From positions 62,001-126,000 of the forward strand of contig NW_026948142.1 of assembly GCF_963921235.1 (NCBI RefSeq): a DNA stretch of 64,000 nucleotides. The letters are read 5' to 3'. Source of the stretch: Mobula hypostoma. Lineage: Eukaryota. The position numbers and the translations under genes are program-made. The number at the start of each line of letters is the position of its first letter. Position 1 is the stretch's first letter. Shown piece by piece: positions 1 to 64,000 of the stretch. The notes beneath the pieces are model-generated. The model worked only from the letters and a program-made list of their open reading frames with translations, had not been told where the DNA came from and ran no database searches.

Positions 1-727
1 TCGATTTTCATTTCCACCCAGTTCACAAATATTCTGTCATTATCTCTTGGAGAACCATTTATATTTAGAAATAGAATCATTCGAAACAATTGTTTGTTTA
101 ATCTTTTGAACATTCTTTGCTGTTTTTTAAATCTCTCCCGGCCCCCAGGCACACTACTCTTGGCAACATGACAAGTAACTTACCACGTGAGTTACTGGAA
201 TAAACCCCACAAGTTAACTATTGATGGATCACTTTCTCATCGGGTCATTATTTCGCAATGGAACAAAATACACAAAAGATTTATTTTAATTCACTGACAC
301 AAGAATGGGCTTTTGTCATTTTCCGTCCTCCTCCAGTTCTGCAACTGAAGGGTGAATGGGGTTTAGCCAGTTTACCCCTTGTCCACCCATCGCGCTCTCA
401 CATTCTCTGCAACTTAAAACTATCTTTATTTTCTTTTCCCAATGAAATGTTCGAATCTACTTTAGTTATGGCAACCTTGAACTGATTCCTAAGTCCAAAT
501 ATTTAGTCTCTCACTGAAATGTGCCTCTTGCTAGCTATGTGCGAAAGTCTATTGCCTTGGGATGACTTTTCTCTGCAGGGCATTCCACCCTGAGATTACC
601 AGCTCACCCTGTTGGCTAAACAAGTAACTGGTGACCAGCTGTTATTCACTCTAGAGGAAACATATTCCCCAGGGATCTGTAACCCTAAGGGATAGCTCAC
701 TCAAACACAGAACCCTATACCTCTTCC

Positions 728-873
728 ACCATAAGACCATAAGATATAGGAGCAGAAATAGCTTATTTGGCCCATCGCATCCGCTCCGCCATTTCATCAT
801 TACTGATCAAGTTTCCTCAGTCCCAATCTCCTACCTCACCCTGTATCCTTTCATACCCTGACCAATCAAGAAT
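728..873 (-). mobile_element. CR1/HER1-type LINE 3'-end fragment
   Basis: (CCATAAGA)n tail complement followed by the 3'UTR motif also seen at the ends of longer CR1 copies in this window (e.g. 7740-7816). Confidence 0.6.
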
Positions 874-1659
874 CATCCAGACCACCCCAGTTCATTCTTC
901 ACTGTTCAGAATAGGACACTGCAACCCAAGGCTTAATTGATGACACATGCTTCTGTGGTTAGGAAGTCTATTTGAAAGGTCACCCAGTAACAATTTTCAC
1001 AAACAGCCGAGGACATCTTTGAATGAACCTGAAACCATAGCCAGGTTCAAAATTTTTTCCCCCTAAAATTTCTCCGAAATGCCAGAATCCTTATTTTACA
1101 CATCGTTAAGTTCCAAATGTAGAAAATATTAGAATGTTATCATTGTACAGCATTGCTCCGACCTAGGAATATTCAACTTTAAATTTTTATGAAAGTATGA
1201 TAAAAAAAAATGACAGTGTAATTAAAATGAAAAACTAATTTAATGCAATTGACTCTGAAGTACTTTTAAGATCTGCAGTGGTGTGAACTGGACTGCATAA
1301 ATGAGTTTTCAATGACCCAGTGGAGTCTAGGTAGAGCTGCTATGGTTACTTATTAGGGAAATGGAATTTATTTTATATGTCTACCAGCCTTACAGAATAT
1401 AGTCAAATGATGTTAAAATACAATTTGAATTTTGATAAATGTTATTCAATAGTTTGGTCACAATACAAAATAGACTTTACCTATACTGCACAAATGAATT
1501 CTCGTCAGCCTTCTGTGCTTCATGTCCAGATGAAAATCCAAAGTGAAAATGTCTGGCAACCCAGTAGGGATCCCATAGGATTCTTAAACTGCGAGGTGAT
1601 ATTTTGTTGTAATTGAAGATGTAATGACTTCATAATATTCTCAGAGTTTTCTTAGAGCC

Positions 1660-1842
1660 GTGAGTATGGAGTGCTGTTTGTGAGCTCGGTTTCAACGTTT
1701 AAGAAGTTTAGATAGGTAGCTGGATAGCAGGGCTATGGAGGGGTATGATCCCAGTGCAGGTCAATGGGAGTGAGCAGCTTAAGTGGTTTTGCAATGGACT
1801 AGATGGGCCAACGAGCCTGTTCCTGTGCTGTACTCTTCTATG
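1660..1842 (+). mobile_element. CR1 3'-end fragment
   Basis: Resembles the CR1 RT C-terminus (FKKFR*VAG) and the 3'UTR ...gggcc..gcctgttcctgtgctgta-ttctatg. Confidence 0.55.
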
Positions 1843-1849
1843 ATTCGGT

Positions 1850-2570
1850 AGTTAAGGTGGTGAACATGTGGCCAGTCAGGTGGTAAAGTGGTAACAGTGA
1901 GAAGAGGGCATGTCCTAGGCAATGGGGGTCCTTAATAATGGACACCACCACCTTTCTGAGGTACCGCTCCACGAAGAAGTCTTGCATACTACAGAGGCCA
2001 TAATAGAGCTGACTAATTTTACAATTTCCTGTGGCTTCTTCCAATCCTGTGCAGTAGCAAACCACGCCCCCCCCCGCCCATACCAGACAGTGATGCAGCC
2101 TGTCAGATGCTCTCGACGGTTGATTTGTAGAGATTTTTCAGTGTTTTAGGTGACAATCCAAATCTCCTCAAACTCCTAATGAAATATAGCTGCTGTCTTG
2201 CCTTCTTTATAGCTGCATCAATATATCAGAACCAGGTTAGGTACTCAGAGATATTGACGCCCAGGAACTTGAAACTGCTCACTCTCTCCACTTCTGATCC
2301 ATCTATGAGGATTAGTTTGTGTTCCCTTGTCTTACCCTTTCTGAAGTCCACAGTCAGCTCTTTTGTCTTACTGACATTGAGTGCAAGGGTGTTACTGCAA
2401 CACCACTTAACTAGCTGGTATATCTCGCTCCTGTACGCCCTCTCATCGCCATCTGAGATTCTGTCAACAATGAATGTATCATCAGCAAACTCACAGATAG
2501 CATTAGAGCTGTGCCTATCGACACAGTCATGGGTATAGAGAGAGTAGAGCAAGTGGGCTAAGCAACTGAA
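1850..2570 (-). mobile_element. Rex1/Babar LINE RT fragment (decayed)
   Basis: ORF 2226-2552 has LYSLYTHDC...FADDT...LNVSKTKELTVDFRK...FKFLGV. ORF 1838-2065 has SIIKDPHCLGHALFSLLP. Both are Rex1-type RT motifs. Confidence 0.75.
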
Positions 2571-4620
2571 TTAAGCAGTTCTAACAAGAATTGCTACAAA
2601 AAGAAACAGTTCCTTTTGGCTCAAAGTGATCATAGTGTTGTAAGCTGTCGTGATTAGGACTGTGCAGGTTAACTCAAGGTTGAAGTCAAACTGCTGTTCC
2701 GGAATCTGGTAATGTGGGACTTCATGCTTTGCACTCTTTGCACAAAGGTAGTTGTGAGGAGATGTCATGGGCTGGACGGTGGGGACCCTTGATGTTAGAT
2801 GTTGCCTTCTTGATGTCGCACTTCCTCAACACTACTGATGGTGGGGAGAGGCATCCCCGTGAGGTATGGCAGAGTTCACTATTTTCTGTAGCTTCTATGT
2901 TGCATTTTAGAGAGTTGTTGTAGATGCATTCATCCAGGCAAGTGGAGAGTACTGATATTTCTGATCTGCTTGATAGACGAACTGAATAAGTATTTTCCAT
3001 CACTCTTCACTGTGGAAGACACAGCAATATGGTGGAAGATTCAGGTGTCAGGGGCCATGAAGTGTGTGAAGTTACCATAACTAGACAGAAGGTTCTTGGG
3101 AGACTGAAAGGTCTAAAGGAAGATAAATCACCTGGAGCAGATTCTTGATTGGTCAGAGTATGAAAAGATACAGGAGATTGTATCAGAAGGATAGGCAGGT
3201 AGGCAGAGGAGGTGGCGTGGCTTTATTGGTAAGAAATGATATCAAATCATTAGGAAAAGGTGACATAGGATTGGAAGGTGCAGAATCTTTATGGGTTGAG
3301 CTAAGAAATCGCAGGGGTAAAAGGACCCTGATGGCAGTTATTTATAGGCCTCCAAACAGCTGCAGTGATGTGGACTACAAATTACAACAGGAAATAGAAA
3401 AGGCTTGTCAGAAGGGCAGTGTGATGATAATTGTGGGGGATTTTAACATGTGAGTGGATTGGGAAAATCAGGTCGGCACTGGATCTCAAGAGAGAGAATT
3501 TGTAGAATGTCTGCGAGATGGCTTTTTAGAACAGCTTGTTGTTGAGCCCACTAGGGGATCGGCTGTACTGGATTGGATATTGTGTAATGAACCAGAGGTG
3601 ATTAGAGAGATTGAGGTAAAGAAACCCTTAGGAGGCAGTGATCATAACATGATTGAGTTCACTGTGAAATCTGAAAAAGAAAAGCCAAAATCCGATGTGT
3701 CGGTATTTCAGTGGAGTAAGGGAAATTACAGTGGCATGAGAGAGGAACTGGCCAAAGCTGACTGGAAAGGGACACTAGCAGGAAGGACGGCAGAGCAGCA
3801 GTGGCTGGAGTTTATGCGAGAAGTGAGGAAGGTGCAAGGCAGACATATTCCAAAAAAGAAGAAATTTTCGAATGGAAAAAGGATGCAACCATGGCTGACA
3901 AGAGATGTCAAAGCCAAAATTAAAGCAAAGGAAAGGGCATACAAGGAAGCAAAAATTAGTGGGAAGACAGAGGATTGGGAAGTTTTTAAAAGCTTACAAA
4001 AGGAAACTAAAGAAGGTCATTAAGAAGGAAAAGATGAACTATGAAAGGAAGCTAGCAAATAATACCAAAGAGGATACTAAGAGCTTTTTCAAGTATATAA
4101 GGAGTAAAAGATAGGTGAGAGTAGATATGGGACCAATAGAAAATGATGCTGGAGAAATTGTAATCGGAGATAAGGAGATGGCAGAGGAACTGAACGAGTA
4201 TTTTGCATCAGTCTTCACTGAGGAAGACATCAGCAATATACCGGACACTCAAGGGTGTCAGGAAGGAGAAGTGTGCGCAGTCACAATTACGACAGAGAAA
4301 GTACTCAGGAAACTGAATAGTCTAAGGGTAGATAAATCTCCCGGACCAGATGGAATGCACCCTCATGTTCTGAAGGAAGTAGCGGTGGAGATTGCGGAGG
4401 CATTAGCAATGATCTTTCAAAAGTCAATAGATTCTGGCATGGTTCCGGAGGACTGGAAGATTGCCAATCTCACTCCGCTATTTAAGAAGGGGGCAAGGAA
4501 GCAAAAAGGAAATTATAAACCTAAACAACAGGAATGCTGCAGATGCTGGAAATTCAAGCAACACACATCAAAGTTGCTGGTGAACGCAGCAAGCCAGGCA
4601 GCATCTCTAGGAAGAGGTGC

Positions 4621-4656
4621 AGTCGACGTTTCAGGCCGAGACCCTTCGTCAGGACT
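4621..4656 (-). ncRNA. Minimal type-I hammerhead ribozyme motif in the PLE 3' terminal region
   Basis: Minus strand reads AGUC-CUGACGA-AGG(GUCUCGG)CCU-GAAA-CG-UC^GACU. It has the full catalytic core, stem I AGUC/GACU, stem II AGG/CCU and a palindromic ACGU minimal stem III. Predicted cleavage falls between 4625 and 4624. Activity is not shown. Confidence 0.8.
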
Positions 4657-4951
4657 AACTGAAGGAAGAGTGAGTAAGGGATTTGGTAGTTGGAGGGGGA
4701 GGGGGAGATCCAAAATGATAGGAGAAGACAGGAGGGGGAGGGATAGAGCCAAGAGCTGGACAGGTGATAGGCAAAAGGGGATACGAGAGGATCATGGGAC
4801 AGGAGGTCCGGGAAGAAAGACAAGGGGGGGGGTGACCCAGAGGATGGGCAAGAGGTATATTCAGAGGGACAGAGGGAGAAAAAGGAGAGTGAGAGAAAGA
4901 ATGTGTGCATAAAAATAAGTAACAGATGGGGTACGAGGGGGAGGTGGGGCC

Positions 4952-6438
4952 TTAGCGGAAGTTGGAGAAGTCGATGTTCATGCCATCAGGATGGAAGCTA
5001 CCCAGACGGAATATAAGGTGTTGTTCCTCCAACCTGAGTGTGGCTTCATCTTTACAGTAGAGGAGGCCGTTGATAGACATGTCAGAATGGGAATGGGATG
5101 TGGAATTAAAATGTGTGGCCACTGGGAGATGCTGCTTTCTCTGGCGGACAGAGCGTAGATGTTCAGCAAAGCGGTCTCCCAGTCTGCGTCGGGTCTCGCC
5201 AATATATAAAAGGCCACATCGGGAGCACCGGACGCAGTATATCACCCCAGTCGACTCACAGATGAAGTGTTGCCTCACCTGGAAGGACTGTTTGGGGCCC
5301 TGAATGGTGGAAAGGGAGGAAGTGTAAGGGCATGTGTAGCACTTGTTCCGCTTACACGGATAAGTGCCAGGAGGGAGATCAATGGGGAGGGATGGGGGGG
5401 ACGAATGGACAAGGGAGTTGCGTAGGGAGCGATCCCTGCGGAATGCAGAGAGGGGGGGAGGGAAAGATGTGCTTAGTGGTGGGATCCCGTTGGAGGTGGC
5501 GGAAGTTACGAAGAATAATATGTTGGACCCGGAGGCTGGTGGGGTGGTAGGTGAGGACCAGGGGAACCCTATTCCTAGTGGGGTGGCGGGAGGATGGAGT
5601 GAGAGAAGATGTACGTGAAATGGGGGAGATGCGTTTAAGAGTAGAGTTGATAGTGGAGGAAGGGAAGCCCCTTTCTTTAAAAAAGGAAGACATCTCCCTC
5701 GTCCTAGAATGAAAAGCCTCATCCTGAGAGCAGATGCGGCGGAGATGGAGGAATTGTGAGAAGGGGATAGCGTTTTTGCAAGAGACAGGGTGAGAAGAGG
5801 AACAGTCCAGATAGCTGTGAGAGTCAGTAGGCTTATAGTAGACATCAGTGGATAAGCTGTCTCCAGAGACAGAGACAGAAAGATCTAGAAAGGGGAGAGA
5901 GGTGTCGGAAATGGACCAGGTAAACTTGAGGGCAGGGTGAAAGTTGGAGGCAAAGTTAATAAAGTCAACGAGTTCTGCATACGTGCAAGAAGCAGCGCCA
6001 ATGCAGTCGTCGATGTAGCGAAGGAAAAGTGGGGGGCAGATACCAGAATAGGCACGGAACATAGATTGTTCCACAAACCCAACAAAAAGGCAGGCATAGC
6101 TAGGACCCATACAGGTGCCCATAGTTACACCTTTAGTTTGGAGGAAGTGGGAGGAGCCAAAGGAGAAATTATTAAGAGTAAGGACTAATTCCGCTAGACG
6201 GAGCAGAGTGGTGGTAGAGGGGAACTGATTAGGTCTGGAATCCAAAAAGAAGCGGAGAGCTTTGAGACCTTCCTGATGGGGGATGGAAGTATATAGGGAC
6301 TGGACATCCATGGTGAAAATAAAGCGGTGGGGGCCAGGGAACTTAAAATCATCGAGAAGTTTAAGAGCGTGAGAAGTGTCACGAACATAGGTCGGAAGGG
6401 ATTGAACAAGGGGTGATAAAACCGTGTCGAGGTATGCA
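4952..6438 (-). pseudogene. PLE reverse transcriptase / GIY-YIG endonuclease, N-truncated and frameshifted near 5455
   Basis: RT motifs FTMDVQSLYTSIP, GVTMGT, LRYIDD, FLDL and YYKPTD (ORF 5379-6554). GIY-YIG region C..C..C, VIYCVRC..CGLLYIGET, RFAEH, GMN (ORF 4952-5845) lies in a different frame. Confidence 0.88.
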
Positions 6439-7976
6439 GAAATTATAAACCTGTTAGCTTGACATCGGTGGTAGGGAAGTTGTTGGAGTCTATTGTCAAG
6501 GATGAGGTTACGGAGTACCTGGAGGCATATGACAAGAAAGGCAGAACTCAGCATGGTTTCCTTAAAGGAAAATCCTGCCAGACAAACTTATTACAATTTT
6601 TTGAGGAAATTACAAGTAGGCTAGACAAGGGAGATGCAGTGGATGTTGTATATCTAGATTTTCAGAAGGCCTTTGAAAAGGTGCCACACATGAGGCTGCT
6701 TAGAAAGATAACAGCCCATGGAATTACGGGAAAGTTACATATGTGGATAGGGCTTTGGCTGATTGGCAGGCAACAGACAGTGGGAATAAAGGGATCCTAT
6801 TCTGGTTGGCTGCCGGTTACCAGTGGTGTTCCACAGGGGTCCGTGTTGGGGCCGCTTCTTTTTACATTGTACATCAACGATTTGGATTATGGAATAGATG
6901 GCTTTGTGGCTAAGTTTGCTGATGATACAAAGATAGGTGGAGGGGCCGGTAGTGCTGAGGAAACAGAGAGTCTGCAGAGAGATTTGGATAGATTGGGAGA
7001 ATGGGCAAGGAGGTGGCAAATGAAGTACAATGTTGGAAAGTGTATGGTTATGCACTTTGGCAGAAGAAATAAATGGGCAGACTATTATTTAAGTGGGAAG
7101 AGATTTCAAAGTTCTGAGATGCAACGGGACTTGGGAGTCCTCATGCAAGATACCTTTAAGGTTAATCTCCAGGTTGAGCCGGTGGTGAAGAAGGTGAATG
7201 CAACGTTGGCATCCATTTCTAGAGGAATAGAGTATAGGAGCAGGGATGTGATGTTGAGGCTCTATAAGGCACTGGTGAGACCTCACTTGGAGTACTGTGG
7301 GCAGTTTTGGTCTCCTTATTTAAGAAAGGATGTGCTGACATTGGAGAGGGTACAGAGAAGATTCACTTGAATGATTCCGGGAATGAGAGGGTTAACATAT
7401 GAAGAATGTTTGTCCACTCTTGGACTGTGTTCCTTGGAGTTTAGAAGAATGAGGGGGGACCTCATAGAAACATTTCAAATGTTGAAAGGCAAGTTGTTTC
7501 CCATGATGGGGGAGTCTAGTACGAGAGGGCACAACTTAAGGATTGAAGGGCGCCCATTCAGAACAGAGACGTGAAAAATTTTTTAGGTGGTGAATCTGTG
7601 GAATTTGTTGCCACGGGTGGCAGTGGAGTCTAAGTCATTGGGTGTATTTAAGGCAGAGATTGATAGGTATCTGAGTAGCCAGGGCATCAAAGGTTATGGT
7701 GAGAAGGTGGGGGAGTGGGACTAAATGGGAGAATGGATCAGCTCATGATAAAATGGTGGAGCAGACTCGATGGGTCAAATGGCTGACTTCTGCTCTTTTG
7801 TCTTATGGTTTTATGGAGTGTCCAATGATGCAATGTTACAACTTCACAGCTGAATCTAAATTGAGAGTCAAGTTATCTCCTTTGTGCTTTTAATTTGGAT
7901 ATCTAAATGTACATCAGCTGCATGCTTTACCTGGTGCCTGTCTTAGTTTCAAGTAGTTCTTTGAGTACAAGTATTA

Positions 7977-9322
7977 AACATAGGAAAATAGCAACATAGA
8001 AAACCTGCAGCACAATACAGGCCCTTTGACCCACAAAGTTGGGCCAAACATGTCTCTACCTTAGAAATTACTCAGGTTACACATAGCCCTCTATTTTTCT
8101 AAGGTCCATGCACCTATCCAAAAGTCTTTTAAAAGACCCTATTATATCTACCTCCACCACCATTGCCGGCAGCCCATTCCACGTACTCACCACTCTCTGC
8201 ATAAAAATCTTACCCTGACATCTCCTCTGTACTTACTCCCCAGCACCTTAAACCTGTGCCCTCTTGTGGCAGCCATTTCAGCCCTGGGAAAAAGCCTCTG
8301 ACTATCCACACGATCAATGCCTCTCATCATTTTATACACCTCTGTCGGGTCACCTCTCATTCTCCATTGCTCCAAGGTGAAAAGGTCGAGTTCACTCAAC
8401 CTGCTTTCATAAGACATGCTCCCCAATCCAGGCAACATCCTTGTAATGGCGGGAGGAGAAGATGGCGACACGACGCAGCTCACAGCGGCCACTCCGGTGG
8501 TGATGTCTGTTATTTGTCAAGTAGGGTGCCGTGCACAATCCTGATTTGATGCAGACAGATGTGAGAGCACAGAGGAACATCTGGTGAAACTTCTGAAATG
8601 TCTGCTTCACTGCTGCTGCTACTGTGTGATCCAGAATCTCCGGAGGGGAAGGCCCCGAGCCCTCAGCTTTGCTTGTTGCTCGGTGGCTGGGGCGGGGTCA
8701 AAGCGCTCAGCAGAGATGGTGCTCGGTGCTCGGTGTTGAAGGGCTCATCGGAAGCTCGAAGTTTTCAGATGGACTCAGAGTCCGGTGCGGTCAGGTGCTT
8801 CCAATGGTGCTGCATCGGCAAGTTGGTGGCGCTTGGAGGTTCATGGCAGGGAGAGTTTCTCCCTTCTATCGTCTGTGTGAGATGATGAGTCTATTGGGAC
8901 TTTGAGACTTTTTTTACCGTGCCCATGGTCTGCTCTTTGTCAAATTATGGAATTGCTTTGCACTGTTGTAACTATATGTTATAATTATGTGGTTTTGTCA
9001 GGTTTAGTCTTAGTTTGTCCTGTTTTTCTTGTGATATCTTTCTGGAGGAACATTGTATCATTTTTTAATGCATGCATTTCTAAATGACAATAAACGAGGA
9101 CTGAGTGTCCTCATAATCAAAAAAAAAATCCTCTGTACTCTTTCTATGGCTTCCACATCCTTCCTGTAGTGAGGCGACCAGAACTGAACACAATACTCCA
9201 AGTGGGGTCTGACCAGGGTCCTATTACCTCTCATTACCTCTCAGCTCCTAAATTCATTTCCACAATTGATGAAAGCCAATACACCGTATGCCTTCTTAAC
9301 CTGCGCAGCTGCTTTGAGCGTC
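7977..9322 (-). mobile_element. CR1 3' portion (RT C-terminus + tail), interrupted at 8447-9128
   Basis: ORF 8187-8492 TRMLPGL...RMRGD...TRGH, with a (CATAGAAA) tail complement at ~7980. Confidence 0.8.
8447..9128 (+). mobile_element. Non-coding non-autonomous retroelement (family X, copy 1)
   Basis: Interrupts the CR1 at ttgtaa|tcctctg. Starts GGAGAAGATGGCG and ends with AATAAA, a hairpin GAGGAC-TGAGT-GTCCTC and an A-rich tail. Homologous to 37408-38036. Confidence 0.7.
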
Positions 9323-9819
9323 GAAGGTGAAGGTTAAAAGGTTCTGGATTACTAAGGGCATCAAAGGTTACTGGATAGAAGCAGGAGAATGGGATTGAGA
9401 GGGCTAGTAAATCAGCCATGATGGAATGGCAGAGCAGGCTCGATGGGCCACACCGCCTAATTCTGTTCCTTTGTCTTATGGTCTGATCCACCGAGTGAAG
9501 TTTTTTCGTGTTCCCCTTAAACTTCTCAGCTTTCACCCTTAACCTATGACCTATTCCACGCCCTCACTTTGAGAAGTCTGATCACCTGGCTGTACTTCTA
9601 CTCCCTGAGTATAGGCAGAGACTGAAGACTGCAGCACCAGTAGTGAGGACCAAGAAGGTATGGACAAGGGAAGCACAGGAACACCTACAGGTCTACTTTG
9701 AATCGGTGGACTGGACTGTATTCAGGGATTCATCTTCAAACCTGGATGAGTATTGTGCAGTTGTTACCGACTTCATTAAAATCTGTGTGGATGAGAGTGT
9801 GCCTACAAACACTTACTAT

Positions 9820-11371
9820 TGTGACAGGGTCCTGAATTACCCTTATGAGCTGTGCTTTTGAAGAGAGAGAGAGAGAGTTATTTAACACAAACATCTTTTT
9901 GTTGTTAAAGAGAGAGAGAGAGAGAGAGACGAAGACGGCTTTGAGATGGTGTAATGGTTTTTCAGCAGCATGTTTACACTTTTGCAAGGACACTGGCAGC
10001 TTCTGTGTTCTTACAGAGAGAGAAGGGAGGAGCTGCTTGATGGACAGTTGGTGCTCAGCACAGTGAGATAAATAGAAGGTCAGCTGCTGGATAGATAGAT
10101 ATACTTAATTGATCCCGAGGGAAATTGGGTTTTGTTACAGCCGCACCAACCAAGAATAGAGCGTAAATATAGCAATACAAAAACCACAAACAATCAAACA
10201 ACAAAGTGCAAACTATGCCAGATGGAAAATAAGCCAGACCAGTCTATTGGCCCAGGGTGTCTGACCCTCCACGGGAGGAGCTGCAAGTTCGATGGCCACA
10301 GGCAGGAACGACCTCCTATGCCACCTAGTGTTGTATCTCGGTGGAATGTGGCGAAGTCCAACAGTAAAAAGTTCAATATCCGGTCTGCAAACACGTTCCT
10401 CGATCGTAATATGACCCGGATTGCACCATCTGTTATTAACCAGAACAGTAAGCACCCAACTCCTTTACACTTACCGCTCTCAGTGCACTTCCAGTCAGCC
10501 GGAACGGTCTGGAAGCCGTCCATGGAGAAGTTTTGATCGGGTATGTCCTCGTGCAGCCCTGTTCCAGTGAAACACATAACATTGCACTCCCGAAATGTTC
10601 TCTGACGCCTGGCTAGTGCCATGAACTCGTCCATTTTATTACCCACCAAACTCCTCTTCTCCATAAGTCTCTGTTGTCTCGACCCGGTCCTCTTTCCTCG
10701 ACTTTGTGATCCTCCTCTGCATCCTCTGTGTGTTTTCCTCTAGATTTCAGCTGGTGTGTCCGCCGCTCTGCTCGCTAAACCGGCCGGCATTAGCGCAAAC
10801 AGCTGGTCCCTGGACACAGACACATGGTTTTGGACACTGAATGAGCTTTGTTGTGCCCACAGAAAAGGTGGGTTTTGGAGGATCGATCAGGCGGATCAAT
10901 CAGTGGCTCTCACAGTCTGAAAAGGGTGTGACCGGTGGGGACTTATTCGTGTGTCCAAATCTCACCTGGGTTGATAATTCCACCACAGAAGAACGGTCCC
11001 CTTTGTTGTGGTCACAGTCGGTGACTTCTAAAGGATTTCGGAGGACAACGGGAAGAGCGATGGCGTCAGCTCACCTGAACCACCAAACACCTCTCTCTCT
11101 CCATCACTGCTCAACTCAATACCACGAACTGAACTGAACTTTACCCATCAACGTAAGACTGTATTCATTTACCCCTAGACTTGAGGAAGCTTGGTTTTCA
11201 TATATTTCCACACTTATCAATAGCTAATCATTGCTAACCTGTTTGATATATCTGATTTTATATTACTGTATTGTGTAGTTACTAATAAATACCATTAGTT
11301 AATAGCAATACCGGACTCGAAAGTGTTTTCCATCTCTGCAGGTTCTTTAACCCATCACGGGGTATATGACA
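9820..11371 (+). mobile_element. Solo LTR (Gypsy-like), carrying a nested LINE derivative
   Basis: TG...CA termini, near-perfect 4-bp TSD CTAT/CTGT, AATAAA at ~11284. The 3' end resembles the LTR at 30110-30979. The Rex1 frame resumes after it. Confidence 0.75.
10091..10809 (-). mobile_element. Internally deleted Rex/Babar-type LINE derivative
   Basis: APE N-terminus (NKMDE..., CFTGT.L, DGFQTV.ADW, VNNRWC, DIELF..GLR) joined directly to the ORF2 C-terminus (PRYNT..HRRSFLPVAI), then a 3'UTR and a (CTAT)n tail at ~10091. Confidence 0.7.
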
Positions 11372-12827
11372 CTGTTACATTCTCAAACCAAAAGCCGTGG
11401 ATGAACCAGGAGGTACATCGTCTGCTGAAGGCTGGACCTGTGGCATTCAAGTCTGGCAACTCAGGTCTGTACCAGAAAAGCAGGAATGATCTGCAGAGGG
11501 CTATTTCAAGGGCCAAGAGACCATTTCAAACAAGGGTGGAGGCGATATCAGATGCATAGCAACTCTGGCAGGGTCTGCAAGACATTACTTCCTACAAAGC
11601 AAAACCCAATAGCATGAATGGCAGCGATGCTTCACTATCATATTAACTCAACGCCTTCTATGCATGCTTTGAAAGGGAGAACACAACTACAGTTGTGAAG
11701 ATCCCTGCTTCACCTGATGACCCTGTGATCTTTGTCTCGGAGGCCTATGTTCGGCTGTCTTTAAAGAGAATGAACCCTCACAAGGCAGAAGGTCTCAATG
11801 GAGTACCTGGTAAGGCTTGTGCCAACTGACTGGCGGGAGTATTCAAGGACATTTTCAACCTCTAACTGCTACAGACGGAAGTTCCCACTTGCTTCAAAAA
11901 GGCAACAATTATACCAGTGCCTAGGAAGAATAACAGGAGCTGCCTTAACGACTACTGCCCAGTAGCTCTCACATCTACAATGATGAAATGATTTGGTTAT
12001 GACTGGACTGAATTCCTGCCTCAGCAAGGACCTGGACCCATTGCATCTTGCCTATCGCCACAACAGGTCAACGGCAGATCCAATCTCACATGGCCTTCAC
12101 ACCACCTAGACAATGCAAATACCTATGTCAGGATGCTGTTCATTGACTATAGCTCAGCATTTAATACCATCACTCCCACAATCCTGATTGAGAGGTTACA
12201 GAACCTGGGCCTCTGTACTTCCCTCTCCAATTGGATCCCCGACTTCCTAACCGTAAAACCACAATCTGTGCAGATTGGTGATAACATCTCCTGGCAGGCT
12301 ACATCACTGTCTGGTATGGAGGGGCTTCTGCACAGGACCGAAAGCAGCTGCAAAAGGTTGTAAATCTAGTCAGCTCCATCTTGGGTACAAGCCTACGAAG
12401 TACCCAGGATATCTTCAAGGAGCGGTGTCTCGAAAAGGCTGCATCCATTATTAAGGACCTCCAGCACCCAGGGCATGCCCTTTTCTCACTGTTACCATCA
12501 GGTAGGAGATACAGAAGCCTGAAGGCACACACTCAGTGATTCAGGAACAGCTTCTTCCCCTCTGCCATCCGATTCCTAAATGGACATTGAATCCATGAAC
12601 ACTACCTCACTTTTTAACATATATTCTTTCTTGATTTTGCATGATTTTTAATCTATTCAATATACGTATACTGTAATTGATTTATTGATTTATTATTATT
12701 ATCATTTTCTTCTTCTTCTGTATTATCTACTGCATTGAACTGCTGCTGCTAAGATAACAAATTCACGACACATGGCAGTGATAATAAACCTGATTCTAAT
12801 TCAGATTCTCTGGTTTTTGTCCCACCC

Positions 12828-14128
12828 TCTCTGGCTATCCATCCCATAGGATGATGGTGGTTCCTTTCAGTCAGTTAGTGGGGTTTGATATGTGCATCCT
12901 GGAGTGACTGTACAGGCCGATCCTTGACGGGCACTGCTTGCCACATACTTGGCAGGTGAGGCCTGGAGGGGCAGCAGGGGCAGAAGCTCTGTTGCAGCGC
13001 TTCCTGTGCCTTTCCTCTGTTGCCTCATTGAGCTTGTTCTCAGCAGCGTCCACGTCCTTTCTGATGGCGTCCCTCCACTGTGAGCGATCTTGAGCCAGAT
13101 CCTCCCCATGTTGATGGGGCAATGTCAGCTTTCTTGAGGCTCCTGTGCAGAACATCCTTGTACCGTAGTCGCTGGCCTCCTTGTTTTCGGGTACCACTGG
13201 ACAGTTGGCCGTACAAGATGTCCTTGGGCAGTCTTCCGTCAGGCACTCTGCCAACACGTCCTGCCCAGCACAGCTGGGCTGACATTACCAAGGTTGAAAC
13301 TGCTGGCGTCCCAGCTCGAGAGAGGACCTCGGTATTAGAGACCTTGTCTCGCCAGGTGATCTTCATCAGAGAACGCAGGTGACATTGCTGCAGTTGGTCT
13401 AGCTGGTGTAAGTGACTCTGATATGGGCACCACATCTCACATCCATATAGCAAGGCTGATATGACAACGGCCCTGTGTACCTTGCACTTGGTGGCCAACC
13501 TGATGTTCTGTGACCAAACTCGATCTTTCAGCTGACCAAAGGCAAAGCAGGCTTTTCTGGTTCTTGACTCAATCTCTACATCCAGAGAAGCTGAGGATGT
13601 TATTATGCTTCCTAGGTAGCAAAACTTATTGACAGCATTGAGACGAGCGTCATCAATGAGGACAGTTGGTTCTTCGTAGCTTGAGCCGGGAGCCGGTTGG
13701 TACAAAACTTCCGTCTTTTTCAGGCTGATTGTCAGTCCGAAGCTTTTGGCTGCACTGGCAAAGCAACTGGTGATCTCCTGTAAGTCTTCGAGAGAGTGGG
13801 CTACCAGTGCACAGTCATCAGCAAACTAGTTCATGCGCCACAATGTCCTTGACTTTTGTTTTTGCTCTCAATCTTGCGAGATTGAGGAGCCCGCCATCAG
13901 CCCTCATTCAGGTCTGATGTGGCATCCTGAAGAACAGCAGCGAAGAATAGTCCAAACGGAGTAGGAGCCAGAACGCAACCCTGTTTTACACCGTTGCTAA
14001 TGGAAAATGGATCTGACAACTCACCACACATGTTGATGCGGCCTTCCATGCCTTCGTGGAACTGACGGATGATATTGGTTAGGCGTGGGGGGCAACTGAA
14101 TTTTGGTAGGAACTTCCACAGGCCATCT
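12828..14128 (-). mobile_element. RTE (BovB-like) LINE 3' portion
   Basis: GVKQGCVLAP, FADDCAL, FCYLGS, LLYGCE.W, WAG.V.R.PDGRLPK.ILYG.L and a C-terminal C2H2 finger CQVCGKQCPSRIGLYSH. Short TSD CACCC (12823-12827 and 14129-14133). Confidence 0.88.
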
Positions 14129-14395
14129 CACCCAACCTCAGTGGAAAGAGCCTACTTGCATTTACCCTATACATACTCCTCATAATATTGTATAGCTCTA
14201 TCAAATCTCCTCTCAATATACTATATTCTAAGGAATAAAGTCATAACCTATTCAATCTTTCCTTATAAATCAGGTCCTCCAGACCCAGCAACTATGTCTT
14301 ATGGTCTTATACTTGTAAATTTTCTCTGTACTCTTTCAATCATACTTAAATCATTCCCGTAGGTAGTTGACCAAACCTCACGCAATACTCCAAAT

Positions 14396-14960
14396 GTGGA
14401 TGGTTGTGCATGGTGGGTATGGGCCAAATTGAGGTGGCGGATCCCAGGCCCAAGAGTGGGAAATGAGCCAATGTTTGGCCATTGCTGGAGTGAACTTGGA
14501 GATGATTCGATGCAGCACATTGCAGGCAAGGCAAGGCAAGGCGATGTCGACGTGGCAGAGCTCGGGTCTGGGAGTGAGGAATGACTTGGGGTTCAGCCGA
14601 GTTAAGTGTCAGGCCAGATTGAAAAGGTCAGGATTGTGGGGCTGGAGGAGAGGGTCAGGTCGGTGTTCTGTGAAGCTCACTCATCCCTGTACTGAGCTGT
14701 GGCTACAGCCTGCAGCTAATGTGCCACAGTACTGGCCTCTCGCCTGTGGATTCACTTCTGTAAACTTCAGTTCTGAATCTTATTTGCTTACTTTTATTCT
14801 TTGCAAAATTTGTTTATTTTTCCTGCACATCGGGTGTTTTAGTCTTTTTACAGTACTGGGTTCTATTGTGTTTCTTTGTTTCATGCGTGCCTGTAAGGAG
14901 GCACACCTAAAGGATGTATATAGCATACTTAGTTAAGAGATGGAATTTAAACTTCAAACA
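14396..14960 (+). mobile_element. Unclassified non-coding repeat with a Rex-like 3' end
   Basis: GC-richer body followed by a T-rich segment and a decayed 3' end similar to 53400-53528. Confidence 0.35.
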
Positions 14961-15189
14961 GTTCACCACCATAACCAGAAGCAGTGCCACCTTACGTCAC
15001 ACTTCTGGCTGCAGCACACGTCAGTACTCAATGGATGACAGTTATTCACCCAGTTACTCCGTCACTCCCATTACAAGCACCAGTTATTCCCATTACTCCT
15101 GCTACTTACTTTGGTGAATCAACGATGCCTCACAATCTCATAACCTCCCCAACCAAGGGCAAGATCCAGGAAACATCACCACTGGCAGA

Positions 15190-15620
15190 ATCCAAATCCA
15201 AATCCAAATCAGGTTTAATATCACCGGCATATGTCGTGAAAGTTGTTATTATGCAGCTGCTTTACAATGTAATACACAATAATTTTAAAAACTGTAAATT
15301 ACACTAAATATATATTTATTTAAAAAGTTAAATTAAGTAAATGGTTCAAAAAAGAGAGAAAGAAAGGAACGAGGTAGTTTTCATGGGTTCACTGTCCATT
15401 CAGAAATGTGATGGTGGAGGGGAAGAAGCTGTTCCTGAACTGTTTGTGTGTGTGTCTTCAGGCTCCTGTACCTCCCCCCAAAGGCAGCAATGCAGCAACG
15501 AGAGGAAGGCATGGCCTGGCTGATGGGGTTTCTCAATGATGGACACTGTCCTGGATGCTGAGGAGGCTGGTGCCCATGATGGATCTGGCTGAGTTTTGAT
15601 CACATGCAGTGTCCCCCAGT
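15190..15620 (-). mobile_element. Rex1 3'-end fragment
   Basis: Tail (AATCCA/AATCAG)n-GTTTAATATCAC, plus SIIEKPHQPGHAFLSLL in ORF 15400-15735. Confidence 0.6.
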
Positions 15621-15632
15621 ACAAAATAGTGC

Positions 15633-17830
15633 TCATAAGGTCATAAGACAAGGGAGCAGAATTATTTTCATGAACTTCCTTTGAACTCTCTCGAATGTAA
15701 GCATATGCTTTCTTAAATAAGGGGTTCGAAACCACTCACAATTGTCCAAGTGAGACCTCACCAGTGCCTTATAAAACATAAACATAACATCCTTGCTTTT
15801 ATATTTCTGTCCCCTTGAGATGAATGCTGACATTGCAATTGCCTTCCTCACCACCGATTCAACCTGCAAATTAACCTTTAGGGAACACTACAAGAGGACT
15901 CCCAAGTCCTTTGCATTGCAGATTTTTGTATTTTCTCCCTATTTAGAAAATAGTCTATGCATTTATTCCTTCTATCAAAGTGCATGACTGTACACTTACC
16001 GACACTATACTCTATCAACCACTTTGACCTTTTCCCTAAACTGACTAAGTCCTCTGCAGCCTCTCTGCTACCTCAAAACTACCTGCCCCTCCTCCTACCT
16101 TTCTATGGTCCACAGACTTGGCCACAAAGTCATCTATTCCTTCATACAAATTATTGACATGCCTCTCAAAGTCCAATCTTACATCCCCTTCATAAGAGGT
16201 GGAAATGGCTAAGGCCAGCCAACAGGGCTGTGCTGAGCTATATAGGCCAATCCCTGTACAGTGGATATGGTGAATTACAGAAACGTTGATGAACATCAAC
16301 CGTACCATTCACTATGGATGAAGGAGATGGGAAGTCATCAATGGCCCATACTGCACTGGCAGCTAAGCACCCAAGCGGAAGAAATCATTGACATATAATG
16401 TAAAAAGAACTGGTCCCAACACAGACCCATATGGAACAACACTAGTCAATGGCAGTCAACCAGAAAAGGCTTCCTTTATTGCCACTGTTTGCCTTCTGCC
16501 AATCAGCCAATGCTCTATCCATTCTTGTATCTTTCCTGTAATAGCATGAGCTCTTAATTTGTTTTGCAGCCTCATGTGTGGCACCTTGTCAAAAGCCTTC
16601 TGAAAATCCAGGTACACAACATCTTCTGGTTCTCCTTTGTCTATCCTGCTTGTTATTTCTTCAAAGGAGTCTAACAGATTTTTCAGGCAAGATTTATCCT
16701 TAAAGAAACCATGCTGACTACAGCCTATTTTTCATGTGCCTCCAAGTACCTCAAAGTCACATCCTTAACAACCGATTCCAACATCTTCCCAACCACTGAG
16801 GTCAGACTAACTGACCTGTAATTTCCTTTCTTCTCCCTCTCTCTCTTCTTAAAGAGTGGAGTGGCATTCGCAATTTTCCAGTCCTCCTGAACCATGCCAG
16901 AATCAATTGATTCTTGAAAGATTGTTACTAATGCCTCCACAATCTCTTCAGCTACCTACTTCAGAATGCTGGGGCCCAGCCCAGCCCAGGTGACTTATCA
17001 GACCTTCTGGTTTCTCAAGCACCTTTTGCCCCCTAACACTCTTGTACCTCTGGCATACTGCTGGTGTTTCCACAGTGAAGACTGATGCAAAGTGCTTGTT
17101 CAGTTCATTCGCCATTACCTTGTCCCCCATTACTACCTCTCCAGCATCATTTTCCAGTGGTCTGATATCTATGCTTGCCTCTCTGCTACTCTTCATACAT
17201 GCTTGAAGAAACTTCTGGTATCCTCTTTAAATTATTGATCAGCTTATCTTTGTAGTCCACCTATTCTTTCTTTATGACTTTTTTGGTTGCCTTCTGTTGG
17301 TTTTTAAAAGCTTTCCAATCCTTTAACTTCCCACTAATGTTTGTTGTATTATATGTCCTCTCTGTGGCTTTTATGTTGGCTTTGACTTCTCTTGTCAGCC
17401 ACAGTTGCATCATCCTGCCTATAGAATGCTTCATCTTCTTTGGGATGTAACTATCTGAAGCCTTTTGAATTGCTCCCAGTATTCCAGCCATTACTGCTCT
17501 TCAATTATCCCTGCTTGTGTTCTCTTCCAATCTATCCAATCTATTTTGGCCAGCTCCTCTCTCATGCCTCTGTATTTCCCCTTACTCCACTGTAATACTG
17601 ATACATCTGACTTTAGCTTCTCCTTCTCAAATTGTAGAGTGAATTTATCATATTATGATCACTGGACCCTAAGTGTTCCTTTACCTTAAGCTCTCTAATC
17701 AATTCCAATTCATTGGACAACATCCAATCCAGAACAGCTGATCCCTAGTGGGCTCAACCATGAACTGCTCTAAAAAGCCATCTTGTAGGTATTCTACAAG
17801 TACTCCTCTTGGAATCCAGAACCAACCTGA
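15633..17830 (-). mobile_element. CR1 ORF2, decayed with deletions
   Basis: ORFs 17261-17491, 16948-17196, 16725-16940 and 15633-15869 match CR1 ORF2 segments seen elsewhere in the window. Confidence 0.85.
16161..16381 (+). mobile_element. 221-bp insertion, possibly an RTE-class 3'-end fragment
   Basis: 13-bp TSD AAAT(T/C)ATTGACAT (16148-16160 and 16382-16394). Weak RTE-like peptides RWKWL and WEVINGPYCTGS*. Confidence 0.5.
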
Positions 17831-18212
17831 TCCTAACTGAAGTAGCCAGTTAGAATGCTTCTACAGTACATCTGTAGGCTGCTGGCTTGGAAACGACTCT
17901 CTGGGTGTAAGCGGTGAACTCCATCCCAGAAGCTCTGTGGAAGTACCTTCACCAGGTAGATGAGAGGGCTAACAGTGTTTTGCTGACCCCAACACAGCAT
18001 CAGTGGCCCAGAGACAACAAGGGATTACCACAGATGGAGGGCAGACTTGACAGGATGGTGAGTGGCCACTGGCTGGTGCATTTAGAGCACATCAACAAAG
18101 AATACGGGCCTTGCCTCTGTGATTAGGATCACTGCTGGTCCCACACCTCAGTCCTGTTTTCCAATATGATTTCCATTTCACCCGATCCTCTCAGTATCCA
18201 AAAACCTGTCGA

Positions 18213-18500
18213 CTGACATAGCATAGTGGTTAGCACAACATGTTACACTACAGGCAACCCGGGGTCAATTCTTCCTGCCTGGAAGAAGTTTGTACATTCT
18301 CCCCGTGACCACGTGGGTTTACTCCAGGTGCTCCAGTTTCCTCCCACAGTCCAAAGACCGATCAGTTAGTAGGTTAATGGGTCATTGTATATTGTCCCAT
18401 GATTAGGCTAAGATTAAATTGGGGCGGGGGGTGGCAGTTGCTGGGCGATGTGGTTCGAAGGGCTGGAAGGGCCTATTCCATACTGTATTTCAGTAAATAA
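18213..18500 (+). mobile_element. V-SINE (HE1-like), tRNA-derived, with CR1-type tail
   Basis: A-box-like TAGCATAGTGG; V-domain GTGGGTTT.CTCC.GGTGCTCC.GTTTCCTCCCACAGTCCAAAGAC; 3' GAAGGGCCT.TTCC...CTGTA shared with CR1 3' ends. Confidence 0.8.
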
Positions 18501-18550
18501 ATTAATAACTTTATTGACTGAACCTGTGCTGCAGAGAATTCCAAAGGCAC

Positions 18551-18652
18551 TTCCCAGATATCCCAGATATTCCATATCCCACTTATCCCAGAAATATCAG
18601 ATCCTATATCCTATTTCTTAGATATTCCATATCCCATATATTCCATTTCCCA
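18551..18652. repeat. Degenerate short tandem repeat (ATATCCCAG/ATATTCC-like)
   Basis: Direct reading of the sequence. Confidence 0.6.
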
Positions 18653-19079
18653 GAGAGCATCCTGGTGAATTTCCTCAGTAGTGTCTCCAATGCAATCTCA
18701 TCCTCACTACAGTGTAATGGCTAGAATTTCACATGATACTCCAGCAGAGGCCGAACCAGCTGTTTATAAAGTTGTACCACAACCTCCCTGGTTTTACATT
18801 TTATACCCTGGGTTGTATCAGCTCTGCTGTCTTCACCATCATACCTAGCTACACTGCCATCTTCAGGAATCCTTGGATTTGTCTACCAAGGCCCTTCTGT
18901 TCCTCAAACACTGCTTGGCCACTGCCAATCATTGCGCATGTCCTGCCCCTATCAGTCTTCCCAACATGCATCACCTTCTATTTCACCAAATGATCAATAT
19001 CTTCCTGTTACTTGAAACTCTCCTCACTATCAACACCACCAGTTTTCAGGTTAAGTGAAAATTTACAGATCAAACCTTT

Positions 19080-19975
19080 AAGTGAGATCAGATGAGACCC
19101 AGGGTGAGCTTGTCTATTGGATTTCAGCTCCAGGTCTGTAACCAGCGGTATTTCGCAGGGATACACGGCGGTTTGTCATCCATATTCCCAATATGGATGT
19201 AGGTGACATAATTAGAAATTTTCTAGATGACACCAAATTTGGTAGTTTATAAGGAGATGTTATGTAAGGTTACAACAGGATCTAAATCAACTGCAAAAGT
19301 GTGCAAAAAATGGCAGATGGTATTTAACTTGGATAAGTAAAGTGTTATATTTTGGGAAGTACTGGACACACCCAGTAAATGTCAGGGTCCTAGGGAGTGA
19401 TGTAAACCAGTGAGAACTCGGGGTACAAGTACATAGCTCACTGAACGTGGTGACACAGGTAGACAAAGTGGTGAGTGTCTTTCTGCAGAATCCTCTCAGC
19501 CATCAGAATGATCAATAAATCAGCTCCAGCCTCCTTGCCAAGATAGCAATGCCAGCTCTGAGATCACATTCGCATTCTCCATGTTGATCAGATGCCCAAC
19601 ACTAAAGTGAAACAGGCACTTCGCTCATAACTCTATTATGACAATGGATTACCAAGGGAACAAATGAAATGGGCAAAGAAATGGTATTTGGAGTTCACCT
19701 GAACAAATGTGAGGTGTTGAACTGTGGGTTGTTAAGTACGGGGAGAGTACACAGTAAATTACATGACTCTTGCTGATGTGCCTAGGATCTTGGGGTTCAA
19801 GTTCACAGCTCCCTGTCAGTGGCAACATAAGCAGACAGAGTGAAAATGAAGGTGTCTGGCTTGCTTGCCATCATTGGTCAGGTCATTGAATATAAAAGTT
19901 GACAAGTCATGTTGCAACTGAATAAAACTTTCTTTAGGCCACATTTGGAGTACAGTACTATGTCCGGTTTTCTCA
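19080..19975 (+). mobile_element. Old, heavily decayed CR1 RT fragments
   Basis: Remnants of KF.DDTK, WQM.FN, LGVQVHSSL and RPHLEY. Confidence 0.6.
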
Positions 19976-20239
19976 TGTGGGAGAAACAAATCTATTTCAT
20001 TAACAGAAAGGCGCAGCAGGTAATATGCTTCTTGTGGTAGCTGGTACCATGTCATCTTCCACAGAACCTCCTGGGACAATTCTACACTGCCATCACAGAG
20101 AGAATCCTCACATCAGCCATTATTATCCGGTTTGGTGATTCCATCTTCCCCAGAGCGTACTTGTACAATTCTACACTATCATCACAGAGAGAATCCTCAC
20201 ATCAGCCATTACTGTCTAGTTCAGTGATTCCATCTCACA

Positions 20240-21017
20240 AACATGGAAACATAGAAAACCTACAGCACAATACAGCCCCTTCGGCTCACAAAGCTGTGCT
20301 GAACATATCCCTACCTTAGAACTACCCAAGCTTTACCCATTGCCCTCTATTTTTCTAAGCTCCATGTAGCCATCCAGGAGTCTCTTAAAAGACCCTATCG
20401 TTTCCGCCTCCACCACTGCCGCCAGCAGCCCATTCCACGCACTCACCACTCTCTGCGTAAAAAACTTAACCCTGACATCTCCTATGTACCTACTTCCAAG
20501 CGCTTTAAAACTATGCCCTCTCGTACTAGCCATTTCAGTCCTGGGGATAAGCCTCTGACTATCCACACAATCAATGCCTCTCATTATCTTGTACACCTCT
20601 ATCAGGTCACCTCTCATCCTCCATTGCTCCAAGGAGAAAAGGCCGAGTTCGCTCAACCTGTTCTCATTAGACATGCTCCCCAATCCAGGCAACATCCTTG
20701 TAAATCTCCTCTACACCCTTTCTATGGTTTCCACGTCCTTCCTGTTGTGAGGCGACCAGAATTGAGCACGGTACTCCAAGTGGGGTCTGACTAGTATCCC
20801 ATGTAGCCGCAACATTACCTCTCGGCTCTTAAACTCAATGCCACGACTGATGAAGGTCAATGCACCGTATGCCTTCTTAAACACAGGGTCAACCTGCGTA
20901 GCAGCTTTGAGTGTCCTATGGATTCGGACCCCAAGATGCCTCTGATCGTCCATGGGGTACCTTATCAAATGCCTTGCTGAAATCCATATACACGACATCT
21001 ACTGCTCTACCTTCATC
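20240..21017 (-). mobile_element. CR1 3' portion (continues at 24564-24800)
   Basis: ORFs 20333-20695 and 20711-20998. The host sequence cttcatc|aatgtgtttagtc is split by the CR1 at 21018-24563. Confidence 0.8.
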
Positions 21018-24000
21018 GGGCACGGAATCTGACCCTGTGGTGCAGAAGGGTGGGACGGAGAAGAGGAGAGCTGTTGTCACTGGGGACTCTATAGTCAGGG
21101 GAGCAGACAGGAGATTTTGTGGACATGAAAAGGACGCCCGCATGGCTTGTTGCCTCCCAGGTGCCAGGGTCCGGGATGTCTCCGGGTGCATGACATCCTG
21201 GTACGAGAGGGAAAGCAAGCAGAAGTCGTGATACATGTTGGCACCAACGACATAGGCAGGAAGAGGGATGAGGTCCTGAAGTGTGAGTTTTGGGAACTAG
21301 GCAGAAGGCTGAAAAACAGGACCTCAAGGGTGATGTTCTCAGGATTGCTGCCAGTGCTACTATATAGTGATAGTAAGAATTGGAGGAGATGGCAGTTGAA
21401 TGCGTGGCTGAGGAGTTGGTGCAGGAGACAAGGTTTTAGATTTTTGGATCATTGGGATCTCTTCTGGGGAAGGTGGGACCTGTACAGATTAGATGGGTTG
21501 CACCTGAACTCGAGGGGGAGAAATATGCTTGCAGGTAGGTTTGCTAGCCTGGTTCGGGAGGGTTTAAACTAATTTGCAAGGGGGATGGGACCCAGAGCGA
21601 TAGAGCAGTGAAAGAAGTGCATGGAGTAAAGCCAGATCTAACATGTAAAGAGTCTTTGAGGAAAGAGAAGCAGAATAAACGGTGTAAAGACAGTAAGGTA
21701 GAAGGGCTAAAGTGCGTGTACTTCAAAGCAAGAAGCATCAGGAACAAAGGTGATGAACTGAGAGCTTGGATACATACATGGAATTATGATGTAGTGGCCA
21801 CTACAGAGACTTGACTGGTACCAGGGCAGGAATGGATTCCCAATATTCCTGGATTTCAGTGCTTTAAAAGGGATAGAGAGGGGGGAAAGGGGGGAGGAGG
21901 GGTGGCATTACTGGTCAGGAATACTATTACAGCTACAGAAAGGATGGGTAATGTAGCAGGATCCTCTTTTGAGTTAGTATGGATGGAAGTCAGGAACAGG
22001 AAGGGAGCAGTTACTCTATTGGGAGTATTCCATAGGCCCCCCTGGTAGCAGCAGAGATACCGAGGAGCAGATTGGGAGGCAGATTTTGGAAAGGTGCAAA
22101 AATAACAGTGTTGTTATCATGGGTGACTTTAACTTCCCTCATACTGATTGGCACCAGCTTAGTTCCAATGGTTCAGACCGGGCAGAGTTTGTTAAATGTG
22201 TCCAGGACGGATTCCTGTCACAGTATGTGGACAGGCTGACTGGGGGAATGCCATACTAGATCTAATATTAGGTAACAAACCTGGTCAGGTCACAGATCTC
22301 TCAGTGGGTGAGCATCTGGGGGACAGTGACCACCGCTCCCTGGCCTTTAGCATTATCATGGAAAAGGATAGAATCAGAGAGGACAGGAAAATTTTTAACT
22401 CGGGAAGGACAAATTCTGAGGCTATAAGGCTAGAACTTGCGGATGTGAATTGGGATGATGTTTTTGCATTGAAATCTACTATGGACATGTGGTGATGTTG
22501 AGGGATCTCTTGCAGGATGTTAGGGATAAATTTGTCCCGGTGAGGAAGATAAAGAATGGTAGGGTGAAGGAACCATGGGTGACAACTAAGGTGGAAAATC
22601 TAGTTAGCTGGAAGAAGGCAACATAAATGAGGTTTAGTAAGCAAGGATCAGATGGGTCTATTGAGGAATATAGGGTAGCAAGAAGAGAGCTTAAGAGGGG
22701 GCTGAGAAGAGCAAGAAGGGGGCATGAGAAGGCCTTGGTGAATAGGGTAAAGGAAAACCCCAAGGCATTCTTCAATTATGTGAAGAACAAGAGGATGACA
22801 AGAGTGAAGGTAGGACCGATTAGAGATAAAGGTGGGAAGATGTGCCTGGAGGCTGTGGAAGTGAGCGAGGTCCTCAATGAATACTTCTCTTTAGTATTCA
22901 CCAATGAGAGGGAACTTGATGGCGGTGAGGACAATATGAGTGAGGTTGATGTTCTGGAGCATGTTGATATTAAGGGAGAGGAGGTGTTGGAGTTGTTAAA
23001 ATACATTAGGACGGATAAGTCCCCGGGGCCTGACGGAATATTCCCCAGGCTGCTCCACGAGGCAAGGGAAGAGATTACTGAGCCTCTGGCTAGGATCTTT
23101 ATGTCCTCGTTGTCCACGGGAATGGTACCGGAGGATTGGAGGGAGGCAAATGTTGTCCCCTTGTTCTAAAAAGGTAGCAGGGATAGTCTGGGTAATTATA
23201 GACCAGTGAGCCTTATGTCTGTGGTGGGAAAGCTGTTGGAAAAGATTCTTAGAGATAGGATCTATCGGCATTTAGAGAATCATGGTCTGATCAGGGACAG
23301 TCAGCATGGCTTTGTGAAGGGCAGATCATGTCTAACAAGCCTGACAAGAGTTCTTTGAGGAGGTGACCAGGCATATAGATGAGGGTAGTGCAGTGGACGT
23401 GATCTATATGGATTTTAATAAGGCATTTGACAAGGTTCCACATGGTAGGCTTATTCAGAAAGTCAGAAGGCATGGGATCCAGGGAATTTTGGCCAGATGG
23501 ATTCAGAATTGGCTTGCCTGCGGAAAGCAGAGGGTGGTGGTGGAGGGAGTACATTCAGATTGGAGGATTGTGACTAGTGGTGTCCCACAAGGATCTGTTC
23601 TGGGACCTCAACTTTTCGTAATTTTTATTAACAACCTGGATGTCGGGGTAGAAGGGTGGGTTGGCAAGTTTGCAGACGACACAAAGGTTGGTGGTGTTGT
23701 AGATAGTGTAGAGGATTGTCAAAGGTTGCAGAGAGACATTGATAGGATGAGGAAGTGGGCTGAGAAGTGGCAGATGGAGTTCAACCCGGAGAAGTGTGAG
23801 GTGGTACACTTTGGAAGGATAAACTCCAAGGCAGAGTACAAGGCAAATGGCAGGATACTTGGTAGTATGGAGGAGCAGAGGGATCTCGGGGTACATGTCC
23901 ACAGATCCCTGAAAGTTGCCTCACAGGTAGATAGGGTAGTTAAGAAAGCTTATGGGGTGTTAGCTTTCATAAGTCGAGGGATAGAGTTTAAGAGTCGCGA

Positions 24001-24563
24001 TGTAATGATGCAGCTCTATAAAACTCTGGTTAGGCCACACTTGGAGTACTGTGTCCAGTTCTGGTCGCCTCACGATAGGAAGGATGTGGAAGCATTGGAA
24101 AGGGTACAGAGGAGATTTACCAGAATGCTGCCTGGTTTAGAAAGTATGCATTATGATCAAAGATTAAGGGAGCTAGGGCTTCACTCTTTGGAGAGAAGGT
24201 GGATGAGAGGAGACATGACAGAGGTGTACAAGATAATAAGAGGAATAGATAGAGTGGACAGCCAGTGCCTCTTCCCCAGGGCACCACTGCTCAATACAAG
24301 AGGACATGGCTTTAAGGTAAGGGGTGGGAAGTTCAAGGGGGATATTAGAGGAAGGTTTTTTACTCAGAGAGTGGTTGGTGCGTTGAATGCACTGCCTGAG
24401 TCAGTGGTGGAGGCAGATACACTAGTGAAATTTAAGAGACTACTAGACAGGTATATGGAGGAATTTAGGTGGGGGGTTATATAGGAGGTAGGGTTTAACG
24501 GCCGGCACAACATTGTGGGCTGAAGGGCCTGTACTGTGCTGTACTATTCTATGTTCTATGTTT
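21018..24563 (+). mobile_element. Near-full-length CR1: ORF1 SGNH-esterase C-terminal half + ORF2 EN-RT (few lesions)
   Basis: ORF1 motifs GDSIVRG, HVGTND and DGLHLN. ORF2 EN and RT, with a 373-aa open RT stretch at 23363-24484. (TTCTATG)n tail. Confidence 0.92.
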
Positions 24564-24849
24564 AATGTGTTTAGTCCTATCAGGCTCATAAGGCATGACC
24601 TGCCTTTCACAAAGCCATGCTGACTATTCCTAACCATATTTTGCCTCTCCAAATGTTCATCAATCCTGCTTCTCAGGATCTTCTCCATCAACTTACCAAC
24701 CACCAAAGTAAGACTCACTGGCCTATAATTTCCTGGGCTATCCCTACTCCCTTTCTTGAATAAGGGAACAACATCCACAAGCCTCCAATCCTCCGGAACC
24801 CCACGCAAGTATCCCCTGAACAAAATGGTGCAAATCTACGCTGCTATCA

Positions 24850-27017
24850 TACAACTCTACAGCACATTACAGGCCTTTTGTCCCACTATGTTGTACCAAC
24901 CATGTAACCTACTCTAGAAACTGCCTCAAATTACTCTACTGCACAGCCCTCTATTTTTCTAAGCTCCATGTATCTATCTAAGGGTCACTTAAAATCCCCC
25001 TCCACCACCATCACCGGCAGTGCATTCCACACACCCACCACTCTCTGTGTGAAAAACTTACCCCTGACATCCCCCCTGTACCTACTTTCAAGCACCTTAA
25101 AAATATGCCCCCTTGTGTTAGTCATCTCGGCCCTGGGAAGAAGTCTCTGGCTATTGTTACGTACCCCGTAACTGGGTTGCCAAACCAGCAGAAATGGATC
25201 ACTCAGTTGGAGTCTGGAGTACGAGAACTAAGAAAGTTTTATTAAAGAAACAAGCAACACAGTAATCGAAAGGATAATAAATGCAACAGTTCAGTGATGA
25301 TAAACACACATGTGCACAGCATTAAGATAACAGCATCAATCAAGCTCTATCGTTGTCTAGGGGTAAATGACCAATTTCAAAATGACTCAAAGTTCAGTCC
25401 AGTTAGTAGTTCAGTTCGCAGTAATCGTTGGGGAAGAGAGAGATAGAATAGGAACAACTGATCATTCAGAACACTGCTTCACTCACAGACCAGCAAGATG
25501 GCTCACAAACAGCTTTTGGGCGGGTCCTTGGTGATGTCACCTGAGGTCACCGACTGTGACCCCTCCTCCAGATGCGGTCGATCCTCTGCAGTGAACCCGG
25601 CACCCAGGCAAGGGCGGACACACACCGGGTTCCCGCTGATCGTACCTTTCCACCCTTGTCGTTGTCTGGCACTTCTCACCCACTCGTGAGAGGCGCACCG
25701 CTTCCAGGGTCTTGTTACCTCGGGTGGCGTGTGTCCCTGTCTTAGCGAACCTGTCCCTTTTTATCCCCCTGCTGGGGTATCGCCTGTCCATCACTTCAAA
25801 CAGTTCAGGGTTCAAAGGGGGGAGCCGCTCCAGACAGCTCTCTCTCCCGTCCCTTCATTACACATCTCCAGACGCTGCTCCATTGTTCCTTATCTCTCCT
25901 TCCCCTGAGGGCAGGTGGCAGACCAACTGCTGATGCCACTGATGCTAGCCCAGGCCAGCAAACATCTTAATTTTATGTGTATTCTCGTAACACTATCCAC
26001 ACGATCAATGCCTCTCATCATTTTATACTCCAAGGGGAAAAGGCCAAGTACACTCAACCTATTATCATAAGGCATGCTCTCCAATCCAGGCAACATATTT
26101 GTAAATCTCCTCTACACTCTTTCTATAGTTTCCACATCCTTCCTGTAGTGAGGTGACCAGAACTGAACACAGTTCTCCAAGTAGGGTCTGACCAAGGTCT
26201 TATAGACCTGTAACATTACTTCGCAGCTCTTGAACTCAATCCCACAGTTGATGAATGCCAACACACCACATGTCTTCATAACAACACTGTCAACTGTGCA
26301 GCAGCTTTGAGTGTCCTATGGACACGGACCCCAAGATCTCTCTGATCCTCCACACTGCCAAGAGTCTAATCTACAATACTATATTCTGCCTTCATATCTG
26401 ACCCTACCAAAATGAGCCATCTCACACTTATCTGGGTTGAACTCCATCTGCTAATTCTCAGCCGGGTTCTGCATCCTATCGATGACATGTTGTAACCTAT
26501 GACAACCCTCCAGACTATCCACAACACCCCCACCTTTTATGTCATCAGCAAACTTACTAACCCACCCTTCTACTTCTTCATCCAAGTCATATATAAAAAT
26601 CACAAAAAGGAGGGGTCCCAGGACAGATCCCTGCAGAACATCACTGGTCACCGACCTCCATGCAGAATACGAACCATTTACAACCACCCTTTGACATCTG
26701 TAAGTAAGCAAATTCTGGATCCCTTGAGCATGGTCTCCTTGGATCTCATGCCTCATTAGTTTCTGAATGAGCCTTGCATGGGGAACCTTAACAAATGCCT
26801 TACTGAAATCGATATACACTACATCCACTGCTCGACCTTCATCAATGTGTTTTGTTACATCCTCAAAGAATTCAATCACACTCATAAGGCACAACCTGTC
26901 CTTGACAAAGCCATGCTGACTATTCCTACTCAGATCGTCTCTCCAAATATTTATAAATCCTGCGCCTCAGAATTTTCTCCAACAACTTGCCCACCACTGA
27001 AATAAGACTCTCTGGTC
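24850..27017 (-). mobile_element. CR1 RT 3' portion, interrupted by a solo LTR
   Basis: ORF 26451-26894 (DFSKAF, QGSVLGP, KFADD) and ORF 25890-26096. Confidence 0.8.
25155..25992 (-). mobile_element. Solo LTR (Gypsy-like), family A copy 1
   Basis: Termini TGTTACG...CGTAACA; 4-bp TSD CTAT (25151-25154 and 25993-25996). Reverse complement of 30110-30979. Confidence 0.9.
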
Positions 27018-27164
27018 TCATAGAGAGAATCTTCATGTCAGCCATTGCTGCCTGATTTGGTGCAGCACTCTCTCACAACGTACGAAGCCTACAGAGAATT
27101 GTCCGTGCAGCAGAGAACGTCATTGGCTGCGGTCTAGCATCGCTGCAGCTCGGCACTCCTCAGT

Positions 27165-27850
27165 GCCCTACCATTCATTGTGTAAGACCTAACCTGCCTG
27201 GTCCTACTGAGCTGCAACATCTCGCACTTGTCTGTATTAAGTTCCATCTGCCGTTTGTCAGTCTATTTTTCCTGCTGGTCCAGATCCCACTACAAGCCAT
27301 GATAGTCTGGATCATTGTCTACTACACCTCCATTCTTGGTGTCATCAGAAATTTGCTGATCCAATTAACCACATTGTCATCCAGATCACTGACATATAAG
27401 ACAAACAACAAAATACCCAGCACCGATCCCGCGGTACTCCACTAGTCACAGGCCTCCAGTCAGAGAGGCAACTGTCCACCACGACTCTCTGGCTTCTTTC
27501 CCAAAACCAACGTCCAATCCAATTAACAATCTCGTCCAGAACGCCAAGTGACTGAACCTTCTTGACCAGCCTCCCATACGCATCCTTGTTAAACACCTTG
27601 CTAAGGTCCGTGTAGACAACATCAACTGCCTTGCCCTCATCAACTTTTCTGGTAACTTCCTTGAAAAAAATCAATAAGATTGGTTAGACACAACCTACCA
27701 TGCTGACTATCCATTTCTATCCAAATACCTGTACATCAGGTCCCTTAGAATACTTTCCGATAACTTTCCCAATACTGATGTCACACTCACCAGCCAAAAA
27801 TTTCCTGGTGTATCTTAACATCCTTCCTTGAACAGCAAAACAACATTGAC
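27165..27850 (-). mobile_element. CR1 RT fragment
   Basis: ORF 27345-27674 (VDVVY.D.SK.F, WRPVTSGVP). Confidence 0.75.
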
Positions 27851-27957
27851 TCAAGGATCGTAATTTTGTGATTGCTGCCTGTGCCACGCGACGATAAGCA
27901 TAGGAATAGAACAAGATGGCAGATAAGTGTGTGGCTGGAGAATTGGAGAAGTGGTCA

Positions 27958-28094
27958 AACCACAAACAAGAGAGAATCTGCAGATGCTGGAAATCCAAGC
28001 AACACACACAAAATGCTGGCAGAACCCAGCAGGCCAGGCAGCGTCTATGGAAAAGTGTACAGTCAATGCTACAGACTGAGACCCTTCGGCAGGA
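27958..28094 (-). mobile_element. Short PLE-terminus unit with degenerate hammerhead
   Basis: Homologous to 4523-4660 (AAAC...CTGCAGATGCTGGAAAT.CAAGCAACACAC...GAGACCCTTCG.CAGGA); core positions are mutated. Confidence 0.75.
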
Positions 28095-28302
28095 GGCATG
28101 CATTCAGGTTTCTGGAAAACTGGGACCTCTTCTGAAGCAGCTGGGACCTGTACAAAAAGGATGAGTTGTACTTGAATCTGAGGGTGACCAGTATTCTTGC
28201 CAGCAGATTTACTAGTGCTTTTGGGAGTAGTTTAAACTAATATGGCAGGGGGATTGGAACCAGGATGATAGAGATGATAGAGCTGAGGATGAAATAGCAG
28301 GT

Positions 28303-28305
<3 letters not shown>

Positions 28306-28349
<44 letters not shown>

Positions 28350-28361
28350 GCACACACACAC
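28306..28361. repeat. (CA)n microsatellite at a CR1 tail
   Basis: About 28 CA/CG units adjoining the (CACAAGA) tail of the CR1 fragment at 28362-28722. Confidence 0.95.
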
Positions 28362-28722
28362 AAGACAAAGGAGCAGAAGTAGGCCATTCAGCCCATCGAG
28401 TCTGCTCCACCACTCCACCAAGAGCTAAATTATTCTCCCATCTAGTTCCAATTTCCTGCTTTTTCCCCATATCCCTTGATACCCTGACTAATTAGATACC
28501 TGTCAATCTCCTCCTTAAACACCCTCAATGATCGGGCCTCCACAGCTGTATGTGGCAACGAATTCCACAAATCCACGACCCTCTGGCTAAAAAAAATTTC
28601 TCCTCATCTCTGTTTTAAATGGGTACCCTCTAGTTCTAAGACTGTGGCCTCTTGTCCTGGACTCACCCATCAAGGGAAACAACCTTTCCACATCTACCCT
28701 GTCCAACCCTTTCAACATTTTA
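28362..28722 (-). mobile_element. CR1 3'-end fragment
   Basis: LKGLDRVDVERLFP...RTRGHSL...RRNFF in ORF 28587-28829. Confidence 0.8.
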
Positions 28723-29392
28723 ACATGTAGATGATGGGTGTAATAGAATGCAAGGAACAGCAAGTCAATGATTGGGTACAAATGCAGACAGAGCAAAGAG
28801 TTAAATTGTACCACAGAGGCAAAATTCAAAGGGTGAAAAATTCAGGACTAAAGGTGCTATATTTTAATGCACGTAGTATTAAAAATAAAGTGGACAAACG
28901 CATGGCACAATTAGAGATTGGTCGGTATGACATTGTGGACATCACAGAGTCATGGCTGAAAGATTGCCATAGTTGGGAGCTTAACATCAAAGGATATACT
29001 TTGAAACAAAAGGACACAGGAAGGCTTGGGTGGTAGCCCGGCTCTGTTAGTAAGAGATGGAATTACATCTTTAGAAAGAGGTGACATAGGGTCAGAGAAT
29101 GTTAAATCTTTGTGGGTGGAGTTAAGAAATTGCAAGGGTGAAAAACCATTATGAGAATCATATAGAGGCCTCCAAATAGTAACCAAGATGTGGGATTCAG
29201 ATTGCAAAGGGAGCTGGAAAAAGCATGTAACAAGGGTAATGACACAATTGTAATGGGGGACTTCAATATGCAAGGGGATTGGGAAAATCCGGTTGGTGTC
29301 GGATTGCAAGAGAGGGAATTTGTTGAATGTCTACGAGGTGGCTTTTTAGAGCAGCTTGTGCTTGAGCCTACTCGGGGAAAGGCTATCTTAGA

Positions 29393-31520
29393 AACATAGA
29401 AACATAGAAACATAGAAAATAGGCGCAGGAGTAGGCCATTCGGCCCTTCGAGCCTGCACCGCCATTTATTATGATCATGGCTGATCATCCAACTCAGAAC
29501 CCTGCACCAGCCTTCCCTCCATACCCCCTGATCCCCGTAGCCACAAGGGCCATATCTAACTCCCTCTTAAATATAGCCAATGAACTGGCCTCAACTGTTT
29601 CCTGTGGCAGAGAATTCCACAGATTCACCACTCTCCGTGTGAAGAAGTTTTTCCTAATCTCGGTCCTAAAAGGCTTCCCCTTTATCCTCAAACTGTGACC
29701 CCTCGTTCTGGACTTCCCCAACATCGGTAACAATCTTCCTGCATCTAGCCTGTCCAATCCCTTTAGGATTTTATACGTTTCAATCAGATCCCCCCTCAAT
29801 CTTCTAAATTCCAACGAGTACAAGCCCAGTTCATCCAGTCTTTCTTCATATGAAAGTCCTGCCATCCCAGGAATCAATCTGGTGAACCTTCTTTGTACTT
29901 CCTCTATGGCAAGGATGTCTTTCCTCAGATTAGGGGACCAAAACTGCACACAATACTCCAGGTGTGGTCTCACCAAGGCCTTGTACAACTGCAGTAGTAC
30001 CTCCCTGCTCCTGTACTCGAATCCTCTCATTATAAATGCCAGCATGCCATTTGCCTTTTTCACCACCTGCTGTACCTGCATGCCCACTTTCAATGACTGG
30101 TGTATAATGTGTTACGAGAATACACATAAAATTAAGATGTTTGCTGGCCTGGGCTAGCATCAGTGGCATCAGCAGTTGGTCTGCCACCTGCCCTCAGGGG
30201 AAGGAGAGATAAGGAACAATGGAGCAGCGTCTGGAGATGTGTAATGAAGGGATGTGGGAGGAAGAGCTGTCTGGAGCGGCTCCCCCCTTTGAACCCTGAA
30301 CTGTTTGAAGTGATGGACAGGCGATACCCCAGCAGGGGGATAAAAAGGGACAGGTTCGCTAAGACAGACACACACGCCACCCGAGGTAACGAGACCCTGG
30401 AAGCGGTGCGCTTCTCACGAGTGGGTGAGAAGTCCCAGACAACGACAAGGGTGGAAAGGTACGATCAGCGGGAACCCGGTGTGTGTCCGCCCTTGCCTGG
30501 GTGCCGGGTTCACTGCAGAGGATCGACCGCATCTGGAGGAGGGGTCACAGTCGGTGACATCACCAAGGATCCGCCCAAAAGCTGTTTGTGAGCCATCTCG
30601 CTGGTCTGTGAGCCATCTTGCTGGTCTGTGAGTGAAGCCGTTCTGAATGATGAGTTGTTCCTATTCTATCTCTCTCTTCCCCCACGTTGTCCACCGCCAT
30701 GGCAACGATTACTGCGAACTGAACTACTAAACTGGACTGAACTTTGAGTCATTTTGAAATTGGTCATTTACCCCTAGACAACGATAGAGCTTGATTGATG
30801 CTGTTATCTTAATTCTGTGCACATGTGTGTTTATCATCACTGAACTGTTGCATTTATTATCCTTTCGATTACTGTGTTGCTTGTTTCTTTAATAAAACTT
30901 TCTTAGTTCTAGTACTCCAGACTCCAACTGAGTGATCCATTTCTGCTGGTTTGGCAACCCAGTTACGGGGTACGTAACAAATGACACCCAGGTCTCGTTG
31001 CATCTCCTCTTTTCCTAATCGGCCACCATTCAGATAATAATCTGTTTTCCTATTTTTGCCACCAAAGTGGATAACTTCACATTTATCCACATTAAATTGC
31101 AACTGCCATGAATTTGCCCACTCACCCAACCTATCCAAGTCACCCTGCATCCTCTTAGCATCTTCCTCACAGCTAACACTGCCGCCCAGCTTCGTGTCAT
31201 CCGCAAACTTGGAAATGCTGCATTTAATTCCCTCATCCAAGTCATTAATATATATTGTAAACAACTGGGGTCCCAGCACTGAGCCTTGTGGTACCCCACT
31301 AGTCACTGCCTGCCATTCTGAAAAGGTCCCGTTTATTCCCACTCTTTGCTTCCTGTCTACTAACCAATTCTCTATCCACATCAATACTTTACCCCCAATA
31401 CCATGTGCTTTAAGTTTGCACACTAATCTCCTGTGTGGGACCTTGTCAAAAGCCTTTTGAAAATCCAAATATACCACATCCACTGGTTCTCCCCTATCTA
31501 CTCTACTAGTTACATCCTCA
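29393..31520 (-). mobile_element. Young CR1 RT 3' half, interrupted by a solo LTR
   Basis: Open RT ORFs 30869-31483 and 29494-30093; (CATAGAAA)n tail; TSD TTAGA (29388-29392 and 31521-31525). Same subfamily as 54897-57686. Confidence 0.92.
30110..30979 (+). mobile_element. Solo LTR (Gypsy-like), family A copy 2
   Basis: Termini TGTTACG...CGTAACA; TSD AATG (30106-30109 and 30980-30983); TATA-like GATAAAA at ~30339; AATAAA at 30891. Confidence 0.9.
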
Positions 31521-33834
31521 TTAGATTGGGTGTTGTGTAATAACCAGATCTTATTAGGGAGCTGAATGTAAAGGAACCATTAGGAGACAGTGATCATAAT
31601 ATGATTGACTTCATCCTGCAATTTGAGAAGGAGAAGCATAACTTACATGTACCTGTATCATAATGGAATAAAGGGAATTATAGTGGCATGAGAGAGGAGC
31701 TAGCCCAGCTGGATTGCAGGGGGATACTGGTGGAGATGACAGCAAACCCAAGATGGCTGAAGTTTCCGGGAATAGTCAGCAAGTTGCAGGATAGATATGT
31801 CCCACAGAGGAAGAAGTTTTCAAACGGCAGAGGTAGGCAACTGTGGCTGATAAAGGAAGTTAAGGACTGCATAAAAGCCAAGGAAAGGGCACATAAGGTA
31901 GCAAAAGTGAGTGGGAACTTGGATGATTGGGAAGCTTTCAAAATCCAGCAAAAGGCAAATAAAAAAGCTATAAGAAGGGAAAAGATGAAATATGGGGGTA
32001 GACTAGCCAATAGTATGAAGCAGGATACCAAAAGTTTTTAGAGTTATATAAAGAATAAAAGGGAGGTGAGAGATGATATTGGACCATTGGAAAATGATGC
32101 AGGAGAGGTAACAATGGGGGACAAAGAAATGACAGATGAAGTTAATGGGTACTTTGCATCTGTCTTCACTGTGGAAGACACCAGCAGTGTACCAGAGGTC
32201 TGTAAGTATCAGGGAGCTAGAGTGAATGCCATTGCTACTGTAAAGGAAAAAGAGCTAGGCAAACTCAAAGGTCCTAAGGTAGATAAATCACATGGACCAG
32301 ATTATCCCAGAGTCCTGAGAGGTTGCTGAAGAGATTGTGGACGCATTGGTCATGATCTTTCAAGAATCACTTGATTCTGGCATGGTCCTGGAGGACTGAA
32401 AGATTGCAAATGACACACCAATCCTTAAGAAGGGACAAAGGCAAAAGAAAGGAAATTATAGGCCAGTTAGCCAAACCTCAGTGGTTAGGAAAATGTTGGA
32501 GTCTATTATTAAGGATGAGATTTTGAGGTACTTGGAGACTAATGATAAAATAAGTTAACATCAGCATGGTTTCTGTAAAGGAAAATCTTGCCTGAAAAAT
32601 CTGTTAGAGTTCTTCAAGGAACTAACAAATAGGGTGGACAAAGGAGAGGCAGTCGATGTCATTTATTTGGATTTTCGAAGGCATTTGTTAAGTTGCCACA
32701 CACGAGGCTGCTTAACAAGATAAAATCCTATGGTGTTACAGGAAAGATACTGGCATGGATAGAGGAATGGCTGACAGGCAGGAGGCAGCGAGTGGGAATA
32801 AAAGGGACCTTTTCTGGTTGGCTGTTGGTGACCAGTCCTGTTCCTCAGGGGTCAGTATTGGGACTGCTGCTTTTCACATTGACAATGAGTTAGATAATGG
32901 AATTGATGGCTTTGTGGCAAAGTTTGGAGATGATACAAAGATATGTGGAGGGGTTGGTAGTGCTGAGGAAGCAATGTGATTGCAGCAGGACTTAAGACAA
33001 ATTGGAACAATGGACAAAAAAGTGGCAGATGGAATACAGTGTCAGAAAATGTATGATAATGCATTTTGGTAAAAGGAACTATAGTGCGGACTATTAGCTA
33101 AATGGGGAGAAGATTCAAACATCAGAGGTGCAGAGGGAGTTAGGAGTCCTCGTGCAAGACTACCAGAAGGTTAATTTACAGGTTGTGTTTGTGGTAATGA
33201 AGACAAATGCAGCATTGGCATTTACTTCATGGGGAATATATTATAAAAGCAAGGAGATAATGCCGAGGTTTTATAAGTTACTAGTCAGGCTGCACTTGGA
33301 GTATTGTCAACAGTTTTGGGTACCACATCTCAGAAAGAATGGGTTATCATTGGAGAGAGTGCAGAGGAGGTTCACATGGATGATTCTGGGAATGATGGGG
33401 TTGACATATGAGGGGCGTTTGGCAGCTTTGGGCTGGCACTCACTGGAATTTAGAAGAATGCGGGGTATTTCATTGAAACCTACTGAATGTTGGATGTGGA
33501 GAGGATGTTTTCTGTGGTGGTGGTACACAGAACTAGAGGACACAGCCTCAAAATTGAGGGACAACCTTTTAGAACACAAGTAAGGAGGAATTTTTTTAGC
33601 CAGAGAGTGGTGAATCTATGGAATGCTCTGCCACAGACTGCGGTGGAGGCCAAGTCCGTGGGTATATTTAAAGTAGAAGTTGATAGATTGCTGATTGGCC
33701 GGGGCATCAAGGGATATGGTGAGAGGGCAGGAGCATGGGGTTGAAAGGAATCTGGGATCAGCCACGTTGAAATGGCACGGCGGATACAATGGGCTGAATG
33801 GCCTAATTCTGCTCCTATGTCTTATGGTCTAAGT

Positions 33835-36027
33835 TAGAAGAAACCCCCAGAGCCAGTGATCACAATATGATTGAGTTCAACTTGAAATTTGATTGGGAGA
33901 AAGTAAAGTCTGATGCAGCAGCATTTCAGTGGAGTAAAGGAAATTACAGTGGTATGAGAGAGGAGTTGGCCAAAGTAAATTGGAAGGAGCTGCTGGCAGG
34001 GATGACAGCAGAGCAACAATGGTGTGTGTTATAGGGGAAAATGGCGATGGTGCAGGATAGATGTATTCCAAAAACAAAGAAATACTCAAATGGCAAAACA
34101 GTACAACCGTGGCTGACAAGGGAGGTCAAAGCTGATGTAAAAGCAAAAGAGAGGGCGTACAACAAAGTAAAAATTAGTGGGAAGACAGAAGATCGAAAGG
34201 ATTTTTAAATCCTACAGAGAGCAACTAAAAGAATCTTTAGGAGGGAAAAGATGAAATATGAAAACAAGATAGCAAACAATATCAAGGCAGATAGCAAAAG
34301 CATTTTCAAGCGTGTGTAAAATAAGAGAGAGATAAGAGTGGATATAGGATCACTAGAAAATGAAGCCAGAGAAATAATAATAGGGGCCAAGGAGATTGTA
34401 GATGAATGAAATGAGTATTTTGCATCAGTCTTCACTGTGGAAGAGACTGGCCATGTGCCAGACGTTGAAGGGTGCGAGGGGAGAGAAGTGAGTGCAGTTA
34501 CTATGATAAGGAAGAAGGTGCTCAAAAAACTGTAAGAGCTGAGGGTACATAAGTCACCAGACCAGATGAAGAGCACCATAGAGCTCTGAAAGAGGTAGCA
34601 GTAGAGATTGTGAAGTTATTGGTAATAATCTTTCAAAAATCATTGGATTCTGGCATGGTGCCAGAGGACTGGAAAATTGCAAATGTCACTTCACTCTTTA
34701 AGAAAGGAGGAAGGCAGCAGAAGGGAAATTATAGACCAGTTAGCCTGACCTCAGTGGTTGGGAAGATCTTGGAGTCAATTGCTAAGGATGAGTTTATGGA
34801 GTACTTGGTGACACAGGACAAGATAGAACAAAGTCAGCATGGTTTCCTTCAGGGAAAATCCTGCCTGACAAACCTGTTGGAATTCTTTGAGGAGATTACA
34901 AGTAGGATAGATAAAGGGGATGCAGTGGATGTTGTACATTTGGCCTTTCAGAAGGTGTCACACGTGAAGCTGCTTACCAAGTTAGAGCCCATGGTATTAC
35001 AAGAAAGTTACTGGCATGGTTAGAGCATTGGTTGATTGGTAGGAGGCAGCAAGTGGGAATAAAAGGATTCTTGTCTGGTTAGCTGCCAGTGACTAGTGGT
35101 GTTCCATAAGAATTGGTTTTGGGACCACTTCTTTTTATGCTGTATATCAATGATCTAGATGATGCAATAGGTAGCTTTGATGCCAGGTTTGCAGATGATA
35201 TGAAGATTGGTGGAGGGGTAGGTAGTGTTGAGAAAACAGGTAGGCTTCAGAAGGACTTAGATTAGGAGAATGGGCAAGAGAGTGACAAATGAAATACAAT
35301 GTTGGAAAATGCATGGTCATGCACTTTGTTAGTAGAAATAAATATGCAGACTATTTTCTAAATGGGGAGAAAATCCAAAAATCTAAGGTGAATCAGAGAT
35401 GCAGAGGGACTTGGGAGTCCTTGTGCAGAACACCCTAAAGCTTAACTGGTAGGATGAGTCGGTGGTGAGGAAGGCAAACACAATGTTAGCATTCATTTCA
35501 AGAGGTCGAGAACACAAGAGCAGCAATGTGATGCTGAAGCCTCACCTTGAGTGTTGTGAACAGTTTGGGGCTCCTCAACTGAGAAAAGATGTGCTGGCAT
35601 TGGAGAGGGTCGAGAGAAGGTTCACAAGGATGATTCCAGGAATGAAAGGTTATCATACAAGAATTTTGATGGCTCTGGATCTGTACTTATTGGAATTTAG
35701 AAGGGTGAGGGGGGAATCACATTGACACCTTTGGAATTTTGAAAGGCCTAGACAGACTTGATGTAGAAAGGACATTTCCCATGATGGGGGAGTCTAGGAC
35801 AAGAGGGCACGGCCTCAGTTTAGAGGAGTGTCCATTTAAAACAGTGATGCAGAAGAATTTCTTTAGTCAGAGGGTGGTGAATTTATGGAACTTGTTACCA
35901 CGGGCAGTGTGGAGGCCAGGTTTTTGGGTATATTTAAGGCAGAGCTTGACAGACTCTTGATCAGACACGACATCAAAGGTTACAGGGAGTGGGGCTGAAG
36001 TGGGGAGATAAGGATCACCCATAATTG
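33835..36027 (+). mobile_element. CR1 ORF2, 5'-truncated and decayed
   Basis: SDHN, PEDWKIANV, QHGF and RGH motifs; tail tcttatatcttgtgg. Confidence 0.85.
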
Positions 36028-37407
36028 AATGGTGGAATAGAATCAATGGGCCAAATGGCCTATTCTGCTCTTATATCTTGTGGTTTTCTCAAGCTTCTAA
36101 TCTCCAGTTTGCCACTGCTCAAAGCATTGGAGACATTAATTTAAGATTAGGGGAAAAAGTTTAATTGATGTGAAGATGAGATTTATTTTGGCAATGAATT
36201 GTGGGTATCTAGAAAGTGCAGCCAGGGAAGATGGTGGAAGCAGATATGAAAGCAACATTTGAGACATTTAGAGAGCAATATGAATGTTCAGGCAATGGCA
36301 AGGTGAAGACCATGTGCAGACAGGTGGGATCAGTGAGACTGGCAGACATGACGGTCCATGTCTATGTTCTAGGATCACAGCTAATGTTTCTAAGAGTCAC
36401 TTTCTTGTATACTCACAAAATCCTTCGATCTCAAAGTAACTGAAATCTCTGCGGCAGCAGTCTATGATCTCCACAGCAGACCACTCCAGGGCCCCTTCAG
36501 CTGAAACTCATGGCTGCCAATAAGTTTTTGGTTTTCTGCCAGAAATTTGTTCTGAACTTTGTAACACATGGCTGCACTGCCCACGAGTTCACATATTTCC
36601 CGGAATCTCTTGGCCAGAGTCCTCCCAGTTGACATTAACATCTTCTCACGGACGTCCAGAGCCCTCCTGCTTCAGGGCTCTCTTCCCTTCCCCTTGTACT
36701 CTTAATTTTCCAAACTCCCAGGGTATTGACAACAATAGCTTAGTTTGCAGATATAAACTGAAACACTCCAGTTTTACATAAAAACATTCCACAACTTTTC
36801 ATATGAATTTTTTCTGACTTACAGCCATGCCTCAACAGTTTTTGCAGGGAGTTTGGGTCCTGCCGGTTGGTTCCAGATGTGGCCAGAACCCTCCTACATA
36901 GTCAGTGGACCAATGTTTCCCCCTCCTGTTCACACAAAGCAGCAGCATCAGCAGTAGTAACAACAAGGCTGAAAACCTCAACCAAGGCAGCCAATTAAAG
37001 CCACATTTGTCTGTCATCAGAAGCTGGAGAAAGCAGGAGTAACGGATTGGTGGGTGCAAAGGAAAGGCAGGGAAAGACCAGCAAGGCTGGAAACAATGGA
37101 GGTGAGCAAAGCGAAGGAGCACTGCAGACTGGCAACGCTGCGAAGGCTGTCCAGGTTACGAAGTCCTGGTGTAAGAGATATTCAGGCGCTCATCAAAGAA
37201 TATCTCAGGTATAGGCAGCTGGGATCAAGCGAACCTTGAGGAATCTCAGGCTTGTAGGAACACACGGAAGATGTTCTGCTGAGTATTATGGGCATGCTAT
37301 GTTGGCACCAGAATGTGTGACCACATGCAGGCTGACCCCAGCACAAATTTGGATCTGTCAGTTGTTATCACAAATGGCACATTTCAAAGTACATGTGAAG
37401 TACATGA

Positions 37408-38036
37408 GGGCAGGAGAAGATGGTGGCACGCCGCGCGTGCGCAGCCCTCCAGTGAAAAATGATATCATATCTGTTAAATAGGGGCTGTGGACAATTCTGA
37501 TCTGATGGAAAGGGACGTGAAAGTACAGCGGAACATCTGGAGAAATTTCTGAAATGCCCGTTAGCTGTTGTCGTTACTGCGCGGTTGGGAATCTTTCGGA
37601 GGATAGGCCTCAAAATCCCCGGCCTTGCCTGCTGTTGGCGACCGAGAAGGAGGTCGAATTGTTCAGATAGAGATGGCACTCAGTACTCGGTGTCAGAGAG
37701 CTGATCAGAGCTCAAAGTTTTCGGATGACTCAAGAGTCGGATTGTGGTTGGCATGGCAGGGAGAGTTTTTCTTCCTTCTCCCGTCTGCGTGAGATGTGGG
37801 ACACTTGAGAGACTTTGAACTTTGCTGTGCTCATGGACTTCTTCATCAAGTTATGGTATCGTTGCACTGTTGTAACTACATGTTATAGTTATGTGGTTTT
37901 GTCAGTTTTTTCAGTCTTGGTCTGTCCTGTGTTTTGAGATATCACACCGGAGGAAATATTGTATCATTTCTTAATGCATGCATTACTAAATGACAATAAA
38001 AGAAGACTACGTATCTTCATAATCTAAAAATAAATC
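37408..38036 (+). mobile_element. Non-coding non-autonomous retroelement (family X, copy 2)
   Basis: Starts GGAGAAGATGGTG, shares blocks with 8447-9128 (GGAACATCTGG.GAAA.TTCTGAAATG; ATGCATGCATT.CTAAATGACAATAAA) and has a 3' hairpin. Flanked by TACAT(G/A)TGAA. Confidence 0.72.
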
Positions 38037-38047
38037 TACATATGAAT

Positions 38048-38309
38048 TGTGTAGGCATGTGGCCAAGTGGTTAAGGCATTGGACTAGTGATCTGAAGGTT
38101 GTGAGTTCGAGCCCCAGCTAAGGGAACATGTTGTGTCCTTGAGCAAGGCATTTAATCACACATTGCTCTGCGACGACAGTGGTGACATGGAGAGGGGAGA
38201 CTTATAGCATGGGCAACTGCTGGTCTTCCATACAACCTTGCCCAGGCCTGCACCCTGGAGAGTGAAGACTTGGTCTTGCAAGACTAACGGATGCCTTTAC
38301 TTACTTACT
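38048..38309 (+). mobile_element. tRNA-derived SINE
   Basis: A box TGGCCAAGTGG, B box GAGTTCGAGCC, core GTGTCCTTGAGCAAGGCA, (TACT)n tail; TSD TACAT(A/G)TGAAT (38037-38047 and 38310-38320). Confidence 0.85.
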
Positions 38310-38404
38310 TACATGTGAATCAGAATTAGGAGGGCAAAATGAGGACTTGAAATGGTTTAGGCAGCATGGTAAAGGAGAATCCAAAGAGATTTGATTAAAA
38401 TAGT

Positions 38405-39570
38405 TCAAGGTTCAAAGTTCAAAGTAAAATTATTATCAATGGACATATATGTTGCCATATAAAACCTGAGATTCTTTTTTTTGTGGGCAGTCAAAGTAAG
38501 TACAAAGAATCAATGAAAAACACACACACAACAGGACAACCTAACAACCAATATGCAAAAGACAACAAACACAATAATAATAATAAATAAATAAGGAATA
38601 AATATTGAGTACATGAAATTAAGTGTCCTTCAAAGTGAGTCCATAGGTTGTGGAACAGATTAGTGATGGGGGCAAGTGAAGTTACCCTCTCTAGTGCAAG
38701 AGCCTGATAGTTGAGGGGTAGTAACTGTCCCTGAATCTGGTGATGTGGGTCCTGAGGCTCCTGTACCTTCTTCCTGATGGCAACAGTGAGAGAGAGCATG
38801 GTCTGGGTGCTGGGGGTCAGTGATGATGGATGCTGCTTTCCTGTGACGGCACTCCGTGTAAATGTGCTCAATAGTGGGGAGGGCTTTACCCCTGTTGGAC
38901 TGGGCTGTATCCTCTACTTTTTGTAGGATTTTCCGTTCAAAGGCATTGGAGTTTCCATCCCAGGCCATGATGCAACAAGTCAATATACTCTTCACCGCCC
39001 ATTTTAGAAGTTTGCCAAAGTTTTAGATGACAAGCCAACTCTTCGCATACTTCTGAGAAAGCAGAGGCACTTCTGTAATGATACACGCTGGACCCAGGAC
39101 AGAGCCTCTGAAATGATAACACGGAGAAATTTATAGTTGCTGATCCTTTGCACCTCTGATTCTTCATAACTGGCTCATGGACCTCTGACTTCCTGCTCCT
39201 GAAGTCAATAATCAGCTCCTTGGTCTTGCTGATATTAAATGAGAGGTGGTTGTTGTGGCACCACTCAGCCAGATTTTCCATCTTCTTTCTATATGCTGAT
39301 TTATTACCACCTTTGATTCAGCTAATAACGCGGTGTCATCAGCAAGCTTAAATATGGCATCGGAGCTGTGCCTAGCTTCACAATTATAAGTGTAAAGGGA
39401 CTAGAGCAGGGGGCTACGCACACAGCCTTGTGGTGCACCTGTGCTGATGGAGATTGTGGAGGAGATGTTGTTGCCAATCAGAACTGATGGGGCTGCAAGT
39501 AAGAAATTGAGGATCCAATTGCACCAGGAGGTCTTGAAGCTTATTGATTAGTTTTGAGGGGATGGTAGTA
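38405..39570 (-). mobile_element. Rex1 RT 3' portion
   Basis: ORFs 38937-39281 (WCHNNHL..NISKTKELIIDFR) and 38660-38995 (SILTCCIMAW.GN); (TTCAAAG) tail. Confidence 0.8.
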
Positions 39571-40089
39571 TATTAAGAACAATAGCACCAGAGAGAAAAC
39601 AGGGCCCCTTAAGGAATCAGTGTGGTTGTCCATGTGTGGAGCCACAGGAGATGTGAGGTTTGAAACAAATACTTCACATCTGTTTTTACCGTGGAGAAGG
39701 TCACAAAAGCTCAGGAGCTCAGGGAGGAGACCAGTTATGCCATGTTATGGGGGTATGGGGGGTAATACTGCAGTCCTACATAACATTAAGGTGAACAAAT
39801 CACTGGGGCCTGACCAAGTATATCCCAGGACGGCCAGGAAAGAAACTGCGAGGGTACCAGAGATTCAAGATGCTGTGATGTGGAATGAACTGCCAGAGAA
39901 ACGCAGTGTCAGTGGGGGAATGGACGGGTGACAACTGGGAGGATATATCCTGGCTTTTATTTAAAACTACCTTTGGTTAGTTCAAAGGATGGCCCCAGCC
40001 TTCCCCGCACACTCACTGACAGCCGCACAGAGTCTCACTTGGAGCATTACATGTAAAAGGATTTTTACCGACAATCTGCTCCAGTACCC

Positions 40090-40271
40090 CACTCTTAACT
40101 GATTTTTCCTGCCTTATCATACTTGACTCCTGTATCTTAATTCCATCTTATCTCTCCTGGGCCCTGTTCCTTTCCACCTACATACGAGACATCTCACATT
40201 CTCTCCAAGACTTCAACAGTTTTCAGTTCCCTGCCAGACTGCCTCATTTTCACCATAGACATCCTGTCCCT
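40090..40271 (+). mobile_element. Old PLE RT fragment
   Basis: Decayed similarity to YLD..LSPL...TYVRDTSHAL...FQFP...IFTMD.QSL of the young PLE copies. Confidence 0.5.
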
Positions 40272-43200
40272 AGAAACATAGAAAACCTACAACACAATAC
40301 AGGCCCTTCGGCCTGCAATGCTGTGCCAAACATGTACTTACTTTAGAAATTATCCAGGGTTACCCATAGCCTTGTATTTTTCTAAACCCCATATACGATC
40401 CAAGAGTCTCTTAAAAGACCCTATTGCATTCGCCTCCACCACTGTTGCTGGCAGCCCATTCCACACACTCACCACTCTCTGCATAAAAAACTTACCCCTG
40501 ACATCCCCTCTGTACCTACTTCCAAGCACCTTAAAACTGTGCCCTCTCGTGTTAGCCATTTCACCTCTGGGAAAAAGCCTCTGACTATCCACATGATCAA
40601 TGCCTCTCATCATCTTATACACCTCTATCAGGTCACTTCTCATCCTCCAACTCTCCAAGGAGAAAAGGCCAAGTTCACTCAACCTGTTCTCATAAGGCAT
40701 GCTCCCCAAACCAGACAACATCCCTGTAAATCTCCACTGCACCCTTTCTATGGCTTCCACATCCTTCCTGTAGTGAACTGACCAGAACTGAGCACAGTAC
40801 TCCAAGTAAGGTCTGACCAGGGTCCAAGACAGCTGAAATATTACCTCTCAGCTCTTGAACTCAATCCCACGATTGATGAAGGCCAATGCACTGTATGCCT
40901 TCTTAACCACGGAGTCAACCTGTGCAGCTGCTTTGAGTGTCCTATGGACTGGGACCCCAAGATCCCTCTGATCCTCCACACTGCCAAGAGTCTTACCATT
41001 AATACTATATTCTGTCATCATATTTGACCTACCAAAATAAACCACCTCACACTTATCTGGGTTGAACTCCATCTGCCACTTCTTAACCCAGTTTTGCATC
41101 CTATCAATGTCCCGCTGTAACCTCTAACAGCTCTCCAAACTATCCACAACACCCCCAACCTTTGTGTCATCAGCAAATTTACTAACCCATTCCTCCACCT
41201 CCTCATCCAGGTCATTTATAAAAATCACAAAGAGAATGGGTCCCAGAACAGATCCCTGCAGAACACCACTGGTTACTGATCTCCATGCAGAATATGACCC
41301 ATCTACAACCACTCTTTGCCTTCTGTGGGGCAAGCCAATTCTGGATCCACAATGCTAGGTCCCCTTGTATCCCATGCCTTCTTATTTTCTCAATAAGCCT
41401 TGCATGGGTTACCTTATCCAATGCCTTGCTGAAATCCATATACCCTTCATCTGCTGCTCTACTTTCATCAATGTATTTAGTCACTTCCGCAAGAAATCCA
41501 ACCTGCCTTTCACAAAGCCATGCTGACTATTCCTAATGTTACATAACTGGCAACAATGAATATCAATCAAGATGGGTTATATAAAAACAACCAAACATTT
41601 ATTAAACACGGATAAACAAACAAAAACCTTAACCGGAAGTTAACCCTTATGCAGCCGTTCAACAAATCATCACTTGGCACTGGTTCTGAAAGCGTTAAAT
41701 GCGAAAATTGTTCTTAAAACGGTAAAGTCAGATATAGTTCTTAAAATGGTAAATTCAAAAGTCCAACAGATTTATACGTTCAATTGGGAGAGACTTCTCT
41801 GGAGAAAGATTTCTTCGTAGACACGACTTTCCTGCTGGTTCTGTCCGAAGGATTCACGATGCAGTAAATAAACAGTTTAAAACAACTGACCTTAATTTCT
41901 TTTAGAGAAAGCAAACCTTGCATGAACTCCTTGCTCTTTTGGCAAGAGTTATCTGCGATGCAGGTCACTACTCCTTCAACGAAGACTCAATAAGGTCGAT
42001 CCTTTGTTAAACTGCCGAACGATACTGACCCCTCTCAATCCTTCGGGTCCCGTACTTCGTTAAAGTCTTCACTCTCCCTTCTACTGCTGCTGGAATAAGG
42101 TACATCAACACATCTAGCAAAAATTTCCAGTTCAGTAATATTGTACCTTGCAACAGAACGTAACAACCATTTTAAAAATGAAACTGCGGCATAAAAACAA
42201 ATACGCAACACAAACGGAGACACAGTACGTTCTAGCTGGAAATCTAAAAACTAAAAACTAACTGCGTCATCTGGGGTCTCCCCTTATATACCCGTGGTGC
42301 ACATGTCATCACATGACCTCACATCGGCAGGAAAATTACATCAGGTGACCTCCAAAAGACCATTACATCATTCTCACAAAAAAAATCACAGATCTCCTTG
42401 AGGCATGTAACACTAATCATATTATGCCTCTCCAAATGTTCATAAATCCTGCCTCTTAGGATCTTCTTCATCAACTTACAGACTACTGAAGTTAAGACTC
42501 ACTGGTCTATAATTTCCTGGGCTATCTCTACTCCCTTTCTTGAATAAGGGAACAACATCTGCAACCCTCCAGTCCTCCAGAAACTTTCCCATCTCCGTTG
42601 ATGATGCAAAGATCATTGCCAGAGGATCAGCAATTTCCTTCCTCACCTCCCACAGTAGCCTGGGGTATATCTCATCCGGTCCTGGTGACTTATCCATCTT
42701 GATGCTTTCCAAAAGCTCCAGCACATCCTCTTTCTTAATATCTATACGCTCAAACTTTTCTGTCCGCTGCAAGTCATCCTTACAATCACCAAGATCCTTT
42801 TCCATAGTGAATACTGAAGCAAAGTATTCATTAAGTACCTCTGCTATATCCTCCAGTTCCATACACACTTTTCCACTGTCACACTTGATTGGTCCTGTTC
42901 TCTTAGGTCTTATGCTCTTGCTCTTCACATACTTGTCAAATGCCTTGGGGTTTTCTTTAATCCTACTCGCCAAGGCCTTCTCATGGCCTCTTCATTCTTA
43001 AGCTCCTTCCTCCTAGCCATATATTTTTCTAGATCTCTATCATTACCTAGTTTTTTGAACCTTTTGTAAGCTTTTCATTTCTTCTTGTCTAGATTTTCTA
43101 CAGCCTTAGTACAGACAGTTCCTGTACCCTACCATCCTTTCCCTGTCTCATTGGAATACACCACGCAAATATCCCCTGAACATTTGCCATATTTCTGCCC

Positions 43201-43370
43201 TGAGAACATCTGCTCCCAATTTATGCTTTCAAATTCCTGCCTGATAGCTTCATACTTTCCCTTACTCCAATTAAACATTTTCCTAACTTGTCTGTTCCTA
43301 TCTCTCTCCAACTCTATGGTAATTGAGATAGAATTGTGATCACTATCTTCAAAGTGCTCTCCCACTATCG
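40272..43370 (-). mobile_element. CR1 ORF2, interrupted by a solo LTR
   Basis: ORFs 42476-42973, 41212-41484, 40848-41099 and 40350-40805; (CATAGAAA) tail. Confidence 0.88.
41537..42412 (-). mobile_element. Solo LTR, family B
   Basis: 8-bp inverted termini TGTTACAT...ATGTAACA; TSD CTAA (41533-41536 and 42413-42416). Minus strand has TATATAAGG at ~42282-42290 and AATAAA at ~41598-41603. Confidence 0.85.
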
Positions 43371-43374
43371 ATTC

Positions 43375-43950
43375 TTAACAGATCATTGTTAATGCCTCCG
43401 CAATCTCTCCAGCTACTTCCTTCAGAACCCGAGGGTGCATTCCATGCAGTCTAGGAGATTTATCCACCCTCAGACTACTAAGCTTCCTGAGCACTTTCTC
43501 AGTTGTGATTTTCACTGCACATACTTCACTTCCCTGGCACTCTTGAATGTCTGGTATGCTGCAGATGTCTTCCACTGTGAAGACTGATGCAAAATATGCA
43601 TTCAGTTCCTCTGCCATCTCTGCATCTCTCATTACAATATCTCCAGCGTCATTTTCTATTGGTCCTATATCTACCCTCAACTCTCTTTTACCCTTTATAT
43701 ACTTAAAAATGCGTTTATTATCTTCTTTGATATTAGATGCCAGCTTCCTTTCATAATTCATCTTTTCTTTCCTAATGAGCTCCTTAGTTTCCTTCTGCAA
43801 GTTTTTAAAAGCTTCCCAATCCTCTATTTCCCACTAGCTCTGGCTTCCTTGTATGCCCTCTCTTTTGCTTTTACTGTGGCTCTGACTTCACTTGTCAGCC
43901 ATGGTGGTGTCCTTCTTCCCTTTGAAAATTTTTCCTTATTTGGAATATAG
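43375..43950 (-). mobile_element. CR1 ORF2 internal fragment
   Basis: ORF 43375-43800 is closely similar to ORF 4115-4500. Confidence 0.8.
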
Positions 43951-44029
43951 CTGCCTTTTCAGCAGCTACATGGAAATTACACAGGGAGTGCTCCCCACTA
44001 CATGATTTATAAACAAGCTGGCTTGAGAA

Positions 44030-44143
44030 AAGAATTGATAGATAGTCTCAGTTCAAAACACTGACTGCTAATCCCCTCCATAGATGTTACTTGATGTGCT
44101 GAGTTCCTCCAACATTTTGTGCGTGTTACTCTGGATTTCCAGT
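44030..44143 (+). mobile_element. Degenerate PLE-terminus unit
   Basis: ATAGATG...TGCTGAGTTCCTCCA.CATTTTGTG...GGATTTCCAG matches the unit consensus. Confidence 0.55.
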
Positions 44144-44144
44144 A

Positions 44145-44695
44145 TAGAGTCATACAAAAGTGCAGCACAGAAACAGACTCTTTAGCCACTCTCATCCATG
44201 CCAGACTGTCTACTCCTATTGATCAGCACCAGGACCATAACCCTCCATATCCCTACCACCCATGTACCTATCCAAACTTCTCTTAAACATTGAAATCAAG
44301 CTCACATGCACCACTTGCACAGTCATCTCGTTCCACACTCTCATGACCCTCTGAGTGAAAAAGTTTTCCCTCATGTTCCTCTTAAATTTTTCACCTTTCA
44401 CCCTTAACCCATGACCTCTAGTTGCAATCCCACCCAACCTCAGTGGAACAAAGCTGCTTGCATTTACCCTATCTATACCCCTCACAATGTTGTCTACCTC
44501 TATCAAATCTCCTTTCAGTCTTCTATGTTCCAAGGAATAAAATCCAAACCTATTCAATCTTTCCTTATGACGCAGGTTCTCCAGTCCCAGCAACATACCT
44601 GTGAGTTTTTTCTATACTCTTTTAACCTTATTTACAACTTTCCTGTAGATAGATGACCAAAACTGCACACAATAGTCCAAATTAGGCCTAACCAG
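44145..44695 (-). mobile_element. CR1 3' portion
   Basis: ORF 44216-44596. Confidence 0.8.
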
Positions 44696-44829
44696 CTGGC
44701 CACTGTCCAACTTGTAACCAACTGGCCCTGTGTCTCCTGGTAACTCTGTAAATGAGCATTTGACAGGAAATGACATCATCAGCCATGTCTCAGTGGAAAA
44801 GATGGCATTTGTACAGCTAATCATAAGCA

Positions 44830-44940
44830 TAACAGATTCTGCAGATGCTGGAAATCCAGAATAACATGCACAAAATGCTGGAGGAACTCAGCAGGTCAGG
44901 CAGCATATAATAGTTGACGTTTTGGGGCATCCCTCATCAT
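44830..44940 (-). mobile_element. Degenerate PLE-terminus unit
   Basis: CTGCAGATGCTGGAAATCCAG...AAAATGCTGGAGGAACTCAGCAGG...GTTGACGTTTT..CCTCATCA. Confidence 0.6.
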
Positions 44941-45139
44941 TTGTACAGGCAATGGTTTACACCGGGAGATGAATTTCCTCAGTTCTCTGCCATAATTCAC
45001 ACCTAAATTAATTTGTCAGACGAATGCTGGTAATTTACTAGCAGAGGATTAGTAGGCCAAGTGGCCTTTTCCTGTGTTGTAATTGTTCTGTCATCCTATG
45101 GTTTAATTCCTCTAACATAGTCAATGACTATATAAATTG

Positions 45140-45439
45140 CAAACATGAGGAAATCTGCAGATGCTGGAAATTCAAACAACACACACAAAATGCTGGTGGA
45201 ACGCAGCAGTTCAGACAGCATCTATAGGAAGAGGTACAGTCGACGTTTCGGGCCGAGACCCTTTGTCGGGACTAACTGAAAGAAGGGATAGTAAGAGAGT
45301 CAGGACTAACTGATAAGAAGAGATAGTAAGAGTTTCAGTTAGTCCTGACGAAGGGTCTCGGCCCAAAACGTCAACTGTACCTCTTCCTATAGATGCTGCC
45401 TGACCTGCTGTGTTCCACCAGCATTTTGTGTGTGTTGCT
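45140..45439. mobile_element. Inverted doublet of PLE-terminus/hammerhead units inserted as one piece
   Basis: 15-bp TSD TGACTATATAAATTG (45125-45139 and 45440-45454). Mutated hammerhead motifs at 45238-45273 (-) and 45341-45376 (+). Confidence 0.85.
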
Positions 45440-46484
45440 TGACTATATAAATTGGTTTATTATTGTCACATGTAGCAAGGTACAGTGAAAAACCTATCTT
45501 CCACACTGTTCATACAGATCAGATCATTACACGGCATTGAGCTAGAACAAAGAAAAAACAATAACAGAATGCAGAATAAAGTGCTATAGTTACAGAGAAA
45601 ATGCAGAGCAGGCAGACAATAAGGTACAAAATCACAACAAGGCAGATTGTGAGGTCAACACTCCATCTTATCGTACTAGGGGACTGTTCAGTAGTCTGAT
45701 AACAGCGGGCAGAAGCTGTCCTTGAACCGGGTGGCATATGCTTTTAGGCTCATGGATCTTCTGTCAATGGGGGTGCCTGGGATGGTATGATAACTGTTTT
45801 ACTGAGACACTAAGAAGTGTGGACAGAGAGTATGGAGGAGTGGCTAGTTTCTGTGATGTGCTGAATAGTATCCACAGTTTTCCATATTTCTCCCTGTGCT
45901 GATCACTCCTTCTCTCCAAGATCTCTTCCCCGATCTGCTCTACACAGCTTTCAAGCTTTGATCCCTGTCACCTTGCCACCCACTCCCTACCCATCCTCCA
46001 ACATCTGCTCCCAAGCTCTCCATATCTTTCTCTTTAACAAATCTCCTCAGGACATCAAAAAAGTTTCCAGAAAGAACTAAACTCTGTACTGGCTGCCACT
46101 CCTTGTATCTGAGATGTGATTCATTCGAAGAAAATAATTTCAGAACTGAATTCAGTGCTCCAACACATAATTAATCTCAGAATTAACCTATCACATGCAA
46201 AATATTAATTAAGAACCAGTTGTGGCTGCTCAGCCTGTTTCGTAACTGGTTGCTGTGAGCAGCTATTACAAATTACCTGCTGGGAACAGGCAAACACTGT
46301 TCAGTGCACAACAGCTGGTGCAGGAAAGGTGAGAATTAGTGATTTGTACTGAGGCTGTAGTCCTTCATAAGTAAATACATTTCCAGCTATCATGGAGGAA
46401 ACCTCTCGACACAATATTATGAGGTAATGTTCAGCTTCTTTAGCGCAGTGGGCAAGGTGATGAAAATCCAAAAATGTAAATAGT

Positions 46485-46595
46485 CCTGAAACGTCAACTC
46501 TTCAATCCATAGATTCTGCCTGACCTGCTGAATTCCTCCGGCATTTTGTGAGTGTTACTCAGGATTTTCAATATCAGCAGAATCTCATGTTTGTA
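46485..46595 (+). mobile_element. Degenerate PLE-terminus unit, truncated within the hammerhead
   Basis: CCTGAAACGTCAACT...ATAGATTCTGCCTGACCTGCTG...CAGCAGAATCTCATGTTTG. Confidence 0.6.
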
Positions 46596-47022
46596 AATAG
46601 TCCCTCTTCACCAAGGGCTGGCAGGGTAGAGGTGTGGAGATGGCTCCAATTCAGCAGGGCTAAGACTTATAGGAAACTATGCAGGTATGCTGAGAATTCT
46701 GATTGTTTCATATTGGAGACAGATGTTCCCTATAAAACACTAGGCCTGGTTCTTTCTTCACATACTCTGCCTGATCCACTAAATGTTTACAGCAGTCTAA
46801 ACTTTAATACAATTGAGCTCTTCCACACTGCCCTTGGCTCTAAACTCAGAGGCACCAACCAACCAGACTGCAAAGGGAAACAGAGTAGCATTGTTCTGGA
46901 ACAACATCAGCCAAGGCTTTGGAACGTGAGGGCTCAGTACCAGCCATTCTTCAATTCACTTCAGTTTCAAGTGTAAACAGGACGGGAATTGACATGTTTA
47001 AAACATCATATTGACTTTGTAC

Positions 47023-47220
47023 CACACACGAAATGCTGGAGAAACTCAGCAGATCAGGCAGCATCTATGGAGAGGAATAATCACAAACAAGAGAAAATCT
47101 GCAGATGCTGGAAATCCAAGCAACACACACAAAATGCTGCAGGGACTCAGCAGGCCAAGCAGCATCTATGGAAAAGAGTACAGTCAATGTTTCAGTCCAA
47201 GACCCTTCACCTGGACTGAC
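47023..47220 (-). mobile_element. Two adjacent PLE-terminus units (partial + complete, degenerate hammerhead)
   Basis: 47082-47220 matches 27958-28094; 47023-47080 is a partial older copy. Confidence 0.65.
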
Positions 47221-47284
47221 AAAGGTTAGCAAGTCGTGTCAAGTCAACAACTGTCTGTCAGAATGGTTAGATTTAACTTACAGA

Positions 47285-47704
47285 CTTCTCCATGGATTGT
47301 CACCTTGTCGTGGTGGAGAAGCTTGTGTGGTCCTGTGATCCCCAGAGCAATGCCGTCTGGAGCTATGCTCCTGGTAGGGTCACCCATGGCGGTAAGGTCG
47401 AGGATGAGGTCCCTGACAAAGAACAATCCAACCAAGACCTCAACGGTGGAACAAGTAGACGAAGTTACTTCGAACTCAACGGCTGTGAAGGCGGATGAAG
47501 GCTGCAGCAAATCCATCAGCTCCAATTGTCGTGGTTTCCATGCCATTGGAATCAGTTGGTTGATTTGTGAAGTATGGTGTGCTTCTTGGAGTGCAACATC
47601 AAGTACCTATTAAGCAAATACACGCACAGGTGTCTTCACTCTGTGGGCCACTTCAGAATGAAGACCATCATCCTCGACCTCAAGGGATAGCCACCGGGAC
47701 AACA
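47285..47704 (+). mobile_element. Bipartite non-autonomous RTE derivative (5'UTR + 3' end)
   Basis: 5' CACCTTGTCGTGGTGG...GATCCC..GC.ATG..GGTAGGGTCACCCA resembles RTE (Rex3/BovB) 5'UTRs. The 3' ACCATCATCCT...GGATAGCC matches the RTE end at 12828-12865. TSD AA(C/T)TTACAGA (47275-47284 and 47705-47714). Confidence 0.7.
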
Positions 47705-47946
47705 AATTTACAGAGCGAGGTTGAGAGTGATTTGTAGGATGCGAGAGGCACTGTAGATGATAGGGTGGGGCCACATAGACAAGATTATTGCATCAGTTTG
47801 AGAATGCTGATTTTCTTCGAGTCACATGTCACTAATAGCTGTGAGAGGGAAAGCTTCATGGGGATCAGAGAGGGAGAATTTAGCAGGGATTGTAGGGGTA
47901 AGATATCACAGAGATCAGTGTGGGTCAATTGGCAGGGTTCTAAGCC

Positions 47947-48212
47947 GGAGGAGTTGATGGGGGTCCGAGCGGGAGGATTTGACGGGGGTCCGAGCGGGAG
48001 GATTTGACAGGGGGTCCGAGCGGGAGGATTTGACAGGGGGTCCGAGCGGGAGGATTTGACAGGGGGTCCGAGCGGGAGGACTTGACGGGAGTCCGAGCGG
48101 GGGGATTTGACGGGGGGTCCGAGCGGGAGGATTTGACAGGGGGTCCGAGCGGGAGGATTTGACGGGAGTCCGAGCAGAAGGATTTGACAGGGGGTCCGAG
48201 TAGGAGGACTTG
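47947..48212. repeat. G-rich minisatellite, ~10 x 25-26 bp (GGGGGTCCGAGCGGGAGGATTTGACA)
   Basis: Ten TCCGAG-containing units counted, embedded in a decayed CR1 EN region. Confidence 0.95.
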
Positions 48213-48410
48213 TGGCCATTATAGGGAGATGGTTGCAGTGTGAAGAGGATTGGGAATTAAATATCTAAGATTATCATGTAATACGAAAGGATCGGCAGGA
48301 AGGTAAGGGAGGTGGGGTAGTGCTCTTAAATAAAGATGAGATCAGAGCAATGGTGAGAGGCAATATAAGATCTAAGCAGTAGAATGTTAAATCCATCTGG
48401 GTAGAGATTT

Positions 48411-49125
48411 GACCATAAGACCATTTGGCCCATCAAGTCTGCTCCACCATTCAATCATGGCTAATCATTTTTCTTCTTTTCCTCAACACCATTTCCCGGC
48501 CTTCTCCCCGTAACCTTAGATGCATGTCCAATCAAGAACCTATCAGTCTCTGCCTCAAATACACCCAACAACTTGGCCTCCACAGCTGCATGTGGCAATA
48601 AATTTCACAAATTCACCATCCTTTGGCTAAAGAAATTTCTCCACTTCTCTGTTTTGAAATGACACCCCTCTATCCTGAGGTTGTGTCCTCTTGTCCTAGA
48701 CTCCCCCACCATGGGAAACATCCTTTCCACATCTACTCTGTCCAGGTCTTTCAGCATTCGAAAAGTTTCAATGAGATCCCTCCCTCATCCTTCTAAATTC
48801 CAGCGAGTACAGACCCAGAGCCATCAAACATTCCTCATACACACTTGGAGTATTGTGCTCCGTTCTGGTCACCTCATTACAGGAAGAATGTGGAAACTAT
48901 AGAAGCGGTGCAGAGGAGATTGGGGAGCATACCTTTCAAGAATAGGTTGAGTGAACTTGGCCTTTTCTCCTTGGAGCAATGGAGGATGAGAGTTGACCTG
49001 ATAGAGGTGTACAAGATAATGAGAGGCATTGATCGTGTGGATAGCCAGAGGCTTTTTCCCAGGGCTGAAATGGCTAACACGAGAGGACACAGTTTTAAGT
49101 TGCTTGGAAGTAGGTATAGAGGAGA
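48411..49125. mobile_element. Two CR1 3' fragments (48411-48838 minus; 48840-49125 plus)
   Basis: CCATAAGA tail on the minus fragment; ORF 48845-49144 on the plus fragment. Confidence 0.7.
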
Positions 49126-52100
49126 TAGAACTATAGAACCTTAGAACATTACAGCACAGAAACAGGCCTTTTGGCCCTTCTTGGCAGTACTGAACCATTT
49201 TTCTGCCTAGTCCCACTGACCTGCACCTGGACCATATCCCTCCATACACCGCTCATCCATGTACCTGTCCAAATTTTTCTTAAATGTTAAAAGTGAGCCT
49301 GCATTTACCACTTTATCTGGCAGCTTATTCTACACTCCCACCACTCTCTGTGTGAAGAAGCCCCCTTCCGAATATTCCCTTTAAACTTTCCCCCCCTCAC
49401 CCTTAATCCATGTCCTCTGGTTTTTTTCTCCCCTTGCCTCAGTGGAAAAAGCCTGCTTGCATTCACTCTATCAATACCCATCATAATTTTATATACCTCT
49501 ATCAAATCTCCCCTCATTCTTCTACGCTTCAGGGAATAAAGTCACAACCTATTCAACCTTTCTCTGTAACTCAGTTTCTCAAGTCCCGGCAACATCCTTG
49601 TAAACCTTCTCTGCACTCTTTCAACCTTATTTATATCCTTCCTGTAATTTGGTGACCAAAACTGCACACAATACTACAGATTCGGCCTCACTAATGCCTT
49701 ATGCAACCTCACCATAACATCCCAACTCTTATACTCAATTGATTTATAAAGGCCAATGTACCAAAAGCTCTCTTTACGACCCTATCTACCTGTGACACCA
49801 CTTTTAGGGAATTTTGTATCTGTATTCTCAGATCCTTCTGTTCTACTGCACTCCTCAGTGCCTTACCATTTACCCTGTATGTTCTACCTTTGTTTGTCCT
49901 TCCAAAGTGCAATACCTCACACTTGTCTGTATTAAACTCCATCTGCCATTTTTCAGCCCATTTTTCCAGCCGGTCCAAGTCCCTCTGCAGTCTCTGAAAA
50001 CCTTCCTCACTGTCTACTACACCTCCAATCTTTGTATCATCAGCAAATTTGCTGATCCAATTGACCACATTATCATCCAGATCATTGATATAGATGACAA
50101 ATAACAATGGACCCAGCACTGATCCCTGTGGCACACCACTAGTCATAGGCCTCCACTCAGAGAAGCAATCCTCCACTACCACTCTCTAGCTTCTTCAAAT
50201 GAGCCAATATCTAATCAAATTTACTACCTCCCCAGGTATACCTAGCGACTGAATCTTCCTAACTAACCTCCCATGCGGGACCTTGTCAAAGGCCTTACTG
50301 AAGTCCATGTAGACAACATCCACCGCGTTCCCTTCATCCACTTTCCTGGTAAACTCCTCGAAAAACTCTAATAGATTGATTAAACATAACCTACCCTGCA
50401 CAAAGCCATGTTGACTCTCCTTAATAAGTCCCTGGCTATCCAAAAACTTGTAGACCCTATCTCTTAGTACTCCTTCCAATAATTTACCTAATACCGACGT
50501 CAATCCTACCAGCCTATAATTTCCCGGGTTACTTTTAGAGCCTTTTTAAAATAACGGAACAACATGAGCAGTCCTCCAGCAACTCACCCATAGATACCGA
50601 CATTTTAAATATATCTGCCAGGGCCCCTGCAATTTCAACACTAGTCTCCTTCAAAGTCCGAGGGAATACCCTGTCAGGTCCTGGGGATTTGCCTCAAGAT
50701 AGCAAGCACCTCCTCCTCCTCAATCTGTATAGGTTCCATGACCTCACTACTTATTTGCCTTATTTCCATTGACTCCATGCCAGTTTTCTTAGACAGACGC
50801 AAAAATCCCATTTAAAATTTCCCCCACTTCTTTTGGTTCCATACATAGCCGACCACTCTGATCTTCAAGAGGACCAATTTTATCCCTTATTATCCTTTTG
50901 CTCTTAATATACCTGTAGAAGCTCTTTGGATTATCCTTCACCTTGACTGCCAAAGCAACCTTATGTCTTCTTTTAGCCCTCCTGATTTCTTTCTTAAGTT
51001 TTTTTTTTAACTTTTTATACTCCTCAAACACCTTATTTGCTCCCTGTTTCCTACACATGTCATACATCTCTCTCTTCTCCTTTATCAGAGTTGCAATATC
51101 CCTTGAGAACCAAGATTCCTTATTCTTATTCACTTTGCCTTTAATCCTGACAGGAACATACAAACTCTGCACTCTCAAAAATTCTCCTTTGAAGGCCTCC
51201 CACTTACCAATCACATCCTTGCCAGAGAACAACCTGTCCCAATCCACGCTTTTTAGAACCTTGACGAAGGGTCTCGGCCTGAAACGTCGACTGTACCTCT
51301 TCCTAGAGATGCTGCCTGGCCTGCTGTGTTCACCAGCAACTTTGATGTGTGTTGCTTGAATTTCCAGCAACTGCAGAATTCCTCTTGTTTGCCTTTTTAG
51401 ATCCTTTCTCATTTCTTCAAATTTGGCCTTTTTCCAGTTTAGAACCTCAACCCGAGGACCAGATCTATCTTTATCTATGATCAAGTTGAAACTAATAGTG
51501 TTATGATCACTGGAACCAAAGTGTTCCCCTACACACACTTCTGTCACCTGTCCTAACTCGTATCCTAACAGGAGATCTAATATTGCACCCTCTCTAGCTG
51601 GTACCTCTATATATTGATTCAGAAAACTTTCCTGAACACATTTTACAAACTCTAACCCATCTAGACCTTTATCAGTATGGGAATCCCAATCAATATGTGG
51701 AAAACTAAAAACTAAAATCCCCTACTTTATGTTTCCTGCAGTTGTCTGCTATCTCTCTGCAGATTTGCTCCTCCAATTCTCGCTGACTATTGGGTGGGCT
51801 ATAATACAACCGATTAATGTGGTCATACCTTTCCTGTTTCTCAGCTTCACCCATACGGCTTCAGTGGACAAGCCCTCTAATCTGTCCTGCCTGAGCACTG
51901 CTGTAACATTTTCCCTGACCAGCAATGCTACCCCACCCCCCACCCTTCATTCCTCTGCCTCTATCACATCTGAAACAGCAGAACCCTGGAACATTAAGCT
52001 GCCAGTCCTGCCCCTCCTGCAGCCAAGTTTCACTAATGGCTATAATGTCGTAATTCCATGTGTCAATCCACACCTTCAGCTCATCAACCTTCCCCACAAT

Positions 52101-52165
52101 ACTCCTCGCATTGAAATAGACACACCTCAGTAGATTATTAATACCACACACAACCCTTCTATTAG
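49126..52165 (-). mobile_element. CR1 ORF2 (EN to tail), decayed
   Basis: ORFs 51861-52151 (YFNARSIVGK), 50789-51547, 50195-50503 and 49709-50182. Confidence 0.9.
51263..51392 (+). mobile_element. Young 130-bp PLE-terminus unit, truncated inside the hammerhead core
   Basis: TSD CTTTTTAGA(A/T)CCTT (51249-51262 and 51393-51406). Nearly identical to the reverse complement of 4523-4650. Confidence 0.85.
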
Positions 52166-52909
52166 GGGATTTTTTTCACTGTCTCTGAAATGCTCGCCCA
52201 TTGAGAGGTTTGTCATCTGACCAGGTTCATTGCCCAGTCTCAGATCCAGTATGGCCTCTTCTCCGGTCAGCCTGACTATGTATTGTACCAGGACTCCTTC
52301 CTGGACACCTGACAAACTCCACCCCGTCTGAACCTTCTGCACTGAGGAAGTGCCAATCAGTATTGTGAAAGTTGGAGTCACCTGCCTGCTATTTTTGCAC
52401 TTCTCCAAAATCTGGCTACTTACCTGTTCCTCACTGGCCCTGTTGCTATTGTGGGGGGAGTGGGGGAGGGGTCTACAGAATACTGCATGGCATGATTGTT
52501 CCCTTTCTGTTTGGACTTCCACCCACACTGACTCAATGGATGATCCCTCCAGGAAGTCCTCCCTTTCTGCATCTGACACACTATCCCTGACGACAATCTC
52601 AAGAAGGATGTCGATACTTTGGAGAGGCTGCAGAAGAGGTTTACTACGATGCAGCCTGAATTACAAACTCTTGCTTTTTTACATATCCAGTGGCATTGGT
52701 CATGATCTCTTTAATTTACTTTTACAGTTATGAAGATATTAAGGCAAACCAACTGAAATCACAAATTCTAACACATTCCCTAATGATCGCTAACCTTCAC
52801 TAATAATCCCTAACTTTAGTTCCAAACATTAGCAACAGCGTCTGGGACATTTCATGGGCTTGGTCAACATGGCCATTCTTCATCATCTGAGTAATTAATT
52901 TATTTCTAT

Positions 52910-53528
52910 TTGCCTTCTATAGATGTGTAGTGGAGCGTGTATTGACTGGCTGCATCACAGCCTGGTATCGAACATAGAATAGTACAGCACAGTACAGGCC
53001 CTTGGCCCACAACGTACGGAAACACCAACACCCTTGAACAGAAAATCTTACAGAAGTAATGGATTCAACCCTACCCCACCACTGAGCACATCTACATCAA
53101 ACACTGTTGCAGGAAAGCAGCATCCATCATCAGAGATCCTCACCTCCCAGGCCATGCTCTCTTCTTTCTGCTTCCATCAGGAAGACAGTACAAGAGCCTC
53201 AGGACTCACACCACCAGGTTCAGTTATTACCCCTCAACCAGCAGGCTCTTGAACTAGAGAGGGTAACGTCACTTGCCCCCATCACTGAACTGTTCCACAA
53301 CTCTTAATCTCATGTTCTTGATATTTATTGCTAATTTATTTGTTATTATGATCGTTTCTCTTCTGTATTTTGCCCATTGGTTGTTTGTATCCTCCCCTCC
53401 CCCCCCCCCATTGTGTGTAGTCTTTCATTGAGCCTGTTATGGTTCTTGGATTTACTGAGTACGCCCACGGGAAAACCAATCTGACATATATGTACTTTGA
53501 TAATAAATGTACATTGAACTTTGAACTT
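52910..53528 (+). mobile_element. Rex1 3'-end fragment
   Basis: FYRCVVE..LTGCITAWY, the IIRDP.H region and a TTGAACT tail; contains a small CR1-tail insert at ~52970-53012. Confidence 0.65.
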
Positions 53529-54896
53529 TTATAATAACAGGGTAGAGGCTGCCCTTCCCTTAAGCCTATTGGCTCATGTTGTCAGGCTTTTGTATCTTCT
53601 GTCCAATGGGAGGGAGGGAGCAATTTTGTGGGAAATCAATGCTGCTATCAGACCCATCACAACAATATTGCTCAGATACTGACATGATTTTATTTTACCT
53701 GTTTAACAGGTCTGTATTCAGACCTCTCATAGTGGGAAGGTTTGCTTGTGCTGCACGGGGGAGGGGGGAGGTGTTTAAACTAGAATGCCGGGAGATGGGA
53801 ACAGCTAGTAAAGAGACTATGGAAACTGTTGATGTTAAGACTTCAGAAAAAGTCTGGAATAAAAAGGTTAAGCATGGTGCAACAAATCTGAGCTGAGGAT
53901 ATTTCAATGCCAGAATTATGGTAGGAAAGGCAGTTATTCCTTCTATGTTATCAACACTTTCTGAATTCAGTAGTTTTTCTGGCTATAAATTAAATTTACA
54001 TAAAAGTGAGTTATTTCCTATTAATAATTACTCGGATCCAAATCATCAAATACCTTTTACTATTGCTAAAAATTACTTTACCTATCTTGGTATTAAAATT
54101 ACTAAAAAATTTTAAGGATCTATATACATATAATTTTTTTCCATTAATTGGCTACACCAAACAAATGCTCTCTAAATGGTCTCCTAAGACCTTATCATTA
54201 ATAGGTCGAATTAATGCTATTAAAATGATAGCTTTACTGAAATTTTTATACATATTTCAGGCAGTTCCCTCTTTTGTTCCTAAAAAGTTCTTTCACAGAA
54301 TAGATTCTATAATTTCATTTTATATTTACTTATAAAAATCCTAGATTGAGTAAACCCTTATTGCAGAAATTGAAAAAGGATGGTGGTATGGCTTTGCCTA
54401 ATTTTAGAATGCACTATTGGGCAATCAATATTCGATATACGTATTACTTTGATATTCATGGTTGGATCTTGAGGTAAGCTCAGTGAAAGGTTTTTCTTTG
54501 GCCTCTTTACTGGGAGCTCCTCTTCCCTTTTTGTTTTCTAAGATTAACAGACAAGAATTTAATCCCATTATTAAACATACTTTAAGAACTAAATATTCCT
54601 GGATTTCGTTGCTTCAGGTGTGGTAGAATCAGAGGGACAAGAGGGGGAGGTGTTGCATTACTTGTCAGAGAAAATATTACAGCGGTGCTCTGGCAGGATA
54701 ATTTAGAGAGTTCATCCAGGGAGGCTATTTGGGTGGAATTGAGGAATGGAAAAGGTGTAGTAACACTTATAGGGGTGTATTATAGACCACCTAATGGGCA
54801 GCGAGAAGTGGAGGAGCAAATTTGTTAGGAGATAGCAGATATTTGTAGTAAGCACAAGGTTGTGATTGTGGGAGATTTTAATTTTCTGCACATAGA

Positions 54897-57686
54897 AACA
54901 TGGAAAATAGGTGCAGGAGTAGGCCATTTGGCCCTTCGAGCCTGCACCGCCATTCAGTATGATCATGGCTGATCATCCAACTCAGAACCCTGTACCTACC
55001 GTCTCTCCATACTCCCTGATCCCTTTAGCCACAAGGGCCACATCTAACTCCCTCTTAAATATAGCCAGTGAACTGGCCTCAACTGTTTCCTATGGCAGAG
55101 AATTCCACAGATTCACCACTCCCTGTGTGAAGTTGTTTTTCCTCATCTTGGTCCTAAAAGGCTTCCCCTTTATCCTTAAACTGTGACCCCTCATTCTGGA
55201 CTTCCTCAACATCAGGAACAATCTTCCTGCATCTAGCCTGTCCAATCCCTTTAGGATTTTATACATTTCAATCAGATCCCCCCTCAATCTTCTAAATTCC
55301 AGAAAGTATAAGCCTAGTCAATCCAGTCTTTCTTCATATGAAAGTCCTGTCATCCCAGGAATCAATCTGGTGAACCTTCTTTGTACTCCCTCTATGGCAA
55401 GAATGTCTTTCCTCAGATTAGGGGACCAAAACTGCACACAATACTCCAGGTGTGGTCTCATCAAGGCCTTGTACAACTGCAATAGTACCTCCCTGCTTCT
55501 GTACTCAAATCCTCTTGCTATGAATGCCAGCATACCATTCGCCTTTTTCACCGCCTGCTGTACCTGCATGCCCACTTTCAATGACTGGTGTACAATGACA
55601 CCCAGGTCTCGTTGCACCTCCCCTTTCCTAATCGGCCACCATTCAGATAATAATCTGTTTTCCTGTTTTTGCCACGAAAGTGGATAACCTCACATTTATC
55701 CACATTAAATTGAATCTGCCATGAAATTGCCCACTCACCTAACCTATCCAAGTCACCCTGCATCCTCTTAGCATCTTCCTCACAGCTAACACTGCCGCCC
55801 AGCTTCATGTCATCTGCAAACTTGGAGATGCTGCATTTAATTCCCTCGTCTAAGTCATTAATATATATTGTAAACAACTGGGGTCCCAGCACTGAGCCTT
55901 GCGGTACCCCACTAGTCACTGCCTGCCATTCTGAAAAGGTCCCGTTTATTCCCACTCTTTGCTTCCTGTCTGCTAACCAATTCTCTATCCACATCAATAC
56001 CATGTGCTTTAAGTTTGCACACTAATCTCCTGTGTGGGGACTTGTCAAAAGCCTTTTGAAAATCCAAATATACCACATCTACTGGTTCTCCCCTATCCAC
56101 CCTACTAGTTACATCCTCAAAAAATTCTATAAGATTCGCAAACATGATTTTCCTTTCACAAATCCATGCTGACTTTGTCCGATGATTTCACCGCTTTCCA
56201 AATGTGCTGTTATCACATCTTTGATAACTGACTCTAGCATTTTCCCCACCACTGATGTCAGGCTAACCAGTCTATAATTCCCCGGTTTCTCTCTCCCTCC
56301 TTTTTTAAAAAGCGGGGTTACATTAGCCACCCTCCAATCCTCAGGAACTAATCCAGAATCTAAAGAGTTTTGAAAAATTATCACTAATGCATCCACTATT
56401 TCTTGGGCTACTTCCTTAAGCACTCTGGAATGCAGACCATCTGGCCCTGGGGATTTATCTGCCTTTAATCCTTTCAATTTACCTAACACCACTTCCCTAC
56501 TAACATGTATTTCCCTCAGTTCCTCCATCTCACTGGACCCTCTGTCCCCTACTATTTCCGGAAGATTATTTATGTCCTCCTTAGTGAAGACAGAACCAAA
56601 GTAATTATTCAATTGGTCTGCCATGTCCTTGTTCCCCATGATCAATTCACCTGCTTCTGACTGTAAGGGACTTACATTTGTCTTAACCAATCTTTTTCTT
56701 TTCACATATCTATAAAAGCTTTTACAGTCAGTTTTTATGTTCCCTGCCAGCTTTCTCTCATAATCTCTTTTCCCTTTTCTAATTAAGCCCTTTGTCCTCC
56801 TCTGCTGGACTCTGAATTTCTCCCAGTCCTCAGGTGTGCTGCTTTTTCTGGCTAATTTGTATGCTTCTTCTTTGGAATTGATACTATCCCTAATTTCCCT
56901 TGTCAGCCATGGGTGCACTACCTTCCCTGGTTTATTCTTTTGCCAAACTGGGATGAACAATTGTTGTAGTTCATCCATCCGATCTTTAAGTGTTTGCCAT
57001 TGCATATCCACCATCAACCCTTTAAGTATCATTTGCCAGTCTATCTTAACTAATTCACATCTCATACCTTCAAAGTTACCCTTCTTTAAGTTCAGAACCT
57101 TTGTTTCTGAATTAACTATGTCACTCTCCATCTTAATGAAGAATTCCACCATATTATGGTCACTCTTACCCAAGGGGCTTCGCATGACAAGATTGCTAAC
57201 TAACCCTTCCTCATTGGTCAATACCCAGTCTAGAATGGCCTGGTCTCTAGTTGGTTGCTCAACGTGTTGGTTCAGAAAACCATCCCGCATACATTCCAAG
57301 AAATCCTCTTCCTCAGCACCTTTACAAATTTGGTTCACCCAATCTATATGTAGATTGAAGTCACCCATTATAACTGCTGTTCCTTTATTGCACGCATTTC
57401 TAATTTCCTGTTTAATGCCATCCCCAACCTCACTACTACTGTTAGATGGCCTGTACTCAACTCCCACCAGTGTTTTTTGCCCCTTAGTGTAGCTCTACCC
57501 ATATCGATTCCACATCCTCCAGGCTAATGTCCTTCCTTTCTATTGCGTTAATCTCCTCTCTAACCAGCAACGCTACCCCAGCTCCTTTTCTTTCATGTCT
57601 ATCCCTCCTGAATATTGAATATCTCTGAATGTTGAGCTCCCATCCTTGGTCACCCTGGAGCCATGTCTCTGTGATCCTAACTATAT
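54897..57686 (-). mobile_element. Young CR1 ORF2
   Basis: 446-aa ORF 56127-57467 plus RT ORFs; TSD CATAGA (54891-54896 and 57687-57692). Confidence 0.92.
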
Positions 57687-59529
57687 CATAGACTGTAAAA
57701 GGGCTGGATGGTTTGGAGTTTGTAAAATGTGTGCAGGATAGTTTTTTGCAGCAATACATAGAGGTACCAACTAGAGAAGGGGCAGTGTTGGATCTCCTGT
57801 TAGGGAATGAGATTGGTCGGGTGACGGAGGTTTGTGTTGGGGAGCACTTCGGGTCCAGTGATCACAATGCCGTTAGTTTCAATATAATAATGGAGAAGGA
57901 TTGGTTTGGACCCAGGGTTGATATTTTTGATTGGAGAAAGACTAACTTTGAGGAGATGCGAAAAGATTTAGAAGGAGTGGATTGGGACAAATTGTTTTAT
58001 GGGAAGGATGTAATAGAGAAATGGAGGTCATTTAAAGGTGAAATTTTGAGGGTACAGAATCTTTATTTTCCTGTTAGGTTGAAAGGAAGGGTTAAAAGTT
58101 TGAGAGAGCCATGGTTTTCAAGGGATATTGGAAACTTGGTTCGGAAAAAGAGAGATAGCTACAATAAATATAGGCAGCATGGAGTAAATGAGGTTCTCGA
58201 GGAATATAAAGAATGTAAAAAGAATCTTAAGAAAGAAATTAGAAAAGCTAAAACAAGATACGAGGTTGCTTTGGCAAGTAGGGTAAAAATAAATCCAAAG
58301 GGTTTCTACAGTTATATTAATAGCAAAAGGATAGTGAGGGGATCAAATTGGTCCTTTAGAGAATCAGAGTGGACAGCTATGTGTGGAACCAAAAGAGATG
58401 GGGGAGATTTTGAACAAATTCTTTTCTTCAATATTCACTGAGGAGAAGGATATTGAATTGTGTAAGGTTAGGGAAACAGGTAGGGAAGTTATGGAAACTA
58501 TGATGATTAAAGAAGAGGAAGTACTGACGCTTTTAAGGAATATAAAAGTGGATAAGTCTCTGGGTCCTGACAAGATATTCCCTAGGACCTTGAGGGAAAT
58601 TAGTGTAGAAATAGCAAGGGCTCTGACAGAAATATTTCAAATATCATTAGAAACGGGGATGGTGCCAGAGGATTGGCATATTGCTCATGTTGTTCCATCA
58701 TTTAAAAAGGGGTCTAAGAGTAAACCTAGCAATTATCGGCCTGTGAGTTTGACATCAGTGATGGGTAATTTGATGGAAAGTATGCTTAGAGATGGTATAT
58801 ATAATCACCTGGATAGACAGGGTCTGATTAGGAACATTCAACATGGATTTGTGCGTGGAAGGTCATGTTTGACAAATCTTAATGAATTTTTTGAAGAGAT
58901 TACTAGGCAAGTTGACGAGGGTAGAGCAGTGGATATTGTCTATATGGACTTCAGTAAGGCCTTTGACAAGGTTCCACACGGAAGGTTAGTTAGGAAGGTT
59001 CAATCGTTAGGTATTAATATTGAAGTAGTAAAATGGATACAGCAGTGGCTGGATGGGAGACGCTAGAGAGTAGTAGTGGATAACTGTTTGTCAGATTGGA
59101 GGCCAGTGTCTAATGGTGTGCCTCAGGGATCTGTACTGGGTCCAATGTTGTTTGTCATATACATTAATGATCTGAATAATGGGGTGGTAAATTGGATGAG
59201 GTAAGTATGCAGATGATACTCAGATATGTGGAGCTGTGGATAATGAAGGAGGTTTTCAAAGTTTGCAGAGAGATTTAGGCCAGTTAGTAGAGTGGGCTGA
59301 AAGATGGCAGATGAAGTTTAATACTGATAAATTGAGGTGCTACGTTTTGGTAGGACTAATCAAAATAGGACATACATGGTAAATGGTGGGGTATTGAAGA
59401 ATGCAGTAGAACAGAGGGATCTAGGAATAATGGTGCATCATTCCCTGAAGGTGGAACCTCATGTGGATAGGCTGGTGAAGAAAGCTTTTGGTATGCTGGC
59501 CTTTATAAATCAGAGCATTGAATATAGGA

Positions 59530-61457
59530 AACAACAGGAATTCTGCAGATGCTGGAAATTCAAGCAACATACATCAAAGTTGCTGGTGAACGCAGCAGGC
59601 CAAGCAACATCTATAGGAAGAGGCGCAGTCGACGTTTCAGGCCGAGACCCTTCGTCAGGACTAACTGAAGGAAGAGTGAGTAAGGGATTTGAAAGCTGGA
59701 GGGGGAGGGGGAGATGCAAAATGATAGGAGAAGACAGGAGGGGGAGGGATAGAGCCGAGAGCTGGACAGGTGATAGGCAAAAGGGGATACGAGAGGATCA
59801 TGGGACAGGAGGTCCGGGAAGAAAGACAAGCGGGGGGGTGACCCAGAGGATGGGCAAGAGGTATATTCAGAGGGACAGAGGGAGAAAAAGGAGAGTGAGA
59901 GAAAGAATGTGTGCATAAAAATGAGTAACAGATGGGGTACGAGGGGGAGGTGGGGCCTAGCGGAAGTTAGAGAAGTCAATGTTCATGCCATCAGGTTGGA
60001 GGCTATCCAGACGGAATATAAGGTGTTGTTCCTCCAACCTGAGTGTGGCTTCATCTTTACAGTAGAGGAGGCCGTGGATAGACATGTCAGAATGGGAATG
60101 GGATGTGGAATTAAAATGTATGGCCACTGGGAGATCCTGCTTTCTCTGGCGGACAGAGCGTAGATGTTCAGCAAAGCGGTCTCCCAGTCTGCGTCGGGTC
60201 TCACCAATATATAAAGGGCCACATTGGGAGCACCGGACGCAGTATATCACCCCAGTCGACTCACAGGTGAAGTGATGCCTCACCTGGAAGGACTGTTTGG
60301 GGCCCTGAATGGTGGTAAGGGAGGAAGTGTAAGGGCATGTGTAGCACTTGTTCCGCTTACACAGATAAGTGCCAGGAGGGAGATCAGTGGGGAGGGATGG
60401 GGGGGACGAATGGACAAGGGAGTTGTGTAGGGAGCAATCCCTGCGGAATGCAGAGAGGGGGGGAGGGAAAGATGTGCTTAGTGGTGGGATCCCGTTGGAG
60501 GTGGCGGAAGTTACGGAGAATAATATGTTGGACCCGGAGGCTGGTGGGGTGGTAGGTGAGGACCAGGCGAACCCTATTCCTAATGGGGTGGTGGGAGGAT
60601 GGAGTGAGAGCAGATGTACATGAAATGGGGGAGATGCGTTTAAGAGCAGAGTTGATAGTGGAGGAAGGGAAGCCCCTTTCTTTAAAAAATGAAGACATCT
60701 CCCTCGTCCTAGAATGAAAAGCCTCATCCTGAGAGCAGATGCGGCGGAGACGGAGGAATTGCGAGAAGGGGATGGCGTTTTTGCAAGAGACAGGGTGAGA
60801 AGAGGAATAGTCCAGATAGCTGTGAGAGTCAGTAGGCTTATAGTAGACATCAGTGGATAAGCTGTCTCCAGAGACAGAGACAGAAAGATCTAGAAAGGGG
60901 AGGGAGGTGTCAGAAATGGACCAGGTAAACTTGAGGGCAGGGTGAAAGTTGGAGGGAAAGTTAATAAAGTCAATGAGTTCTGCATGCGTGCAGGAAGCAG
61001 TGCCAATGCAGTCGTCGATGTAGCGAAGGAAAAGTGGGGGACAGATACCAGAATAGGCACGGAACATAGATTGTTCCACAAACCCAACAAAAAGGCAGGC
61101 ATAGCTAGGACCCATACGGGTGCCCATAGCTACACTTCTAGTTTGGAGGAAATGGGAGGAGCCAAAGGAGAAATTATTAAGAGTAAGGACTAATTCCGCT
61201 AGACGGAGCAGAGTAGTGGTAGAGGGGAACTGATTAGGTCTGGAATCCAAAAAGAAGCGGAGAGCTTTGAGACCTTCCTGATGGGGGATGGAAGTATATA
61301 AGGACTGGACATCCATGGTGAAAATAAAGCGGTGGGGGCCAGGGAACTTAAAATCATCGAAAAGTTTAAGAGCGTGAGAAGTGTCAAGAACATAGGTCGG
61401 AAGGGATTGAACAAGGGGTGATAAAACAGTGTCGAGGTATGTAGGATATAGGATATG
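59530..61457 (-). mobile_element. Penelope-like element, copy 2
   Basis: TSD TTGAATATAGGA (59518-59529 and 61458-61469). RT ORF 60384-61547 and GIY-YIG ORF 59957-60850 are nearly identical to copy 1. Confidence 0.93.
59627..59662 (-). ncRNA. Minimal type-I hammerhead ribozyme motif (PLE copy 2)
   Basis: Identical 36-nt motif to 4621-4656. Confidence 0.8.
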
Positions 61458-64000
61458 TTGAATATAGGAGTTGGAATGTAATGTTAAAATTGTACAAGGC
61501 ATTGGTAAGGCCAAATTTGGAGTATTGTGTACAGTTCTGGTCACCAAATTATAGGAAAGATGTCAACAAAATAGAGAGAGTATAGAGAGGATTTACTAGA
61601 ATGTTACCTGGGTTTCATCACCTAAGTTACAGAGAAAGGTTGAACAAGTTGGGTCTTCATTCTTTGGAGTATAGAAGGTTGGGGGGGACTTAATAGAGGT
61701 ATATAAAATTATGAGGGGGATAGATAGAGTTGACGTGAATAGGCTTTTTTCCATTGAGAGTAGGGGAGATTCAAACAAGAGGACATAAGTTGAGAGTTAG
61801 GGGGCAAAAGTTTAGGAGTAACACGAGGGGGAACTTCTTTACTCAGAGAGTGGTAGCTGCGTGGAATGAGCTTCCAGCAAAAGTGGTAGAGGCAGATTCG
61901 ATATTGTCATTTAAAGTAAAATTGGATAGGTATATGGACAAGAAAGGAATGGAGGGTTATGGGCTGAGTGCAGGTTGGCAGGACTAGGTGAGAGTAAGCG
62001 TTCGGTATGGACTAGAAGGGCCGAGATAGCCTGTTTCCGTGCTGTAATTGTTATATGGTTATACGGTTATAATTTGGTTGAAGTTTTGTAGATTATTTGA
62101 GTTTAATAATTTAATTCTTTCTAGTAATATCTATCTTAATTATTTTTAAACCATCAATTTTGGATAAGGCCTTTTAAATTTGGAAAACCAAGGGAATAAT
62201 AACTTTTTCAGATTTGTTTTAGGGGACCGTTTAATGTCTTTTTCTCAGTTAGCGGATAAATATGATTTATCAAATGTATACTTTTTTAGATATTTACCAA
62301 TTAGGAATTTTTTACATGGTTTGTTGCCAAATTACCCTTCTGCTTTTCCACCTAATATGATAGATGTTCTATTTCAGTTTAAACCATTTCAAAAAGGGTT
62401 GATAGCTATAATCTATAAACGGATATTGAGTTTACGAATTATTTCTAATGACAAAGTTAAAGGCGCTTGGGAATTGGAACTTCAAAAGTCATTTTCAGAT
62501 AATCAATGGAGTAAAATCTTTCATTTGATTAACAACTCATCTATTTGTGCCCATCATTCCTTGATACAGTTTAAGGTAGTGCACCAGGCCCATATGTCAA
62601 AGGATAAACTAGCACCTATTTTCTCCAATATTAATCCTATTTGTGACAGATGTAATACTGAGTTGCCCAGTTTAACTCATCTGTATTGGTCTTCTGTAAA
62701 GCTAGTTAACTTTGGGAGATGTTTTTAAAACGCTATCAAGAGTTTTGAATCTGGACCTACAACCTCACTTGCTTATGGCAATTTTTGAGATTATCCCTTC
62801 GGAAGCAGGAAATATTCCTGTTTCAACTCAACGTATGACAGCCTTTTCGACCTTACTGGCTGGGAGAGCCATTTTACTGAAGTGGAAGGATTCTAATCCA
62901 CCTACGGTCTTTAACTGGCTCTCCTCCATCATCTCCTGTTTATGTTTAGAGAAAATAAGAAGTTGGACATTTGATGCATCCTTTAAATTTGAACAAATAT
63001 GGTGACCTTTTTGCAATATTTTCATTTAATTTGATTTATTGTGCTTTCAAGTTCTTTTCTCGAGGTTTTAGATTTGATCAGAAAGTTTTTCTCTCCTCTT
63101 TTTTCGATTGTATCCTCAAAATGGACTGCCCAGTCCCTTCTGTTTTGTTTGTTCTGTTTTTTTTAATAGTGTAGTGGGGTTTTTTCTCTCTCTATTTAAA
63201 ACCCAATTTTTTTTTTCCTTTCTCCTTTTAATTGGTAAGAGGAGAATTGTTATGTGAGGGGTTTCTTATTTTTATGTCACAGCGCAGTCTAATTAAAATG
63301 GCTTCTTTGTTATGTTATAATTAATTGTCCCTAGACGACAGCGAGCCGAGCGACCCTGAGGCTGGCCAGGGGGGATACAGTTATTTTCTTTTTTTTATTA
63401 TATATTTTATACTAGTTTAACAACATCTATGATTTTGACAGTGTCTATTTTAATCTTGATTACTGATATATATATTTGAACTAATTCTCCTCTTGATTGT
63501 AGCTATGGTTTTTTAAATCAATAGAAAGATTAATAAAGAAAGAAAGGAAAGGCAGATGAGCTCAGGGCATGAATCAACACCCTGATTTATGATATTGTAG
63601 CCATCAGTGAGACTTAGTTACAGGAGGGGCAGGAATAACAGGTCAATATTTCCGGGTTCCATTGCTTTAGATGCAACAATGGGAGGGCTTAAGGAGGAGG
63701 GGTGAGTGGGTTCCTCGTCAGGGAAAAGATCACTGCAGTGCTCAGTCAGGACAGACTGGAGAGCTCATCTAGTGAGGCTTTATGGGTGGAACTGAGAAGT
63801 AAGGAAGGATATGACCATGTTAAAATGGCTATATTATAGACTGGAGACAGTTGAGTTCTGGGCTGGACATCTTGCTCACTTAATGAAGGCAAAGCATCTT
63901 TCATAGCCTCACCTTTCCAGATGTCGTGATGGCCACAGGACCATTGTTTGGCTTGCCGTGCAGGTGGTCACTTGCATATGGCGTCTCCGATGCTGCTGTG

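Follow-up and report, generated by a model that had tools for sequence, protein, structure and literature searches.

In the 64-kb stretch of Mobula hypostoma DNA analyzed here (the window), a 36-nt hammerhead motif is found on the minus strand at positions 4656-4621, and a second, identical one at 59662-59627. The initial annotation of this DNA, made without database searches, had placed the motif at the 3' end of a Penelope element. This assignment holds, the motif lying in the 3' terminal repeat, with reverse transcriptase (RT) and GIY-YIG endonuclease sequences located upstream on the same strand. In the first of two long copies of this Penelope-like element (PLE), the hammerhead sits 300 nt 3' of the stop codon, on the coding (minus) strand of the element. 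The features of the locus are listed in Table 1.

Table 1. Hammerhead motifs, long copies and short terminal fragments of the Penelope-like element in the window.
Feature	Positions	Strand	Basis or details
Minimal type-I hammerhead motif, copy 1 (with fifth pair of stem I)	4620..4657	-	Sequence, descriptor, alignment
Minimal type-I hammerhead motif, copy 2, identical	59626..59663	-	Sequence, descriptor, covariance model
Copy 1 stem I	4657-4653 pairing with 4624-4620	-	
Copy 1 core C3-A9	4652-4646	-	
Copy 1 extra A	4645	-	
Copy 1 stem II	4644-4641 pairing with 4636-4633	-	Loop 4640-4637
Copy 1 G12-A14	4632-4630	-	
Copy 1 palindrome ACGU	4629-4626	-	C17 at 4625
Predicted cut after C17	Copy 1 4625/4624; copy 2 59631/59630	-	
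PLE copy 1	4523..6438	-	5'-truncated, frameshifted between RT and endonuclease; nested in a CR1/L2-type LINE relic
Copy 1 coding remnant	4952..6438	-	C-terminal part of RT, CX4CX2C linker, GIY-YIG endonuclease with CCHH-type residues
Copy 1 stop codon	4954-4952	-	
Pyrimidine-rich untranslated stretch	4657..4951	-	From stop codon to hammerhead
Terminal stretch behind the cut	4523..4619	-	Long hairpin; z -2.1 for 4624-4523
Target-site duplication of copy 1	Left 4509..4522, right 6439..6452	+	14 bp
PLE copy 2	59529..61444 (end approximate)	-	In another LINE relic; same frameshift
Target-site duplication of copy 2	Left 59518..59528, right 61458..61468	+	11-12 bp
Head-to-head pair of short terminal fragments	45140..45442	.	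One 15-bp duplication, 45125-45139 and 45440-45454
Short terminal fragment	51258..51390	+	9-bp duplication; starts at hammerhead core, 5' strand of stem I lost
Older short terminal fragment	44829..44941	-	Flanked by 11-bp direct repeat; 5' end inside core
Older short terminal fragment	46483..46585	+	Flanked by 11-bp direct repeat; 5' end inside stem II
Decayed terminal fragment, related subfamily	47080..47227	-	Tail-only piece 47021-47074
Decayed terminal fragment, related subfamily	27961..28095	-	
Strongly decayed terminal fragment	44037..44145	+	

Both long copies lack roughly the first 395 of some 890 codons, their sequence starting near residue 396 of 889; in full-length relatives RT and endonuclease are encoded in a single ORF of about 750-950 aa. 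A total of 1061 protein relatives were found, the best named ones coming from rays (74-95% identity). Pfam recognizes in copy 1 the truncated RT (PF00078, E 2e-5, below the curated cut-off) and the GIY-YIG domain (PF01541, E 1e-4), while the endonuclease of copy 2, 91% identical to that of copy 1, misses E 0.001. The linker between the two domains reads C-KRNK-C-YT-C (C-X4-C-X2-C) in both copies. According to Craig et al. (2021, PMC8557442), a CX2-5CxxC linker distinguishes Neptune and Nematis elements; judging from its two domains and this linker, the element is an endonuclease-positive PLE, probably of Neptune/Nematis type.

The two long copies are 96.7% identical, with 67 differences in 1919 columns (about 3.5%), and in the endonuclease frame they show 3 synonymous and 15 non-synonymous codon differences, which is the expectation for neutral decay. 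They are independent, dead insertions, since their target duplications are distinct and each lies in a different LINE relic. At the 5' junction of copy 2, some 13 nt of filler (61445-61457) consist of short repeated pieces of the target sequence. The terminal stretch of the element has two end points, one at about 4523 (long tail) and the other at about 4554-4557 (short tail). CR1/L2-type LINE relics of several families crowd the window (3450-4522, 6439-7810, 57690-59528, 61458-62060 and many others), and both long PLE copies and the fragment at 51258 are nested in such relics. A tRNA-like sequence on the plus strand at 38059-38118 (Rfam tRNA, 25.5 bits, below the cut-off) is probably the head of a tRNA-derived SINE.

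The sense-strand reading of 4621-4656 previously proposed is exact as the reverse complement, and the second copy at 59627-59662 is indeed identical. Every conserved core nucleotide that had been claimed is found, C3 U4 G5 A6 N7 G8 A9, G12 A13 A14 A15.1, U16.1 and H17 being complete in both long copies. Stem I is open-ended, as in type I, and consists of 4-5 bp, the fifth being a U-G pair at 4657/4620; stem II is closed and has 4 bp. The two stems pair as had been suggested, but the AGG/CCU register assigned to stem II is probably one base off: in both copies an extra A is followed by GGGU/GCCU with a CUCG loop, and G10.1 pairs with U. In an alignment of 17 motifs described below, the A-U pair that would open stem II in the earlier register occurs in 2, and a G10.1-Y11.1 pair in all 17. 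Loop 3 is absent and an ACGU palindrome extends over positions 15.1/15.2 to 16.1/16.2; this combination of a palindrome, also pointed out in the initial annotation, with the lack of a real stem III is the form described as dimer-dependent in PMC4209133. The cut site had been located correctly as well, 102 nt from the element end at 4523. The motif is a minimal hammerhead (min-HHR) of the kind already known from Cervera and de la Pena (2014, PMC4209133).

Allowing up to three mismatches, 5 matches to the motif were obtained in the 64-kb window and none in 100 shuffles, and among the five closest motifs in the window all core bases are kept only in the two long copies. A structural descriptor (core boxes, stem I of at least 3 bp, stem II of at least 3 bp, and U16.1-H17) matched the window twice, in both long copies and nowhere else; dinucleotide shuffles gave one match in 2/300 and two in 0/300, that is, 0.007 expected. 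A covariance model with rough calibration, built from the motifs of 16 relatives only and with no window sequence, found both long copies (36.5 bits, E 1.4e-7) and also three decayed copies (E 5e-5 to 2e-3), and otherwise none below E 0.4. A chance match to a short consensus could be argued from the bare pattern CTGANGA-N5..35-GAAA, seen 11 times in the window for 8.45 expected, from an Rfam scan of the whole window in which hammerhead families were absent at E <= 5, and from the folding z-score of the 36-mer (-0.37), which is uninformative for the motif. The Rfam result may be due to the motif lacking the closed stem III that the hammerhead models in Rfam expect. The reading as a chance match is refuted by the descriptor counts, by the independent covariance model and by the presence of the motif in the same place, with different stems, in 14/34 relatives (from the best 80 of 437 loci), and its probability is close to nil. 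Two other Rfam matches were discarded as chance or hairpin artefacts: one to PrrB/RsmZ over 4581-4691 (22 bits, with a cut-off of 44) and a spurious one to mir-961 on the fold-back pair 45140-45442.

These relatives come from a metagenome scan for related elements, in which the best 80 of 437 loci were taken and 34 of them combined a match to the endonuclease with 300 nt or more of DNA downstream. A descriptor-perfect motif lies 67-301 nt behind the ORF in 14 of the 34 and a motif one base off in 4 further ones, the searched downstream place being without it in 16; as controls, the ORF bodies (0/34) and 200 shuffles gave none. The motif was also present upstream of the ORF at five loci, one of which has it at both ends, 3152 nt apart, so that a complete element would carry it in its leader too. 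This last locus (L030:269-3449) is a complete related element with hammerheads in both terminal repeats and a compensated AUAU palindrome, and could serve as a good natural template for a dimer test. Although the descriptor does not demand it, the palindrome was found in 10/14 downstream and 5/5 upstream matches, once as AUAU.

The alignment of 17 motifs comprises 16 relatives and the window copy. The core is invariant in it, while the stems differ in compensating ways, and covariation reaches 0.66, compared to 0.20 in shuffled and at most 0.13 in slid alignments, a value that is partly circular given that the rows were preselected by the pairing descriptor. Two-sided changes affect 4/5 pairs of stem I and 3/4 of stem II; the extra A is present in 17/17, and G10.1 pairs with C in 15 and with U in 2, including the window copy. 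The alignment excludes L018, L023 and L026, which nearly duplicate the L010 family and whose palindromes are each broken at one base, as well as any additional copy from the same locus and L001:5559, probably a chance match; its stem III counts therefore appear cleaner than those of the full set.

At least 20 listed sequencing runs contain the element. Region 4500-4800 matched 119,941 contigs of a DNA run (X1) and 8,854 of a run guessed to be RNA (X9); the percentages that follow are summed contig depth, not copy counts, and the counts of differences are incomplete. The only motif variants reaching at least 4% in these two runs were CpG transitions and U11.1->C, the latter at 19% and 21% of the family depth and with the G10.1 pair kept. 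Among the eight CpG positions in the motif, G8->A was the rarest change (5.9% in X1 and 1.7% in X9) and C7->U, at a free position, the commonest (15.4% and 8.0%), the CpG changes other than G8->A spanning 8.6-15.4% in X1. Core conservation across genomic copies, which the initial annotation had made a point to verify, goes in the right direction, but the difference in variable non-CpG sites between motif (1/28) and flanks (23/215) is not significant (Fisher p 0.20). This comparison is weak because copies decay regardless; the conservation signal sits between lineages, not among genomic copies. Nor can the identity of the two long copies be taken as a sign of selection, since 36 identical nucleotides are expected by chance with P about 0.28.

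Positions 4523, 4557, 4620 and 4655/4656 are among the top 12 loose ends in these contigs (there are 604 more), and similarity to other subfamilies or flanks appears to break at both edges of the motif. The motif is common to 522 contigs of X1 and 109 of X9 whose tails have diverged beyond 4620, which points to one or more further abundant subfamilies with the same hammerhead. Rare contigs (three in X1) with joints 4656->4622 and 4655/4656->4619/4620 contain the hammerhead repeated directly in tandem, with a unit of about 35 nt, so that natural dimers of adjacent motifs exist at other places in this organism. Relatives of the element were not found in viral contigs.

The count of two copies given in the initial annotation is right for intact motifs, but eight short, decayed terminal fragments of the same or related families are also present in the window. 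With the terminal 240 nt as query, nine further matches were obtained at E < 0.05, namely eight arms reaching the motif and one tail-only piece. The 5' ends of all eight arms fall at the equivalents of about 4634-4685, inside or just upstream of the motif, and five of the arms are bounded by target-like direct repeats; in the older arms, similarity may stop there because subfamilies have diverged rather than because the copy was truncated. This cluster of 5' ends, together with the loose ends at 4655/4656, could correspond to an RT block, a transcript start, a splice site or a subfamily boundary. In the head-to-head pair the left arm has the long tail and the right arm the short one, the tails differing by 31-34 nt, and both hammerheads are decayed (U4/G8 changed at 45238-45273, G12 changed at 45341-45376). 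A short partial repeat is located in the middle of this insertion, at about 45299-45333. The two long copies have the 3' terminal repeat only, an inverted partner and a one-sided tail being seen in the head-to-head pair.

Folding was predicted with a model that leaves out tertiary contacts and protein. For the lone 38-mer, a rod in which GACG of the core pairs with CGUC (-11.0 kcal/mol) is preferred over a hammerhead-like fold (-7.0 kcal/mol, probability 0.0006). Inclusion of 30 nt of upstream sequence abolishes stems I and II and shifts the pairing of the core to the pyrimidine tract (0.82), the last 15 nt of the untranslated stretch being those predicted to pair with the core. For two strands, the lowest energy corresponds to an extended rod duplex and not to a double hammerhead, and the ACGU duplex alone contributes -1.7 kcal/mol. 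According to this model, a lone copy is unlikely to be active. An upstream anti-hammerhead hairpin acting as a conserved switch was rejected as not general, since sequestration of the core by upstream sequence reaches 0.3 or more in only 4/16 relatives. On the minus strand at 4655-4675 there are a branch-point-like CUCAC, a pyrimidine tract and two AG directly before stem I, with no clear donor seen; this stretch reads like a 3' splice site, and the intron of Drosophila virilis Penelope is reported to end at the 5' end of helix I (PMC4209133).

Previous reports have established that the lone minimal motif is inactive and that dimers and trimers are weakly active (PMC4209133), and one of nine natural Xenopus dimers was found to cut in vitro (Li, Clavereau and Pollet, bioRxiv 10.64898/2026.07.22.740005). 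For PAc, a Poseidon element from Anolis carolinensis, Frangieh et al. (2024, PMC11167929) described cleavage as dependent on C3, on G8 and on the protein of the element, but dispensable for insertion, and RNA-seq reads ending at the cut site were not found. In the window, no copy or arm starts at the cut site; it is crossed by the two long copies and by nine of ten terminal arms, and the tenth arm stops about 8 nt short of it, on the 3' side. The cDNA was thus copied through the site, which means that the RNA template was either not cut at this point or joined again after cutting. A parallel exists in the anole element, in which the RNA used for insertion is uncut and copying is initiated at two internal positions 3' of the hammerhead (PMC11167929). 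As for the contigs, they cannot show RNA ends and are silent on cleavage. Cleavage is probably conditional, dimer-dependent or protein-assisted, and would take place in tandem source transcripts rather than in solitary copies.

We therefore consider it likely that a Neptune/Nematis-type PLE carries this motif in its pseudo-LTR as a minimal type-I hammerhead, off when alone and a conditional cutter in tandem sources. Selection on transposing source elements would keep the motif, and these sources would stand in tandem, which would place it both in the leader before the next ORF and behind the previous ORF. A lone motif would be off, as stem III cannot close, the core would pair with its own CGUC in the rod and upstream pyrimidines would sequester the core. 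Cutting after C17 would require the pairing of two motifs through ACGU, folding of the motif by the protein of the element, or both, and it would trim multimeric transcripts to unit length. Reverse transcription, presumably primed 70-100 nt downstream of the cut on uncut or re-joined RNA, would copy through the motif, so that a single passive hammerhead would be left close to the 3' end of each insertion. In the window, which contains no tandem or full-length source element, both solitary copies would be passengers, most likely with no cutting at a useful rate.

The initial annotation had gone further in proposing self-cleavage of the element RNA some 100 nt before its 3' end, probably by two copies in cis or in trans; read as a routine step, this cut would belong to the making of the template for transposition. 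The position of the site, the conservation of the palindrome in relatives, the weak cutting reported for dimers of the Schistosoma motif (PMC4209133) and one contig each in X1 and X9 joined at exactly 4624 back to 4551 would be consistent with it. However, routine cutting would part the priming region from the body of the element, and long copies and arms cross the site and never begin at it; 4624/4625 is missing from the top 12 loose ends (with 604 more), and catalytic mutants of the anole element insert normally in vitro (PMC11167929), all of which makes this version decidedly unlikely. It is also unlikely, if somewhat less so, that the motif persists for a role in protein binding or structure, or as a splice or leader signal, with cleavage marginal or lost: the catalytic core is exactly the invariant part across relatives while the stems turn over, and the anole motif does cut, with rescue at C3/G8 (PMC11167929).

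A separate question is raised by the 5' ends, as both long insertions start in the middle of RT at the same nucleotide (+-2; 6436-6439 and 61441-61444) and share one frameshift, in a C/CT tract, despite their different targets. The frameshift may be a slippage hot spot, since gene models of another ray also leave the frame in that tract, and the common start could derive from a re-mobilized truncated source, an RT block, one round of copying on a circular template, or coincidence. The third of these would follow if tandem transcripts were cut by the hammerhead to unit length and circularized, the circle being the template; the intact motif in the DNA would then record the re-ligated junction and a single copying round would fix the 5' end. 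Such a cut-and-rejoin route was proposed in PMC4209133 and would explain both the same start base and the common frameshift of two independent 1.9-kb insertions. Against it, neither tandem units nor junctions of tail to body occur in the window, microhomology with the target makes the 5' junction of copy 1 resemble an ordinary truncation, only two copies are involved, and in 53 loci of distant relatives the breakpoints spread over residues 9-529 with no cluster at the start residue of the copies, so that we regard this route as improbable. Very improbable is its combination with further steps, by which the 1.9-kb copies would be one-round cDNAs of a hammerhead-made circle from a tandem, already truncated and frameshifted unit, that is, a retrozyme bearing a protein remnant and mobilized in trans, the upstream pyrimidine tract holding the ribozyme off until splicing or transcript start. 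If true, the circular template would account for the identical 5' ends and the intact motif, and a shared 5' end stemming from a cut-and-rejoined circle would give genomic support to a step that has until now been a proposal.

The likely conditional hammerhead described above shares with the min-HHR of metazoan PLEs (PMC4209133) the type-I form, the CUGANGA box plus an extra base, the G10.1 that opens stem II, the absence of loop 3, the palindrome, the U-rich 5' flank, the place in a terminal repeat and the occurrence mostly as single scattered copies from truncated elements. It differs in its short stem II (4 bp), opened by G-U instead of the usual G10.1-C11.1, and in its host, since min-HHR were reported there in Xena, Poseidon and Neptune elements of fish and cartilaginous fish are not among the hosts in the passages and alignment consulted. 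Like PAc, the window element has its hammerhead upstream of two RT start sites that give rise to the one-sided tail, the main site of PAc lying 85-92 nt behind the cut and the window ends at about 70 and 102 nt, and its inserted copies keep the uncut motif. PAc belongs to another clade, however, and its activity has been demonstrated, whereas the window motif is known from sequence; the ORF of PAc starts inside stem II, while ATGs in the window tail are closed by stops and the relatives of the window element start their ORF well over 100 nt behind the cut (PMC11167929).

Similarities with Neptune/Nematis elements as described in PMC8557442 include the C-terminal GIY-YIG domain, the CX2-5CxxC linker and CCHH motif, heavy 5' truncation, an inverted partner copy, a hammerhead near the 3' end and a one-sided tail of 30-40 bp, with 31-34 nt in the window pair; the (TA)n target is not shared, the window copies having inserted into LINE relics at AT-rich positions. 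Animal non-LTR retrozymes also have a type-I hammerhead derived from PLE terminal repeats, and hammerhead retrozymes were reported in the one cartilaginous fish sampled (bioRxiv 10.64898/2026.07.22.740005). In contrast to those non-coding tandem arrays, the window copies are single and dispersed, with 55 kb between them; they derive from coding elements, a coding remnant preceding each motif, and are flanked by target duplications. In a literature search that covered mainly freely available papers, nothing relevant was found on min-HHR or Penelope elements in cartilaginous fishes.

This work adds a cartilaginous-fish family to a class of ribozymes described in 2014, which is of little significance as it stands. 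Being young and very abundant and having its core intact, the family constitutes usable material for tests of dimer-dependent versus protein-assisted cleavage.

Follow-up and report, generated by a model that had tools for sequence, protein, structure and literature searches.

The window analysed here, 64 kb of ray DNA in all, contains two long copies (A and B) of a Penelope-like element (PLE) and nine short units that correspond to the end of such an element (Table 1). Copy A is inserted in a LINE and comprises the RT, a Cys linker, the GIY-YIG endonuclease, the 3′ UTR and the terminus. The two copies are 96.7% identical and have both their 5′ end and a frameshift in common. The arrangement of an RT followed by a C-terminal GIY-YIG endonuclease is that of EN+ PLEs, and across the RT and endonuclease parts both copies are 55–58% identical to relatives of 750–955 residues. 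The Pfam GIY-YIG profile scores 22.7 bits in copy A (cut-off 22.6) and gives no match in copy B, while the RVT_1 match (E = 1e-5) falls under the Pfam cut-off. Upstream of the endonuclease, both copies carry a C-x4-C-x2-C motif; such a Zn-finger-like Cys motif in the RT–EN linker is a trait of Neptune and Nematis elements (PMC8557442), and Neptune is preferred over Nematis on the grounds that the host is a vertebrate.

Positions within the element are given as negative numbers, counted in nucleotides from the 3′ end of copy A (4523). Read after the architecture described in PMC4209133, the terminal repeat of copy A holds a minimal type I hammerhead on the sense strand, which is intact in copies A and B and is predicted to cleave copy A between 4625 and 4624 (−103/−102). 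Rfam gave no hammerhead match in the window.

Table 1. Long PLE copies, hammerhead motif and short PLE termini in the window
Feature	Position	Strand	Remarks
PLE copy A, 1.9 kb, Neptune-type, 5′-truncated	4523..6438	−	TSD 4509-4522 / 6439-6452
Minimal type I hammerhead of copy A	4620..4657	−	helix I 5′ arm −134 to −131, core from −130
Short terminus	27961..28094	−	5′ end −132, tailed, core mutated; no TSD; 5′ side adjoins another repeat
Decayed short terminus	44036..44145	+	5′ end ~−130, 3′ end ~−20; no TSD
Short terminus	44817..44940	−	5′ end −129, internal deletions; TSD 44806-44816 / 44938-44948
Inverted pair, left arm	45140..45298	−	−159 to −1, tailed; extends into PLE 3′ UTR; TSD of whole insert 45125-45139 / 45440-45454
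Duplication at centre of inverted pair	45299..45332	−	34–35-nt tandem copy of the −159 to −126 segment
Inverted pair, right arm	45334..45442	+	−141 to −32, tail-less
Short terminus	46485..46594	+	5′ end −113, or −130 with helix II deleted; TSD 46475-46486 / 46592-46603
59-nt terminus	47019..47079	−	~−98 to −40, tail-less, without hammerhead
Short terminus	47082..47220	−	5′ end −137 to ~−142, tailed, core mutated; no TSD
Young short terminus	51262..51392	+	95% identical to A, 5′ end −129; TSD 51249-51262 / 51393-51406
PLE copy B	59529..61444	−	own 12-bp TSD 59518 / 61458 and a few extra nt

All nine short units named in the original prediction were recovered by BLAST and a terminus HMM (E = 1.6e-14 to 2.5e-40). 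The HMM revealed no further unit in the window; its next match had E = 2.0, and the best match in the reversed-window decoy had E = 0.18. Termini occur about once per 6 kb. The units represent the last ~100–160 nt of the element, with homology restricted to the PLE 3′ end, in agreement with the origin first proposed for them, and none of the 11 termini in the window is between 160 nt and 1.9 kb long. Identity to copy A runs from 95% (the 51262 unit) down to 62% (the unit at 44030). Double units had been expected at two places. The pair at 47019–47220 is indeed head-to-tail, the 59-nt downstream terminus being joined directly to the 3′ end of its neighbour, whereas that at 45140–45439 proved to be inverted rather than tandem, with the 5′ ends facing, in an insert of 300 bp overall. 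An Rfam match to mir-961 at 45249–45365 is this inverted pair itself.

The description of the units as hammerhead-bearing holds only loosely. The motif was ever spanned in three of the nine, none is complete today, and the CUGANGA...GAAA core is intact only in the 51262 unit, where the 5′ arm of helix I is missing. Folding of the units gave no strong structure (z from −2.4 to +0.5), and a hairpin predicted at about −149 to −119 reaches a z of only −1.4. The reported absence of Pol III boxes was confirmed for the regions scanned (eight short units and copy A, the 47023 unit not separately): no A box with at most one mismatch was found in these nine regions, a lone B-box-like 9-mer lies in the unit at 44030, and the A box and B box that together mark the 5′ part of a Pol III SINE do not co-occur in any of the nine.

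Target-site duplications (TSDs) of 11–15 bp flank four of the seven short insertions. They are 15 bp (45125/45440), 14 bp with one mismatch (51249/51393), 12 bp (46475/46592) and 11 bp (44806/44938) long and are AT-rich (73% A+T vs 56% for the window). An 11-mer flank match arose by chance at 5 of 3000 random sites. TSDs were sought and not found at the 27961 unit, the 44036 unit and the 47019–47220 pair. In all three single TSD-flanked units, the 5′ junction overlaps the TSD by 1–6 nt; the 44817 unit shares a 2-nt microhomology with its TSD at the 5′ end and has 8 extra nt at the 3′ end, and the TSD of the 46485 unit ends in the 6 nt preceding the core, its alternative helix II deletion lying between two CCTGA repeats. 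The 51262 unit is a clean 130-bp insertion in a LINE, whose paralogue is uninterrupted. At the 3′ side, six of the nine units end at about −1, two at −32 and −40, and one decayed unit at about −20. These tailed and tail-less ends match the optional 30–40-bp tail ascribed to two internal RT starts (PMC11167929; PMC8557442). The optional tail, the inverted copy tailed on one arm only and the 5′ microhomology are known marks of PLEs, and the 5′ truncation is variable (−98 to −159, plus 1.9 kb), with TSDs at AT-rich targets. The TSDs, the tail dichotomy and the inverted pair support insertion by a PLE-type target-primed reaction, as originally put forward.

The 5′ ends are clustered. Six of the nine fall at −129 to −141, at the 5′ edge of the motif and ~30 nt upstream of the predicted cleavage site; relative to that site, eight lie 10–56 nt upstream and one 3–5 nt downstream. 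In tests devised post hoc, the ends were far more peaked than under exponential truncation (CV test, P = 6e-5 for nine units and 1.5e-4 for the seven independent ones), and six of nine within 13 nt had P = 0.008 under a uniform 60–160 model. All TSD-defined 5′ ends lie at −113 to −159, and none was found between −60 and −97 in the window. The ribozyme-linked boundary of the original prediction therefore stands in part: the 5′ ends in the window are enriched near the motif, rather than forming the truncation series with no boundary enrichment that had been named as its counter-case, but the boundary is upstream of cleavage and usually cuts into the ribozyme. Splicing was considered as a cause of these ends, a splice-acceptor-like sequence ending at −137/−133, much as the intron of Drosophila Penelope reaches to helix I (PMC4209133). 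It was not adopted because four units either retain sequence 5′ of −133 or begin within the core, with no exon-like piece.

Contigs from a public sequencing run (X1) extend the picture beyond the window. Their depth is 13.3M at the terminus and 1.2M at 1.9 kb, with values of 9.2M, 7.1M and 4.6M in between, a continuous gradient which indicates that intermediate PLE lengths are plentiful. At the terminus, depth is at most ~40–48% above the value extrapolated from the body, in bins of 67 nt that are too coarse to resolve a sharp step, and this excess of very short ends is partly due to UTR divergence between subfamilies. As the X1 coding-region contigs are only ~82% alike, other long PLE subfamilies exist. 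A set of 595 loose ends at −134 was discounted as a genome-wide boundary, since their consensus (agreement 0.39 among the loose ends listed) is G-rich, like a variant 3′ UTR, and unlike random flanks. Run X9, whose RNA origin is a guess, has a terminus-to-body ratio of ~10, compared to ~3 in X1, a difference given no weight here; the raw-read runs X21 and X22 yielded 5 and 0 reads of the element. Two pattern scans of viral contigs found no copies, a metagenome scan gave 21 loci, none matching beyond 35 nt and hence ascribed to chance, and a scan of prokaryote genomes gave one locus in a bacterial MAG, presumably also by chance.

The units span several terminus subfamilies. The 51262 unit carries the diagnostic letters of copies A and B and groups with them (support 100/98) in a tree with these two long rows; the other short units are older variants, 62–86% identical to A. 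All six old-variant termini in the window are short; no long member of these variants was found there, tblastn matching only A and B. Within each variant the 5′ ends differ (−159/−141; −132/−137; −113 or −130/−129/−130/−98).

The short units are probably solo 3′ termini, or pseudo-LTR ends, left by a Neptune-type PLE of very high abundance, and dead ends of its reverse transcription, the copies themselves being presumably inactive. The 45140 arm, which runs into the PLE 3′ UTR to −159, counts for this origin. Each unit would have been written into DNA straight from PLE RNA by the PLE RT and GIY-YIG endonuclease. An intact PLE elsewhere would nick AT-rich DNA, and the RT would start from either of two internal sites of the RNA (−1 or about −32 to −40), leaving tailed or tail-less ends. 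Copying would halt early, preferentially at the hammerhead 5′ edge, and the end would be joined through short microhomology, giving the 11–15-bp TSD and sometimes an inverted second copy. Two causes of the stop appear about equally likely: the hairpin and pyrimidine tract spanning about −149 to −119 may stall the RT, or the RT may prime in the pLTR that lies upstream on the transcript and run off the RNA 5′ end. Such ends would have accumulated over a long period from successive PLE subfamilies, and ribozyme cleavage would not set the unit boundary. In vitro, an anole PLE inserts without the need for hammerhead cleavage, and a 5′-shortened template gives a shorter product (PMC11167929).

The peaked 5′ ends, the gap between 160 nt and 1.9 kb, the absence of long old variants from the window and the X1 excess weigh against this account and are also expected of a short family amplified separately. 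Such a non-autonomous family would consist of solo pLTRs of ~130–140 nt that retain the internal Pol II promoter and RT priming site of the PLE; it would be transcribed independently and moved again in trans, in the manner of a SINE but lacking Pol III boxes. Drosophila Penelope has its promoter within the pLTR (PMC2377424), pLTRs can work in trans (PMC3846280), and non-autonomous PLEs are known (PMC8557442). However, the 5′ ends cluster without being identical, varying inside each sequence variant, the youngest unit belongs to the long-copy subfamily (with only two long rows in the tree), and part of the X1 depth step is subfamily divergence. Moreover, the anole PLE required RNA beyond the priming sites (PMC11167929), a stretch that would be missing from a solo terminus. 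We consider self-propagation unlikely, and equally doubt that a solo pLTR bounded at the hammerhead 5′ edge has become a Pol III-free, non-tandem parasite of ray Neptune PLEs. If it were, a SINE-like element made of only a PLE promoter and an internal priming site would have reached very high copy number, in several subfamily waves and without needing ribozyme cleavage.

Later trimming of longer insertions by deletion or recombination might apply to the three insertions without TSDs, solo pLTRs of this kind being on record from a rotifer (PMC3846280). It would cover three old units at most; the four TSDs adjoin the short unit itself, and the 51262 insertion is clean against its LINE paralogue, making this a very improbable general account.

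Even less credible is a true non-LTR retrozyme, in which the transcript of tandem hammerhead units would cleave itself into monomers that circularise and are put back into DNA by the PLE RT. The units are non-coding and homologous to the PLE pLTR, their origin and TSDs of more than 4 bp fit animal retrozymes, and both monomer derivatives and retrozymes in one chondrichthyan genome have been described (bioRxiv 10.64898/2026.07.22.740005; PMC7229834). In the one head-to-tail pair, the downstream unit also begins just past the predicted cleavage site. Against this, the tandem arrays that were looked for in the window are absent, as are consecutive complete hammerheads, and the unit is neither circularly permuted nor delimited by ribozyme cleavage. 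No −1 to −134 joint occurs among the 15 X1 joints listed, for which counts are incomplete, and the best-supported joint has a depth of 314 against 13M. Described retrozymes carry a hammerhead of the canonical type (PMC7229834), whereas the motif here is the minimal one of PLEs. The retrozyme-like, ribozyme-defined unit of the original prediction is thus not upheld, and nothing points to short copies breeding short copies. Comparably remote is an artefact of small samples or alignment over a steep and smooth truncation: there are only seven independent insertions, boundaries of diverged units were set by eye, 30%-diverged ends are poorly detected below 80 nt and the X1 bins are coarse, yet the HMM detected 60-nt ends in 40/40 trials at 10% and 35/40 at 20% divergence (12/40 at 30%) while the interval from −60 to −97 is empty, and the TSD-defined ends all lie at −113 to −159.

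As ordinary PLE debris, the units have little import beyond ray repeat annotation. At this density of termini, mapping the TSD-defined 5′ ends across the genome would reveal the points at which PLE reverse transcription halts in vivo. Such a map could separate stalling from run-off at the RNA 5′ end, and show whether hammerhead-cleaved RNA ever serves as template, cleavage being dispensable in vitro (PMC11167929). A short-only lineage, if there is one, would stand as an intermediate between truncated PLEs and retrozymes.

The claim of an undescribed system is not sustained, as truncated-PLE hammerheads, solo pLTRs, non-autonomous PLEs and PLE-derived animal retrozymes have been published; we found no paper on this ray family, which Dfam, Repbase or chondrichthyan retrozyme tables may list. 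Animal non-LTR retrozymes (PMC7229834; bioRxiv 10.64898/2026.07.22.740005) resemble the units in being non-coding, in their kinship to PLE pLTRs, their type I hammerhead sequence, presumed PLE mobilisation and monomer derivatives. They are, however, defined by tandem units (mean chondrichthyan unit 363 bp; bioRxiv 10.64898/2026.07.22.740005), complete hammerheads and circular RNAs, and here neither arrays nor complete ribozymes occur. Non-autonomous PLEs of Chlamys, such as MRC1, are likewise non-coding and resemble the 3′ end of autonomous PLEs, but form distinct families with pLTRs and head-to-tail multimers (PMC8557442), whereas an independent lineage is not demonstrated here. The hammerheads of metazoan PLE pLTRs (PMC4209133) are of the same minimal type I, with a 4–5-bp helix I, an unpaired base before helix II and a palindromic helix III. 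As here, they are mostly single dispersed motifs, with opposite-strand pairs 100–700 bp apart, and single and opposite-strand motifs are known on truncated PLEs; the available text of that study neither names rays nor reports preferred 5′ ends. EN+ PLE insertions (PMC8557442, PMC3846280, PMC11167929) also show heavy 5′ truncation, an inverted copy, a 30–40-nt tail on one end, AT-rich targets, microhomology joins and similar TSD sizes. Inverted pairs tailed on a single arm are a described PLE structure (PMC8557442, PMC3846280), although the inverted insert here consists of termini only, and the available parts of the three papers contain no 5′-end histogram with clustering like that at the hammerhead 5′ edge. 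The short termini look like a known kind of PLE leftover, whose one odd feature is a tendency to stop where the ribozyme motif begins.

A search of the window with an HMM of the Penelope-like element (PLE) terminus recovered exactly 11 termini: the two 1.9-kb copies, A and B, and all nine short units without coding sequence, at the places originally predicted. All have E <= 1.6e-14, clear of the next window match (E 2.0) and of the best decoy match (E 0.18). LINE fragments densely fill the window. Target-site duplications (TSDs) of 11–15 bp, with 73% A+T, flank four of the seven short insertions, compared to a chance expectation of 5/3000, and each of the three single units with a TSD overlaps it by 1–6 nt at the 5′ junction. 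These TSDs, the lack of Pol III boxes in the short units and a divergence from near-identical to heavily decayed (95% down to 62% identity to copy A) agree with the original prediction.

Copies A and B encode an RT, a Cys-rich linker and a GIY-YIG domain, and their closest named proteins are from Mobula (89–94%) and Hypanus (73–86%), which makes a ray the likely host. The element fits the Neptune type as described in PMC8557442. The two copies are independent insertions, with different TSDs and different host LINEs. Their 5′ starts (6438 and 61444) correspond to within a few bases, at approximately residue 405–411 of a 904-aa relative, and they share one frameshift near 5447. A 92% identical Mobula protein continues beyond this start, and a second has no break at the frameshift. 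In the public sequencing run X1, a longer form at this 5′ start has only ~3% of the depth. The common start, the common frameshift and this low depth suggest a defective non-autonomous PLE subfamily of 1.9 kb that has been amplified widely and may outrank the short units in interest. A branch-point, polypyrimidine and AG sequence (4655–4680, minus strand), ending at −137/−133 at hammerhead helix I, where the Drosophila Penelope intron also ends, is a possible unannotated PLE intron acceptor.

Features of the window and of the PLE terminus (terminus positions run backward from the element 3′ end; −1 = 4523)
Feature	Position	Strand	Remarks
PLE copy A	4523–6438	minus	own TSD
PLE copy B	59529–61444	minus	own TSD; 96.7% identity to copy A
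Minimal hammerhead of PLE terminus	helix I arm −134..−131; core from −130		predicted cut −103/−102
Minisatellite	47943–48212		26-bp unit, 10.5 copies
Other retroelement fragments	13040–13825; 62168–62728	minus; plus	one with RT match, one without Pfam match

The retroelement fragment with the RT match is presumably RTE-like, by resemblance. A weak tRNA-like Rfam match (38059–38118; 25.5 bits, below threshold) lies upstream of a repeat common to 53069–53529 and is possibly a decayed tRNA-derived SINE head.

The units had been described as hammerhead-bearing with a boundary linked to the ribozyme. None of the nine now has a complete ribozyme; only 51262 keeps the core, but without the helix I arm, and the whole motif was once spanned by just three, 45141, 45334 and 47085. 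The 5′ ends (−159, −141, −137, −132, −130, −129, −129, −113, or −130 with an internal deletion, and −98) are far more peaked than an exponential model (P=6e-5 for nine units; 1.5e-4 for seven independent units), and a 13-nt stretch takes in six of the nine (post hoc P=0.008 with ends uniform over 60–160). The link to the motif thus stands, but the cluster is at its 5′ edge, ~30 nt upstream of the predicted cut, and hence the unit is not defined by self-cleavage. Only 47023 (a tail-less 59-nt unit within 47019–47085) begins near the cut, 3–5 nt past it, where a 2-nt overlap joins it to the neighbouring unit; this single case could be the trace of a template switch off cleaved RNA. Of all the features of the short units, just the 5′ clustering merits further attention.

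Each short unit probably arose by PLE target-primed reverse transcription that ended prematurely, and would be a dead end. The favoured stopping point may reflect RT stalling in a hairpin at ~−149..−119, which is weak in the predicted fold (z −1.4), or priming in an upstream pseudo-LTR (pLTR) followed by run-off at the RNA's 5′ end. Run-off is raised by the anole PLE, for which PMC11167929 reports priming inside the pLTR-ORF junction, product length following the template 5′ end and dispensable cleavage, and by the pLTR location of the Drosophila Penelope promoter (PMC2377424).

An independent short family is unlikely. The 5′ ends vary inside each sequence variant, 45141 extends into the PLE 3′ UTR, and the youngest unit clusters with A and B (support 100/98) in a tree whose remainder is poorly supported. 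This pattern is consistent with short ends having been shed by one PLE subfamily after another, although the older variants have no long copy in the window. X1 contigs were compared with copy A, 86% of sampled words being present. Summed depth, which is not copy number, falls through the first four full bins (13.3M, 9.2M, 7.1M, 4.6M) to a plateau of ~4.5–5.2M and then gradually to 1.2M, so intermediate PLE lengths are common. Terminus depth is 41–48% above the extrapolated body trend, an upper bound because ordered loose-end consensus and divergent coding contigs (only ~82% alike) indicate other subfamilies. Two sets of the loose ends listed, 525 contigs at −98 and 595 at −134, show an ordered consensus, pointing to subfamilies with different flanking sequence. 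No terminus-to-terminus joint occurs among the 15 X1 joints listed (1252 further joints; counts are lower bounds). Deletion relics of longer insertions are quite improbable; 51262 is a clean 130-bp insertion when judged against an uninterrupted LINE paralogue. A sampling artefact behind the 5′ clustering is likewise quite improbable: 60-nt ends spiked in from copy A were recovered in 40/40, 35/40 and 12/40 cases at 10, 20 and 30% divergence, so that any missed copies would have to be both old and very short.

Six units have their 3′ end at ~−1, two at −32 and −40, and a decayed one at ~−20. The two main classes match the optional 30–40-nt tail of the anole PLE, ascribed to two internal RT start sites in PMC11167929. 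The two units predicted at 45140–45439 are present, but as inverted termini in a 300-bp insert with a single 15-bp TSD and a tail on one arm only, the arrangement seen in PMC8557442 and PMC3846280, here without a coding body. A transcript of the pair (45172–45442) would fold into a hairpin of ~110 bp and might be a source of small RNAs; the pair also explains a spurious mir-961 match. The defining feature of animal retrozymes, argued to come from PLE pLTRs and present in one chondrichthyan, is a tandem series of units that each carry a complete ribozyme (bioRxiv 10.64898/2026.07.22.740005 and PMC7229834; definitions also in PMC8969392 and PMC6765202). Such tandem units do not occur in the window, and its only head-to-tail pair lacks a second hammerhead; a retrozyme is thus hardly plausible. 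A literature search (without Dfam, Repbase and preprint supplements) found no published account of this ray family. PMC4209133 already describes truncated PLEs with single minimal hammerheads, as well as opposite-strand pairs, and the short units are a real feature of an already known type.
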